Source: Sphyrna mokarran (taxonomy: Eukaryota). From it: a DNA stretch of 64,000 nt. The stretch spans positions 3,410,001-3,474,000 of the forward strand of contig JAGIQG010000040.1 in assembly GCA_024679065.1 (NCBI GenBank), read 5' to 3'. Positions 1 to 64,000 of the stretch are shown here, one piece after another (position 1 is the stretch's first letter; the number at the start of each line of letters is the position of its first letter). Under the pieces are notes generated by a model that had not been told where the DNA came from, ran no database searches, and was given only the letters and a program-made list of their open reading frames with translations. Both the position numbers and the translations under genes were made by a program.

Positions 1-946
1 TTAGTCACTGTGAAAATTGTCTTTTCAAGATGCTGGAGATTTTCAATTCCCTCTATCCATTAGTTGATTTCCATCATGCTCTGTGGTCAGAATCCTCTCT
101 GCATTTTATATTCTGTAGATTCTACAGAACAGAAATAGGTCATTGGGCTCACAGAACGCTTGTCTGCACTGCACACGTGCCTATCCCCCTCTCACACTCA
201 ATCCCTAACGAAATCTTTGTGCACTGAGCACTATGTCCTGTTCGATTTTTCACACAGTAACAAAAAAAATCCTTACGCCATTTACTGCAACCACACCATG
301 TGACAGCGCGCCCCGCATTCTTCCTAATTTCATTTTCTTTTATCTCACTAACATCAGATTCAACGTTTCTTTAATCTGAATCATTTTCTCCACACGTATA
401 TTAATAAACCTACAACATAATGCTAAAGATTTACATCAACACCAAAAACCGAAACATGTTGGGAAACCTCAAGAGATCTGAAAGCGCCAGTGGGAAAAGA
501 ATAAAGCCAACGTTTCCAGACTGTATAACCTTCCGTAAGAGCCATAGAGAGAATCAAAACTGACACTAGGACAGATTAGCATTCAGAATGTGTGTCATTT
601 GAAATCACTTGGGAGACAGGACGCCCAGGATGTTATTAGTATTATCAGATACAACCACCAAATCATTAAATGTCATTATGGAGTCAATGACATTGCCTTC
701 CCCGTACGATGTTTCACCTTTGGTGGTCACACACCTTTTCAGTCTGGTCTCACACTCAGACCTGACTCCAGTTTCCTACTCTGCTCCTAAATCTAAAACT
801 GCAGTTGAAAGTTTTCCACAGGAACCCCCTTCCCCCACGTTGCTGTTGTAGTCACAGAGGATTGAAGTGATCAGATTGCAAGAATGAGCTGGCTGTGAAA
901 ACTAACCTGAATAGTCTGCAACACGGGCGGATTTGGAGTCACTTAC

Positions 947-999
947 CAGCTGAGACAGTCACCACTGTCCCAGACCCATCTGTAAATCTCCATTCTCTC
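947..999 (-). CDS. J segment of NAR-like (NAR-TCR-type) cassette 1, REWRFTDGSGTVVTVSA
   Basis: Minus strand encodes a GxG-T-V-V-T-V J motif, ends in a phase-1 GTAAGT donor (946 downward) and is preceded by a 23-RSS. Confidence 0.9.
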
Positions 1000-1038
1000 C
1001 ACAGTGTCAACACTCTCAGTTAGCCCAATACAAGAATG
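1000..1038 (+). other. 23-RSS of J, cassette 1
   Basis: CACAGTG (1000-1006) + 23 bp + ACAAGAATG (1030-1038). Confidence 0.85.
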
Positions 1039-1354
1039 ACTTGCAACGTAAACTACCGGGAAGAAAACACGAAACAACCAGTGTTTATCAATTATTAGGG
1101 GTTTATAGACCAATAATGAAGAATGATTGTTTTATATCTCCCATTGAAACAAAGTGTTCCTTGGGGCATTCTGAACTCTTGGCAAAATGGCCCGGGATTG
1201 CACATTTCGTATAAGTAGAATAAAAAATTAAAGAAGGCTAACTGAATGGAGGAAATTTCAACAAAATTCAACCAGGTTACAACAAAGTAGCAAGAACTCG
1301 CAAGCTATGGTTCGTAAGCTGGAAATTATTGCTTCGTTTGTTTAGAAATATTGA

Positions 1355-1382
1355 AGTATTTGTTCTCCTCTCTTCCACTGTG
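1355..1382 (-). other. 12-RSS of NAR-like V, cassette 1
   Basis: Minus strand CACAGTG (1382-1376) + 12 bp gaagagaggaga + ACAAATACT (1363-1355). Confidence 0.9.
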
Positions 1383-1865
1383 GTGTTCCGTGTATGTAGT
1401 ACCAGTGCTGAGCTTTACAGTAATAGGTGGCGGAGTCTTCAATTTTCAGATCCCTAATTTCCAGCGAAAATGTCTTTTCTGCTTTATTCACCAACACAAT
1501 AAACCTCCCTCCGCTGGAGATCCGCTCCCGCTCTGTCCCGGTCTGGGTTTGTCTGAAGAAATGGCCGTTTTGTAAATCATAAACACTATTGAAAACACAG
1601 GTGATGGTGAGAGACTGACACTCCTTCTTGGTCGCCGCTGCCGGGCTTTGTGTCACTGACTGACTGAAAAATCCTGAAAATTAAACACACAGAGTTTAAT
1701 GGACAAGCAGAGCCGAACCGCACAATCGGGTTAAAATCCAACACACTGTCCGTAATTGAGATGCAATTGGGGCAGCTTTATGTTCAATTCATGCAATGTG
1801 GGTTAGTTTGAACGGTACTCACGGGGTAAATAGGCACACACGGTGAAAACAAAAAAGATTCCCAT
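1383..1865 (-). CDS. IgNAR-like V segment (NAR-TCR V type), cassette 1; leader exon 1865-1823, V exon 1673-1383
   Basis: Leader MGIFFVFTVCAYLP, phase-1 GTGAGT...TTTCAG intron, then SQSVTQSP...SLTITC...ERISSGGRF...KTFSLEIRDLKIEDSATYYCKA. Short FR2 and no CDR2, as in VNAR. Frame open. Confidence 0.9.
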
Positions 1866-2139
1866 TGCTCTGCTGCCTGAAACTGAGGTTTAAATGACGG
1901 TGAGCGGAGACTGCAGAGTTGGACTGCTTTGGGAGACTGGATCTCAGAGCTGAATTGAAATGCTTCAGACCGAACATTGACAAGTTAGGCCACGCCCATC
2001 CTTCAAATTAAATTCAAGAATTTAAATGGTGAATATAGCTGTGAACTTTCGGTCGAAATTTCTCGACAGCCACAACACACGCTCATCGCACGACCCACAG
2101 CAGTGAATTTCATGCGCTACTTGCTCTCGAGTAGATTAT

Positions 2140-2700
2140 TTATTGCTATTAATTCAGGGGATGTGGACTTGGCTGGCGATGGCAGCAGATATTCCCAATC
2201 TCTAATTGCCTTTGATAGGATGGTAGTGAATTGCCTTTTGGAACGGTTGCAGTCCCTGCACTGCAAGTACACACACCGCGCTTTCAGGGAGGGAATTCCA
2301 GAATTTATAGAGACCGAAGGACAGTGAAGGAATGAAAAATATTTCCAAGTCCGGACAATGGTGGTGTTCGCTGTTCTGAGTCTGAAATGAACAACGATGT
2401 GCAGGTTAAGCTGATTGGCCATGCTAAAATTTCCTCTTAGTGTCCCGAGATGTGTAGTTTAGAGAGATAGCGGGTAAATGTGTAGTGATATGGGGGTAGG
2501 GCCTGGGTGGGATTGTGGTCTGTGCAGACTCAATGGACCAGATGGCCTCTTTCTGCACTGTACGGTTTCTATGAAATGTAGCACCTAAGGGGGCTTGGTG
2601 AGTTCCTGCAGTGCATCGTGTGTATGGTACAGAAGATTGTCACTGGGTGTTGCTGATGGAGTAAATGAATATTTGTGCCAGGGGTACGAGTCAAACAGTA
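2140..2700 (-). mobile_element. Decayed LINE 3' fragment shared by both cassettes
   Basis: Homologous to about 8990-9320; lies at the same position upstream of each NAR-like V. Confidence 0.5.
2390..2571 (+). mobile_element. 5'-truncated HE1/V-SINE-type insertion with TSD tgaaatg
   Basis: gatgtgcaggttaagctgattggccatgctaaa core; tgaaatg at 2383-2389 and 2572-2578; empty site in the paralogous cassette near 9221. Confidence 0.7.
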
Positions 2701-3789
2701 CAACTTTGTCCTGAGTGGGACAATCTATAAAGTGGAATCTCAGTGTGCAGCTTCAGAACCACCTGCTTTGTCTCAGTCAGCAGGGCAGCTTCACTGGAGG
2801 CACATCCTGCTAATTTTACTTCCTGTTTTATTTAGAGCAGCAGGCACGGTCTACAATCCTTATTATCCGGAGTCAAATAGAAGCTCACAGGATGAAATAG
2901 ACAGACCCAAAACTGAGTTATTAATTGTACAACAGCGGGATATTTCCGGGGATTCTAACAGTTCGATTGTAGCTCGACTTCCGGAAATGTTCAAAGTCTT
3001 AGGGAAATTCACTTTTGAGGGAAGGTGTGAAAGACCGTCTTGTGAGATTACTAGCAAATAAACTCGTTGGACACTAACCTGGTGTTGGGAGACTTCTCAC
3101 TGTGCTGTCACTGAAACCATTTCCGATTTTTAGAAAAAAAAATCACAGCAATGTGATTGACTCTCAACTGCCCTTAAAAATGGCCCAGCAAGCCATTGAC
3201 TTGAAGGGCGACTAGGGACGCACAATAAATGATGGCCAGCCAGCGACGCCATGTCACACGAATGAATTAAAGAAAGAAAAATAGCTTTCCCACCGAAGGA
3301 CCAACTTCTGCACATTCGAATTCTTGAAACTAGACCATAATGTTCAGTGCTTCTATGTCGTTTTTCATGTCTTACGGCCTTCAGAGCCAACAGTCAAAAC
3401 TTTTCCAAACTTTGAAATCCATACACATTATACATTACTTATAATCAATCTCAGGAGTGTAAGGAATTAATGCTGATGAGGAGATACATGAAAATAGAAA
3501 TATGGTAGACCAATCCACCTTGGGGACCCGCTGTGCAATTCAGGAATGCTAGATCTGATCATCTATCTAATGTTTTTGAAATTGACAAAAAGCATAGTGC
3601 AAACAGATTTGTCTACAATCAGTGATCAATATATGGAAGAGAATGCAATTCAAACTTTTTGCAATTTAGCGAAAATTATTGTTTCTAGAAAGGAGATAAA
3701 AATCAGGTAGGTTATAATTATTTTTAGTTCCTGATTGCGCATGAAATATCACCTTCACAAGAAAATTAGTTCTTGAAGTTATTTGTGTC

Positions 3790-5860
3790 ATGTTCCCGTT
3801 TTCCTGTCACTAATCCTGTTGGATTAGGCAGGAACTTATGGAAACTGATTGGGAACGGTTGTTCGAGGGTAAGTCCACGCAAGGCATGTGGGATTCTTTC
3901 AAGAGAATACCGAAAATGTTGCAAGAAAGATATGTGCCAGCTAAGTGGAAGGATGGAAAAGGTAGGATTAGAGAGCTGTGGATTACTAAGGATACTGAGG
4001 ACTTGGTTAGGAAGAAAAGGGAGGCGTATGTTAGGTCAAAGCATCTGGGAATGGAGAGAGCGTTGGAAGAATATAGAGAGAGTAGGAGGGAGCTCAAACG
4101 GGGAGTTAGAAGGGCAGAAAGGGGGCATGAAATGGTTTTGGCACATAGGATTACGGAAAATCCAAAGGCTTTTTACTCCTATGTTAGGAATAAAAGGGTG
4201 ATTAGAGGAAAAATCGGACCTCTTAGGGACAGAGGAGGGGAACTGTGCTTAGAGCCCGAAGGAATGGGGAGATCCTGAATGAATACTTTGCGTCAGTATT
4301 CACGAAGGAGAGGGGCTTGTTGACGGGTCGTGTCTCTGAGGGAACTGTAGAGCAGTTGAGGGAAATATCCATACTGCGGGAGGAAATGTTGGAGCTTCTA
4401 AATAGCATTAAAACTGATAAATCTGCGGGGCCTGATGGCATTTATTCCAGGCTGCTTAGGAAGGCGCGAGGTGAAATTGCTGGGTCTCTGACGCAAATCT
4501 TTGTCTCTTCTTTGGACACAAGTGAGATCCAGAGGACTGGAGAATAGCTAATGTTGTACCGTTGTTTAAAAAGAGTAGTTTTAGAGAAATTATAGGCCAG
4601 TGAGTTTGACGGCAGTGGTAGGGAAGCTGTTGGAGGGGATTCTTAGAGATAGGATGCTTAGGCACTTAGAGCATTGCTTTGTAAAGGGGAGGTCGTGCCT
4701 TACGAATCTGGTAGAATTTTTTGAGGAGGTGACGAAAACCGTCGACGAAGGGCGAGCTGTTGATGTCGTCTATATGGATTTCAGTAAGGCTTTTGACAAA
4801 GTCCCTCATGGGAGGTTAGTTGAAAAGTCAAGGCTAATGGAATACAAGGACAGGTAGCTAGATGGATAAGTAACTGGCTAGGTAATAGGAGACAGAGAGA
4901 CAGGTTGTTTTTCTAGCTGGAGGTCGGTCACTGGTGGTGTGCCGCAGGACTCAGTAATGGGATCTCTTCTATTTGTAATATACATAAATGACTTGGAAGA
5001 GGGAGGAAGTGGAGTGACCAGCAAGTTTGCAGACGATACAAAGATGGCTGGACTTGCGAATAGTGAGGAGCATTGTCAGGCGATACAGCAGGACATAGGC
5101 TGGTAGCTTGGGCAGATAGATGGCAGATGGAATTCAATCCTGATAAATGCGAGGTGATGTATTTCGGGAGAAAGAATGTGGGGGGGTGGTGAGGAAGTAT
5201 ATGATAAAGGGTAGACCTACTAAGCATATAGAAACGCAGAGGGACTTGGGGGTGCAGATGCACAAGTCTCTAAAGATGGCAGAGCAGGTGGAGAAGGTTG
5301 TGAAGAAAGCATATGGTATGCTAGCCTTTATAGGAAGGGGTATAGAGCACAAGAGCTAGCCTTTAATGTTTCAGTTGTATAAAATATTGGTTAGACCTCA
5401 TTTGGAATACTGCGTCCAGTTCTGGTCGCCTTACTACCAGAAGGATTTGGAAACTCTGGAGAGAGTGCAGAGGAGGTTTACCAGGATGCTGCCTGGTATG
5501 GAAGGTCTGAGTTACAAAGAGAGGATGGGCAAATTGGAGCTGTTTTCCTTAGAAAGACGAAGACTTAGAGGAGATCTAATAGAGGTGTACAAGATTATGA
5601 GGGGTATAGATAGAGTAAACAGTGTTAAGCTTTTTCCTGGGATGGATTCAAATATCACGAGGGGTCACGGGCTTAGGGTCAGGGCGTAAGGTATAATTTG
5701 GATGCTAGAGGGAGTTTTTTCACACAGAGGGTGGTGGGGGTATGGAACGCACTGCCAAGTAAAGTGGTCGAGGCAGGCACTCTGGAGTTATTTAAGAGAT
5801 ACTTAGATGGGCACATGAACAGAATGCGAATGGAGCTATATAGAAAACTGATTTAAAATA
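3790..5860 (+). mobile_element. CR1 LINE ORF2 fragment, frameshifted
   Basis: ORF pieces with KSAGPDGI, DVVYMDFSKAFDKVPH and RPHLEYCVQFWSP. Confidence 0.92.
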
Positions 5861-5996
5861 CGGATCATGAGCCTTGGGAGTTCCCTGGGAAGTGGTTAAA
5901 ATGTCAATGAAATTGATGTACTTCTGTTTTATCCTACAGGTACTTCGGTCCACTTTGTTGTCTAACAAAGGGCATACACGCGATGGTCGTGAGAGG

Positions 5997-6385
5997 GCTG
6001 CTCTTGGATTTTTCGAGAGTAGCCTAGTGCTTCATGTTGTTGGTGTACGCTTGAACTGGACCATTTGATGGGCAACACGAAAGTTCAGAGATTATCACTG
6101 TGCTGTGCAAATACATGGATTTGGGCCTGTGTCTGTGGGAGTTTGCACATTCTCCCCGTGCTTGCGTGGGTTTTCTTCCGGGGATCCGGTTTCCTCCCAC
6201 ACTCCAAAGATGTGCTGTTAGGCTGATTGGCAAAACAAATTCTCCGTAAATTGACTCGCAAATTTGGTTCCAATGCATAGATCTATAAACATAGACAGGG
6301 ATCATGGATAAAAGTGGGAACATCGAGGTGGCGGCGTGGGCTCGTTGGGCTGAAGGGCCTGTTTCCCGTGCTGTTTTGTTGTTTT
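5997..6385 (+). mobile_element. HE1/V-SINE-type element plus 5' flank; inverted twin at 20705-21093
   Basis: gagtttgcacattctccccgtg...ggtttcctcccac core and CR1-like tail gaagggcctgtttcccgtgctg. Confidence 0.75.
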
Positions 6386-6539
6386 TCCTTTGTACAGCTA
6401 TTGATCTGTGCTGAAATTTTGGGTTGCCTATCCCAGTGTGTCATTGACATTTCCTGGAGCAGAGAGAAATCCTGTGCTCAGTTGCTCCGCTTTCTCCCAG
6501 CGGACAGCAGGTAGCAGGGTTCGGAGTGTCCACAATGTA

Positions 6540-6875
6540 TTTTTATTAATTGATGTGACATGGGCGTCGTCACTGGCTTGCTGCCCATCCCCAGTTATCC
6601 AGAGGCAGTTGAGAGTCAACCATATTGCTGTGGCTCTGCTGTCACATGTAGGCGAATCCAGGCAAGGATGGAAGATTTCCTTCCCTGAAGGACATCAATT
6701 AACCAAATGGGTTTTTCTGACAATCGACAATGTCTTCATGGTCATCAAAAGATTCTTAATTCCAGATATGTTTATTGAATTGAAATTCCACTATTTGCCC
6801 TGGCGGGACTCCCAGAACTTAGCTTGTTTTTGGATTACTAGTCCAGTGATAATTCCACTTGGCCATCACCTCCAC
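6540..6875 (-). mobile_element. tRNA-derived Deu-SINE-type element
   Basis: Homologous to 24850-25180; related decayed pieces near 3130-3280, 19180-19600 and 50040-50230. Confidence 0.6.
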
Positions 6876-6949
6876 TAATGTACGCTCACTGAAACTATTT
6901 AAGAGAGTGAGAGTTAAAGATGTTGTGAGGATTACCTGATGTCTTTCTT

Positions 6950-7495
6950 AAACCATAATTGGAGATGCCGGCTTTGGAATGGGGTGTACACGATAAGAAG
7001 TCTCACAACACCAGGTTAAAATTCAACCATTTTGTTTGGAACCATGAGTTTTGGAGTGCTGCTACTTCCTCAGGTGAGTGGACATTTGGGTTTGCAAGCA
7101 CAGCATTTATAGACAGAGACGCAATTCGAAGGTAATGGTTGGAATGTGCGTCTTTGAGGAGCGGGATCTTGGGTTCATGTCACATTACATGTAACGTCAC
7201 CCAGTTTGCCTGGGCTTGCAAAATCCTACTATCTGTCTTGGTTTGAGGCAATTCACACCTGTTTAACCTGTGATGATCCCTCTCTCCCTTCGCGTTGTCT
7301 GCTCCTGTAAAGACTTGATTACTTGTAGAAATTTGCATTCCAACAATTTTCTTGCAATTGTGTCTCTGCCTATATCTGCTGTATTTGTGAACCCAACTCT
7401 CCACAAACCTGAGGAAGAGCAGCTCTCTGCAAACTCGTAATTCCAAATGAACCCGTTAGCCTTTAATCTATATTGTGCGACTTTTTACTGTTTCT
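6950..7495. mobile_element. Penelope-like terminal remnant with inverted arms
   Basis: aagaagtctcacaacaccaggtt... at 6995 and the reverse arm near 7405-7490; same termini as the 50.6-52.5 kb element. Confidence 0.6.
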
Positions 7496-7770
7496 AAAGC
7501 CAATGAAGTCCAGATCTGGTAAGCCGAACTTCCTTCCCTGCGGGATACATGTCTCTCGGGCTCTCACACTGCTTCAATCTGGTTTCACAGCTAGAATCGA
7601 CTTCAGTTTCTTACAATGCTTCCAAGTCTAAATCTGCAATTGAAAATCTTCTTCTGGAAACCACCCTGCTTTTGAAGCAGATCATTGAAGTCATACTGAT
7701 AATGAATTTAAATTGATAGTGAACACTAACATAAATAGGCTGCAACACCGTGGGATTAGGAGCCACTTAT

Positions 7771-7862
7771 CGGCTCTGACAGTCACCACAGTCCCAGACC
7801 CGTCTTCAAATCTCCATTCTCCCCACAGTAACAGAGCTCTCAATTAATCCAGCAATAGAATG
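7771..7862 (-). pseudogene. J segment and 23-RSS of cassette 2 (GEWRFEDGSGTVVTVRA), splice donor mutated
   Basis: Coding 7823-7771; CACAGTA (7824-7830) + 23 bp + AATAGAATG; donor reads ATAAGT instead of GTAAGT. Confidence 0.85.
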
Positions 7863-8197
7863 GCTGACATCTCAAACTGCCGAGCAACCATTACAGAACA
7901 ATGAACGTTTCTGGATTATTCAGGGGATTTGGATCAATAATGAACATTGGTTGTTTAAAAAAATTCTAAGTGAATCAAACTTTTCCTTGTGATTCTCTCA
8001 GCTCGTGGTAAAATTTCCCAGCAACAAGAGTAGAGATGCCAGATTCCTTTTTAAGAAAGAAAAATCTTAAAGAATAATAACTGATAGTTGAAAATTACAA
8101 TGGAATTAAACTACATTGAACTGGGAATAACATCAACCCGACAAATCAAGTTAACAAATATGGGAATTGCTAGGAACTACTGTTTTGATTGTCCTGA

Positions 8198-8719
8198 GAT
8201 TTCTGTCGATCTCTTTCCCAGTGTGGTGTCCCATGTGAGTAGTACCAGTGCTGAACTTTACAGTAATAGGTGGCACTGTCTTCAAATCTCATATCCAGAA
8301 TCTCCAGTGAAAATGACTTTTCTGCTTTATTCACCAACAAAATAGGTCTCCCTTCGCTGGAGATCCGTTCCCATTCGGTCTCGGTCTGGATTTTTTTTTG
8401 AAAAAAAAATGATCATTTTCTGAATGATAAGTCTGAATGATAAGCTCCATAGAAAACACACGTGATGGTGAGAGATTGATATGCTTTCCTGGTCAATGCT
8501 ACCGGAATCTGCATCACTGACTGACTGAAAAATCCTGGAAATTAAACATAGAGAATTTAATGGACCACCAGAGCCGAGAAACTCGGGCTAAAATTTCAGA
8601 CGGTGTCTGTAATTGGGATGGGCTGGGGCGCTTTTGTATTCAATCCACATGCTGTGGGTTAATTTGATCGGTACTCATGAGTAAACAGGCACACAGGTGA
8701 AAACAAGAAGGATTTCCAT
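8198..8719 (-). pseudogene. NAR-like V pseudogene with 12-RSS, cassette 2
   Basis: Paralog of 1383-1865 ending DSATYYCKVQHWYYSHGT, then CACACTG + 12 bp + ACAGAAATC. Leader is frameshifted, donor reads ATGAGT, and the V exon has a 13-bp duplication (tctgaatgataag x2) and homopolymer slippage. Confidence 0.88.
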
Positions 8720-9927
8720 CGTTCTATATCCTGGAGCTGATGGTTTATTTGCCAGGGAGCTGAGACTGCAGCGCTAGATTGCAGCCTGGATACCAGAGCT
8801 GAATTGAAATACTTTAGGCCCGAACATCGGTAAATTGGGCTTCACCCACTGTTGAAAACGAAACTCAAATATTTAAATGGGGAACCATGTTGTGACTTTT
8901 CAGCCGGAAGTCTCGGCAGCAAGAATCCAGAATCTCAGCAGGCGACCTATAGCTGTGGGTGCCACGCTCTACTTGGTCTCGAGTATATTGCTTATTTCAT
9001 TCAAGGGTTTCGATGGCGATGCCAGCAGACATTACCAATCTCTCATTGTATTTGATAACATGGTGGTGAACTTGAATGGTTGCAGTCGCTGCGATGTATG
9101 TAAACCCACAGCATTGCTAGGAAGGGAATTCCAAGATATTTACTGAGGGACAGTGAAGGAATCTAATACATTTTCAAGTCTGGAAAGTGATATCCTTCTC
9201 AGTTTTAGTTGTTCTGTGCTGGAAATGTACCGCTTAAGGAGGCTGAGTGAGTTGCTGCAGTGCACCGTGTATATGATGCAGACGGTTGCATTGGTGGTGC
9301 AGGGGATGAATGTCTGGGTCCATTAAAACAGATTTCATCCAATTGACATGCAAAGCAAAGAGAATGCTTTCTAAGCAGTGAATGCTACTATGCAAGATAA
9401 TGCAGCAACAGAAGAGACGGTCTCGATTTTGTTTATCCCTGCATCCTAATCAAACAGGGGACCATGATAAAGCAATAATGTCGAGACAGCCGAGTGAATT
9501 CATCAATGACACAGCGGCTACTACATGAATAACCAGATCTGTAAAACGACCAAAAATCAAGGAAAATCCTTGGCACAATAGAAATGTGGTCCAGAGAAAA
9601 ATAAACATGGAAAGAAACGACTGGAATAATCAAGGGAGCTGGAATTGGTATAAATATAACAGTTAATTTCTAAACGTCCGGATGTCTGATTTTTTGACAT
9701 GTCCCACGTGATGTGCTTTGGGTAGATTCAGAATGTTTCCGGTGCTGTGTGAATTTGTTTGCGGGAATGCACGTTACTGTGACGTGGATGGTCAGTGGAG
9801 CCTGTCGGTATCATTTGTATTGTATGGGAATAATTTACATTTTGTGAGTTACTTCTATGTTGCATGGGACTCCAACTTCTGTAATGTGAGTCCATTCGAT
9901 AGCATGTGATTGCCACTTTTATTTCAA

Positions 9928-10090
9928 TACAAAAACAGAAAATGCTGGCAAATCTCAGCAGGTCTGACAGCATATGCAGAGAGGGAGAATAGAGCCAATG
10001 TTTCGAGTCTGAATGACCCTTTGTCAGTGCATTTCTCCCCACAGATGCTGTCAGACCTGCTGAGATATTTCAGATTTCAACTTCCGCAGT
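9928..10090. mobile_element. Short Penelope-type terminal hairpin element
   Basis: atctcagcaggtctgacagcat paired with atgctgtcagacctgctgagat; single-arm relatives near 445, 22150 and 43795. Confidence 0.55.
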
Positions 10091-10480
10091 TTTAAAAAAA
10101 ATCTTACTATAATTCTGATTCTCATCTATTATAATGTCACTGAGATATGCTGCCTCGTGCCTACGCCATTCCTTAGCTGCATCATTATAGGGAAAATTTC
10201 ACATGATAAGCATGTGTTATTTTTGCCCGAGTATTAAGTAATTGAATTCAAAATTATCCAGCTACACGAGACATAACGATTAGATCATCGGCTCCCTGGA
10301 ATATCGCAATATTCGAACCCCTCCCAGAATGAACATGGAAATGCTGAACTTGTTTGTTCAGGTAAGTGTAAATAATTGTACAAATTAATTGCGTCCCTGT
10401 AGATTTCCAACAGTATTAATGAGGGTGCCTTTGAATTTGTCACAGAATTTGTGTTCAACTGTCATCATTTCTCATACAGA

Positions 10481-12572
10481 ATGCACGGGCGAATATCTGG
10501 TGTAGTTTATGCCATTTATTATCCAATTCTTGCTGCCATTGGAGTTCCGGGTAAGTCGTGGTACTAAATCATTAACTTGACGCATCAATGATTTATGAAG
10601 TTAGCGCTGATTATGGTAACAAAGAACATGACATAATTCTTTCCAGATATCACCTAAAATGTATTTTATTCAAACTTAAGTTTTACTCATAAAGTCTCTG
10701 ACATATTCAATGCTCTATGGCTGTTATTGCCAGCATGTATATATTGAGACGAGGCTTTTCACATCTTTGTGACCTATATTTCCTGGGCATTCAGCGATAG
10801 AGTGTAACGTGAGAAAACTTTTCCTGTAATAAAATCTTTGGGCATGGTTCCAAAATCAGTCGGCACAACCTCCCAGTATTTACACTGTGAAGTCTCTTGA
10901 AAATTTCGTTTGTTTCAACGAGATCGCCTTCACTCTTCGAAACTCCAGTCCTTTTTTTTCACTTCTCTTTATGGAACAATGAGTATCATTGCTCAACAGA
11001 TTGGAAATGTATTTTCCAAGCAAGCGGGATTTTTGATGAAAACACATCTGATGCTCCTTAAGTTGCGTCAACTTGACATCATATTTACTGAAAATATTCC
11101 CGTGGAATCCTAACAAGAAAAACCGAATTCTTATTACATTATCACATTATACATTTTAACAACACAAATGTAACTAAAATGTTAACCGTATTTACAGACT
11201 ATTCTGCTCATCTGTTACATGGTCCAAAGATTGATTGCCGAATCTTACATGCAGCCCCGAGATCTTCAGCCTTTCGTTCCTAACCGTTGCAATTCCCACT
11301 TTGTACCAACACTGCCTTTCTTCCTTACCCTGCTTATTACATAGTTTCCCTGTGTGTATGATTGTCAAGTTATTCAGCATTTAACTTAATTTCGCCTCAT
11401 GTTGTTAGGAGTCAAATTTTGCTGCATTTCTTTTCTGTGAAGCGACATGAGACACCCTTAGCGCTAAATTTGCGACATAAATGAAGTCTTCCCTTGAGCT
11501 GTTTTTGAAACATAATTAACCTTGAAAAGCCTAGAATTGCTGTCTTCCATAACGCATATGAAACAGCAAATGTGTCACAAAAAGAAAAAAAAAACGCAAG
11601 ATGCATGTATGTGCTTGGAATTTGTTGAATAAATTTATAACTTTAATTTTGCTTTTGCCCTCAGTTAACTTGATGGCGATTGTGATTCTCTCCCGAGGAA
11701 AGTGTGGTCTCTCCAAATGCATCACTAGATATCTGGTTTCCATGGCAGTGACGGATCTCCTTGTCGTTGTCACCGCTGTCATATTCAACCGGATTATTGG
11801 CATTTATTTTCCAGTAAGTTTTATGTCGTTGACTCCAGCCTGTACTCTGAGTACTGTGATAATCTATGCAGCCACTGAGAGTTCTGTCTGGTTAACCGTC
11901 GTTTTCACCTTTGATCGTTATGTAGCCATTTGCTGCCAGAAATTGCAAGCAAACTATTGCACTGAGAAAACAGCATCAGCGGTGATTGGAATAGTCTGTT
12001 TGTTGAGTTGTTTAAAAAGCATTCCTTGGTATTTTATATATGAGCCGCTCTTTATAATGAACAATGTGCCATGGTTTTGTAATATAAAGTCAGGTTTCTA
12101 CACTTCCTTCTCATGGGCAGCCTATGACTGGTTTGCACGTATATTAAATCCCATTCTACCATTCCTTCTGATTTTGTTGTTTAATGCACTGACCGTCAGG
12201 CACATCCTGGCGGCTAGTAGATCCCGCCGTCGACTCCGGGCTCACAGCAGTGCAGATAATCAGAGTGATCCAGAAATGAAGAACAGGAAGAAATCCATTG
12301 TTTTACTTTTCGCCATCTCGGGAAGTTTCATTCTGTTGTGGATGACATATGTTGTGGATTTCCTCTATGTGAAAATTACAAATGAACCTTATTTCGGAGG
12401 ATCCAATTTCAATGACCCTAAATTCATTCGCCAAGAAAGTGGAAACATGCTGCAGCTGCTGAGCTGTTGCACTAACACGTGCATTTATGCGGTGACGCAG
12501 AGGAAATTCAGAGAAGAGTTGAAACACGCAGCAAAATATATTGGTAGTCTCATTGTAAGCATAGTAAAGTAG
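10481..12572 (+). CDS. GPR139/GPR142-like class A GPCR (copy 1), 325 aa; coding exons 10481-10550 and 11665-12572
   Basis: Exon 1 MHGRISGVVYAIYYPILAAIGVP with phase-1 GTAAGT, joined to VNLMAIVIL. Seven hydrophobic segments, FDRYVAIC, TM7 NTCIY. Likely non-coding exon donor at about 10362. Confidence 0.9.
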
Positions 12573-14499
12573 GAAATCCAAAAGGTTTGGTTTAAATTAC
12601 AAATCGAAATGTATCTTTTCATCACTGAATTTTTCACCTTGATACGTGGGGTGAAATTGGTCTTCGGCAGTTCTGTAACAAAACTACCACGTGTTTCCCT
12701 TTTATTCCACTGAAGTGTCAATTGAAGAAAGTTATATTACATGTAAAGAAATTAGGTGCTTTCTGGTCACCAGGCTGAGGTAACCAGTCCATTCCATTCT
12801 GTCTCCATTCTTCGTTAGACATTTCCTCTTAAGAAAATAAGAATCGGGAGACGAGAGGATACTCGTCTCCTCCAATCAGTGCATTCATCTAACATTTTAT
12901 GAGCCAATCTTCTTCATGAAATCTGCTCTGCCTCTTTATCCCTTAAACCACTCAGTGCACCAAAATTCATCAACATCAACTCTGAACATGTTTAACAATT
13001 GTATAATCACAGCTATCAAATTATGAAATCCAAAATTATCAACAATTTGAGAGCAGCTATTTCTCATCATATCAGCCCTTTTTCATTAATCTGAAACTCT
13101 CATTCTCCACACTATCTGAATGGGGAAATAGCTTCTGAGTATCCATGCCGTCTACTGCAAACGGGAGTTGAAGTATGTCACTGAGGTCTTCTCATGTTCT
13201 GAATCTCCAGACAATATACCTATACGATTCAATTTTCACCCCATCTCTCTCGCAGTTCCTGCCTCTGGACAGAAAAAGGGTAGTAATCTCGTAGGTTTAG
13301 AGGTCTTCAGAGGTCAGAAGTGAAGTGCTGAAATAAATCAGTGAAAAACATTATTTGACGATTTTCCCATGTATAAATTGTTGAGCTAGTTTAAATGCAG
13401 GTACTCAGTCTTTGAGAAAACGTTTCACATACTAAGGCAGTCAGGAAAAAAAATCAGTCCGTCATAAACCTCAGGATCTTCAAGGTTTCAATCAAGCTGG
13501 TTCTTAATCTTGTCAATTCTCACACATTGTCTGCATCTAATACACATCTGTTATATACTTGGAAATGTTAAATATGAGTGTATCCCAGAACCAAGAGGTG
13601 TAACTTGGAACACTGGTGCTTAGTGCTTTATATTTCTATTTGGTATCCATTAAGTACGATATATAAATCTGGGAGGAATAATCAAGTCTTGTTGTGATCA
13701 TTTAATAAAGAACATTTATTAACATAAAAAGAAAAACGTATGATAAGCAGGACGATAATAAACCAAAACAGTGCATGTAACTGCACTGATGGCTATAAAT
13801 ATGTACGATAACACGAAGTAACATCTTTTCCCCCAACGATCAACTTTTCCTGAAATCTGACATGCCCCTTATTGCCAAACAACAACCAATATTATAGAAC
13901 TCTATAAACATCTGGAGCGCACAAGTTCTATTTCCCTGAACATTGAAGTTACATCTCCCATATCTGATTGTATTCCCCCAAATCGTATATGTAAGCCCTT
14001 GCTTTTCAGACTGGCATTTTAGTTCACATATCAGTACCCACTTCTTTCAGCTGTCCTCATAAATTTCCTTTTTAAATTTATATTATCCAATTTTCTTTTT
14101 TTAAAATAGTTTTCTTTCTAATCTATTTCCCCCCCCAGTTCTTAACAAATCGTTTTTCCCTTCTGGTTTGTTCCCTGGCTCCTCGTGTTGAAAACCTTTG
14201 CAGCATTCCGAAGGATTTATCCTTTGGGGAGTGAAAAATACATGAAAGTAAAACAGAATGAATGTGCAGAGGAATTACGCTCCTGAATAGTGGACAAGCA
14301 GGAAACGAATGCAGATAGTCAACTGAGGACAACACTTGAATAATAAAGATAGAATTTGGCATGATCCAGGGCAAACTAACCTCCACATTGGAACCCTTTC
14401 TGTACATTGACATATATCAGCTCTCGTTAAAGCCTTTTGTCAAGCTGCATCATCTCAAATTTCAGCTGTCACCCGTTTACCGATTCTGCTACCTACGCC

Positions 14500-15350
14500 C
14501 GTCCATTTGCAGCTGAAGGGTACAATTCTCAATCTGTGACACATTTCGAAATGTTTAGAAATTTCAATCAATATGACAATAACACGGAACATATATAGTG
14601 CAGGACAGTGATGCTAGCACTGAACTTTGAGGGATCAACCATTGTTTGTCACCGAAAACTAGGTTGCTAAGGCAAATGGGGCAAAAATGAGATTGTCCGG
14701 ATCACGGGTTTGAGGAGAAAATAAGACCAGCGTGGGGGAGATTACAGACTGCATGTTACCGATGTACTTATGTACACGTATCACAACATGTCAGCATTGC
14801 AGATACGGTACATATTCAGAAAAATAAACAGAATATTCTGACTATACAGGGTGTTGGTGAAACCAGAGCTAAGCACAATTTTGTTGTCCTGATTTAAGAA
14901 TGTTTATACATGCATGGAAACGGTTCAGGGCGATTCATTACATTATTTCCGGAGAACAAGTGTTTGAATTATGACAAAATACTGAGTTGCAAGTGCCGAC
15001 ATACACGGGAGTATAGAACAGTAAGAGATGATCATTTGGAAGCATAACCTTTTTCAGCGGATTTGACAGCATGTGATGTGGAGATTGGAGAAAGGAGAAC
15101 TTGTGGCACAATTTCAAAATAAGGGGTCACCAACTTATCAGAGATGAGGAGGAATTTCTTCTCTCAGTCACTTTTTATGTGTCCTTCAACATATGGAAGG
15201 CTGATTTGGACATGTTTCTAATCTACAATGGAGATAATGATACAAGGGCGCAGGCAGCAAAGTAGATTTAAGTCTACAGTTAAATTAATTAGTGGAAAAG
15301 GCAGATTTTCAGATGGTTCTCAAAGCGCAATAGATTAACTACTGAATGAA
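14500..15350 (+). mobile_element. Old, highly decayed CR1 fragment
   Basis: Residual 3' similarity (gagatgaggaggaatttcttctctcag). Confidence 0.45.
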
Positions 15351-15835
15351 ATGAAACTCCACAGTTATTGGGAACGGTCTGGCTTGTGAATATCGGTAAA
15401 TTGCTATTGTAATCGCTCGCATGGAATGGAAGGGCTAAAAGCATGGATGTGCTGTAATGATTCTATGATTGTACTCCATGTGGAAGGCGGTGGGCGAAGT
15501 AGAAAATCTCAGCAGTAGTGATCATAGCATCAGAAATTGATGTTATCAATAGAAAAGTTTGCGGGGCAATATAAAATAAAAACTGAAGGAGAAATTGTGC
15601 CACCAAATTGAGGAGAAATATTGATCCAGTAAACTGCAGTCTAATGCCGCTAGGCACTAATGTATTGGATCAGTGGATTCTGATTAAGAGAAACATAGTT
15701 TTGTTACAGTTGCTAAGCAGGAGACCAAGCCGTTAGCAGGACTGAAGTCCAGCTGAGAGAACAACAGGGTGAAAATCGACAGGGAGAACTATAGAAAACG
15801 ATACAAAAAAGAACAGAAACAGAACGAGGGACAAC

Positions 15836-15937
15836 ACATGCACGCGTGCACAGAACACACACACACACACACCCATAAACACACGCGTGCGCGCAATACA
15901 CACACACATTCACATGCGCACGCGCGCGTACATACAC

Positions 15938-15968
<31 letters not shown>

Positions 15969-16015
15969 TATACACACATACACACACACTCAAACACATG
16001 GACAAACGCACACAC
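15836..16015. repeat. (CA)n-type microsatellite
   Basis: Direct inspection. Confidence 0.95.
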
Positions 16016-16410
16016 AATAATCCAGCTCAGTTTCTGTTCAATGCCAATCCAGAGGATGGTAATATTCGGAGATAATTAATACCATTGCATGTCAATGGGA
16101 GATGAGTCCGAGTGCAATGCGTCTGATGGGGGCGATGAAAACGGGACTGTGAGAAAAGAAAACTGAGAATGAGGGAGGGAGCATGGGAGGAAGAATGACA
16201 AATATAGCAGTCAGGCATACGGGAACAACATGAAGAGATTTGCCGAAAGAGTCTGTGCAGATGGAAAAAAGCCTAACCGACAAGATACTGAACCAGATAC
16301 AAACAATTTAACTGGTCAGTGTGTCTAATAGAACGTACATCACATTGCTGCGGCAGTTGCAAAATATCACAGCTTATGTGGGTTCGAATGTCATATTAGA
16401 AAGAAGGAGC

Positions 16411-16450
16411 ACTTTTTGTACGGGATCCAAACTGACCTGGTAACACTGTG
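16411..16450 (-). other. RSS with 24-bp spacer
   Basis: CACAGTG (16450-16444) + 24 bp + ACAAAAAGT (16419-16411). Confidence 0.85.
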
Positions 16451-16803
16451 TGTCGTAGTACACAGTAATAGACTGCACTGTCAGAGAACTGCGCATAGTG
16501 AATGGTTAAATGAACAGTTCTTGCTGTATTATCTAAAGTAGCATAAATCAGCCGCTTCCCAAAGGCAGTCACATTTTTTCCAGTACTCGTTTTTTCTAAT
16601 AGATATTGAGGGTGTTGTTCTGGGTGCTGAATGTACCAGAAGAAAACAGGAGAAGTATGTGACGTCGAATAATTGCAGCTTAACTTCACACTGTCTCCGT
16701 AACTCACTCTGATACTCGGTGGATCCTGAAACACTGCCTCCATTCCCTCACTGGCCTGAATAAGAAGGATGAATATCGATGTCAAACAGAGAAAACGCTG
16801 CAT
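16451..16803 (-). CDS. TCR alpha/delta-type V segment with leader and V in one exon
   Basis: MQRFLCLTSIFILLIQASEG continuous with MEAVFQDP...LSCNY...FWYIQ...DSAVYYCVLR, then RSS. Confidence 0.88.
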
Positions 16804-16857
16804 GATATCACAATACAGAACACAACAGCAACACAGATTCAGATCCTTAGTAATAGG

Positions 16858-16875
16858 TTTATAAATCATGCGTCA
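16858..16875 (-). promoter_or_regulatory. Putative V promoter (TATA-like and CRE-like)
   Basis: TTTATAAA at 16858-16865 and TGACGCA (minus) at 16875-16869, 55-72 bp upstream of the ATG. Confidence 0.5.
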
Positions 16876-19621
16876 CTCCACTCCATCTCAACAGTGAAGC
16901 TAAATGAGCCAAAACCTGAAATGTGAACTTGAATGTATATCTATGCGACCGATGAGGGGAAATGACAACTTAGATGACGGAACGAAAGGTTTTCTGACAG
17001 ATATCACTTTCCATCAGCCCTCCAATCGAAATCACGAAAATCGATGACCTGGTCATCAGTTTGTTCTTTGTGGAATTTGATGCGCGCCAATTAACTGCCA
17101 TGTTTCCTATATTAAAACAGCGATGAAAATTCAAAGACTTTTTTGGCTGTAAAGCGCTTTGTGAAGTCCTGATGTCATGAACGGCGGTATGTAAATGGAA
17201 GTCTTTCTTTATTGTCCTTGAGGAATAGAGTGCGAATCAGAATTATCTGAGGAATTGCAAGCATTTACTCTGAGTGCAGTTTTAACCGTTTCCATCAAAC
17301 TCAATATCAGGAGTTTCTTTCTCAGTATCTTTCCGATTTTGTATATCTTGATGTCATCCCATAGCTCTTCACCTCGACAACCCTTATTGCGTCCTTCACC
17401 ATGTCTCTGTATGGGAAGGCAGGTGGTGGAAGAAATATGCAGACAAATTATACAATAATAAGAATGGAGATTTTTATTGTCTCGTATTAATTCCATGCAA
17501 GAAGTCGGTAAAGGCGGTAATCGAATAGCTTCCTGCGATTCGTTTCAGATGCTTCTATGATCAGGAATGTTGGGAAAAAAAACACCAACATGGGAAGATT
17601 TCATATTGTATCTTGTAGTCGGGAAGAAAGCAGATGAGATTAGAGAAGTAACTGGAGGGAACATCCAGCAATACAGCTCATACTTACTAATTAAGAGGTT
17701 CGAGATGAGTAAATGTTTGATGGAAAACAACTAATCACTTGATTCAGTGAGAGGCATACTGAATGGTACGCAGTGAACCGGTATGTTTGAGTGATTCAGG
17801 AAGATGATTCAATCTATTCAATAAAGAAAATTCAATAAAGAAACTCTCAGGAATATTTGAGCTACATTGCTGGAAGTAAGTTTACCAAAGCTGTTCCAAA
17901 TTATGTTTGCATAAGACATATGGAGGTTAGGGGATGCAGTTGATGGAACGATCAAGAATTGTCTTTGAATCCGTACGGTGCAGACGGAGGCAATCAGACT
18001 CTTCGAGTTTGCAGTGACTCTCTGGGAGACTATATTTTCCAGATACGTTTCCCTACTCTATCACCGTAACCCCACTGATTTGTCCTGTCTATTTATTCTA
18101 ATCCACAAATTTCTGAGCAAATTGGCATGCTCAGTGTACCTGCCTTGCGCATCATTGGGCTGTCGGAGGAAAGGGACTCCCTGCACTGACACTGAGAGCA
18201 TCTACAAACTCGATGTAGCCTGAAACTGAACCCGGATATCTGGAACAATGAGGCAGCAGTGCTCATCACTATGACACCATTGTACCACTTAATGGCAGCC
18301 AAGCACGCACGAAGGGTTCAATGACCCATCGCATGATCTGCAATTGTTGTGGATTTACAGAATGTCCTTGGTGGTTTACACATTTCCTCGTGCGGATGAG
18401 AGCAGTGAAGATAAGGTGGTACTGCTCCTGTGGATGAATGCCAATGAAATTCGAAATTCAGCCATGATCTGGTCCACTACTTTTGCCTTCTTTGCCTGGG
18501 TACAGACAGCAAGCTCTCCAACTTGTATTCCATTCGGTGTCCCTGTTGGGCGAATTGTTCCTCTTTGGAAACGGGATGTCAAGGGAAAAAAAACCTTCAT
18601 TTTGTTATTGGAACGAAGAAGCAAGGAGTGTTGATGGAACTGGTGGATTTCCAATCAATGATCTGTGGACATTCTCTTAACTTTAGCATACGTGCATTAG
18701 TGCCTGAGACTCCAGTGAGAGTCCAGAGAACGATAGAGGCTGTGGGCCAGAGAATAATTTAAAAGTTGAGTGAAGCCAACATTTTAACTTGAACTTATGC
18801 TACGGTTCAAGAAGATCAAGGTAGAAAAGTGGGTTTAAACAGAAGATGAACTGTAATCTGACTGAAAGATAGAACAGATTTGCAGACAGCCTAATTTTTA
18901 TGTTCGAATGTTCAAATATCATTGGTGGGCTGCGAGATACTTTGCAATCTTCGTTGTTTTGCTAAAGGAACAGGGATTTCGATCAGGGAGTTCTAGTTGT
19001 CTGTTTATTGTTCCTGAGATAATGTAAAACTTGTGCTGTGGATGCTGTACTGAAATATGACCATGCCTGAAATCAGTAGGATCAAACTGTTATAGTGCAA
19101 CTGATTATGACATTGCGTTTGCTTCAAATGTCCGCTCAGGAAAAAAAGGTGAACTTTGTAGTTGTGGCACCATCCTGATGTAATACACTGGAAAGAGTCA
19201 AATTCAAAAATTTCCACTTATTCTTCTTAATCAATATCGACATGAGGTCTCTGGACAAATAGTTCACAGACTCAGAATGATGTTTTGGTAAAAGTAGTTC
19301 AATCCCACCATATGAACTGGTTACATTTAAATTCGATTTTGGATACAAAAAGTTAAAACGCTGCCCCAGCAGCTGGTTAAATTTAAATGCGATTAATTTA
19401 ATTTAAATGCACTGATGGTGCGCGAACGCTGTCACTGCAAATCCACTTGCACTCTGCAGAAGGAAATCTGCTTTCATAGCCTGGCCTGGTCTGTATGTGA
19501 CAAGAATATATTAACTCTCAAATAGCCTAGCCGGTTTCGAAGATAATTAGTGATCGACAAAATCTTGGTCTTGTGATCGACACTCATTTAATACTTCTTT
19601 AAACTGTAGTCATCATTTAAC

Positions 19622-20235
19622 TAATAGAACATTACAGCTCAGAACAGGCCCTTCGGCCTTCGATGTTGCGCCGACAATTATAAAAAGCAATGACCCTCCA
19701 AACTAAACCATTCCCTTCTCTTCCATAAACTTATCAACTAACCTCTTAAACGCCACTAAACTTGGCGCATCTACAACTGCCGCAGGCAGGGCATTCCACT
19801 CCCTAACCACCCTCTGGGTAAAGAACCTACCTCTGATATCCGTCCTATAACTATCACCCCTTAATTTAAAGCTGTGTCCCCTCGTGCTAGCTTTCTCCAT
19901 CCTAGGAAAAAGGCTATCACTGTCCACCCTATCTAAACCTCTAATCATCTTATATGTTTCGATAAGGTCTCCTCTTAGCCGCCTCCTTTCTAACGAAAAC
20001 AACCTCAAATCCCTCAGCCTCTCTTCATAAGACCTGCCCTCCATACCAGGCAACATCCTGGTAAACCTCCTCTGTACCCTCTCCAATGCCTCCACATCTT
20101 TCTTATAATGTGGGGACCAGAACTGCACACAATACTCCAAGTGCGGCCGCACTAGAGTTTTGTACAGTTGCAACATGACGTTGCGGCTCCGAAATTCAAT
20201 CCCCCTACCAATAAAAGCTAAGACTCCATATGCCT
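19622..20235 (-). mobile_element. Young CR1 3' fragment
   Basis: 157-aa ORF differing by one residue from the 62138 ORF; gttctat tail; candidate TSD ctaatag. Confidence 0.95.
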
Positions 20236-20494
20236 AATAGTAATATCTAAATTACAGCAATGAGGAGAATAACATTTTTTCAACTTCTGATTGGGAAGGA
20301 AACGCAAGTGAAAAAAGTGATCTATTGACGAGGAGAAGTCCGCTTTTACTTCCTTCTCCCGAGTCTGTAACGCTGCAGTTCAGGAGTTATTCTCCTGCAG
20401 CGGAAATACGGATTCAGACCCCATAATGACCGTAGATCCTCCCGCATTTCTGATACAGCCATGTCAAACAAGCAAATCGGCAGAACTCTCTTCA

Positions 20495-21093
20495 TAGAGT
20501 CTCTACAGTGCAGGAGAAGTCCATTCGGCCAATGAAGCCTGCAGCGACAACAATCCCACCAAGGCCCTTTCCCGTAACCTTACGTGTCTCCTAATCACCC
20601 TAACACTAAGGGACAATTTCGCAAGACTAATCCACCTAACCTGCACATTTTTGGACGAAACCGGAGAAAAAGCACGGGTACAACGTGAAAACGCCACACG
20701 GACAAAGAACAAAGAACAAAACCAGCACGGGAAACAGGCCCTTCAGCCCAACAAGCCCGTGCCGCCACCTCGATGCTCCCTCTTCTACCCGTGATCCCTG
20801 TCTATGTTTATAGATCTATGGATTGAAACCAAATTTGAGACAATTTAGGGAGAATTTGTTCTGCCAATTAGTCTAAGAGTTTGGGATGTGGGAGGAAACC
20901 GGAGCACCCGGAGAAAACCCACGCAAGCACGGGGAGAATGCGCAAACTCCCACAGACACAGGCGCAAATCCATGTATCTGCACAGCACAGCGATAGTCAC
21001 TGAACTGTTGTGTTGCCCATCAAATGGCCCAGGTCAAGCGTACACTAACGACGTGAAGCACCAGGATACTCTCGAAAAAATTCCAAGAGCAGC
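20495..21093 (-). mobile_element. Two adjacent HE1/V-SINE-type copies
   Basis: ctaatccacctaacctgcaca and gtgggaggaaaccggagcacccgg cores. Confidence 0.75.
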
Positions 21094-21937
21094 AAGGCGC
21101 TGTCAAAGCAGGCTTGACGGATGAATACAACCAAAATTTCAAGTACCTATATTAACTTCTAGTGGAAGTTTGCGAATTTGTTGGTTAACCAATAAGGAAC
21201 TGTAAGCACGGTTATTTTTAAGGAAATTTGTTTATTGATGAGAAAGGTTGTGCAAACATTGTTATCCAGACGGCCCAGTGACATTGGAATACATTGATCC
21301 ATACTGCTCACTTTTTAAGCCTCTTGTTTCATTCACCTCCTCCTCTTCCATTTACCATGTCCTTAGAGGGCATTGGTGACCATAGAAATTCATTAAATCA
21401 TTATTTGATTGTTTATTCCAAAGTACTCCAACAGATTGTCATTGACCTCTGCAGTATTGTTGACCAGGAATTTGTTCCGTTCCCACACATGCCATCTGCA
21501 ATACTGAAAGGGTTTACAGGCTGATAATCAACATGTTCGACCACATTAAGAACGTGCCTATCAAGTTTGGAAGTTTGTGTTCTGTTGGCGGGTTTGTTCA
21601 CAGATCTCTGAAATCGGGAGGGCATGTTAGTCGCGTGGATGAAAAAGGCATATGGGACACTTGCCATTACCAATAGAGACACAAATTTCAAAACAAGAGA
21701 ACTCATGTTGGAGTTGTGTAGAGCATTGCTGAAGCCACAGCTAGCGTATTCTGGTCTAGAGATAAGGATGCAACCATTGCAGCAGAAACCTTCTGCTGTG
21801 CCATTACGACATATCCAGGCTCTTGCCCTCAACACATCACGACCCACGAATATTTCCTCTACTACATTGCTGGCAGCTAGAACAACGAACGAACTGAGGC
21901 TCTGTAGATTTTGGTTAAATATGAATTAATTCTTGGA

Positions 21938-21951
21938 GCGCCATCTAGTGG
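21938..21951 (-). promoter_or_regulatory. Consensus CTCF-binding motif
   Basis: Minus strand CCACTAGATGGCGC matches the CTCF core consensus. Confidence 0.6.
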
Positions 21952-22417
21952 AACATTTTCTGTAAAATAACGATTATCAGTTTATTCTCCAGCATTACTG
22001 TGCAACATCGTTGGATTAGCATTATAGACGTTTATTAAGTGTTCTATTGCTTTGATTATTTTAATGGCTGATTCCTTTTTCTTTTGCTTTTCAATTTTTT
22101 CCTAGATTTTGTGATATTCTCGCATTTAACGTCATATGGTTCTAAACTAGCAAAAACAGAAAATGCTGGAAAATAACAGCAGGCCTGGCAGCTTCTGTGG
22201 ACAGGGAATAGAGCCAACGTTTTATGTCTGGATGACTCCGTTCGAAATTTGCCAGGCGAATTCTTTTTAATTCTGAAGTGCAAGATAAGCTGAAATATGA
22301 GGTTGAATGTTCTTGTGTTAAGCGACATGGGGTCTCAATCCAACCATGAGAACTTGCAGCAACACAGTAGTGTTGAACATTGTAGTGAAGCCAATTGGCA
22401 GTGCTGTACTATTGCTT

Positions 22418-22491
22418 GTTTCTATGGTGTAAGTGGTTATTATGTTCGCCTAACACGTGATAGGATCCCGGTTTGAAACGCGGCAGAAACA
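22418..22491 (+). tRNA. tRNA-Val(AAC) gene, degenerate, probably pseudogene
   Basis: gtttctatggtgtaagtggttattatgttcgcctAACacgtgataggatcccggtttgaaacgcggcagaaaca aligns to vertebrate tRNA-Val with stem and B-box mismatches. Confidence 0.75.
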
Positions 22492-22869
22492 ATTGTTAAG
22501 CTTTCTTATGTAGGATGAAGGAAATCAGCATGATTTCAAGTCGTTGCTGAATGTTGTTTGAATCTCGATGTTACAGCCTCACTACCTTTGCTCTGACCTC
22601 GGCCTCAAATGCTTTCTCTTAAATAAGAATTGCTGAGTTTCTTGACGACCTGACAGGAAAGAAACATTTATATTTTGACAACGTGCACATATTAGCATTT
22701 GGTTCAGCCTACAACAAAATTTAATGGATTTATAGGTACGGATTAGCATAGTTAATCAATATCTGAAACATGTACAACAGTAGTAGACAGACACAATTTA
22801 TACTGTAACTGCACGAGAGGAAATGGCGCACATTTCCAAGAAGAGTTTATAAAATATTGTCCTTCATAA

Positions 22870-24430
22870 CAAAGAAAGAGGAAGGATGTGTGGACCCGTT
22901 AGAACAAATCACAATTACAAGGGAGGAAGTGTTTGGTATTTTAGGAAGCATTAAGGTAGACAAATTCCCAGGGCCAGATGGCATCTGCCCTAGATTACTG
23001 AGGGAAATACACGGCAGTATCCGTCAGAAGAGCTCCTGTGAGATATAAAGGGGTTGTTTTGTTTCCCTTCTGCAAATCTGCAGGGAACCTCTAACAGACA
23101 TCTATGTTTCTTCATTGAATATAGGTGAGGTCCCAGAGGACTGGAAGATAGCAAGTGTAGTCCTGTTATTTAAGAAAAGTAGCAAGGATAACCCGGGTCG
23201 TTATAGGTCAGTGAGCTTGACGTCCGTGGTAGGGAAATTGTTGGAGAAGATTTTGAGAGATAGGATCTATATGCATTTAAAACAGAATAGTACCACTAGC
23301 GATAGACAAAATGGTTTTGTATGAAAGAGGTCATGCCTCCCAAATTTGGTTGAGTTTTTTGAGGAGGTGACAAAAATGATTGACGAGGGAAGAGCCATGG
23401 ATGTTGTCTACATGGATTATGATAAGCTCCCTCATGGCAGGTTGGTGCAAAAGGTTAAATCACGGGATCAAACGTGAACTAGCTAGATGGATTCAGAGCT
23501 GGCTTGGCCATAGAAGACAGAGAGTAACAGTAGAGGACTTTTTTTCCGATTGGAGGTCTGTGACTATCTATAATAGAAAGAAGATGTAGCTGGTCTAATT
23601 ATTAAGTTTGTGGACGACAGAAACGTTGCTGGAGTTGCGGATAATGATGCACATTGTCAGAGAGTACAGCAAAATAGAGATGGGCTTGAAAATTGGGTGA
23701 AGAAATGGCAGATGGAATTTAATCCAGATAAATGCGGATCGGTGCATTTTGATCTAATGCAGCGGGAGCTATACAATAAATGGCAGAACCATCAGGAGTA
23801 TAGACAGACAGAGGGATCTGGCTGTGCAAGTCCACAGATCCTTAAAGGTGGCAACACAGGTGGAAAATGTGGTGAAGAAGGCGTATGGCATGCTTGTCCT
23901 TATTGGACCGGACATAGAGTATAAAAGTTGACATATGATGTTGCAGTTATATCGAACGTTGGTTGGGCCACACTTGGAATACTGCGTCCAGTTCTGGTGG
24001 CCACCCTACCAGAAGGATGTGGACGCTTTGGACAGAGTGCAGAAAAGGTTTACCAGGATATTGCTTGGTATGGGAGGTCATAGCTATGAGGTGAGTTTGA
24101 GCAAACTAGGCTTGTTCTCCCTGGAAACATAAGGTTGAGGGGCGACCTAATAGAAAGTTTCTAAATTTATGAAGGGCATAGACAGGGTGAACAGTTAGAA
24201 GTGTTTTCCCAGGTCAGAAATGACAAAGACAAAGGGCCACATTTTCAAGGTAAGGGGCGAGGGGACAAGGTTCAATACACATATGCGTGGGACTATCATT
24301 TAAGACTTAGCTACGTAGTCACATGAACAGACTGGAAATAAAGCAATACAAGCAGATAGTCTCGTTCGGAACACATGATCGGTACAGGTTTGGAGGGCCG
24401 AAGGGCCTGTTCCTGTGCTGTATTGTTTTT
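22870..24430 (+). mobile_element. CR1 ORF2 fragment, decayed
   Basis: KFPGPDGICPR, YRSVSLTSVVGKLLE and PHLEYCVQFW pieces plus CR1 tail. Confidence 0.9.
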
Positions 24431-24671
24431 TTTTATAGCCAATAATACAACCACATAAAGGATGGAATTATTAATATGAATAAAACAAACATGCATTAAG
24501 ACACTGAATACCAACAACCTGAAACAGTTGCAATCGATATACAGATAAGCATCAGTTACAAATGGAACAATGAAATATATAAAAAGAGAACAGTAATTCA
24601 GCATCAATAATAATCGCATAAAATATCGTCACAATATTTGCAAGGAAAGGAAGAAGGATTTCGACTGGATT

Positions 24672-24685
24672 CCACTAGATGGAGG
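24672..24685 (+). promoter_or_regulatory. CTCF-like motif
   Basis: CCACTAGATGGAGG, near-consensus. Confidence 0.4.
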
Positions 24686-24849
24686 TCTAGCACTCTGACA
24701 AAAAGTACCCAAAACCATAAGTTTCTTGGTACTGCAGATTACAGTTGGAAATATCTTTGCCCGGAGCAGCATTTCATATCATGGATCAGTAGAAGCTTGC
24801 ACATAAAGTGCAGGCTTTGTAGCAAAGGGATCTTAGACAATGGACCTTT

Positions 24850-25180
24850 GATTTATTCATTCGTGGGACACGGGCATTGCTGGTTGTCCTGCATTTGCTG
24901 CTCATCCCTATTTGCTCTTGAAGGGAAATTGAGAATCAACCACATTATTGCAAAGGCAATGACGCAGATTTCCTTCCTTAAAGGACATTAACGAACCATA
25001 TGGGTTTTTCAACAATCGATAATGGTTTCACGGTCATGACAAGATTCCTAATTCCAGATGTTTTTAAAAATTGAATTCAAATTCAGCGGCTGTGGTGAGA
25101 TTCGAACCCTGGTCAGCAGAAGATTAGCTGAGTTTCTGGATTAATAATCCGGCGATGACTATTATACCATCGCTTCCACT
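24850..25180 (-). mobile_element. tRNA-derived Deu-SINE-type element
   Basis: B-box gagattcgaaccc near 25100; homologous to 6540-6875. Confidence 0.6.
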
Positions 25181-25734
25181 GTATGATTGTGTTTTATAAT
25201 CTATTAAAACTGGCTACCCGAAGAACGAGCCTAACATTGAGTTCCACCAGATTTGCTTCTCGACATGCCATAATGAGATGTGGTGGTATGTTGCTGATTT
25301 TTGAACTGATGTTATTCCTATTAGTAACCTCAGTGAAAATTATCTGGAAAATATCCGATTCTTGCATTCCTTTGTTGATGTTCATGACAAATTGACGAAA
25401 CTTTCTGATAAAGAATTGAACCTTGCATCCTCCCTCCATATAAACAATAATTCCCGCATTACAGTATTAACAGTACTTGAAATTAAATTCATTGCCTGAA
25501 AAACGCATTTGGAGATCCTGATTACATAATACTGGTTCAAACATCAGGAACGATGCTGTGGCAAACTGCCAGATATGAATCAGATTAAAGGACAGGATTA
25601 ATGTAGTCAATATTACACCGCACATTGCACTAACTAGAAAGATACGTTATCATTTCAGGTTATTAATTTTCACTGGTGTTGTGCCCCACCAATTCTTCAT
25701 GCATGTGTGTTTGTGTAAAATGAACTATGCATGT

Positions 25735-28545
25735 ATGTATCACATGATGTGAGGTAATGTACTTTGCAAAGTCAAATACAGATTGGAAATGTACAGTAAA
25801 TGGCAGGATCCTTAAGAGTATTGATAGGCAAAAGGATCTGGGTGTACAAGTACATAGGTCACTGAAAGTGCCAATGCAGGTGGAGAAGGTAGTCAAGAAG
25901 GCATACGGTATGCTTGCCTTTATCGGTCGGGGCATTGAGTTTAAAAATTGGCAAGTCATGTTACAGTCTTATAGAACCTTAGTTAGACCTCACTTGAAAT
26001 ATAGTGTTCAATTCTGGTCGCCACACTACCAGAAGGTTGCAGAGGCTTTGGGGAGGGTACAGAAAATATTTACAAGGATGTTGCCTGCCATGGAGGGTAA
26101 CATGAGCTACGAAGAGAAGTTGAAGAAATTTTGTTCTCACTGGAAAGAACAAAGGTTGAGGGACGACCTTACAGAAGTCTACAAGATTATGAGAGGCATG
26201 GACAGAGTGAATAATAAGATAATTTTTCCCAGGTGGAAGAATCAATTTCTCAGGGGCACTGATTTATGGTGCGAAGGCAAGTTTAAAGGAAATATACGAG
26301 GCACATTTTTTACATAGAGAGTAGTGGGTGGCTGGAACTCGTTGCTGGAGGAGATGGTGGAAGCGGATATGGTAGTGACTTTAAGGGGCGTCTTAACAAA
26401 TAAAAGAACAGAATGGGAATAGAGGGATATGGCCCCCGGAAGTGTGTGGAGTTTTTGTTAAGCCAGTGGAGGCTTGGAGGGCCGAAGGGCCTGTTCCTGT
26501 GCTGTAATTTTCTTTGTTCTTTGTTTGTATGACATGTTAGCATTCATGGTATTTAGAGTGCCCTTCTTTACAGTACAAGTACAAATGGCGATCTTATAGA
26601 GGTCTGCAAAATAATGAAAGGCATAGATGAGAAAGATAATCAGCACTTTTTCCCAAACATAGGGGAGTCTAAAACTAGAGGGCATTGGTTTAAGTTGAAA
26701 GGGGAAAGATACAAAAGGTTCCAAAAGAGCATGATTTTTACTCAGAGGGTGATGTTTGTCTGCAACGAACTACGAGAGGCAGTAATAGGTGGTGTTTAAG
26801 AGGTTAGTTGATAAGTATATGGAAGAGAAGGGAATGGTTTAGTTAGGAGGGGCATTGCTTTTTATTTTGGTCGGCACAACATCGAGGGCCGAAGGGCCTG
26901 TTCTGTGCTGTATTGTTCTATGTTCTATGTTCTATGTTCTATAATAGAGGTGGTACAATTTTAACTTTTAAAAAGCATTTAGATGGTTACAAGGGCAAAA
27001 CGAGTACAGAAACAGATGTGGACAATTCGATTAGCTTAGTGGTAAAAACTGGGCGGTTTGGATCAGTTGGACTGAAAGACCTGTTTCCATCATGTAAACC
27101 TCTGTGACTCGACAACGCAATTCTTAATGTTTGCAATTGCATCGTTAATTATATTGCATTCGACACTACCTTATTTACTATTGAGCAAGGGCTCGTCTTT
27201 ATTTAAAAGCAAGATAGAATTCAGTTACTAGCCTATTTGAGACATAATCTGAGACTCTGCTTCAGTCTTAAATGGAGCAGAATGTGCTCAGGTCGGTATT
27301 ACATTCTTTCCTCCCTTTGTTCGGAAAATAGTAAACCTGAATTTTAATACTCTCAACATTTAAATTAAATTTAAACACAACTTTAAATTAAGGGGTATGA
27401 GTTATAGGACGGATATCAGAGGTAGGTTCTTTACTCAAAGAGTGATTAGGGAGTGGAATGCCCTGCCTGCAGCTGTTGTAGATGCGCCAAGTTTGGTGGC
27501 GTTTAAGAGGTTAGTTGATAAGTATATGGAAGAGAAGGGAATGGTTTAGTTTGGAGGGGCATTGCTTTTTATTTTGGTCGGCACAACATCGAAGGCCGAA
27601 GGGCCTGTTCTGTGCTGTATTGTTCTATGTTCTATGTTCTATGTTCTATTTTTAAAGACGATTTGACCCTTTTTTCCGATTACATGGGGCATATTTCCGA
27701 CCAGTTGCAATCTTTTATTTCTATGATTCCAGACCGTCCCATGTCATTACTTATATTACAGAAGACCATGTTGGATGCACCCTTCGCACCCCCCCTCCCC
27801 ACCTCAGCGCCAAACAACACTCAGTTGGGAAACACTGAATGGTTACATGGAAAGAACGAAAGAAAGAATGAACGAAAGAAAGAACGAAGAAAGGTAGAAA
27901 GAAAGAAAGAAAGAAAGGTAGAAAGAAAGAAAGAAAGAAGGAAAGAAAGATTACTTATATGCTGCATTTCACGTCTTCCGGGCGTCCCAATATTAACATC
28001 TGTCATTTCAACACCTGGAATATAGTGTTCAATTCTGGGCGCCACGCTTTCAGAAGAATGTGGAGGCTTTGGAGAGGGTGCAGAAAATAGTTAGCAGGAT
28101 GGTGCCTAGCATGGAGGGCATTAGGCAAGAGGAGAGGTTGGCAAAATTTGATTTGTTCTCATTGGAATGATGGAGGCTGAGGGGTGATCTGATAGATGTC
28201 TACGAAGGCATGAGGAGCATGGATAGTGTGGATAGTGAAAAGCGTATTGGCTGGAATAGCCAATTATTCGGGGGCATAAGTTTAAAATGCGAGGGGTAAG
28301 GTTTAAAGGAAATGTACGAGGCAAGTGTTTGACACAGAGGGTGATGGGCACCTGGAACACGTAATGGAAGCAGCTACGATGTTGACTTTTAAGGGGGGGT
28401 CTTGACAAATATATGAATAGGGTGTAAATAAAGGGATATATTCTCCAGAAAGGTAAAGAGTTTTAGTTCACACGAGAAGCGTGGTTGCTGCAGGCTTGGA
28501 TGCCCGAAGTGCCTGCTCCTGTGTTGTAACTTCCATTCATCTTTG
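25735..28545 (+). mobile_element. Cluster of CR1 3' fragments, including young tails at about 26790-26940 and 27385-27648
   Basis: KAYGMLAFI and RPHLKYSVQFWSP ORF; repeated gaagggcctgttctgtgctg...(gttctat)n tails. Confidence 0.85.
27850..27950. repeat. (GAAA)n microsatellite
   Basis: Direct inspection. Confidence 0.9.
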
Positions 28546-28848
28546 TTTTTAGATGTTGTAATGTAGGAAACACAGCAGCAAAAGTCCACGGAGCAAGAAC
28601 CCCATCCCCACCTCACACAAAATAAAGCAATGACAGAAGTAAACATACGCTGATTTTTGTGGTGTTAAATAAGGATGAACAAAATCTGGTTTTAATATTA
28701 TGACATTGCGTTTGAGGGGGCAAATACGGACTGTTGTTTAGCATTTCATCCAGTATATGGACCACGCCTGAGTTTAGGCTCCTTCAGTACTGACAACACG
28801 GAACACTAAATTTTGTGCCTAAATACACGGAGGGTGGGATGTTGAACG

Positions 28849-28982
28849 NNNNNNNNNNNNNNNNNNNNNNNNNNNNNNNNNNNNNNNNNNNNNNNNNNNN
28901 NNNNNNNNNNNNNNNNNNNNNNNNNNNNNNNNNNNNNNNNNNNNNNNNNNNNNNNNNNNNNNNNNNNNNNNNNNNNNNNNNN
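28849..28982. other. Assembly gap
   Basis: Run of N. Confidence 1.
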
Positions 28983-29110
28983 GACAGAGAAACAGACAAA
29001 CAGATAAAAAGAGAGGGAAAGACAGGCAAAGAGATAACGCAGAACATAGAGACAGCAACAGCTGCACACTAGGCTACTTTGATGGTCCTAGGAAATAATT
29101 CTTAGTTTTT

Positions 29111-31689
29111 CTACTGTTTAAAATCACCAGTGAACATGGTGAAGGGACAGATCAGCAATTTCCTCAGCTCCTTTCTGAACTTGGTCTGAGTGACTGCATA
29201 GATGAAGACGTTGTTGCAGGAACTGAGTGTCTGGAGCATGTTGGCCGCCTCTTGAAGAATATAGTCTGCGTTACTGAAATTCAGGGCGGTGAGGTATCCC
29301 GCACCTGCGAGCCGTGCGTAGAGGAAATGTCCGACGTAAGTGGCCCACAGGAGAAGAAAACTGAGTGAAATGGCGAAGAGCAAAACAATGGACCTCCTGC
29401 GGTTTTCTATCTCCCGGTCTCCCTGGTTCTCTGTACCGCGGAGTCTCCTCCGGGCTCTACTAGCTGCTAAGATATGTCTTACAGTCAGGGCGTTGAGTAG
29501 CAAGATGAGGAGGAACGGAAGAAGTGGGGTTACGATTTTGTCTAGCCAGTCATAGGTCAGCCAGAATGGCGATGTGTAGAAGGTGACCTTCATGTCGCAA
29601 AACCAGGGCACCCCATCCAGGATGTACAAGGGCTGGTAGACGAAGTAGTAAGGGACGTTTTCCATACAGCTGAGGGCACAGATTATTCCTATAATTTGCA
29701 ATGCTGTTTTCTCGGTGCAGTACCTGGTCTTCAGGTTCTGACAGCAGATGGCCACAAAACGGTCGATAGTGAAAGCCACAGTCAGCCAAACTGAACCATC
29801 CCGAGTCGCAAATGCCAGCAAGGCGTTGGCTCTACATCCGGGGGTGGTGGACAGGACACTATTAGAAAAGTAGATGCGGCCGATCCGATTGAGGATGACG
29901 GCAGTAATGATGACCAGGAAATCGCTCACTGCTATCGCCACTAGGTAGTAAGTGATGCACCGGGAGAGTCCACACCGCCCTCGGCATAAGATCACAATCG
30001 CTAACAAATTGGCTGTGAGATAAAAAGAGTGAAAAGTTACAGAGCGGAATCCAAACACCAGCTACTGACTCATTCAATCGGTTATACAATCCGTCCAGAT
30101 CTTACCCTTTGCCACCCCCAAACTCCAGCAGTTGGCATTCGTTCAATATCAAACGCTGAACTAAACATGTGTCATCGTAGACAGCATTGCGAACTGGGCA
30201 CGCCACAAATTCTGTTTTTTGGTCAGCTTAAATCTAGCTCATTTCAAAAAAATTGCTGCTGATGCCGTTACTCATGACAGGCCCAGTCCATCAATCAAGT
30301 CTATGTTCGCTGGTCTCCATTGGTTCCCAGTCCTGGAATGTCTCGTTTCTCAGAATTTCTTTCTTCTCATGTTTAATTCCCTCCATATTCTCGTCACTCC
30401 AGGTCGGTGTAACTTCCTGCAGTCAACTGAATTCAGTTTACCTCCAACTCTACACCGTTGTGTGTTTATCCCGCCATTGCCAGCAGTTGTGCCTTCAGCT
30501 GCTGAGGTCCTAACCTCTGGAACTTCTACTTTCAACAGCTGTTTCTCACCATCTTTCTTTAGGACGATCCTTTTAACTTAATTATTTGATCCACTTGTGC
30601 CGTTCGGTTTCAAATGTCTTTGATCAAGTTCCCAGCATACATACTATAGTGGCTGAAGAAATAAGAACAACTTTACCTTACCCACTGCAACTCTCGATGA
30701 ACAATAAATATTGGCCAGCCACGGAAAACCAAAAGAAAAATATCCAGGATAAAAGTCAAACGTACAAAAAGTCAGCACAAAAAAAAACATGCATAGCAAA
30801 TTGAAAATTTGATTCACCATTCAGGGAACCCTACGCTGCAGAAGGAGGCCATTCGGCCCATTGACAACAATTCCACACAAGCACTAACCCCATGACGTCA
30901 TGCATTTACTCTAGCTACTCCCCCTCAAAACAAGAGACAATTTAGCATGGCCAATCCACCTAACCTACACATCTTTGGATTGCGGGAGGAAACCCGCGCA
31001 TTTCCTTAAAATCTTCCTTAAATAATTCCTATAAACACATTAACATTGCCCAGTAGTAAATCACGGTATTTTAGTTATTAAATTGTTGCCGACGGCGCGC
31101 TGTAAATTCTTGAAATCACTATAAGATTTGAAAAAAAAAATTAATTGCATTTAATTCAAAGAATACAGTTTAGTGGTTAATTCGCCGATGTGTAATAAGA
31201 TCACTGCGTGGAAATTCATGTTACTTCGCTGTTATGCGGTATTATTGTAAAATAGCATTCAGAACACCAGCGAATTTTACTACATCTAATGAAACTCAAA
31301 GTCGAAAATATAACAGATGCAAAGACATCAATTAGTCCAAATTAGGCAACCCAATAAAATGCATTTATATCCTTGTGTGCGGCGTAGTAGTTTGAATATT
31401 GTCTTGGAATTATCCTTGATTCAATCAAATGCATCGTAGAATTTATCATTACATGGTATAATATCATGGTATTATATGGTCTAGACATATATTGGTACCC
31501 GGTTGAAGCCCCTTAAACGCATGATTGCTAAATAGTAGAATGATCCCGTTCCTGAAAGAGACCCAATTTATTGTTCTTTTTAAACAACATAAATAACTTA
31601 TTTGTGATCCATTACTTACCAGGGGCACCAATAGCAGCAAGAACCGGATAACAAATGGCATAGAAGAGGCCTTTCGCTGGTCCGTGCAT
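29111..31689 (-). CDS. GPR139/GPR142-like class A GPCR (copy 2), 323 aa; coding exons 31689-31620 and 30012-29111
   Basis: Exon 1 MHGPAKGLFYAICYPVLAAIGAP with phase-1 GTAAGT, joined to ANLLAIVIL; TIDRFVAIC; TM7 NVFIY; frame open. Confidence 0.9.
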
Positions 31690-32135
31690 CGTCTCTCAGA
31701 AACTATACAGTTCTCAGAAGCTCAAGACTTAGCTCTGGGACACATTCAATGAGGTCCTCATTTATTGTGAATGAAAGTCTCGGGGGGGGGAGGGTGGGGG
31801 GCGGGATGTGCAATTAAACAACAAACTGCACCTTACTTACGTTTCAGTAAACAAAGACATCAAATCACCATTTCAAGTCTTCCACTTGTCACATTGGCTG
31901 CGTGGACGATTCCTTTCCTGTAGATGGGCGGAATTTATGCGTCTGAATGGTTCACTCTCATAATAAAAAAAGCCTCAAGTTTAACTAACAAATAATTCTT
32001 CAATTTCTTCCATTTCAAAATAATTGAATTCGTTCAAAAGCTGACGATAGTCAATCGCAAATAAGCACCATGGGACCTATATTACCCGGCGACTTCATTC
32101 CCACTGTTGCTCAGTTATGCAGTTTGCAATTCAGT

Positions 32136-32290
32136 NNNNNNNNNNNNNNNNNNNNNNNNNNNNNNNNNNNNNNNNNNNNNNNNNNNNNNNNNNNNNNNNN
32201 NNNNNNNNNNNNNNNNNNNNNNNNNNNNNNNNNNNNNNNNNNNNNNNNNNNNNNNNNNNNNNNNNNNNNNNNNNNNNNNNNNNNNNNNNN
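32136..32290. other. Assembly gap followed by GA/CA microsatellite to about 32500
   Basis: Run of N. Confidence 1.
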
Positions 32291-32346
32291 ACGCATAGAG
32301 ACAGAGAGAGAGGCGCAGAGAGTGAGGGAGGACAGGGAGCGGCACA

Positions 32347-32390
<44 letters not shown>

Positions 32391-32629
32391 CAGAGAGAGA
32401 TATATATAGAGAGAGAGACGCACAGAGAGAGAGTCACACATATACACAGGGAGAGATAGAGGCAGAGAGAGAGAGAGAGAGAGAGGCAGACAGACAGGTA
32501 TGGCGTTTGCAATATTTTATGAAATGATTAATTCTCATTTTGTTTCACCTCATGTCAAGTAGGGTGACGTGTTCTGGTGTCTTATTATTTAAAGCCTTGG
32601 TCCTTTAACTGTTTATCCAAAAGATCATC

Positions 32630-34020
32630 TTTATGCGGATCCACGAGAGATGGGTGGGACCCTAAATGAATATTTTTCATCAATATTTACTGTTGAGAAA
32701 AATATGGATGTTAGGGAACTTGGGGAAGTAAATTGTGATGTCTTGAGATGTGTGCATATTACAAAGAAGGAGATGCGGGAAGTCTTAAAGCGCATCAAGA
32801 TAGATAAATCCCCGGGACCTGATGAAGTGTATCCCAGGACATTGTGGGAGGGTAGGGAAGAAATTGTAGGTCCCCTAGCCGATATATTTGAATCATCGAT
32901 AGTCACAGATGTGATGCCTTAAGATTGGAGAGTGATAAATGTTTAAAAAGTGGCAAATGCCTTTGTTTAAAAAAAGGGGCTGCAAGGAAAAGCCTAGAAA
33001 CTACAAGGCAGTGAATTTCACATCTGTGGTGGGTAAATTGTTGGAAGGTATTTTGAGAGACAGGATCTACAGGCATTTAGAGATGCAAGGACTGATTAGG
33101 GACAGTTAACATGGCTTTGTGAGTGGAAAATCATGCCTCACAAATTTAGGAGAGTTTTTGTTTGAAGGAGTAACCATCAAGGCAGATGAGGGCAGTGCAG
33201 TTGATGTTGTCTACACGGAATCAATGGGTGCTTTTCGGGTTGGCAGTTGGTGACCAGTGGAGTGCCGCAGGGATCGGTGCTGGGGCCTCAACTGTTTACC
33301 ATTTACATAGACGATCTGTAGGAGGGGCTGAACGTAGGGTAACAAAGTTTGCTGATGGCACGACGATGAGTGGAAAAGCAAATTGTGTGGAGGGAGCGGA
33401 AAGTCTTCAGAGAAATCTGGATAGGCTGAGTGAGAGAGCAAGGAGCTGGCAGATGGAGTATAACGTTAACAAATGTGAGATTATCCACTTTGGTAGAAAT
33501 AATAGTAGGAGGAATTATTATCTAAAGGGTGAAAAGCTGCAGCATGTTACTGTGCAGAGGGACCTGGGGGTCCTTGTGTACGAATTGCAAAAACTCAGTC
33601 TGCAGGTGCAGCAGGTGATCAAGAAGGCGAATGGAATGTTGGCCTTTATAGCTCGGGGGATAGAACGTAAAAGCAGGGAGGTCATGCTGCATCGGTACAG
33701 AGCACTGGTGAGGCCGCAACTGGAGTACTGTGTGCAGTTTTGATCCCCTGATTTGCGGAAGGATATTTTGGCCTTGGAGGGAATACAGAGAAGGTTCACC
33801 AGGCTGATACCGGAGATGAGGGGGTTAGCTTATGTACAGAGATTGAATAGATTGGGCCCGTACTCGTTAGAGTTAAAAGGTTGAGGGGGATCTCATTGAG
33901 ACATATAAGATAATAAAAGGGCTAGATAGCATAGAGGTAGAGGAATTCTTCCCGCTTAGAAAGGAAAACAGAACTAGAGGGCACAGTCTCAAAATAAGTG
34001 GGGGGGGGCACTTAGAATGG
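32630..34020 (+). mobile_element. CR1 ORF2 fragment, decayed
   Basis: KSPGPDEVYPR, TKFADGT, KKANGMLAFI, RPQLEYCVQF. Confidence 0.9.
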
Positions 34021-34554
34021 AGGACAAGGATCGGCATCTGTCTGTACTACAATATTACCTATCTATGGTAGTTCTGCGCTTCATTTCCTTTTCAGCATTT
34101 TTTAACATCAGAGACGGACAAATAGCCATGTTTGGATGGAACATGATTGGCTCTGTCTGCCAATAGCAGCAGCTGCTGCTGGAACCTGGAATAGGACGTG
34201 GACAGTGAGGTGAAATAATTCTACAAGCTGCTTATGTGCATCTTTCAAATTCCAACACCCTCCAAACTCATCACTCTCGCTCCAATGAAACATACAAGAC
34301 AACGCAGGGCAGACAGTGAAAGGAACTGACGCATGATTAGTTTAAATTCACTACTTTCTATGTTGGAATTTTGCGGTACTCACAATGTCCGTCTGGTGAA
34401 AGTTTAACCGTGTCCTCAATCTACTGATCATTGCCGACTTACTGTGACTTATATGTTATAATAAAACCTAGAATTAAAATATAAAGAACAGATGTTGTAA
34501 GTTCTAAGCAGGTTTGGTAGCAACTGTGGTCACATCGCTGTGCGCCTATACCTC

Positions 34555-35012
34555 CGATGATGCCCCTGTATCGCTGTAGGCGCCCCTGAATCTGTGTAAG
34601 TCCCTGTATCTGTGTAAGCTCCACTATCTTTGCGTGTACGCTCCAATTCTTTGTATGTCTCTGTTTCTATTTATGCTCCAGTGTTTCTGAGTGACTGCCC
34701 CTGATTTTGTGTGATCCATTATTCTGTGTATGCCCCAGTATTTCTGTGTGTATGCTCCTGATTCTGTGTGTGCCCTTGTATCTGTGTATTCCCCACTATC
34801 TCTACATGTATGCTTCGATTTTGTGTGTGCTCTTGTACCTGTGTATGCCCCAGCATACACATTGTGTGTGTGCCCGCATCTTTGTGTGACCCTGCATCTG
34901 CATGAGCCCTGAATCAGTGTTTGCCCCACTTTCGCTGTGTGTTTCTGTCTCTGTGTGTACCCCTCTATCCATGAGCGCTCCTGAACCTGTATGTGCTCTT
35001 TTATGTGTATGA

Positions 35013-35055
<43 letters not shown>
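34555..35055. repeat. Degenerate minisatellite (18-22 bp units like ccctgtatctgtgtatgc) ending in (TG)n
   Basis: Direct inspection. Confidence 0.75.
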
Positions 35056-35056
<1 letters not shown>

Positions 35057-35431
35057 TTTGGGAGAAATTCCTCATGCATTAGTCCTATCAGTTTAATTTT
35101 ATAAAGTTTAGCACTCTGGACATTGAACCCGAGTTGGAATTTCAGAGGCGAGACTGTTCACATCATCCCACCTCTTGTTTACATTGGGACAGATGAGAGA
35201 GTGAGTGCCACTTGTAGGTGGACCCTCTGCCCACTGTGGCTTATCTGCCCCTGACAGCTTTGCATTGTTGTGCAATCGTTGCTGGCGATGGTGCAATGAC
35301 ACCATGAAAGTCATTCACTGCATCGTCTGCAATGTGATTTCGGTGATATTTGCCGAGATTTCCTCAGTATTTATAAATCCACTTTCCGAGAATTTTAAAT
35401 AAAAATGTCCTCCTGCAAACCAAGCAAAACA

Positions 35432-35504
35432 AATTTCCACTAAGGTTTGAACACGGCACGCTGGATTCAAAGTCCGGTATGCTCGTCATTACACCAGTGA
35501 AGCC
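35432..35504 (-). pseudogene. Degenerate tRNA-Gln(TTG); second Gln-like fragment on + at about 35108-35155
   Basis: Minus strand tggtgtaatgacgagcataccggactTTGaatccagcgtgccgtgttcaaacc resembles vertebrate tRNA-Gln. Confidence 0.65.
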
Positions 35505-36674
35505 AAAACGCAGAATCCTGCTGCAAATGGTCACTCAAAGCATTTGACCTCTTTCATTCAATGCGGCAATCACAGCAAATGTGACAATAATGTGTTGTTA
35601 TGCGCCGACATAAATCTGCTAAAAGCTCAGAAGACACTAACCCCAAATCGATAGCTGCGTCAGTTGTAGATGCGCCAAGTTTGGTGGCGTTTAAGAGGTT
35701 ATTAGATAAGTTTGTGGATGAAAGGGGAATGGTTTAGGTTAGAGGGTCACTGCTTGTTCCTAATTGGTCGGCGCAACATCGAAGGCCGAAGGGCCTGTTC
35801 TGCGCTGTAATGTTCTATGTTCTATGTTCTATATTGGCAGAAATTGTCATGTTTCACAGGGCAAGTAACCCGTCTTAGTGACAAAGAAATGCTTGTTCGG
35901 CCAAGTCTTTGCTGAGCTGCCAATTACGGCGTTCATATAATCATAGAAGCCAATACAGAGCAAAGGAAGGACACTGGTCCCATGGAGGCTGCACCGACTT
36001 TGACTGAGCATCTTTCCAATGCAACAACTCCCTGAAAGAGCTCACGCCCCGCCGTAACCCAGAAACCCCACACATGCTAAATCTTGGGAAAATGGGATCC
36101 ACTTTACCATGGCTAATCCATCAAGCCTGTACCTCTCTGCGGAGGAAACCAGAACACACGGCGGAAACCCATACAGAAACGTGGAGAACGTGCAAGCTCA
36201 CTGCTGAAACGTTACTGGCCAGTGAAGCAACCATCCAACCAGGAAATCTGACCGTGAGTGAATTGAACTTCCAGAATCGCCTTGAAATACTTTCAATTTA
36301 TTTGGACGACGCTCACCCAGTCTTGGCTTAATCGAAGAAACATCATTATTCATTAAAACATACAAAATGAACCGCTTTAGAACATCTTTAGCATTTCGCT
36401 TCATATAGTGCCTAATATTGATTTGACTTTGGATTGCTGACGGGGGTGGGGGCAAAGAATATCGAACTCTATGCATTGTACAGAACAGCTTCAGTTGCTT
36501 TACAATAACGTTAGCGGTGCGGATTCCGATATTGTTTGCAATAAAAATATTTCTGAAAAGGTCGGTTCTGTTTATCCTGTCTCGATTGCCTCACATCATT
36601 TATCCATTAATATTCCATTCATAGTTAGCCTGACCAGCCGCATGCAGAGCTCAGTTCCATGTCACAGCCCCTCC

Positions 36675-36713
36675 AGTTATTGTACGAGTGTTGAACAGGT
36701 TGGTATCGCTGTG
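36675..36713 (-). other. 23-RSS
   Basis: CACAGCG + 23 bp + ACAATAACT. Confidence 0.88.
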
Positions 36714-37160
36714 AGAGTCAGCGCGCAGTAGTACATGGCTGTATCAGAGAGCTGTAATTTGGAGATGGTTAACGTAAAGATGCCATTAGAACTGTCCAGC
36801 CCAGAGGAGAAACGGCTTCGAGCAAAATCCGCTTTAATTTCGTAACCAGTCGAAAGTGTGCGAATTAGTATTTGTGGTTCTGTCCCAGGGAATTGCTGGA
36901 CCCAGAACAAACTGAAGGAATTTTCTGTCGTGAAGTAGATGCAGTTTAAAGTTGAAATGCCTCCTTCTGTCCTAATCACTGTTTGAGGGTGTTGGGTGAC
37001 AGAGAATTCCTGACTGAAACCTGGATTCAATGGGAAACAAAGTCAAACATTAAACCGTGACTAGATACCAAGCGCTGTTCGCGGTTTGTTCAAAATCGCA
37101 CCCAAATTAATTACCTGTAATAAACGCTCCAAACATGGCACAGACACCGAATAGCCGCAT
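36714..37160 (-). CDS. TCR alpha/delta-type V segment; leader exon 37160-37115, V exon 37020-36714
   Basis: Leader MRLFGVCAMFGAFIT, 94-bp phase-1 GT-AG intron, SVTQHP...TLNCIY...FWVQQ...SDTAMYYCALT. Confidence 0.92.
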
Positions 37161-39061
37161 TGTCGTTTGTCTTTAAGTGAATGTATTTAGAAAACTGCAG
37201 ACACCGGGAATATATTTCCGCTGGTTCTACCTGTATTGAGGCTCGGTGTCTCCTTCTTCTCTTTCCGCTCATGTGTCATAACATTCAATGTTTGGAGTTG
37301 GGTACGCCGCCAGTCTCCTGAAATTCGGGCAATAACTGATCCAATCGCACAAACTGCAAAGTTTGAAATTTCAAACGGAACAATGATATTCAGAAGGAAG
37401 TAACATGTATCATTCAATAGCATCAATGCACAATGCCGCGATTCATACAGAGTGTGTGCGAACGTGCAGTAATCACTGACACTGCCGAAAATTCGGATTG
37501 TTTTAATTTAAGAGCAATAGATTGAAGCTCACTGATGTCGTATGCATGACATAACGAACACAGAATGTGACACACATTGATAACTTGCAAGGAATATATT
37601 GTACATAACGAATCTTCTATCAATGTTTAGTTCAAGCAGGATTTTTAGAATACGGATTAATATTACACAAATTCAAAGATGTTTATAAGTTTATAATATG
37701 ACTTATGGACAATTCTGCTAAACTTTCAATTAGCACTTGTTCAGCAATTTTTTTTTTACCTTATGTCCTCATTGTGAACATAACTTGAAAAATCAGTCTT
37801 CCAATGAATGAAATGCTCATTCTGTCACATTTACCCGAATGAAGCTTCCTTGAGGAAAAAAGAGCACCGTTGTCAGTTTAACCGCTAACGTTATTGTAAA
37901 GCTAGCTCGGGAGGTGGAACTCCTCGCTGCTGCCATAACTGGGATGAGCAGGTGCGGTCTCAGTTACCTCAGTCAGCTGCAGGTGCACTTCCGGTTCTAA
38001 CGACAGTTTCTCATCTACATGTAACGCCTGATGGAAACAGGGACTGAGTGTAAGGGTGTGCATAAAAAAAATTCAGCTGCTACAAATGCTACTGAGACCA
38101 CAGATTTCCGCTCGAAGTTCATTCTGATGATCACATTACTTAATTCAATTTCAAGTGATTGAAAAATAAATTGGACTAATCAAGGTCGGAACAGAGAAGG
38201 AGAAACGTTTTAATAGGGCATATGAAACACTAACATATTGTGTAAAGTCAGTGTTAGAGACTAAGAAAAACTCTCAGCATTTTATAGTGTTCATTATCAG
38301 CAGCAAATTCACCAGATAAATCATTAAAAGTTAAGCTGCAAACCGGAAACAAATACATTTCGCATGTTATAGCCAATTGGTACTTCCACAATGTATTGTC
38401 TCGAAAATTACATCCCTTATCGAGAAAACAATGTATCTGCGAGAACGTCACTCCATTAATTAGTCAGAGGGCCACGTTTATCTTCCACACAGTAGATTCA
38501 ATTCTAACATTTGAAAGCGCTAAAGGTTACAATAACAAAGTCCGTGATTGAGAATTAATATCAGTAATGGTGATCGTGAATTTTCATCGCTTGACATGGA
38601 AAATTAATTTACTCAGCAAGGATACCACCATGTTTCCTTAACCAGACCGACATAGTAGACCGACATAGAGCAGTAACTGCTTGCAGCAGTTGTGGACTGG
38701 CGCCAACTTTAAGGGCGTTCACATGGTCAGTGCATAGGCATATAGATAACATTGGAATAGTTTAAGTTAGAGGGTCATTAGATTGGTTCCACTGGTCGGT
38801 GCAACACTGAGGGCCCAAGGGCCTGTACTGCGCTGTAATGTTCTATGTTCTATAACATGCGACTCCAGATTGACTTTTAACAAATCTCTGAACCCAGTAG
38901 CAAGCCATTTATTTTCAGGACAATTAAGGAATCCATGGAATGCATGCGGTTCCTGCAATGCAGAGGGTGGCCATTTGGCCCATCTCTTCTGTGCACATTC
39001 GCCGAAAGAGCATGATGACAGATCCACCACGCGGTAATGCCACATATCACCTCGAATTGTT

Positions 39062-39100
39062 AGTTTTTGTACGAGAGTTAAAGCTCGATGTAACGCGGTG
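39062..39100 (-). other. 23-RSS with variant heptamer
   Basis: CACCGCG + 23 bp + ACAAAAACT. Confidence 0.8.
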
Positions 39101-39751
39101 CTTCATCGCCGCGCAGTAATACATGGCTGAGTCAGAAAGCTGAGTGTCTGTGATGTTCAAAGGGATGTTTGTACTAGTTCTATTCTGTACAGCAGAAAAC
39201 CGTTTTCCAAATGCCGGCGCATTCTTGTCATTACCAGCAGTATGTCTGGTCAGCATGTATTGAAGACTCTGTCCCGGGTATTGTACATACCAATACAGGT
39301 AAGCTGCTGTGTATGTGGCGGGGTAGCGACAGGACAACACCACGGTATCCCCTTCACTTACTGCTACTACTGCGGGCTTTTGGAAAAGTTCATCCACCCG
39401 GGTCTGCGCTGGAAAAAAATAACTGAATGTGACAAACGTAACTTTTAGATGTGTTTTTGATTTAAAATGAAACACGTTTTGAGCACAATTTCTCTCTCTC
39501 TCAAACTCATGCACTCTTACAGACGAAAATGCATACATTATTTCTCTCTTGCTCTTTCTATCACATTCAATCACAAAAACATATTCTCTCTTTCACCATA
39601 ATAGGTTCTCTAATACAGACAAATGTATATACAGTTATAAACAGATAGACACAGAAATTCACAAAACACAGGGACACGAACAAAGATACACAAACATCCA
39701 TACACAGTGAGCCAGACGCAGAAATATAGCCAAACACATCGATACAGATAC

Positions 39752-39786
<35 letters not shown>

Positions 39787-40323
39787 CAAACACGCACAAC
39801 ACACGCACAAACACACACAGAAAATGCACACAAACAGACAGAACACTTACACAGATATAGAAACAATAACGCAGGCTCTTATTCACTAATCTTCTGAAAT
39901 TTAGCGATGGACTGCATTCCGTGAGTAAAATTAAAATGGGGGAAATGTCCAGAGATTTGTTTCCTTAGTTAACTGGCTCAAGGCTATTAACATTGCAATT
40001 TTCTTCTGGTTATATTCATCAGCCAAGATTACTCTTCTGGGGAAAACAAAAACCCTTCTCCAGACCTGCCATTGAAACAGAGACATTCCAATTTTATTTT
40101 CCATTAAATGGATTCGGGGCATTCATTTGTCCAAGAACAAAACTTGAGGAACAATGGCGTTCCCAATAAAGAGAATAAATATTAGAGGAAAATAAAAAAA
40201 AACAATGAAATAAAACGGTGATAATCGCCCAAAGTACTTACTCGTTTGAAGGACCATGAGCAAAAATAATAGGTTGGTGGATATTGTTCTGGGCCAGCAA
40301 TCAGAGTAAGAATCAGAAAGCAT
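39101..40323 (-). CDS. TCR alpha/delta-type V segment; V exon 39408-39101, candidate leader exon 40323-40242
   Basis: QTRVDELFQKP...LSCRY...YWYVQYPGQ...SDSAMYYCAAMK after a phase-1 acceptor. The upstream exon MLSDSYSDCWPRTISTNLLFLLMVLQT ends in a phase-1 GTAAGT (leader less certain than the V exon). Confidence 0.82.
39680..39860. repeat. (CA)n-rich tract in the putative leader intron; another TG/GA tract at 40505-40590
   Basis: Direct inspection. Confidence 0.9.
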
Positions 40324-40527
40324 GTTTGTGCTAAATATTGCGTCCAAATTCTATGGTGTATTGAAATGTACACTGCATATTCAATCAATTTGTTACATCC
40401 TATTACCATATTTACCAGCATATGACCATGAATCCCTTACACAGCATGCAAATTGCCAGCGAATTTTTCTGTCGTGTCCAGACAGCCAATTGGTGCGTTG
40501 TTGCGGCTGTGTGTGTGTGTGTGTGTG

Positions 40528-40569
<42 letters not shown>

Positions 40570-42179
40570 TTGTGAGAGAGAGAGAGAGAGATTGGAGTGG
40601 GGAGAAGAGAAGAGGCGGCATGGAGCGGTTGGGGACTAGAGGGGTGGGTTTAAAGGTTATCATGGAGGGAGATCTTGCAACTATCATATGCTTCGATAGT
40701 TTGATATAGCAACAGTGCAAGTTTCAGGTGTCAGTAGTGACCACGTGTTCAGGAAGTTAGTCCAAATGTAGCTACTGGCTAACCACGTTTCGAAGCTGAG
40801 GTTGAGGAGATTCAAGTTGGAGCATCTTCATAGCTCAGCAAGTCGTCGATAGCACATTCAGAACGTGACCATACCGCAGGAGAAGGTTGAAAAGGCAGAA
40901 AGCCCATAAGTGACCAATAGGAGAATTGAGGAAGAAAGTTCAGGGGTCGCCAGTGGGCATCTAGCAGATATAACGTTTTGGCTACTTTTTTTTCATGATT
41001 GAAGGGGGAGGGGGTGGCAGTCAACTTTCTGTTGACATGCACGGGCCTGTGCACAACGGGGAGGAGAAAAACTGCATTTCTATACAGGGAAGAATTCAAT
41101 TCTAAGGGGAAATGAATTGGCATGCTGTCTTGTGTCAGGGTCAAAATGTCACTAACCACTGCAAGTTTTTCTGAAGGTGGTGTGGGTTTGGGGGAGGGTG
41201 GTGGTGGGGGGAGGGATGGGGCCCTGGCGTACAGAAATCGTGGAAAGCATTGATTTCAACTAAATAGTAGAATAAGAGAGGGAACCCTGCAAGCAGAGTT
41301 CAGGGAGCCAAGAAGTAGATCAAATAAAACCCCCAGAATTTAGTAATCTCTGGATTACCCCGGTGCCACGTGTATGTGAGTTTAGAAGTAGGCGGTTTGT
41401 TCAGAAGAACGGGTGTCTGGAGAAAAGGTGCAGGAGTGATGTCTTCAGACTTCCAGGACACTGGGGCTGTTGTGGAAGACGGTGGGACCTATGAAAGAAG
41501 GTCCATCTGCAACGGAACCAAAATGGGGACGGCTACCAGTACATTGGTTTCAATATTCCTAAATTCCCTCGATGCAGGAATAGTTATGGTGGTTTGAAAA
41601 TATGTTAATACAACGTCCTAACTCTTTGAAATCAGTTTAACGGACATAATCAAATCCGAAATTGTTTATCCCGCTCACAAGTGCAGCTTATTTTGTTTAA
41701 AGTTAGAACCCTAAAAGGAATTGTTTTTCTCAAGTAAAGGAGCGTCTCATTTTAAATCCGCACTAGGTTGGAATGTAAAACAGTGAAAGTAATGTCCACA
41801 GAAGGTCAGATTTGCCTCTGTCAAAAGAGAAACAGATGATCAGGTAACGGCTTTCTGATCTTTCATCCGAACTGGAATAGATAGAAATGTAATACTTTAT
41901 TACCAAGCGAAAAAGGAGGCACTTCACAGCCAGGAGAAACCAAAACTGAATTCAACAATTGATATATTAATCACGGTCTCATTTTCTTTCCCGTTTCTTT
42001 ATTCATTTATTTTTTCTCTTGCTTTATGTTGCTTGAATCCCGTCCCGCAATCCTCGCATTGTCACAGTTTCTCCTTAGTTTGGTTGTGCATTTTTTTCCT
42101 TCGATAAGTCGGATTTTTGCAGAGGTATTGGTCACTAACAGAAGACACGTTGCATTTCACCCCACTCTGAACTGTGCTT

Positions 42180-43335
42180 AGTCATAGAGTTGCACAGTAC
42201 AAGAGAGATGGGTTGGCCTGTCGAGCGTACAACGACAATAACTGCCGCTGGAATCGTGCCATTTTCGAGCACTTGTCCCATATCATTGAAAGCTCTGATT
42301 TTTCAAGTGTTCATCCAAATACTTTTTAAAGTTTGTAACTTTTCCGGTCTCCATTATCTTCCCAGGCACTGTGCTGCATATTCCCATCAACCTCTTCGTG
42401 AAAAAAAATCTTAGCTGCTGAATCTTCTGCCCCTTAGTTTAAAACTGTGCCCCCTAGCGATTAACCTCTCAACAAAGGGGAAGAGGTGTTTTCTGTTCAA
42501 TCTTTCCATGAACCTCAAACTTATACGCCACAATTAGCCTTCGCACTCACTCAGCCTTCTCTGCTCAAAGGAAAACAATCCAGTCCCAACCACTCTATTC
42601 TTTTCGCTCAAATGTCTCCCCAGGAAAAAATTTATTGAATTTGCTCCGTCCCCTGTTGCTATAGTGAGCTGTCCAGAACAGTACACAGCACTCTAGCTAT
42701 GGCCCAATCAACGTTCTGTAGAACTCTAACGTTACCTCCTTGTTGTTATGTTCTTTGCCACGACTGATCAAAATAAGTGTCCCATAAGCCATCGTAAGTA
42801 TCCTATTCGCTTGCTTTGCCATTTCAGGGATCTGTTTATAAATATCCCAAATTCACACGTTCCTCTGAACTTCCTAATGTCCTGTTATTCATTAAATACA
42901 CACTTATGTTGCTATTTCTTCCAAAAGGCATCACTTCACACTCATCAGGTTTATACACCATCTGCCATTGTTCGGTTAATTAGGCCAACTCACCTATATT
43001 ATCCTTCAACTTACAGCTTTCGTCATCAATATTAACCACTCAAACAATGTTGGTGTCAGCTGCAAACATGCTTATAATTCCCCTCAAATTATCATCTATT
43101 TCCATTTATGTTTATGAAAAAAAAACCCAAGACAGGCCATTGTGCTCCGGCCTCATTCATTTGAACTCTCTTCTATCACTATTCTGTGTCCTATTACCAA
43201 GTCATTTTCGGATGCATTTCTAACAGTTTCCTTGAACTCTATCTGCTTCTATATTCTCAATCAGTTTCCCTTGTGGGACTTTTTCAGTGGCTTTGCTAAA
43301 ACAAAATAAACTACTTCAGCTGCACTTTCTCATTC
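42180..43335 (-). mobile_element. Old CR1 fragment
   Basis: Reverse-strand similarity to CR1 RT and 3' end. Confidence 0.65.
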
Positions 43336-44909
43336 ATGGAAGGAACTTACAATGTGCAGCTTGAAAGAGGCATAATTTGACATGCGAGTCATGTGTGTGA
43401 TGTGATTCTTCTTCAAAGTTGTTTTGTTAATGTTACAAATTTGACTTTTCCAGCTCTGATACAGTTTCATTCAGTTGGAAGATTAACCTAATTTCTCTCT
43501 TCACAGACCCTGTGAGTCATGTTTTCATTAAAGGAGAAAGTAAATAAAAAGTTATTCACTCCATGACTAGGAATTGAACCTGGAGCCATTGTGTCGAATT
43601 CTGATCATTATACCCTCAGAGAAGCTGATGCGAGACATTGGAAATGAGGCGATCATCTCTGTACCCATTGCTTTAATTCAAAAAGTTTCACCAAAGACAC
43701 AGTCACAATGAAGAATGATGGGAAGTGTACATGACAGGATTTGAACTTCACTTAGAAAATCTGAATCCATTGTCTTAATCCCTGGAACCAAAGGAGAAAA
43801 CGCTGGAAAATCTCATCAGGTCTGGTACCATCTGCAAGGAGAGAAAAGAGCTGAATCTTCGAATCCAGATGACCCTGGTCAAAGATTCAAGCAGTAATTT
43901 GCTTTTATCCAGACCTTAACGCCCTGGGCCGGGACTCCAAGGGTAACGGATGAACTGTATTTTTCAAACTGACATACCCTACCGTATAATGGTGATCACG
44001 TTGTTAGTACTGCTCCTGCACAGTGGAGAAATAAGCGTTTGATTCCTGGTTTGGATCACTGTCCGTGTGGAGTCTGAACATTCTCCCTGTGTTTGCGTGG
44101 TTTTCTTGCCTAATTTCTTCTTGTTCTAATTTCTTCCCAGAATCCAAAGATGTGCATGGTAGTTGGATTGACAATGCTAATTTTTTTTGGCAGTCTTCTT
44201 TAAAAAGCTGCCCGGTGTGGCAACCAGTGGATTTTCAAAGCAACTTCATTGAAATTTCAACGTATGCTGACTTACAACACGACTAAATAAACTTTAAAAA
44301 TACATCTCTGCTTATTATTTTCATCTTAGATCATATTCGATCAGAATTTCCTGTTTAGATGGGATATAAATGGCTCCTTCCGCGAATGATAACACCGATT
44401 GTGTTTGCTGGGGCATGAAGTCGACAATGAGATGAAATAGTCTCACAAGATGTTGAAGTCATCGAGGTCTATAAAATTCTAAAGGGAACTAATAGAGTAA
44501 ATGTAGACCAAATGTTTCCTGTTTGGGGCAATCTAGGACAAGAAGTCACAGGTATAGGTGGAGAGGGGGTAGATTTCAACCTGAAACGAGCAGGAAATAC
44601 TTCTCACAGAGATTGTTGCATCTCTGGAATTCACTGCCTCATTGCATGGTGGATTCTGAAGGATTGAATGGTTTCAAAAAGAATGAAGATATATTTCTGA
44701 TTTCAAAAAATGGCTAAAGGAAAATGAGAAACAGATGATGGATTGGATTTGAGACCAGGGGAAGATCAGCCATGATCTGATTGAATGACAGAGCTAACTA
44801 GAAGGGCTGAATTTGCCTACTTGTGCTTTGGATTCCTACCTTTCTATATTACTGAGTGGAAATTTCAATTCTCAAGACCCAACCAAACTCATCAATGTGG
44901 CTTCAGAGT

Positions 44910-46113
44910 ACATAGAACATAGAACATTACAGCACAGAACAGGCCCTTCGGCCTTCGATGTTGCGCCGACCAATATAAAAAGCAATGCCCCTCCAAACTA
45001 AACCATTCCCTTCTCTTCCATATACTTATCAACTAACCTCTTAAACGCCACCAAACTTGGCGCATCTACAACTGCTGCAGGCAGGGCATTCCACTCCCGA
45101 ACCACCCTTTGGGTAAAGAACCTACCTCTGATATCCGTCCTATAACTATCACCCCTTAATTTAAAGCTGTGTCCCCTCGTGCTAGCTTTCTCCATCCTAG
45201 GAAAAAGGCTATCACTGTCCACCCTATCTAAACCTCTAATCATCTTATATGCTTCAATAAGATCCCCTCTTAGCCGCCTCCTTTCTAACGAAAACAACCT
45301 CAAATCCTTCAACCTCTCTTCATAGGACCTGCCCTCCATACCAGGCAACATCCTGGTAAACCTCCTCTGTACCCTCTCCAATGCCTCCACATCTTTCTTA
45401 TAATGTGGGGACCAGAACTGCACACAATACTCCAAGTGCGGCCGCACTAGAGTTTTGTACAGTTGCAACATGACGTTGCGGCTCCGAAATTCAATCCCCC
45501 TACCAATAAAAGCTAAGACTCCATATGCCTTCTTAACAACCTTCTCGACTTGACTGCCTACTTTCAGGGATCTATGCACATACACACCAAGATCCCTCTG
45601 TTCATCAAGACTACTAAGAATCCTACCATTAGCCCTATACTCTACACATTTATTATTTCTGCCATAGTGCATTACCTCACACTTTTCCACATTAAACTCC
45701 ATTTGCCACCTCTCGGCCCAGCTCTGCAACTTGTCCAAGTCCCTCTGCAAACTATAACACCCCTCTTCACTATCTACCACTCCACCGACTTTAGTGTCAT
45801 CTGCAAATTTACTAATCCATCCTTCAATACCCTCATCCAGATCATTTATAAAAATTACAAACAGCAGGGGCCCCAAAACAGACCCCTGAGGTACACCACT
45901 TGTCACCGAACTCCACGATGAATATCTCCCATCAACCACCACCCTCTGTCTTCTATCTGCTAGCCAATTCCTAACCCAATTAGCTAAATCACCCTCTATC
46001 CCATACATCTGCATTTTCTGCAGAAGTCTTCCATGGGCCACCTTATCAAACGCCTTACTAAAGTCCATATATACCACATCAACCGCCTTACCCCCATCCA
46101 CCTCTTTAGTCAC
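44910..46113 (-). mobile_element. Young 5'-truncated CR1 with uninterrupted 371-aa RT frame
   Basis: [32 protein letters not shown]; (gttctat)n tail. Confidence 0.97.
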
Positions 46114-46518
46114 TAGTAATCTATATACAGTATATGAGCCAGTTCCCCTTTATCCAATCATATGTGAGAGGTGGAAAGAACATCAGAAAGGCTTCATCCT
46201 GCATTGTAATCACTTTGTGACTCTCTGTTTCCTTCATCTAATCTCCCCTGACTTCCACCCTACCAGGTGATATATTCGCCCCCCCCACCACCGCCCCCCC
46301 CCCTCCGTTTTCATATTAATTGTTCAAAACTTTCTACATTTTTAAGCATTGTCAGTTTCAATGAAAGGACATAGAGATGAAAGATGAGCGTTGTTTCTTT
46401 GTGCACACACGTTGTCTAACTTTCTGAGCTTTTCAACATTTTCACCTTTCACTGCAGATGTAAGATCAGCTTTGGGTGATAATGAAAATATGGTTAGATG
46501 GCAAGGGATATCAGTGAC

Positions 46519-46608
46519 GGCTCCTTGGCCTAGGGCTATGGTTCTCGCGTTGGGTGCTAAAATTCTCAAGGTTGCGAGAGGTACCCGGTTCAAATCCTAC
46601 ACCAGCCC
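46519..46608 (+). tRNA. tRNA-Pro(TGG)-like gene with 18-nt insertion after position 37; degenerate
   Basis: ggctccttggcctagggctatggttCTCGCgtTGGg[tgctaaaattctcaaggt]tGCGAGaggtacccggttcaaatcc...agccc. Confidence 0.7.
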
Positions 46609-46789
46609 ACATTTAGCTACTGTTTCTTTCTGGGCAAGGTTCTCCTTTTGTAAATTAATTTTCCTTGCACAGAGTGGGATGGCTTCACTTGTGTTTTGGT
46701 TTGAGAACCTGAGCACAATCTGACACCTAGCAGACTCACAAATAAATCAAGACACTTTCAAATGGTAACTATATTTAGAAACACGAATT

Positions 46790-49700
46790 CAGAGGGTCTC
46801 ATGCCTTCAAACGACCTCCCACATTGCGGGATGCTCGGGAAGCAGTTGCGGATCCATTTGCTGAGTTATCTGAATCATCAACAGCCATAGGTGAGATGCA
46901 GAAGATTGGAGAGTGGCAAACGGTATGTTTTTGTTTAAAAAGGGCTGCAGGGAATTACAGGCTGATGAGCCTGTAGTATGTAAGTTGTTAGAAGGTAGTC
47001 TGAATGATAGGAGCTACAGGCATTCAAAGATGCAAAGACTAATTAGGGGTAGTCAGCATACCTTTGTGAGTGAAAAATCATGTCTCACAAATTTGATTGA
47101 GGTTTTTTGAAGGGAGAGCCAAAAAGGTCGACGTTGTCCACATGGTTTTGAGCAAGGCATCTGACAAATTACTGCATGGCCAAATGTTACATAAGGATAA
47201 AATGGATAAAAAATTGGCTTGATGACAGAAGACAGAGAGTGGTTGTAGAAGGTTCCTTTCAAATTGGATTCCTGTAATTAGCTGTGTGCCTCAGGGTCGG
47301 TGCTGTTTCCACTGTCATTTTTCATTTATATTAATGATTTGGATGAGAATTTAGATGGGATGGTTAGTAAGTTTGCAGGTGTTGTCAAGGTAGAAGGCAT
47401 AATGAACAGTGAAGAACGTTATCGAGGATTGCAGCGGGATCTTGATCAACTGGGCCAGTGGACTGACAAATGCCAGATGTAGTTGATTTGACATAAATGT
47501 GAGGTGATGCATTTTGGTAGATCGAACCAGGACAGGCTTGCATAGTTAATGGTAGGGCGTTGGGGGAGAGTTACAGAATGAAGAGATCTAGGTGTGCACA
47601 TTCAGGCACCTTGAAATTTTAGTCAAAGGTGGACAGCTCTTTCGTTCATTGATTCTGTATTTTTCTGTAACCATTATATCTCTAATTCCTTCCAGTTTAA
47701 TCGCATATTGTACATGTTTCTCAGTGTCCCCGCAGGTTGCAGGACCTCAGCTGTTTTTCCCAAGTACTCTACTTGTAAAACCAATGGCTGTTTTTGCCTC
47801 ATCACAGCTCAGGCTGCGAGTTCTGTAAACTACAGTCTAGGTGAAATTAGTTAATGCTTAACTCCCTTTAATCCTGCTATTAATTCGGTTACATTGCATA
47901 GTTTAATTTGCTGTAACTCTGTTGTAACGATTTTGGAATGCCTTTAGGCCAACTTGCATTATTAAGACTTTACAATAATCTAGCATAACAGTCTAGATTA
48001 AATTGTACACAACCCTAAGCCACCTGCACCTCATCTTAACCCAGTGTCCCCTCGTGACTAATCATTCCGCTCAGTGGAACAGCTGCTGTTTGCCCCCGGA
48101 TCTATATCCCTCATAACTAAAAGGACAATGCCGAGACTACGCAGGAACCAACTTTTCCTCTTGGCGTAGAGATCCATGACTAGGAATAAACATTTCATGT
48201 AATTGGCACGACGTTTAGAGGGGATGTGAGGAAAACAACTTTTCACCTAGGGGGTGATGGGAGCCTCGAAATCACTACCTGAAAGGATGATACGGGGTGG
48301 GGTGTGTGTGAGTGGAGTGGGTTGGGGGGATGTGCGGGGCAGCGACCTTCTTAACATTGATTAAGTATTCCGATAAGTACTGCGATGCAAAAATATACAT
48401 AGTACTGGACCAAGTACTGGAAAACGGGATTAGAATTGAGAGGTGGTTGTTTGATCGGCGGGGATATGATGAGCTGAAGGGACGTTACTGTTTGATTTAT
48501 GACTTGGCAATTTCTGCCGTGAAAAATGATTATTTCTGGACATTGAAGCCAGCGATCTGAGTTCATATCTTGGTGAAACTTAGCTTTTTTTTTTGCTAAA
48601 GTCGATGATTGCTTTGCTGAAGAACATTTTATTTAAAAGTGTCAGAAAGTGGAGTTCGGAACACTGAAATTTTTTCAGCAAGTTCTATCGCAGTTGCATT
48701 GCAAGTGATGCAGCGAATGATTCTCCTAGCGTCATTGTATCAGCTCCAAAGGACGATTGTTCAAGTATAGAAAGAGTTCTGAAGCAGAGATGTCACAGAG
48801 AGTAAGGGGTCCACTACAGATGTTATCCACCCACTCATCTGTCCCAATTTAAATAAGAGATGGGATGGTGAAACTCCAGAATGCTATGGAACCAACTCTA
48901 ACTTACACACACACACACACTTTCTAAATAATTGCCAGGCCACGGTCGAATGGTTGTTGTTGTGTGAAACCAACTGCTCCTTTCTTTCCACAGAGGCGTT
49001 AAATAGCAGTAAAAAAATTACACTGATGTTGTCAGAGGCTCAGCAATGTGCGCTGTATTCCCACTTTAACTAACTGACAAACTGTCCTCTCAATTGGTAC
49101 TTTGTGAGAAATTTAAGTGAGATGTCCTTTAGCAAATTAATTATCAGCATTGGCAAGGAAAAGCAAGTCTCTGTTGAAATATGAATTCTGATTGCAGTAG
49201 TCAAAGCCCAGCGTGTTCACCGCAGAACTCAGAACGGACCAGTTATTGTAAATGTCACACAGAGCAGTTGACCACTTCCATTCAATATGTCCAACAGAGC
49301 AAGTTGACAACAATGTGACATTATACACCACCATCTATGGAATCTAAGGAAATTTGGCAGAATGAATCCAGAATTGTCTGAGTGGCATGGAGCAGAGGAG
49401 GATGGTCGAGGGCTATTTTTTCAGATTGAAAGCCAATGGTCATTGGGGTGCTGAAGGGATCAATGTTGGGGTACTTGCATCAGTGGTTGATATGAAGTTT
49501 TGAGTTGGCTTTGAATGTAGGAGCCTTGATCAATAAGTTTCCGGATGATATGAACATCGGTGGAGTAGTAGAAAGAAGGATGTCTTTTGATCATCGGAGG
49601 ATATAAATGGACTGATCAGATTTGCCTGCTCAGTGGTAAATGGAATTTGTTCCGGATCAGTGTGAGGTGATGCTCTCTTTCATAACAAAAGAGGAAAGGG

Positions 49701-50000
49701 AAATCATGATAAATAGCAATACCCAGGGGGGCCTTGATGTGCATGTACAATGGTCTCCTAATGTCGGAAAACAGAGGGATAAAGCAGTTAATAAGGCATT
49801 TGGTATATTTGCCTTTTCGAGCCGAGGCATAGAGTTCATGAGAGCAGGAAACTGATATTGCAGCTATTACAAACAATACTGCAAATAATTTGCAGTATTA
49901 CAAACTACAAATAGTTGGTGTACAGCGTGCAGCTCGGCAATCCACTTCGCAGGAAAGATGCGATAGCAAAGGAAAAGCTGCAGAAGAGATGCACACAGCT
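46790..50000 (+). mobile_element. Several decayed CR1 fragments (about 46790-47600, 48100-48500, 49330-50000)
   Basis: KSCLTNLIEVF, IYINDLDEN..VSKFAG, KAFGIFAFS pieces. Confidence 0.7.
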
Positions 50001-50609
50001 ACTACCAGGGCTGTGGAATTTTTGTTATCAAGTGTGATTGCATCGACTGGGGAAACCACGGTCCTTACCAGGCCCGGTCTACACGTGACTCCAAATCCCC
50101 CTTGATATCGTTCATTTTTAACTGCATTGTGAAAGGGATGAGCAAGCTATTGATTTGAATGGTAATCAGAGATGATTTTCAAACGCTGGCCCGGCTAGCG
50201 ATGCCCACATCTTATGAACGAATGAATGAAAAACAAAACTAATATTTTGTTTGATTTCTTGTCGAACATAGTGACATATCGTGTATACTATTATTTAAAA
50301 TTTTTCTTTAAGGCATGTGTGGTTCAGACAGAAAAACTGATGCACTTTGACCCAAAGACAATACGCAGCAGTTGTTGACAATCCCATATCACAACAGAAA
50401 TTTTTGAAAAACTGAAGAAAATAGAGTGAAATAGAGTGAATGCTTCAGGACGGTGATATTTTATCAGGGAAAATTCAGATATTTAGTTGTTTACTAACCA
50501 GTGCAGAGTCAGGGAAAAGATAGAGGGGAAGGAGGAACAAACAAATGGTCTTATGATAGGAGGGAAGGCTGGAGTTATTATATGACAAGGGGAATGATGC
50601 TAAGAGACA

Positions 50610-52470
50610 TTAAGAAGTCTCACCACAATTGGTTAAATTGCAACAGGTTTATTTGGAATTACAAACTTTCGGAGCGCTGTTCCTTCCTCAAGAAAGTGAA
50701 GACCTGGGTTCTGAAAAAAAGGCATATAAAGACACAGGCTTTACAGGTAATCAGTCCTTTAGATGGACAGATGAGAGTGGAGAGAGCGATAATCACAGGT
50801 TAAAGAGGTAGAATTGTCCGAAGCCAAGATAGTTAGTAGGATTTTGCAACATTGGGGCTTACATATCGTATGGCATGAACCCAAGATCACGGCTGCGCCA
50901 TTCTAATGCATGCCAAATTTAGCTATCAATTTTTGCTCGGCGATTCTGCGTTTCCATATGTCTTGAAGGCCATCTTATAGAGCAGTTATCCGAAGATCGG
51001 AGGCTGAGTGTCTTTGACTGCTGATGTGTTCCCCAATGGAATTCGCACGGACTTCCTCAGAGATCAAATACGGGACACGGCTGACAGTATCCTTCATCGT
51101 TCAATACTTCTCCGGAGCAGAGAGACTATCCGATCTTCTTAGGAACCTTCAACATATCAATACTGCAGGAAAGTTGGCGAGACCATGCAGACGCTCTGAC
51201 AACGGATGAACGGACACAGCACAACAATCGCCAGGCAGGAATCTTGCTTCTTGTTGGGAAACATTTCGGCAGTCAGTGGTATTCAGCCCCCAATCTTCGG
51301 GTAGGCATTTTCCAAGGCAGCCTTCAAGACACACGACAACGCAAAATCACCAAGCAGAAACTTACAGCCAAGTTCACATGAAGACGCCCTCAATTTGGAA
51401 TCTTTGGTTCATGTTCCACTACGTGTAACCCCCACTATGTGGCCTGAGTTTGCAAATCTTACTGACTGTCCCGGCTTGAGACAATTCCTACATCTTTAAC
51501 CTATGGTTATCCCTCTCTCCACTCGCAATGTCTGTAACTGTAAAGACCCGATTACCTGTAAAGACATTCCTTCCATCATTATCTTTCAATTTTGTCTCAG
51601 TCTATATATACATGTTTGTGAACCCAACTCTCCATTCACTTGATGAAGGAACAGCACTCTGAAAGCTCGTGATGCCAAATAAACACGTTGGACTTTAATT
51701 TGGTGTTGTGAGACTTCTTATTGTGACAACCTCAGTACAACGCCACATGGCCATCATGAACAGTGCAAATTGTCGGCTTAAATTGGAGAGGATTTTCAAG
51801 GATATTACACACATCGGCACAGACATCAAGTTTCTACAAAGATGCAAGAAAGCAGACAAGATTCCGAAAGGATTATAGATCACAAACCTACTCAACTCGA
51901 CATACAACACAGACTAGACTGAGGGATTTTGCTGTCATACCTCTCTCATAACCCTCAACCACCTCATACATCAGCTCTACAGCGGATGTCACAACTTGGA
52001 AGCTAAGATAGTGTCCATATTCTGAACTTGTGCTTAGGATGAAGCTGACCAGCAGTGAGACGCATCCAAACACACAAGAGAACAGATTTACGCCACGGAC
52101 AGCATACCAAGAATAGGAAACTTAGGAAACTCGGTATCCCTACCAGCAGCAAAAAAGTCTCCCAATGGTATAACGGTAGAATACAGTACCATTGCAGGGA
52201 AGTTCCTTGTCAACTTGACGGACTATATCCTTCAATCAGACGAAATCGGAGGTCTCAGTCGAGTTCTCAATCCTAACGCTAAAATGGATGTTGGTCTTGC
52301 AACAGACACAGAGAAATTCACCAGGCGAATGAGGCTCTGACAGTTCTTCCACAACCCCAAGAGACCAACAGCGAACCCAATGAGAGAACACGATTAACTC
52401 ACCTGATGAAGGAAATGCGCTCCAAAAATTGGTGATTCCCAATAGACTTGTTGGACTTTAAACTGGTTGA
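50610..52470. mobile_element. Penelope-like retroelement relic with inverted terminal arm
   Basis: Plus strand near 51175 reads GETMQTL*QRMNGHSTTIARQ (GIY-YIG region); near 51757 MNSANCRLKLER..DIKFLQRCKKADKIPKGL; 50610-51040 is the reverse complement of about 51250-51725. Confidence 0.75.
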
Positions 52471-52480
52471 GCAATCAAGT

Positions 52481-52770
52481 ATCTGATTGGCTGGTGCCGT
52501 CATTTAGCAAACGATCCTCTGATCGCCTGAAGAGGTCAGTTAGGGATTTAGTCGCTGATTGGCTGAGGTGATCATTTAGCCACCGAGTCCATGAATAGCT
52601 GAGACAGTCAATTAACAATCTACTCTCTGATTGGCTGAGGTTGTCATTTAGCACTACACTCTCTGATTGGCTGTGGAAGTTGTAAGAAATCTGGTCTTTG
52701 ATTGTCTAAACGATAAATTATTGATCTGGTCTCTTATTGGCTGAGGAGGTCAGTTAATGATCTTGGCCTT
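52481..52770. repeat. Eight-unit 36-bp tandem repeat carrying CTGATTGGCT
   Basis: ATTGG or variants at 52486, 52522, 52558, 52594, 52630, 52666, 52701 and 52736. Confidence 0.85.
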
Positions 52771-52782
52771 ACTGGATGCCAA

Positions 52783-55700
52783 TCAGTTTTGTTTCTTCAT
52801 TAAATTAATAACTGATGCAATTGGATATTTCAGCGTGATTCTGATCTGCTCCCTGAATTTGGATTGAGTCACTGCATAGATAAATGTGTTTGTGCAGCAA
52901 CTAAAATCCCGCAACAAAAATCCGACTGTTTGAAATGTATATTCCGGAATAGTGAGATAAACTAATCCTCTTACATCTGCATAGAAAAATTTTATAACAT
53001 AAATCGACCAGAGCAGAATAAAAGCTCCAGATATGCTGAAGAGTAAAATCATTGACTTCCTTCTGCTCTCCATCTCTGGGTCTCTGCATTTATCTCCCTT
53101 TCTCTGTGCCCTTAGCCCCTTCCGTACTCGACTGGTCACTAAAATGTGACTGACTGTTAGAGCATTAATAAACAGAATTAAACTGAATGAGAGCAGTGGG
53201 GTTAAAACCTGATTAAACCAGTTAAACCCAATCCAACCAGGATCAGTCCAAGCGCTTGCCTTGGCAATACAGCCCCACTTGGCATTGCCGATTATGAATT
53301 GAGGTTCATATATAAAGTAAAACGGGATGTTTTTTGAAGAAAGCAATATGCCAGTTGTTGCCAGAACCATAGCTGCAGTTTTTCCAGTGCAATATTTAGC
53401 TTTCATTTTCTGGCAGCAAATGGCCACAAATCGATCAAAGGAAAAAGTGACGGTGAACCAGACAGAACAATCTGCAGCTGCAGTCTCCAGGACAGATTTA
53501 ACACGACATACGTATGTGAGGGAGAGGAAATTCAGAGGGAAATAATAATTATTTATGTAGTTGAGAATGGGGTTTATGATGATGAATAATAGGTCCACCG
53601 CTGCCATGGCTACCAAGTAACGAGTGGTGCAGCTGGAGAGGCCACACTTTCCCAGACTCAGGATCACAATTCCAAGTAAATTAACTGTGAGAGAAACAAG
53701 AAATAAGAACCTGAAAATGAGTGAATATACATTCTCCATATCTGAAATGATAGTAAGGAGACCATTCCAATATCAATCCAATGGGCACGAGTTCCCAGAG
53801 TTAGAATGTTGTTGGAAGATGCTAATCTGTTAGAGATTAGCATTACAGACTGTAAAGTAGCCAATGTAACACTTTAGGTTAAGCATGGCTGGAGGATAGA
53901 AAGCTGTGAGTTACACATCTTTCACTTGTTAAAGCAAATCTGCATATTCTATTCATATGAATATGACTGAGAGGTTGGATTTCTGAGTTGACCTATTTTA
54001 CAGGATTGACTCAGACTGGACGGGTTTCCTAATTAGGCTTGAAACCTACAGAAACATGCCAGGGATTGGCATCAGTACTTGCCATCCCTTCCTGCATCCA
54101 ATTATCACAGCCCACTCCCGATTGAACACTTCCCTGGACTGCTCAACTGATGGATTTTGATGTCACTTCGGGATTATTTGTCCTCTCTCCAAATCTGTTC
54201 CTCATTCTGTCTCTTTCTCCCAACTTTTCAGCTTTTCGTTTCCAGATCTCTTATTCTCAAAAGTTATCTCTCTTTCCATTCTTCTCTCTCTATTTCTATG
54301 TCTCCCCGATTCTTCCCTAATTTGACTCTTGCTATCCTCTTCCACTCTCTTGGCAGTTTTCTTCTCCCACCCAATCTGTTTCCATTATAAACCTCATTCT
54401 AGCTTTCTCCCATTATCTGTCCGTCTCCCTTCAAATATTTCTCGCTCTCTATCTCCATATCTAACAGTCTTTCCCCAGCATCTATCTCTCCTACTGTTTA
54501 ACATAGAGTAATAGAAGATAAGTGCAGGAGGAGGTCATTTGGCACTTCAAGCCTTCTTTACCATTTATCACGATCATAGCTGATCGTCCAACTCCCAAGT
54601 GGTACATCTGGCCGTCTTTTGAATACGTTGAATATTTGGCCTCAACTGCTTTCTGCAATAACGAATTCCAAAACATCACCACTCTATGGCTGAAGAAATG
54701 TTTCCTCCCTTCTGTCCTAAATGGTCTACGCTGTATTCTCAGACTGTTACACTTAGTTTTGGACACTTTCCCCATCGGCAACACCTGTTCTCGTCCTGCT
54801 AGAATTTTATGAGTCTTGATGAGCTCTCCCCTCATTCATCTGAACTCCAGCGACAGCAGTCCTAACCTAGCCAATCCCTGTTCATACATCAGTTCCGCCA
54901 TCCCCTGAATCAGCCTGCACTCTCTCGAGAGCAAGAACATGCTACCTCAGAAGAGGAGATCAAAACGGCACACAATATTCGGGATGTGACCTCACCAAAA
55001 TCTGTATAATTATTACACTCGAAACATTTCACCATTAAGGACCACATACTATTTGCCTTCTATACAGTTTGCTGCACCTGCATGCTTGCATTCAGCGACT
55101 GGTGAATAAGGTCACCCGGCATCCGCTGCACACGCCCCTACCTGAATTTACAGCCTTTCAGGTAGTAATCTGCCTTCTTGTTTTTGTTTCCAACCGAATA
55201 TCCTCATTTTTTTCAAAGTAAGCTGCATCTCTTATTGATTTATCCACTCACCCAACCTATCCAGATCATGCTGATGATCTCTGCATCCTCATCATCCCCT
55301 CTCTCCCACTCATGTTGGTAACATCTGCAAGCTTTGAGATGTTACATTTTATTCCCTCGTCCAAATCATTAATATATGCTGTGAATTGCTGGGATCTCAG
55401 CACCGACTATCTACTACTACACAATTTGAAAAGGACCAATTCATTCCTTCTCTTTGTTTCATTTTTGTCAACCAATTTTGTGTGCATCTCAATACACTTC
55501 CCCCTATCCTATGTGCTGTAATCTTGATAATCCCTCATTATCAAGAGGAATTTGTCAAATACTTTCTGAAAGTCCACATATATCACTTCGACTGGTTCCT
55601 CCCGTCAACTCTACGAATAATATCTCTAAAGATCTTTCTCCCCATATCTTTCTATCTGTCTCCAGAATTTCTCTCTCTCTCTCTCTTTCTCTCTGTCCTA

Positions 55701-58574
55701 ATTTCTCCCCATTCCTGTTTATCTCTCCCAGCATCTCTTCCGCGCTCTCTCTCCCAGTGTTAGGTGTTTGATTTTAAAACACAACAGAATGCCATGTGGA
55801 AACAAAATGACAATATCCTGACAGGATAACGGGGAAGCATTTCATTCCCCCAGCCCACGACTGGTAAAATCCGACCCTAACCCTTGAATGCCATGTTTAC
55901 TCTGAGTTCGGACACATCTCCCTTCAGTGACAGAAACATATAAACATCCATGTTGAAAGTGGGAAAGTATTGTGTTCCTTCAGTAGATTTCTAAAATAAG
56001 GTTCCCCCTATGTTTATTTATGTATTAATTTGTGTATGTATTTATACATTGAACTGATATCTGTAAATCAGCAATCCCAGAGGGCTGTTTCGAAGTTTTC
56101 TCCAGAGATAGCAAACTGGGCGACAACCCCAACCTAAAGACCCCCAGATATTGTATCTCATCTTACTGTCTCACAGCAATGTGTTTTGTGGTTATTGACA
56201 ATGTTGGTCAGAAATATTGTGTCGCTCCTTTGAACACAGAATGCATGACATACAGGGAAAGTAGCAGAGATATGGACAGAGAGAAGAAAGTAGGAGGGTG
56301 AAATAATTGGTGGTTGGTTTGGTGCGGTGACCAGGACCTAGATAAGAACATCCATCTTTACAATTACAGAACGACAATGGCAGAAGGAGGAAAAGGAATG
56401 ATGAAGGTGAATCAGAGACAGATGGAAGCCGAAGGTCAAACCAGAGGTGGTGATGGAGGAAGAGGAATTGAGAAAGAGAAACATGATGTGACAGTCTCCA
56501 GGCTATAGTCATTGGATGCAACTCCAATCATACCTTTCAAGTAGTTTGACTTGTGCAGAAAAATGACGGGAGTATGATTTTAAAATTGTCAGGAAGGAGT
56601 CAACAGCCCCATTCCAAAAGAAAGAGCGATTTGAGTAGCATTTGGGTACTGAGAAGGGGGCAGGGGATTGGTAGGGTGGAGGAGGACTGGCATTTTTATT
56701 CAATATTAGAAGATTCCGTTCGTGGATGTCTATGTTTTTCCATTTCAAATTTATACCTGATTTGAAGAAATGGAGGAAAGGAGAGAGTGAGAGAGAATGA
56801 GGAGACCGAAGAGGAGAGGTATAGAATAATAGAACCAGGCAAAGCAGGAGCTCTTTGGTCAATTGTGTCTGCACCTGCACGCGATAAGCAATTGAAATCA
56901 CATCTAATCTCATCTGCCAGCATTTGGCCCATTGCATTGAAGGTAAGATGTGTCATGTGCTCATCTAGATACTTTTTAAAGTACGTGAAGCAACTCGCCT
57001 CTACTAACCTTAGAGACAGCATATTGCAGACCCGCTGGGTAAAAATGTTTTTCCTCATAACACCCCTAAACATCCTTACCCTCACCTCGAACAAATATCC
57101 CCTTGCGACTGATCACTTAATTAGGAAGAACAACTGTTCTTTCTCCACTCTGTCCACGTCTCATAATCTTGTACAACACAATCAGATTGCACCTCAGTCT
57201 TTCCTGCATCAACGAAAATAACTCAAGCCTATCTAACGCCTGTTAATAACATTTATGTTCCATCCCAGGCAGTATCCTGGTGAATCTCCTCTGCATCCAT
57301 CTAGTGCAATCACATCCCTTCGAAAAAACAGCTTCCAGAATTGCGTATGATACTTTCGTTGTAGCCTCACCAATGTCCTACACAATTCCAACATGACTTT
57401 CCCGCTCTTATAATCTATGTCTCGAGTGCAAGTGTCCCATACTTTTCCACCACCCTACTAATTTCGGCTTACAGAGATCTGTGGGCAACTATGGCAAGTT
57501 GTCGTTGTTCCACTGAACTTCCTCGAGTCCTACCATACATTAAGTACTTCCTTATCAAATTACTCCTTCCAAGCGTATCCAAATTCCACCTGCCACTTCT
57601 CTGTGCATTTGGCATTTCCGTCCCTATCTTTTGATAGCCCAGTGCATAACGCACTCTATTAAGCACTCTTCCATTTTCGATGTCATCAGCAAAATTAATA
57701 ATTATACCCCTCACATAGTCATCAACGTCATTTGCATGAATTATGAAAAATGGGGGCCAACACAGATCTCTGTGGTACGCCACTGGACACTGGCTTGCAG
57801 TCAATAAAACAGCTTTTATCATCACCCTCTGTTTTGATAGCTGAGCCAATTTTGAATCCACTTTATCAAATTTCCTTATATCCCATGTGAATTTACCTTC
57901 TTTACAACTCTCCCATGTGGGACCTTGCGAACACTTTGCCGAAATCCGTATAAAGCAGATAGTTTCTTCTGGCATCTTGCTAAACATACATACTGGCCTC
58001 CAATGTAACACTGACCACACTTGAATGAAGAATTAATTCTTAGATTGTAAACACGTGGATAGATAATGTCAGAAATAGATCGATATTTAGATTAGGTATT
58101 CCACTCTGCTGAAAATAGCAGTATAATTCTACGCTGATAAGTAAACTGTGTAACATTTATGTCAGATATTCCAGCCTAGCGAGTGATCCACATGCAAAAT
58201 TTGATTTTATTTTATTCCTGTAAAAACAGGAGAGACCTCCTTCACTGAGATCCAATCTCTAATTGTATAAAACAATATTAAATACAATAATTTCATTGAT
58301 CAGTGAGACCGTGATGTTTATCTATTCATGCCAATAATTAAAATCATAGACATAATACAATATATTGATTTTAATGAATTGCATCATTCACCTGGCGTAT
58401 TATACCAGTGAACTTGAGATCAGTGAGGGACATTCTCACTCAATGTTTAAAATCAGGAAGTCGTTCATACAGGAGTTTACACGACTTGCTTGGTTGTGGT
58501 CACTTACCAGGAACGCCAATAATAGCAATGATTGGGTAGATTATTTTCGCAGCTTTCTCAACTGGATACAACAT
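52783..58574 (-). CDS. GPR139/GPR142-like class A GPCR (copy 3), 322 aa; coding exons 58574-58508 and 53684-52783
   Basis: Exon 1 MLYPVEKAAKIIYPIIAIIGVP with phase-1 GTAAGT, joined to VNLLGIVIL; FDRFVAIC; TM7 NTFIY; likely non-coding exon donor near 58794. Confidence 0.88.
54500..57965 (-). mobile_element. Decayed CR1 fragments in the GPCR intron (about 54500-55450 and 56860-57965)
   Basis: MRGELIKTHKIL, KNIFTQRV, INFADD pieces. Confidence 0.75.
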
Positions 58575-59279
58575 TCTCTGTATGAAATAATAAGTCCCTT
58601 CGTGCTTCTCGTAGTCTTTCCGTCTTAAACTGTGAGGTTATATATCCCCAAAGCCTTCAATTTATACATTCTTGAATCACCTTAGGGACATTGAGGTAGA
58701 AAAATGGCTTGAAGATTTTTTTTTAATACCTGAACAAACAGATTGCAACATTGATTTCAGTGATGGAAAAATATTTATTTTTAAATTGACTTACCACTTT
58801 CCAAATACTGGATTCCATTGATTACCGTTGTCAACTTATCATAAGAGGAAAGACAATGTCCATTCAACGGTCATCAGTCCCATCTCTAGATCTCAGATTG
58901 TTACAGTGATATCCTTCACTCGATTGTGACATTTTAGTGAACAAGTTTCAAACCTTATCCTGTATCTCTGTGTATGGTCTTTAAATATGGCAATTCGGCT
59001 TCATGATTTAAATGGATTATTGGTGACCATAAATTCCAAAATTCTGTTAATCAATAATCTGGGACCACTAACCTGCAAAGAAAATTAATTTACCGTTAAG
59101 CCTAATGCAATTGCTCAAAATATCTAGAAACAATTGGACATCACAAAAAATCCGACACTGCAAAATATACACACTCATAGAGAGAAACAGAATTAACTGA
59201 AAACTAATGCACAATCTTTAGCTGGTACTGGCCCCACATCTAATACAAAACTTTATACTGGGAGAGAAACGTAGTGAAA

Positions 59280-60250
59280 TGAGAGAGAGAGAGAGAAAGG
59301 GGAGAAAGATAAAGAGACAGAGAGAGAGAGAGACCTGTGAAACGGGCTGAAACTAGATAGAGTGAGAAGCTGAGATAGTGAATGGAAAGGAGTGAGAGGA
59401 TAAGACTCTGAGAGATGGAAGGGGAACAAAAGCGGAAAATAGAGAGAAAGAAAGATATAGTGATAAATAATGTGGAGAATATTATGAGGGAAGTATATAG
59501 TATGAGACGAATGGTATTATGAAAGTAACTTAAGGTTAAATGGAATTCAGTTCTGCCTCAAATTACTCGGTGCAATGTTCACATTACATAGTTCAATTGG
59601 ACTATTGTGTCCTGTTCTGGCTACACACTTTAAGCAAGATGTAAATACATTGGCGATAGAAATGGAGGGGAAGTCAAACAGAAACGAGGTGACTAGGATG
59701 AGATAGAGGGAGATTCATTGGCTAAGAGGGTGATGGATCAGACGTCGAGGAATACAGATGAGTTGCATAATTGAAAGAAACAATTTGAATGCGGTAAATG
59801 AGTTGAGAGAGTGAGAGGGACAGGAATAGAAATGCATTGAGGAAGAGACTTTGTTGGTGTGAGAGAAAGGGAGAGAAGGGAAGAGGGGCAGAGAGAAGTG
59901 GTGAATGACGTAGAGACCAGGTGATGGAGGGTGAAAGGCAACAGGCGCTAGGAAAGAGAGTATGAAGACTCGGGCCAATGCAGGGAGAATGAAATAAGAA
60001 GGGAGGATTGGACGAAAGAGGTTTAGATAGCATGAGCTGGAAGGGACATGGTAATGAAGGGAGAGATGGAGCGAGAGAGGGGACACAGGGCGGTGGAGAG
60101 TCTTTTGGAGATACTGAGGTAAAAACGTTGTGTGGAATTGAGGAGCTCGGAGAGGGACTGGAAGACAGTGCGAGGGAGGGAGAGACAAAGGGAGGGCGGG
60201 AGAGGTAGGTCAAATGAATAAGAGCTAGAGCGAGAGATAAAGAGATAGAG
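59280..60250. repeat. Purine-rich low-complexity tracts
   Basis: Direct inspection. Confidence 0.75.
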
Positions 60251-60392
60251 GTTGGAGGAACTCGGTTTGTTCTCACTGGAACGACCGAGGTTGAGGGGCG
60301 ACCTGATAGAAGTCTATGCATTCTAACGTATAATTATCTAAGCCATATATTTGTGAAATATGGTCAGATTATTATGAATCTTTATGAATCAC

Positions 60393-60607
60393 TCTTTACT
60401 CAAAGAGTGATTAGGGAGTGGAATGCCCTGCCTGCAGCTGTTGTAGATGCGCCAAGTTTGGTGGCGTTTAAGAGGTTAGTTGATAAGTATATGGATGAGA
60501 AGGGAATGGTTTAGTAGGAGGGGCATTGCTTTTTATTTTGGTCGGCACAACATCGAAGGCCGAAGGGCCTGTTCTGTGCTGTATTGTTCTATGTTCTATG
60601 TTCTATG
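60393..60607 (+). mobile_element. Young CR1 3' tail
   Basis: Near-identical to 27430-27648 and 62490-62703. Confidence 0.9.
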
Positions 60608-60609
60608 TA

Positions 60610-63300
60610 AACCTTTGCGTAAACGTGCCCAGATGTGCTGCTGATACCGAATAGTGAGTTCAAGCTTGTATTGGTGCTGTTAAGCTTCAGCAGTGACCAG
60701 AATCTGTTAGCATTATCTAATACTGTGAATATCACTTGGCTTGGCGCTATTTCATTCAGGATGCTGGCTGGATTAGCAACTATCTGATGCCATCGAGTTG
60801 CGTAGTGATTTCAACCTGTGTCGTTAATTGTAGTTGATAGGAACCATCAGAGTTCCTTACCGGCCAGGTAGGTAAATTGCTTTCTGAAAATATTCTTGTC
60901 ACAATTGTTTTTTTTTTGCTTTTTCTAATTCGCCGACAATGAAATTTTCATTATTATTGCTTCTGGTTTGAGGAGACGCTGCTTATGTGGAGAGCGAACC
61001 CTCCAGAGATTGTTACACTGTGAATGTCTAAATATCTATATCCCTATATGTATATTGCCCAGGTTTATTGTAAAGGTAAATTTCCTCATTCTGTTCCGAT
61101 TTCCCAGCGGGGTCGAAGAGCTGCTACACGAGGAACCGTGCATCTTACTTTCTGATTCAACAAGTTTCTCTTTTATGATTTGTGCCACTCTATTGAACGT
61201 GTCTTAGTATTAATTGTAGCTCCTAACTGTTGGAACAGATCAATTCCCAAGATATTTCCTTCTCCTCTAGAACACACCAAATCTGAATCAATCCTTCTCG
61301 ATTCCAAAATTCTAACAAGATTCACTTAACAGTGCTCTTCTAGTTCCTCCCGTTACCTCCATCAATTGTACATATTCTTCTTTCGGTTGTAATGGTAAGT
61401 CCAGTAGCGAGATAGTTGCCCCAGTGTCCAAGAGCGTTGTGCAATGATGTCCCCTAGCATTGCATCCACATATACACGAGGATCTTTCTCTGGGAATCAG
61501 CAGGCCGCTAATTGTCATTTCTGACCTAAGGATTTCTGCAGCTCATCTGCGGTCATTTAACTCATTAGATGAACCACTTGTGGTTTCGAGCCAAGTTGCC
61601 ACAGTCGGTGATATTGCCTGCTCAAAAAATTCTCATGCTCTTCTTCTTACTTTTACCCGGCTATTTTGCACTTTTTATGACAGTTGTCACATTGTGGCTT
61701 AGCACGACTGTTTTTAGCAATATTAAGTTTTTTTTTACGACATTAAACCATGTTACTCTAGGATTGGGTTGGAGTGGGGTTGTTGACTTTGGTATCGTAA
61801 AAGAGCATGGAGGGACTGAGCAATTATAAAAAGTAGTCATTTTGGCACTTCTGACTGTAAACTTCTGCTTTCATAGCTCACCCCATAATTTCCCGATAAT
61901 TACGATTCCCCTCTACCCCCCCCGCCCCCGGGAAGATCGAGTTTTATTATTTTGGCCCGGGTGTTTTAAATCCAGCTTTGAAAATTTTTAACTATATTTC
62001 ATCATCCCTTTTTGCATTATTCATTCCATCTTCATCAACATAAGCTCTAAAGCAGTCAAGTCGATAAGGTTGTTAAGAAGGCATATGGAGTCTTAGCTTT
62101 TATTGGTAGGGGGATTGAATTTCGGAACCGCAACGTCATGTTGCAACTGTACAAAACTCTAGTGCGGCCGCACTTGGAGTATTGTGTGCAGTTCTGGTCC
62201 CCACATTATAAGAAAGATGTGGAGGCATTGGAGAGGGTACAGAGGAGGTTTACCAGGATGTTGCCTGGTATGGAGGGCAGGTCTTATGAAGAGAGGCTGA
62301 GGGATTTGAGGTTGTTTTCATTAGAAAGGAGGCGGCTAAGAGGGGACCTTATCGAAACATATAAGATGATTAGAGGTTTAGATAGGGTGGACAGTGATAG
62401 CCTTTTTCCTAGGATGGAGAAAGCTAGCACGAGGGGACACAGCTTTAAATTAAGGGGTGATAGTTATAGGACGGATATCAGAGGTAGGTTCTTTACCCAA
62501 AGGGTGGTTCGGGAGTGGAATGCCCTGCCTGCAGCAGTTGTAGATGCGCCAAGTTTGGTGGCGTTTAAGAGGTTAGTTGATAAGTATATGGAAGAGAAGG
62601 GAATGGTTTAGTTTGGAGGGTTATTGCTTTTTATAATGGTCGGCGCAACATCGAAGGCCGAAGGGCCTGTTCTGCACTGTAATGTTCTATGTTCTATGTT
62701 CTAAACTTGCGACCAGTCAGTTCAATGTTTCTTTCCTTTTATGCTTGATTAGGGCTAATTTTGTCCAGTTAGCTTTTCCCCTATCAAGAGCTCGTGCTAT
62801 GCTCCATTTCATGCCTTGCTGTTCATCCAGTTTTACTTCTATTACCCAATCTCCCGTTTGAAATTCTGGAAGTAACATAGCCCAACCCAGACCTGGTAGT
62901 TTTCCATCTACTAGCGCCCATGCGTCACCTAGGATAAACTTTGAATTTCGCTTTGCTCTTCTAAAGTCTCCCAGCAAGGCGAATTTAATGATTTCGGCGC
63001 AAATAGCCTAATTTGTCCAGAAACATCTCTTTGTCTGACGCAGACAACGGAGTTTCTCTGGCAACAAAGATATCTTTACGCCCTGGATGAGTTAGTAATA
63101 CAGTTCAAATCGGTCCCATCTGAGCCGACGGCTCTCTTCCTCTCACAATAGCTCCAATACTTGACCTCTTTTGTCTCCCGCTCCTAAAAATGTGATGTTT
63201 CAATCTTCTGTGATAAATCATTCTACATGGTTATACTCAATTTCCTTCTGTACACTTCTCTGCGGCCATTTAACTAACTTGCAACATTTAATGGAGGCTA
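60610..63300 (-). mobile_element. Retroviral/LTR-element gag-protease relic, interrupted by a CR1
   Basis: TLLDTGATISLL (aspartyl protease) near 61430, followed by GNILGIDLFQQLG near 61250; gag-like NWTKLALIKHKRKET upstream; many stops. Confidence 0.65.
62052..62703 (+). mobile_element. Young CR1 3' fragment
   Basis: 157-aa ORF; (gttctat)n tail; TSD tctaaa at 62046-62051 and 62700-62705. Confidence 0.95.
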
Positions 63301-63309
63301 ATTTCGTAA

Positions 63310-63582
63310 CATAGAAATCATTGAATCTACAGTGCAGAAAGAGGCCCTTGAGCCCATTGAGTCTGCACCGAACACAATTCCACCCAGGACCTACCCCAGA
63401 TCCCTACATATTATACCCACTAATCCCTCTAACCTACGCATCTCTGGACACTAAGGGGCAATTTCTTAGCATGGCCAATCAACCTGACCCGCACATCCTT
63501 GGACCATGGGAGGAAATCGGAATACCCGGAGGAAACCCACGCAGACACAGGGAGAATGTGCAAATTCCACACAGACAGTGTA
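63310..63582 (-). mobile_element. HE1/V-SINE-type element; other copies near 17980-18290, 30830-31000, 35940-36200 and 43990-44180
   Basis: agcatggccaatcaacctgacc...acccacgcagacacagggagaatgtgcaaattccacacagac. Confidence 0.8.
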
Positions 63583-63948
63583 AAAAAGTCAAAAGAAAAA
63601 AAGACCTTCTGTGAAATGTGCGCTATTTCCTCTAGCTCATTTACAGTTTCACTTATATCTGTCTTTTTGAGCGCACACTATTATCAGATATTTCAGCTGG
63701 TGATTAACCATATTAGCTTGCTCCTCCATTAAAGTTTGTTGTAGACTGAATGAGATATGAATATATGCCTGGTGAAAAAAATCGAACTTTCCTGTCAGAG
63801 CATCAAAAAGGAGGTATTTCACAGAAAGTATTTGAGGGTGGAGTCAGAGCAATGATAACATGCCTTTAACGTCGATGCTCAAATAATGTTGAGCAACACC
63901 GTGGAATCAAGCAATTTTCCCTTCCACCACGCGAGAAAGCGTAATGAA

Positions 63949-64000
63949 TGTTTCTGCCTGGTTTCGAACCGGGTACTTTTCACGTGTTAGACGAACGTGA
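63949..64000 (-). tRNA. tRNA-Val(AAC) 3' part, cut by the window edge
   Basis: Minus strand tcacgttcgtctAACacgtgaaaagtacccggttcgaaaccaggcagaaaca. Confidence 0.75.

Follow-up and report, generated by a model that had tools for sequence, protein, structure and literature searches.

A GPR139-related receptor family of sharks and rays with intact members among V segments of a TCR alpha/delta-IgH complex

Background

Members of multigene families that do not rearrange are found in or beside mammalian V arrays. Trypsinogen-like genes T4-T8 lie between TRBV29-1 and TRBD1, OR10G3 borders TRA/TRD, and such passengers undergo copy-number change and are lost on V(D)J deletion (PMC8945572). In the elasmobranch AgRC, a single chromosome carries TCR alpha/delta V segments, NAR-TCR cassettes and IgM clusters intermingled in both orientations; neither the text nor Table S1 of its description has a GPR or G-protein entry (PMC12227049).

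Among receptors, GPR139, like GPR142 an orphan class A receptor of vertebrates, is the product of a two-exon gene whose orthologues are strongly conserved (70% identity between human and zebrafish); it responds to Trp and Phe through a pocket comprising E3x32, F3x33, H5x43, W6x48, R6x51 and N7x38 (PMC7318219). The related GPR210A/B were described by Rinne et al. 2019 (PMC6504862), and 'Orphan 139-like' is a table row in PMC5207463; the accessible parts of these two papers mention neither sharks in this context nor an expansion. Shark genomes are described as poor in GPCRs, with very small OR/TAAR/ORA repertoires (PMC8455134 and PMC11979771).

The contig studied here, C994 (other C-numbers designate other contigs of the same genome, that of Sphyrna mokarran), is organised like the AgRC but carries, in addition, members of a GPCR family. 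Unlike the mammalian passengers, these amount to at least 86 loci within about 9.5 Mb, through the V array, NAR-TCR cassettes and IgH clusters. The interleaving of GPCR genes with V segments has mammalian precedents and probably serves no function. The family itself appears to be undescribed: our search returned neither a chondrichthyan GPR139-like expansion nor GPCRs at a shark TCR locus, in a corpus that left the subscription nurse shark TCR-delta papers mostly uncovered, and the string 'GPR' is absent (0 occurrences) from the main texts of PMC12227049, PMC10751288, PMC10620051, PMC11979771 and PMC8455134. The family has been hidden under the automatic label 'probable GPR139'.

Results

Three intact receptor genes among V segments

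The window, the whole stretch of 64,000 nucleotides that was analysed, contains five V segments and three GPCR genes (Table 1), in the order V1, V2 (a pseudogene), G1, V3, G2, V4, V5, G3. This order bears out the alternation of receptors and V segments noticed in the preliminary description. The two orientations it gave for both kinds of element do not apply to the V segments, all five of which are on the minus strand; among the receptors, G1 alone is on the plus strand. Both N stretches of the window (28849-28982 and 32136-32290) fall outside coding exons.

Table 1. Features of the window (positions counted from its first nucleotide)
Feature	Position	Strand	Remarks
NAR-TCR J segment	949..1038	-	23-spacer RSS
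V1, NAR-TCR V (IgNAR-like)	1355..1865	-	leader; extended CDR3-side coding stretch; 12-spacer RSS
V2, NAR-TCR V pseudogene	8198..8719	-	stop and frameshift; 12-spacer RSS
G1 proximal upstream element	10353..10425 (approximate limits)	+	conserved; TTTGTT, TAATTG, TCCC..GA, A-rich stretch
G1	10481..12572 (exon 1 10481-10550, exon 2 11665-12572)	+	325 aa, intact
V3, TCR alpha/delta-type V	16411..16803	-	single open frame holds leader and V; RSS spacer 24 nt
G2	29111..31689 (exon 1 31689-31620, exon 2 30012-29111)	-	323 aa, intact
G2 upstream element, as in G1	31755..31855 (approximate limits)	-	conserved motif
V4, TCR alpha/delta-type V	36675..37160	-	leader exon; 23-spacer RSS
V5, TCR alpha/delta-type V exon	39062..39408	-	23-spacer RSS, 2 heptamer mismatches
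G3	52783..58574 (exon 1 58574-58508, exon 2 53684-52783)	-	322 aa, intact
G3 upstream element, as in G1	58650..58738 (approximate limits)	-	homeodomain-like part weaker

The rebuilt gene models agree with the earlier account of three complete receptors of 322-325 residues sharing a two-exon plan. Exon 1 of G1, G2 and G3 holds 23, 23 and 22 codons plus one base; the introns (1114, 1607 and 4823 nt, GT..AG) are phase-1 and lie within TM1, and the reading frames have no stops. All the motifs named in that account are present: GxCGLS, DR[YF]VAICCQ, D[PR]E[MI]xxR[KR]xS and the Pro-less TM7 motif (NTCIY, NVFIY and NTFIY). The three proteins, with pairwise identities of 58, 50 and 47%, all match Pfam 7tm_1 (52-85 bits, cut-off 30.5), and the predicted AF2 structure of a 95% identical G1 orthologue (pLDDT 86) has seven TM helices and H8. 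Among 69 family copies compared, C3.25 is present in 65 and the ECL2 cysteine in 68. By the 7tm_1 match, the seven helices, the DRY motif and these cysteines, G1-G3 are rhodopsin-class (class A) GPCRs. A tblastn search across the window found no GPCR remnants beyond them.

As for the V segments, the earlier designation as TCR V holds for V3-V5, of TCR alpha/delta type, whereas V1 and V2 are not conventional, being IgNAR-like NAR-TCR V segments with 12-spacer RSSs. The best PDB matches of V1 are VNARs (E 5e-19), and its extended CDR3-side stretch is likely a germline V-D join. V1 is paired with its own 23-RSS J at about position 1000, and a supporting V lies at C994:3407558-3407280; this is the arrangement of a NAR-TCR cassette (IgNAR-like V, own J, then supporting V-delta). 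Relatives carry the NARTCR annotation in Table S1 of PMC12227049. A leader exon was sought for V5, and no convincing candidate was located.

Geometry of the TCR-alpha locus

About 300 kb downstream of the window, on the minus strand of C994:3.07-3.12 Mb, lie 34 J motifs with 12-RSSs and a C-alpha gene (C/TM exons); the alpha label was given because of the long J array and the TM likeness. Together with the 23-RSSs of V4 and V5, these features place the window in a TCR-alpha V array, within the shark TCR-alpha/delta-IgH complex. Two J-alpha/C-alpha modules and ten C-delta-type exons are present on C994 as a whole; for a C-delta separating the window from the C-alpha at 3.07 Mb, a search of 3.117-3.30 Mb gave no match. 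Use of the second module's J-alpha array (4.38-4.45 Mb) by the window's minus-strand V segments was rejected: these lie 3' of the array on the same strand, and the coding joint would therefore be excised.

Since the downstream J array and C-alpha are on the same strand as V3-V5, joining of V4 or V5 would delete G1, G2 and a G1 paralogue at 3.315 Mb, while joining of V3 would delete G1 and that paralogue. Loss of G3 would be expected with V segments further upstream. The excision of downstream GPCRs upon rearrangement of an upstream V, foreseen from the window, thus agrees with the position of the J and C-alpha module. In 3.30-3.564 Mb, 18 near-full V segments have a good RSS, ten in deletional and eight in inversional orientation, so that clones would differ in the GPCRs they keep. 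The window allows a precise test, in which V usage predicts which of its identified genes are lost.

Relation to GPR139, GPR142 and GPR210

A single-sequence comparison with GPR139 gave an E value of 1.2e-6; single-sequence searches of the PDB were too weak to name the family, a CCR2 chimera outranking GPR139, and the profile search was decisive. With the family profile, human GPR139 came first (E 5e-30, against 1e-24 for the next receptor). Foldseek with the modelled G1 orthologue also ranked GPR139 first, by a small margin and with 21% identity in the structural alignment, and Atlas neighbours bear the names GPR139-like or Srw/FMRFamide-like. GPR139 is thus the nearest characterised receptor, and the family belongs to the broad GPR139/GPR142/GPR210 clade. 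The likeness to GPR139/142 proposed from the sequence alone is real in this sense, but distant.

Like GPR139, the family has two-exon genes, a short N-terminus, a Pro-less TM7 motif and W6x48. It differs in that E3x32, H5x43 and R6x51 are mostly lost (R6x51 occurs in 0 of the 69 copies), P6.50 is absent, and hundreds of copies stand in place of one conserved gene. In G1, G2 and G3, respectively, the pocket residues are I, A and E at 3x32, Y, F and T at 3x33, A, D and N at 5x43, W at 6x48 in all three, Y at 6x51 in all three, and N, N and F at 7x38. Orthology with GPR139 was rejected on the 21% identity, the hundreds of copies and the binding-pocket residues mostly not kept.

The nearest non-shark relatives found are low-copy receptors of coelacanth, bichir, teleosts and salamander, near GPR139/142, which we equated with GPR210A/B by taxon pattern and not by matched identifiers. 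Apparent single-copy orthologues of these low-copy genes exist elsewhere in this shark's genome, at C805:46.8 Mb (63% identical to the coelacanth protein) and C1104:25.0 Mb. As these two loci fill that place, and G1-G3 are at most 33% identical to the coelacanth protein, orthology of G1-G3 with GPR210A/B was also rejected. In a tree without full GPR139 or GPR142 sequences, the expanded family forms a distinct clade (SH-aLRT 96), the nearest bony-vertebrate rows being salamander proteins on a long branch.

Size and genomic spread of the family

An exact motif search of the genome gave 254 matches, and the reversed control 0. The union of searches comprises at least 333 family loci; because the motif recovers 56 of 135 protein-search matches, the total is estimated at about 600. 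The preliminary description had thus rightly spoken of an expanded family. A database protein search retrieved 2461 proteins, and the best 120 of these 2461 are all from sharks or rays.

The matches listed (248) are spread over 33 contigs. The even scatter that would have spoken against a link with antigen-receptor loci was not observed: C994 has both the largest count (56 of 254, a 50-fold enrichment) and, at 4.5 per Mb across its full length, the greatest density. A tie to V genes in general was not supported, with 198 of 254 matches on other contigs, and 12 GPCR matches against 0 V matches in 180 kb sampled across four other clusters. Among the 248 matches listed, none is on C772, which carries a light-chain cluster, or on C738 and C949, which carry TCR-beta-type C genes. 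Tandem clusters as dense, and without V segments, occur on C335, C446, C894 and at C1548:95.4 Mb. At least 28 family members among the matches listed (up to 6 more) surround MHC class II-type genes on C1548. When each contig longer than 40 Mb is divided at its midpoint, 125 of 129 matches fall in the outer half of their half-contig and 78 in its outer quarter.

Phylogeny and duplication history

G1, G2 and G3 fall into three separate clades in a quick LG+G4 search with SH-aLRT support only, for which the contig sample was biased toward G1-like matches and six near-duplicate rows were omitted. A clade of the three genes was rejected by the AU test (p-AU 2e-38), and with it a local triplication as their origin. 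All six sampled members of the G2 clade are on C994, while the G3 clade is mostly on other chromosomes. The G1 lineage has orthologues from the sevengill shark to rays, 73-95% identical, a conservation higher than a free-drifting passenger would predict.

G1 shares 78% DNA identity over 1.9 kb with the 3.315 Mb paralogue, and G3 77% over 1.3 kb with a paralogue at 3.552 Mb. In the 264 kb examined, this homology is confined to the gene, and the duplications are old enough for the flanks to have decayed. The proposal that receptors co-duplicate with V genes is not supported for G1-G3 within this stretch; it holds for another subfamily, 2 Mb away from the window, where V segments and GPCRs were duplicated together in 95-98% identical blocks (C994:5.54-5.94 Mb). 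For example, 5.5416-5.5730 Mb matches 5.6950-5.6646 Mb, inverted, in 96-98% identical pieces with V segments and two GPCRs. In the horn shark, 33 of 49 matches are on a scaffold that apparently also bears a NAR-TCR V-V model, the scaffold being equated by size alone; the linkage of the family with antigen-receptor genes looks old.

Selection and pocket variation

Mean identity among the 69 copies was 0.18 in ECL3, 0.36-0.45 in the outer TM parts and ECL1/2, and 0.64-0.79 on the inner face. R3.50, N7.49 and Y7.53 are invariant (69/69), while pocket sites vary. The analysis of dN/dS by domain, proposed at the outset, gave a pooled omega of 0.37 for the outer and 0.26 for the inner parts, no domain exceeding 1. 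Outer omega exceeded inner omega in 13 of 17 sister pairs (sign test, p 0.025; one of 18 pairs was excluded, its dS being saturated). Compared with their sister paralogues, G1-G3 are under purifying selection (omega 0.10-0.52). At the level of sequence, the combination of a variable pocket with a signalling face that is conserved suggests a sensor-like pattern.

Upstream element

A conserved motif precedes each of the three genes (Table 1); we take TAATTG to be homeodomain-like, TCCC..GA to be O/E(EBF)-like and the A-rich stretch to be TATA-like. The exon-1 search succeeded for six of seven genes in 3.30-3.564 Mb and for none in 5.54-5.94 Mb. All six genes with exon 1 found have the motif, against 2.5% of random windows, an optimistic background because the pattern was defined and scored on the same six sequences. 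Upstream of V3 and V4 there are CRE-like sites, without the GPCR motif. Olfactory receptor promoters likewise combine homeodomain and O/E-like motifs; sites of the EBF type occur as motifs in B cells as well.

Possible roles of the receptors

In four sequencing runs the intron was covered and the exon 1-exon 2 joint was absent; these runs behave as DNA of related species and are uninformative on expression. We consider it rather probable that G1-G3 are intact GPR139/GPR210-related orphan receptors, of a family expanded in sharks and rays, which lie in the TCR-alpha V array as passengers deletable by V-J joining and likely serve cells outside the lymphoid lineage as chemical sensors with variable pockets. 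An early arrival of one large clade (G1, G2 and their kin) in the antigen-receptor complex would have been followed by its expansion there, owing to repeated segmental and inverted duplication of the region; beside the MHC and close to chromosome ends, other clades would have expanded likewise. In chemosensory cells, a compact promoter of its own would likely drive each gene, so that a rearranged TCR-alpha allele would lose the gene without effect, as is presumed for mammalian trypsinogen genes between TRBV and TRBD. The large clustered family, variable pocket and shared compact promoter, whose pattern was defined post hoc, are chemosensory-type traits. Birth-and-death tandem clusters, a short N-terminus, a variable pocket and a conserved signalling face are shared with the OR, TAAR, V1R, FPR and MRGPR families, although by sequence the receptors belong to none of these. 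If they prove to be chemoreceptors, their loci, numbering at least 333 in this genome and perhaps about 600, could supply a component so far missing from the picture of shark chemical sensing. The catshark top-50 olfactory list contains no GPCR genes (PMC11979771), which is neutral to weakly against a chemosensory role.

Several observations go against passenger sensors. G1 is conserved above free drift. The antigen-receptor contig bears the densest cluster, with a further large one around MHC class II-type genes, which would fit an immune role; so would the linkage apparently conserved in the horn shark, and the EBF-like site, which EBF1 could recognise in B cells. Leukocytes or barrier epithelia might then use the receptors as an innate-type repertoire of sensors, FPR- or MRGPR-like, kept near Ig, TCR and MHC genes by shared regulation or diversity selection, with V choice irrelevant; their location would bear on the ancestral immune complex. 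The variable pocket is compatible with either role. We regard such a repertoire as unlikely, given the equally dense V-free clusters, the light-chain and TCR-beta-type loci devoid of matches, and a position toward chromosome ends that accounts for clustering without an immune link. It is quite improbable that T cells express the receptors from the TCR-alpha locus once it is opened, deletional V-J joining giving clones V-dependent receptor sets that tune sensing or homing. The geometry holds, and clones would retain different sets; but the GPCRs bear their own upstream motif, not of V type, hundreds of paralogues elsewhere would buffer a loss, the second allele and the second TCR-alpha module blur V-linked dosage, and the RSSs of V3 and V5 are imperfect. 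The mammalian trypsinogen passengers, which have the same geometry, are not known to have a V-linked role. The wider proposal, of several hundred undescribed GPR139-related sensors with one ancient, lymphocyte-expressed clade in the antigen-receptor complex, whose RAG-mediated V-J deletion or inversion gives clone-specific GPCR sets by V choice, seems to us just as doubtful; if true, V(D)J recombination would, as a side effect, diversify a non-Ig receptor family in somatic cells.

Finally, the copies might have no specific function, having arisen neutrally through duplication or through redundancy in the assembly. Some C994 blocks are 99.8% identical or protein-identical, and may be uncollapsed haplotypes; six of 40 copies sampled off C994 are broken. 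For G1-G3 this is very improbable and largely refuted, as the three genes are intact and diverged, their dN/dS is below 1, and G1 orthologues are conserved across species.

The receptor genes and neighbouring V segments

The three GPCR genes of the window, G1, G2 and G3, are intact, as the preliminary description had it. Exon 1 comprises 23, 23 and 22 codons, respectively, with one further base, and is spliced to exon 2 across a GT..AG phase-1 intron, giving products of 325, 323 and 322 aa; every motif named earlier is present, and each product lies above the Pfam 7tm_1 cut-off. Pairwise protein identity is 47 to 58%, and among named proteins the closest belong to the houndshark Mustelus asterias (95%). 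The genes had also been described as alternating, in both orientations, with TCR V segments. The interleaving was confirmed, but all five V segments share one strand, and only V3 to V5 are TCR alpha/delta-type, V1 and V2 being IgNAR-like. The V3 leader and V domain form one open frame without a leader intron; a search for a V5 leader found none.

Features of the window, in order, and of contig C994 (Mb, or nt where given in full)
Feature	Position	Strand	Description
V1	window 1355-1865	minus	IgNAR-like NAR-TCR V, 12-spacer RSS
J of V1	window ~1000		23-RSS
V2		minus	IgNAR-like NAR-TCR V, 12-spacer RSS; broken
G1	window 10481..12572	plus	GPCR gene
V3	window 16411-16803	minus	TCR alpha/delta-type; RSS spacer 24 nt
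G2	window 29111..31689	minus	GPCR gene
V4		minus	TCR alpha/delta-type
V5		minus	TCR alpha/delta-type
G3	window 52783..58574	minus	GPCR gene
34 J motifs	C994:3.080-3.117	minus	12-RSS
C-alpha-type Ig exon + TM exon	C994:3.073-3.074		end of 34-J array
Second J-alpha/C-alpha module	C994:4.38-4.45 (4.378-4.455)	minus	29 J motifs within 40 kb sampled
C-delta-type exons	C994:3.869, 5.363, 10.45-12.31		five J motifs upstream of 3.869 copy
V1 cassette and its inverted duplicate	C994:3.396-3.413		86-89% identity
61-bp units	C994:3407263-3406661	minus	~ten tandem units
61-bp units	C994:3400624-3401300	plus	shorter array

Relationship to known receptors

Human GPR139 was the top PDB match of the family profile (E 5e-30, against 1e-24 for the next), and it ranked first, by a small margin and at 21% identity, with an AF2 model of a G1 orthologue (pLDDT 86). 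The GPR139 pocket residues, as given in the accessible part of PMC7318219, are mostly replaced, and R6x51 is missing from 69 of 69 copies. Outside sharks, the closest relatives are proteins of low copy number in salamanders, coelacanth, teleosts and bichir, probably corresponding, judging from the accessible parts of the two papers and with IDs unmatched, to the GPR210 set (PMC6504862) and the 'Orphan 139-like' row (PMC5207463). Since the shark has apparent single-copy orthologues of the coelacanth and fish GPR210-type receptors (C805:46.8 Mb, C1104:25.0 Mb), the expanded family is a separate clade.

Among 69 copies, mean identity was 18 to 45% for the extracellular loops and outer helices, compared to 64 to 79% for the inner face. 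Omega was 0.37 for the outer and 0.26 for the inner part, and of the 17 usable sister pairs 13 had the higher value in the outer part (P = 0.025). Both values denote purifying selection, with a freer pocket; positive selection is not proven. A compact upstream motif (TTTGTT, with parts that we take to be homeodomain-like, O/E-like and TATA-like) was present in all six genes whose exon 1 was located, G1 to G3 among them, compared to 2.5% of random windows, the pattern having been defined on the same sequences it was scored on. V3 and V4 have CRE-like sites instead.

Family size and genomic spread

A strict family motif had 254 exact matches in the genome and none when reversed, bearing out the proposed expansion. 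Splitting the pattern allowed 248 to be listed, on 33 contigs (C994 56, C335 32, C1548 28, C446 24, C960 15, C894 14, C668 12, and others). As the motif is present in 56 of the 135 matches of a protein search, about 600 loci are estimated; at least 333 were found genome-wide, at least 86 of them on C994, the 12.33-Mb contig that carries the window at 3.410-3.474 Mb. Family density there is enriched 50-fold relative to genome size. As C446 holds further motif-negative copies, less than 22% of the family may be on C994. Several C994 blocks have identical protein matches or 99.8% DNA identity (5.20-5.29 and 6.18-6.28 Mb; 9.63-9.68 and 11.48-11.53 Mb; 5.600-5.621 and 5.700-5.721 Mb); being very recent duplications or uncollapsed haplotypes, they could inflate counts.

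Most of the remaining clusters are found near the ends of contigs: on contigs above 40 Mb, 125 of 129 motif matches were in the half-contig's outer half. The C1548 cluster surrounds MHC class II-type exons. A sample of 180 kb from four non-C994 clusters gave 12 GPCR matches and no V. None of the listed motif matches was on C772, whose VJ and C sequence marks a light-chain cluster (the isotype label is our assumption), or on C738 or C949, which carry TCR-beta-type C. The family is thus not spread evenly, and it is not bound to antigen-receptor loci in general either. The TCR-beta-type constant exons at C738:57.9 Mb and C949:12.7 Mb are similar, and at C224:87.15-87.96 Mb (for example 87.2 Mb) germline-joined VJ-type domains form a cluster in which the GPCR motif has no match.

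Database searches returned 2461 relatives at E 1e-5, of which the best 120 belong without exception to sharks and rays and carry, in nearly every case, the automatic name 'probable GPR139'. For the horn shark, 33 of 49 listed matches lie on a scaffold of the same length as that of a NAR-TCR V-V model, putatively the same one, which suggests that the linkage of GPCR and antigen-receptor genes is old.

Co-duplication with V segments

Co-duplication of receptors and V segments, as proposed earlier, was found 2 Mb away, at C994:5.54-5.94 Mb, where 10 GPCR loci of another subfamily lie among 52 near-full V segments, and direct and inverted blocks, 95 to 98% identical, carry both together. The 264 kb around the window contain 7 GPCR genes; here DNA homology between G1 and an 82% paralogue, and between G3 and a 71% paralogue, is limited to the gene. 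In a family tree (88 rows, quick LG+G4), G1 groups with orthologues of six other sharks and rays and Mustelus; G2 is joined by five further genes of C994, and most of the genes that group with G3 are on other contigs. A single clade for the three was rejected (p-AU 2e-38). A larger clade holds G1 and G2 (SH-aLRT 98), with 22 of its 34 rows on C994, whose sample was chosen from G1-like matches. We conclude that co-duplication is real as passive block duplication, but is probably not the origin of G1 to G3, whose duplications are old enough for homology in the flanks to have decayed.

Rearrangement and the predicted fate of the receptor genes

Nearly all NAR-like and TCR-like V matches fall on C994, which also holds many C1 domains, including IgM clusters; the locus matches the elasmobranch antigen receptor complex described in the accessible part of PMC12227049. 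Because V3 to V5 face the 34-J array, they would join it by deletion. G1 and a paralogue at 3.315 Mb would be lost with V3, V4 or V5, G2 with V4 or V5, and G3 only with V segments further upstream. Between 3.117 and 3.30 Mb no V, GPCR or C-delta match was found. Near-full V segments with good RSS number 18 at 3.30-3.564 Mb, 10 minus and 8 plus, and the latter also make inversional joins retaining the GPCR genes possible.

C994 carries two distinct J arrays of TCR-alpha type, both accompanied by C/TM exons and each having a separate V array upstream. Thirteen C-delta-type Ig exons were seen, ten on C994 and others on C47, C180 and C1271, with 76 to 82% identity to a NAR-TCR-linked constant region; this multiplicity suggests TCR-delta/NAR-TCR miniclusters rather than one C-delta, and part of the copies may be assembly duplicates.

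The explanation we favour, with some confidence, is a putative chemoreceptor-like family, one clade of which would have expanded within the duplication-prone antigen receptor complex, its genes being lost from rearranged TCR-alpha alleles presumably without consequence. They would be passengers like the trypsinogen genes between TRBV29-1 and TRBD1 (PMC8945572, accessible part). It is conceivable, at clearly lower probability, that the receptors serve as sensors in leukocytes or barrier tissue and have stayed close to Ig/TCR and MHC, V choice being irrelevant; the C994 enrichment and the MHC neighbourhood of C1548 speak for this, the clusters without V against it. Doubtful in turn is the preliminary proposal that the GPCR content of T-cell clones depends on V choice, with putative T-cell expression: the geometry of V3 to V5 and the mixture of deletional and inversional joins suit it, the genes' own upstream motif and the many paralogues elsewhere do not. 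Functionless copies, which passive duplication could supply, are very improbable given the intact genes and purifying selection.

TCR loci are already known to harbour passenger gene families. In the accessible literature searched, neither the expansion nor the presence of GPCRs in a shark TCR locus was described, and term look-ups in the accessible parts of shark genome and immune-locus papers gave no mention of either.

The NAR-TCR cassette

The V1 cassette (12-RSS V, J, supporting V), whose supporting V lies just beyond the window edge, has an inverted duplicate. That the NAR V carries a 12-RSS points to a germline V-D join, which the 'gj' label in Table S1 of PMC12227049 likewise implies. 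Immediately after the supporting V-delta come tandem 61-bp units, each of which resembles a 23-spacer RSS, and after the inverted copy comes a shorter array; this repeat is also read through by a database protein and therefore occurs in another record too.
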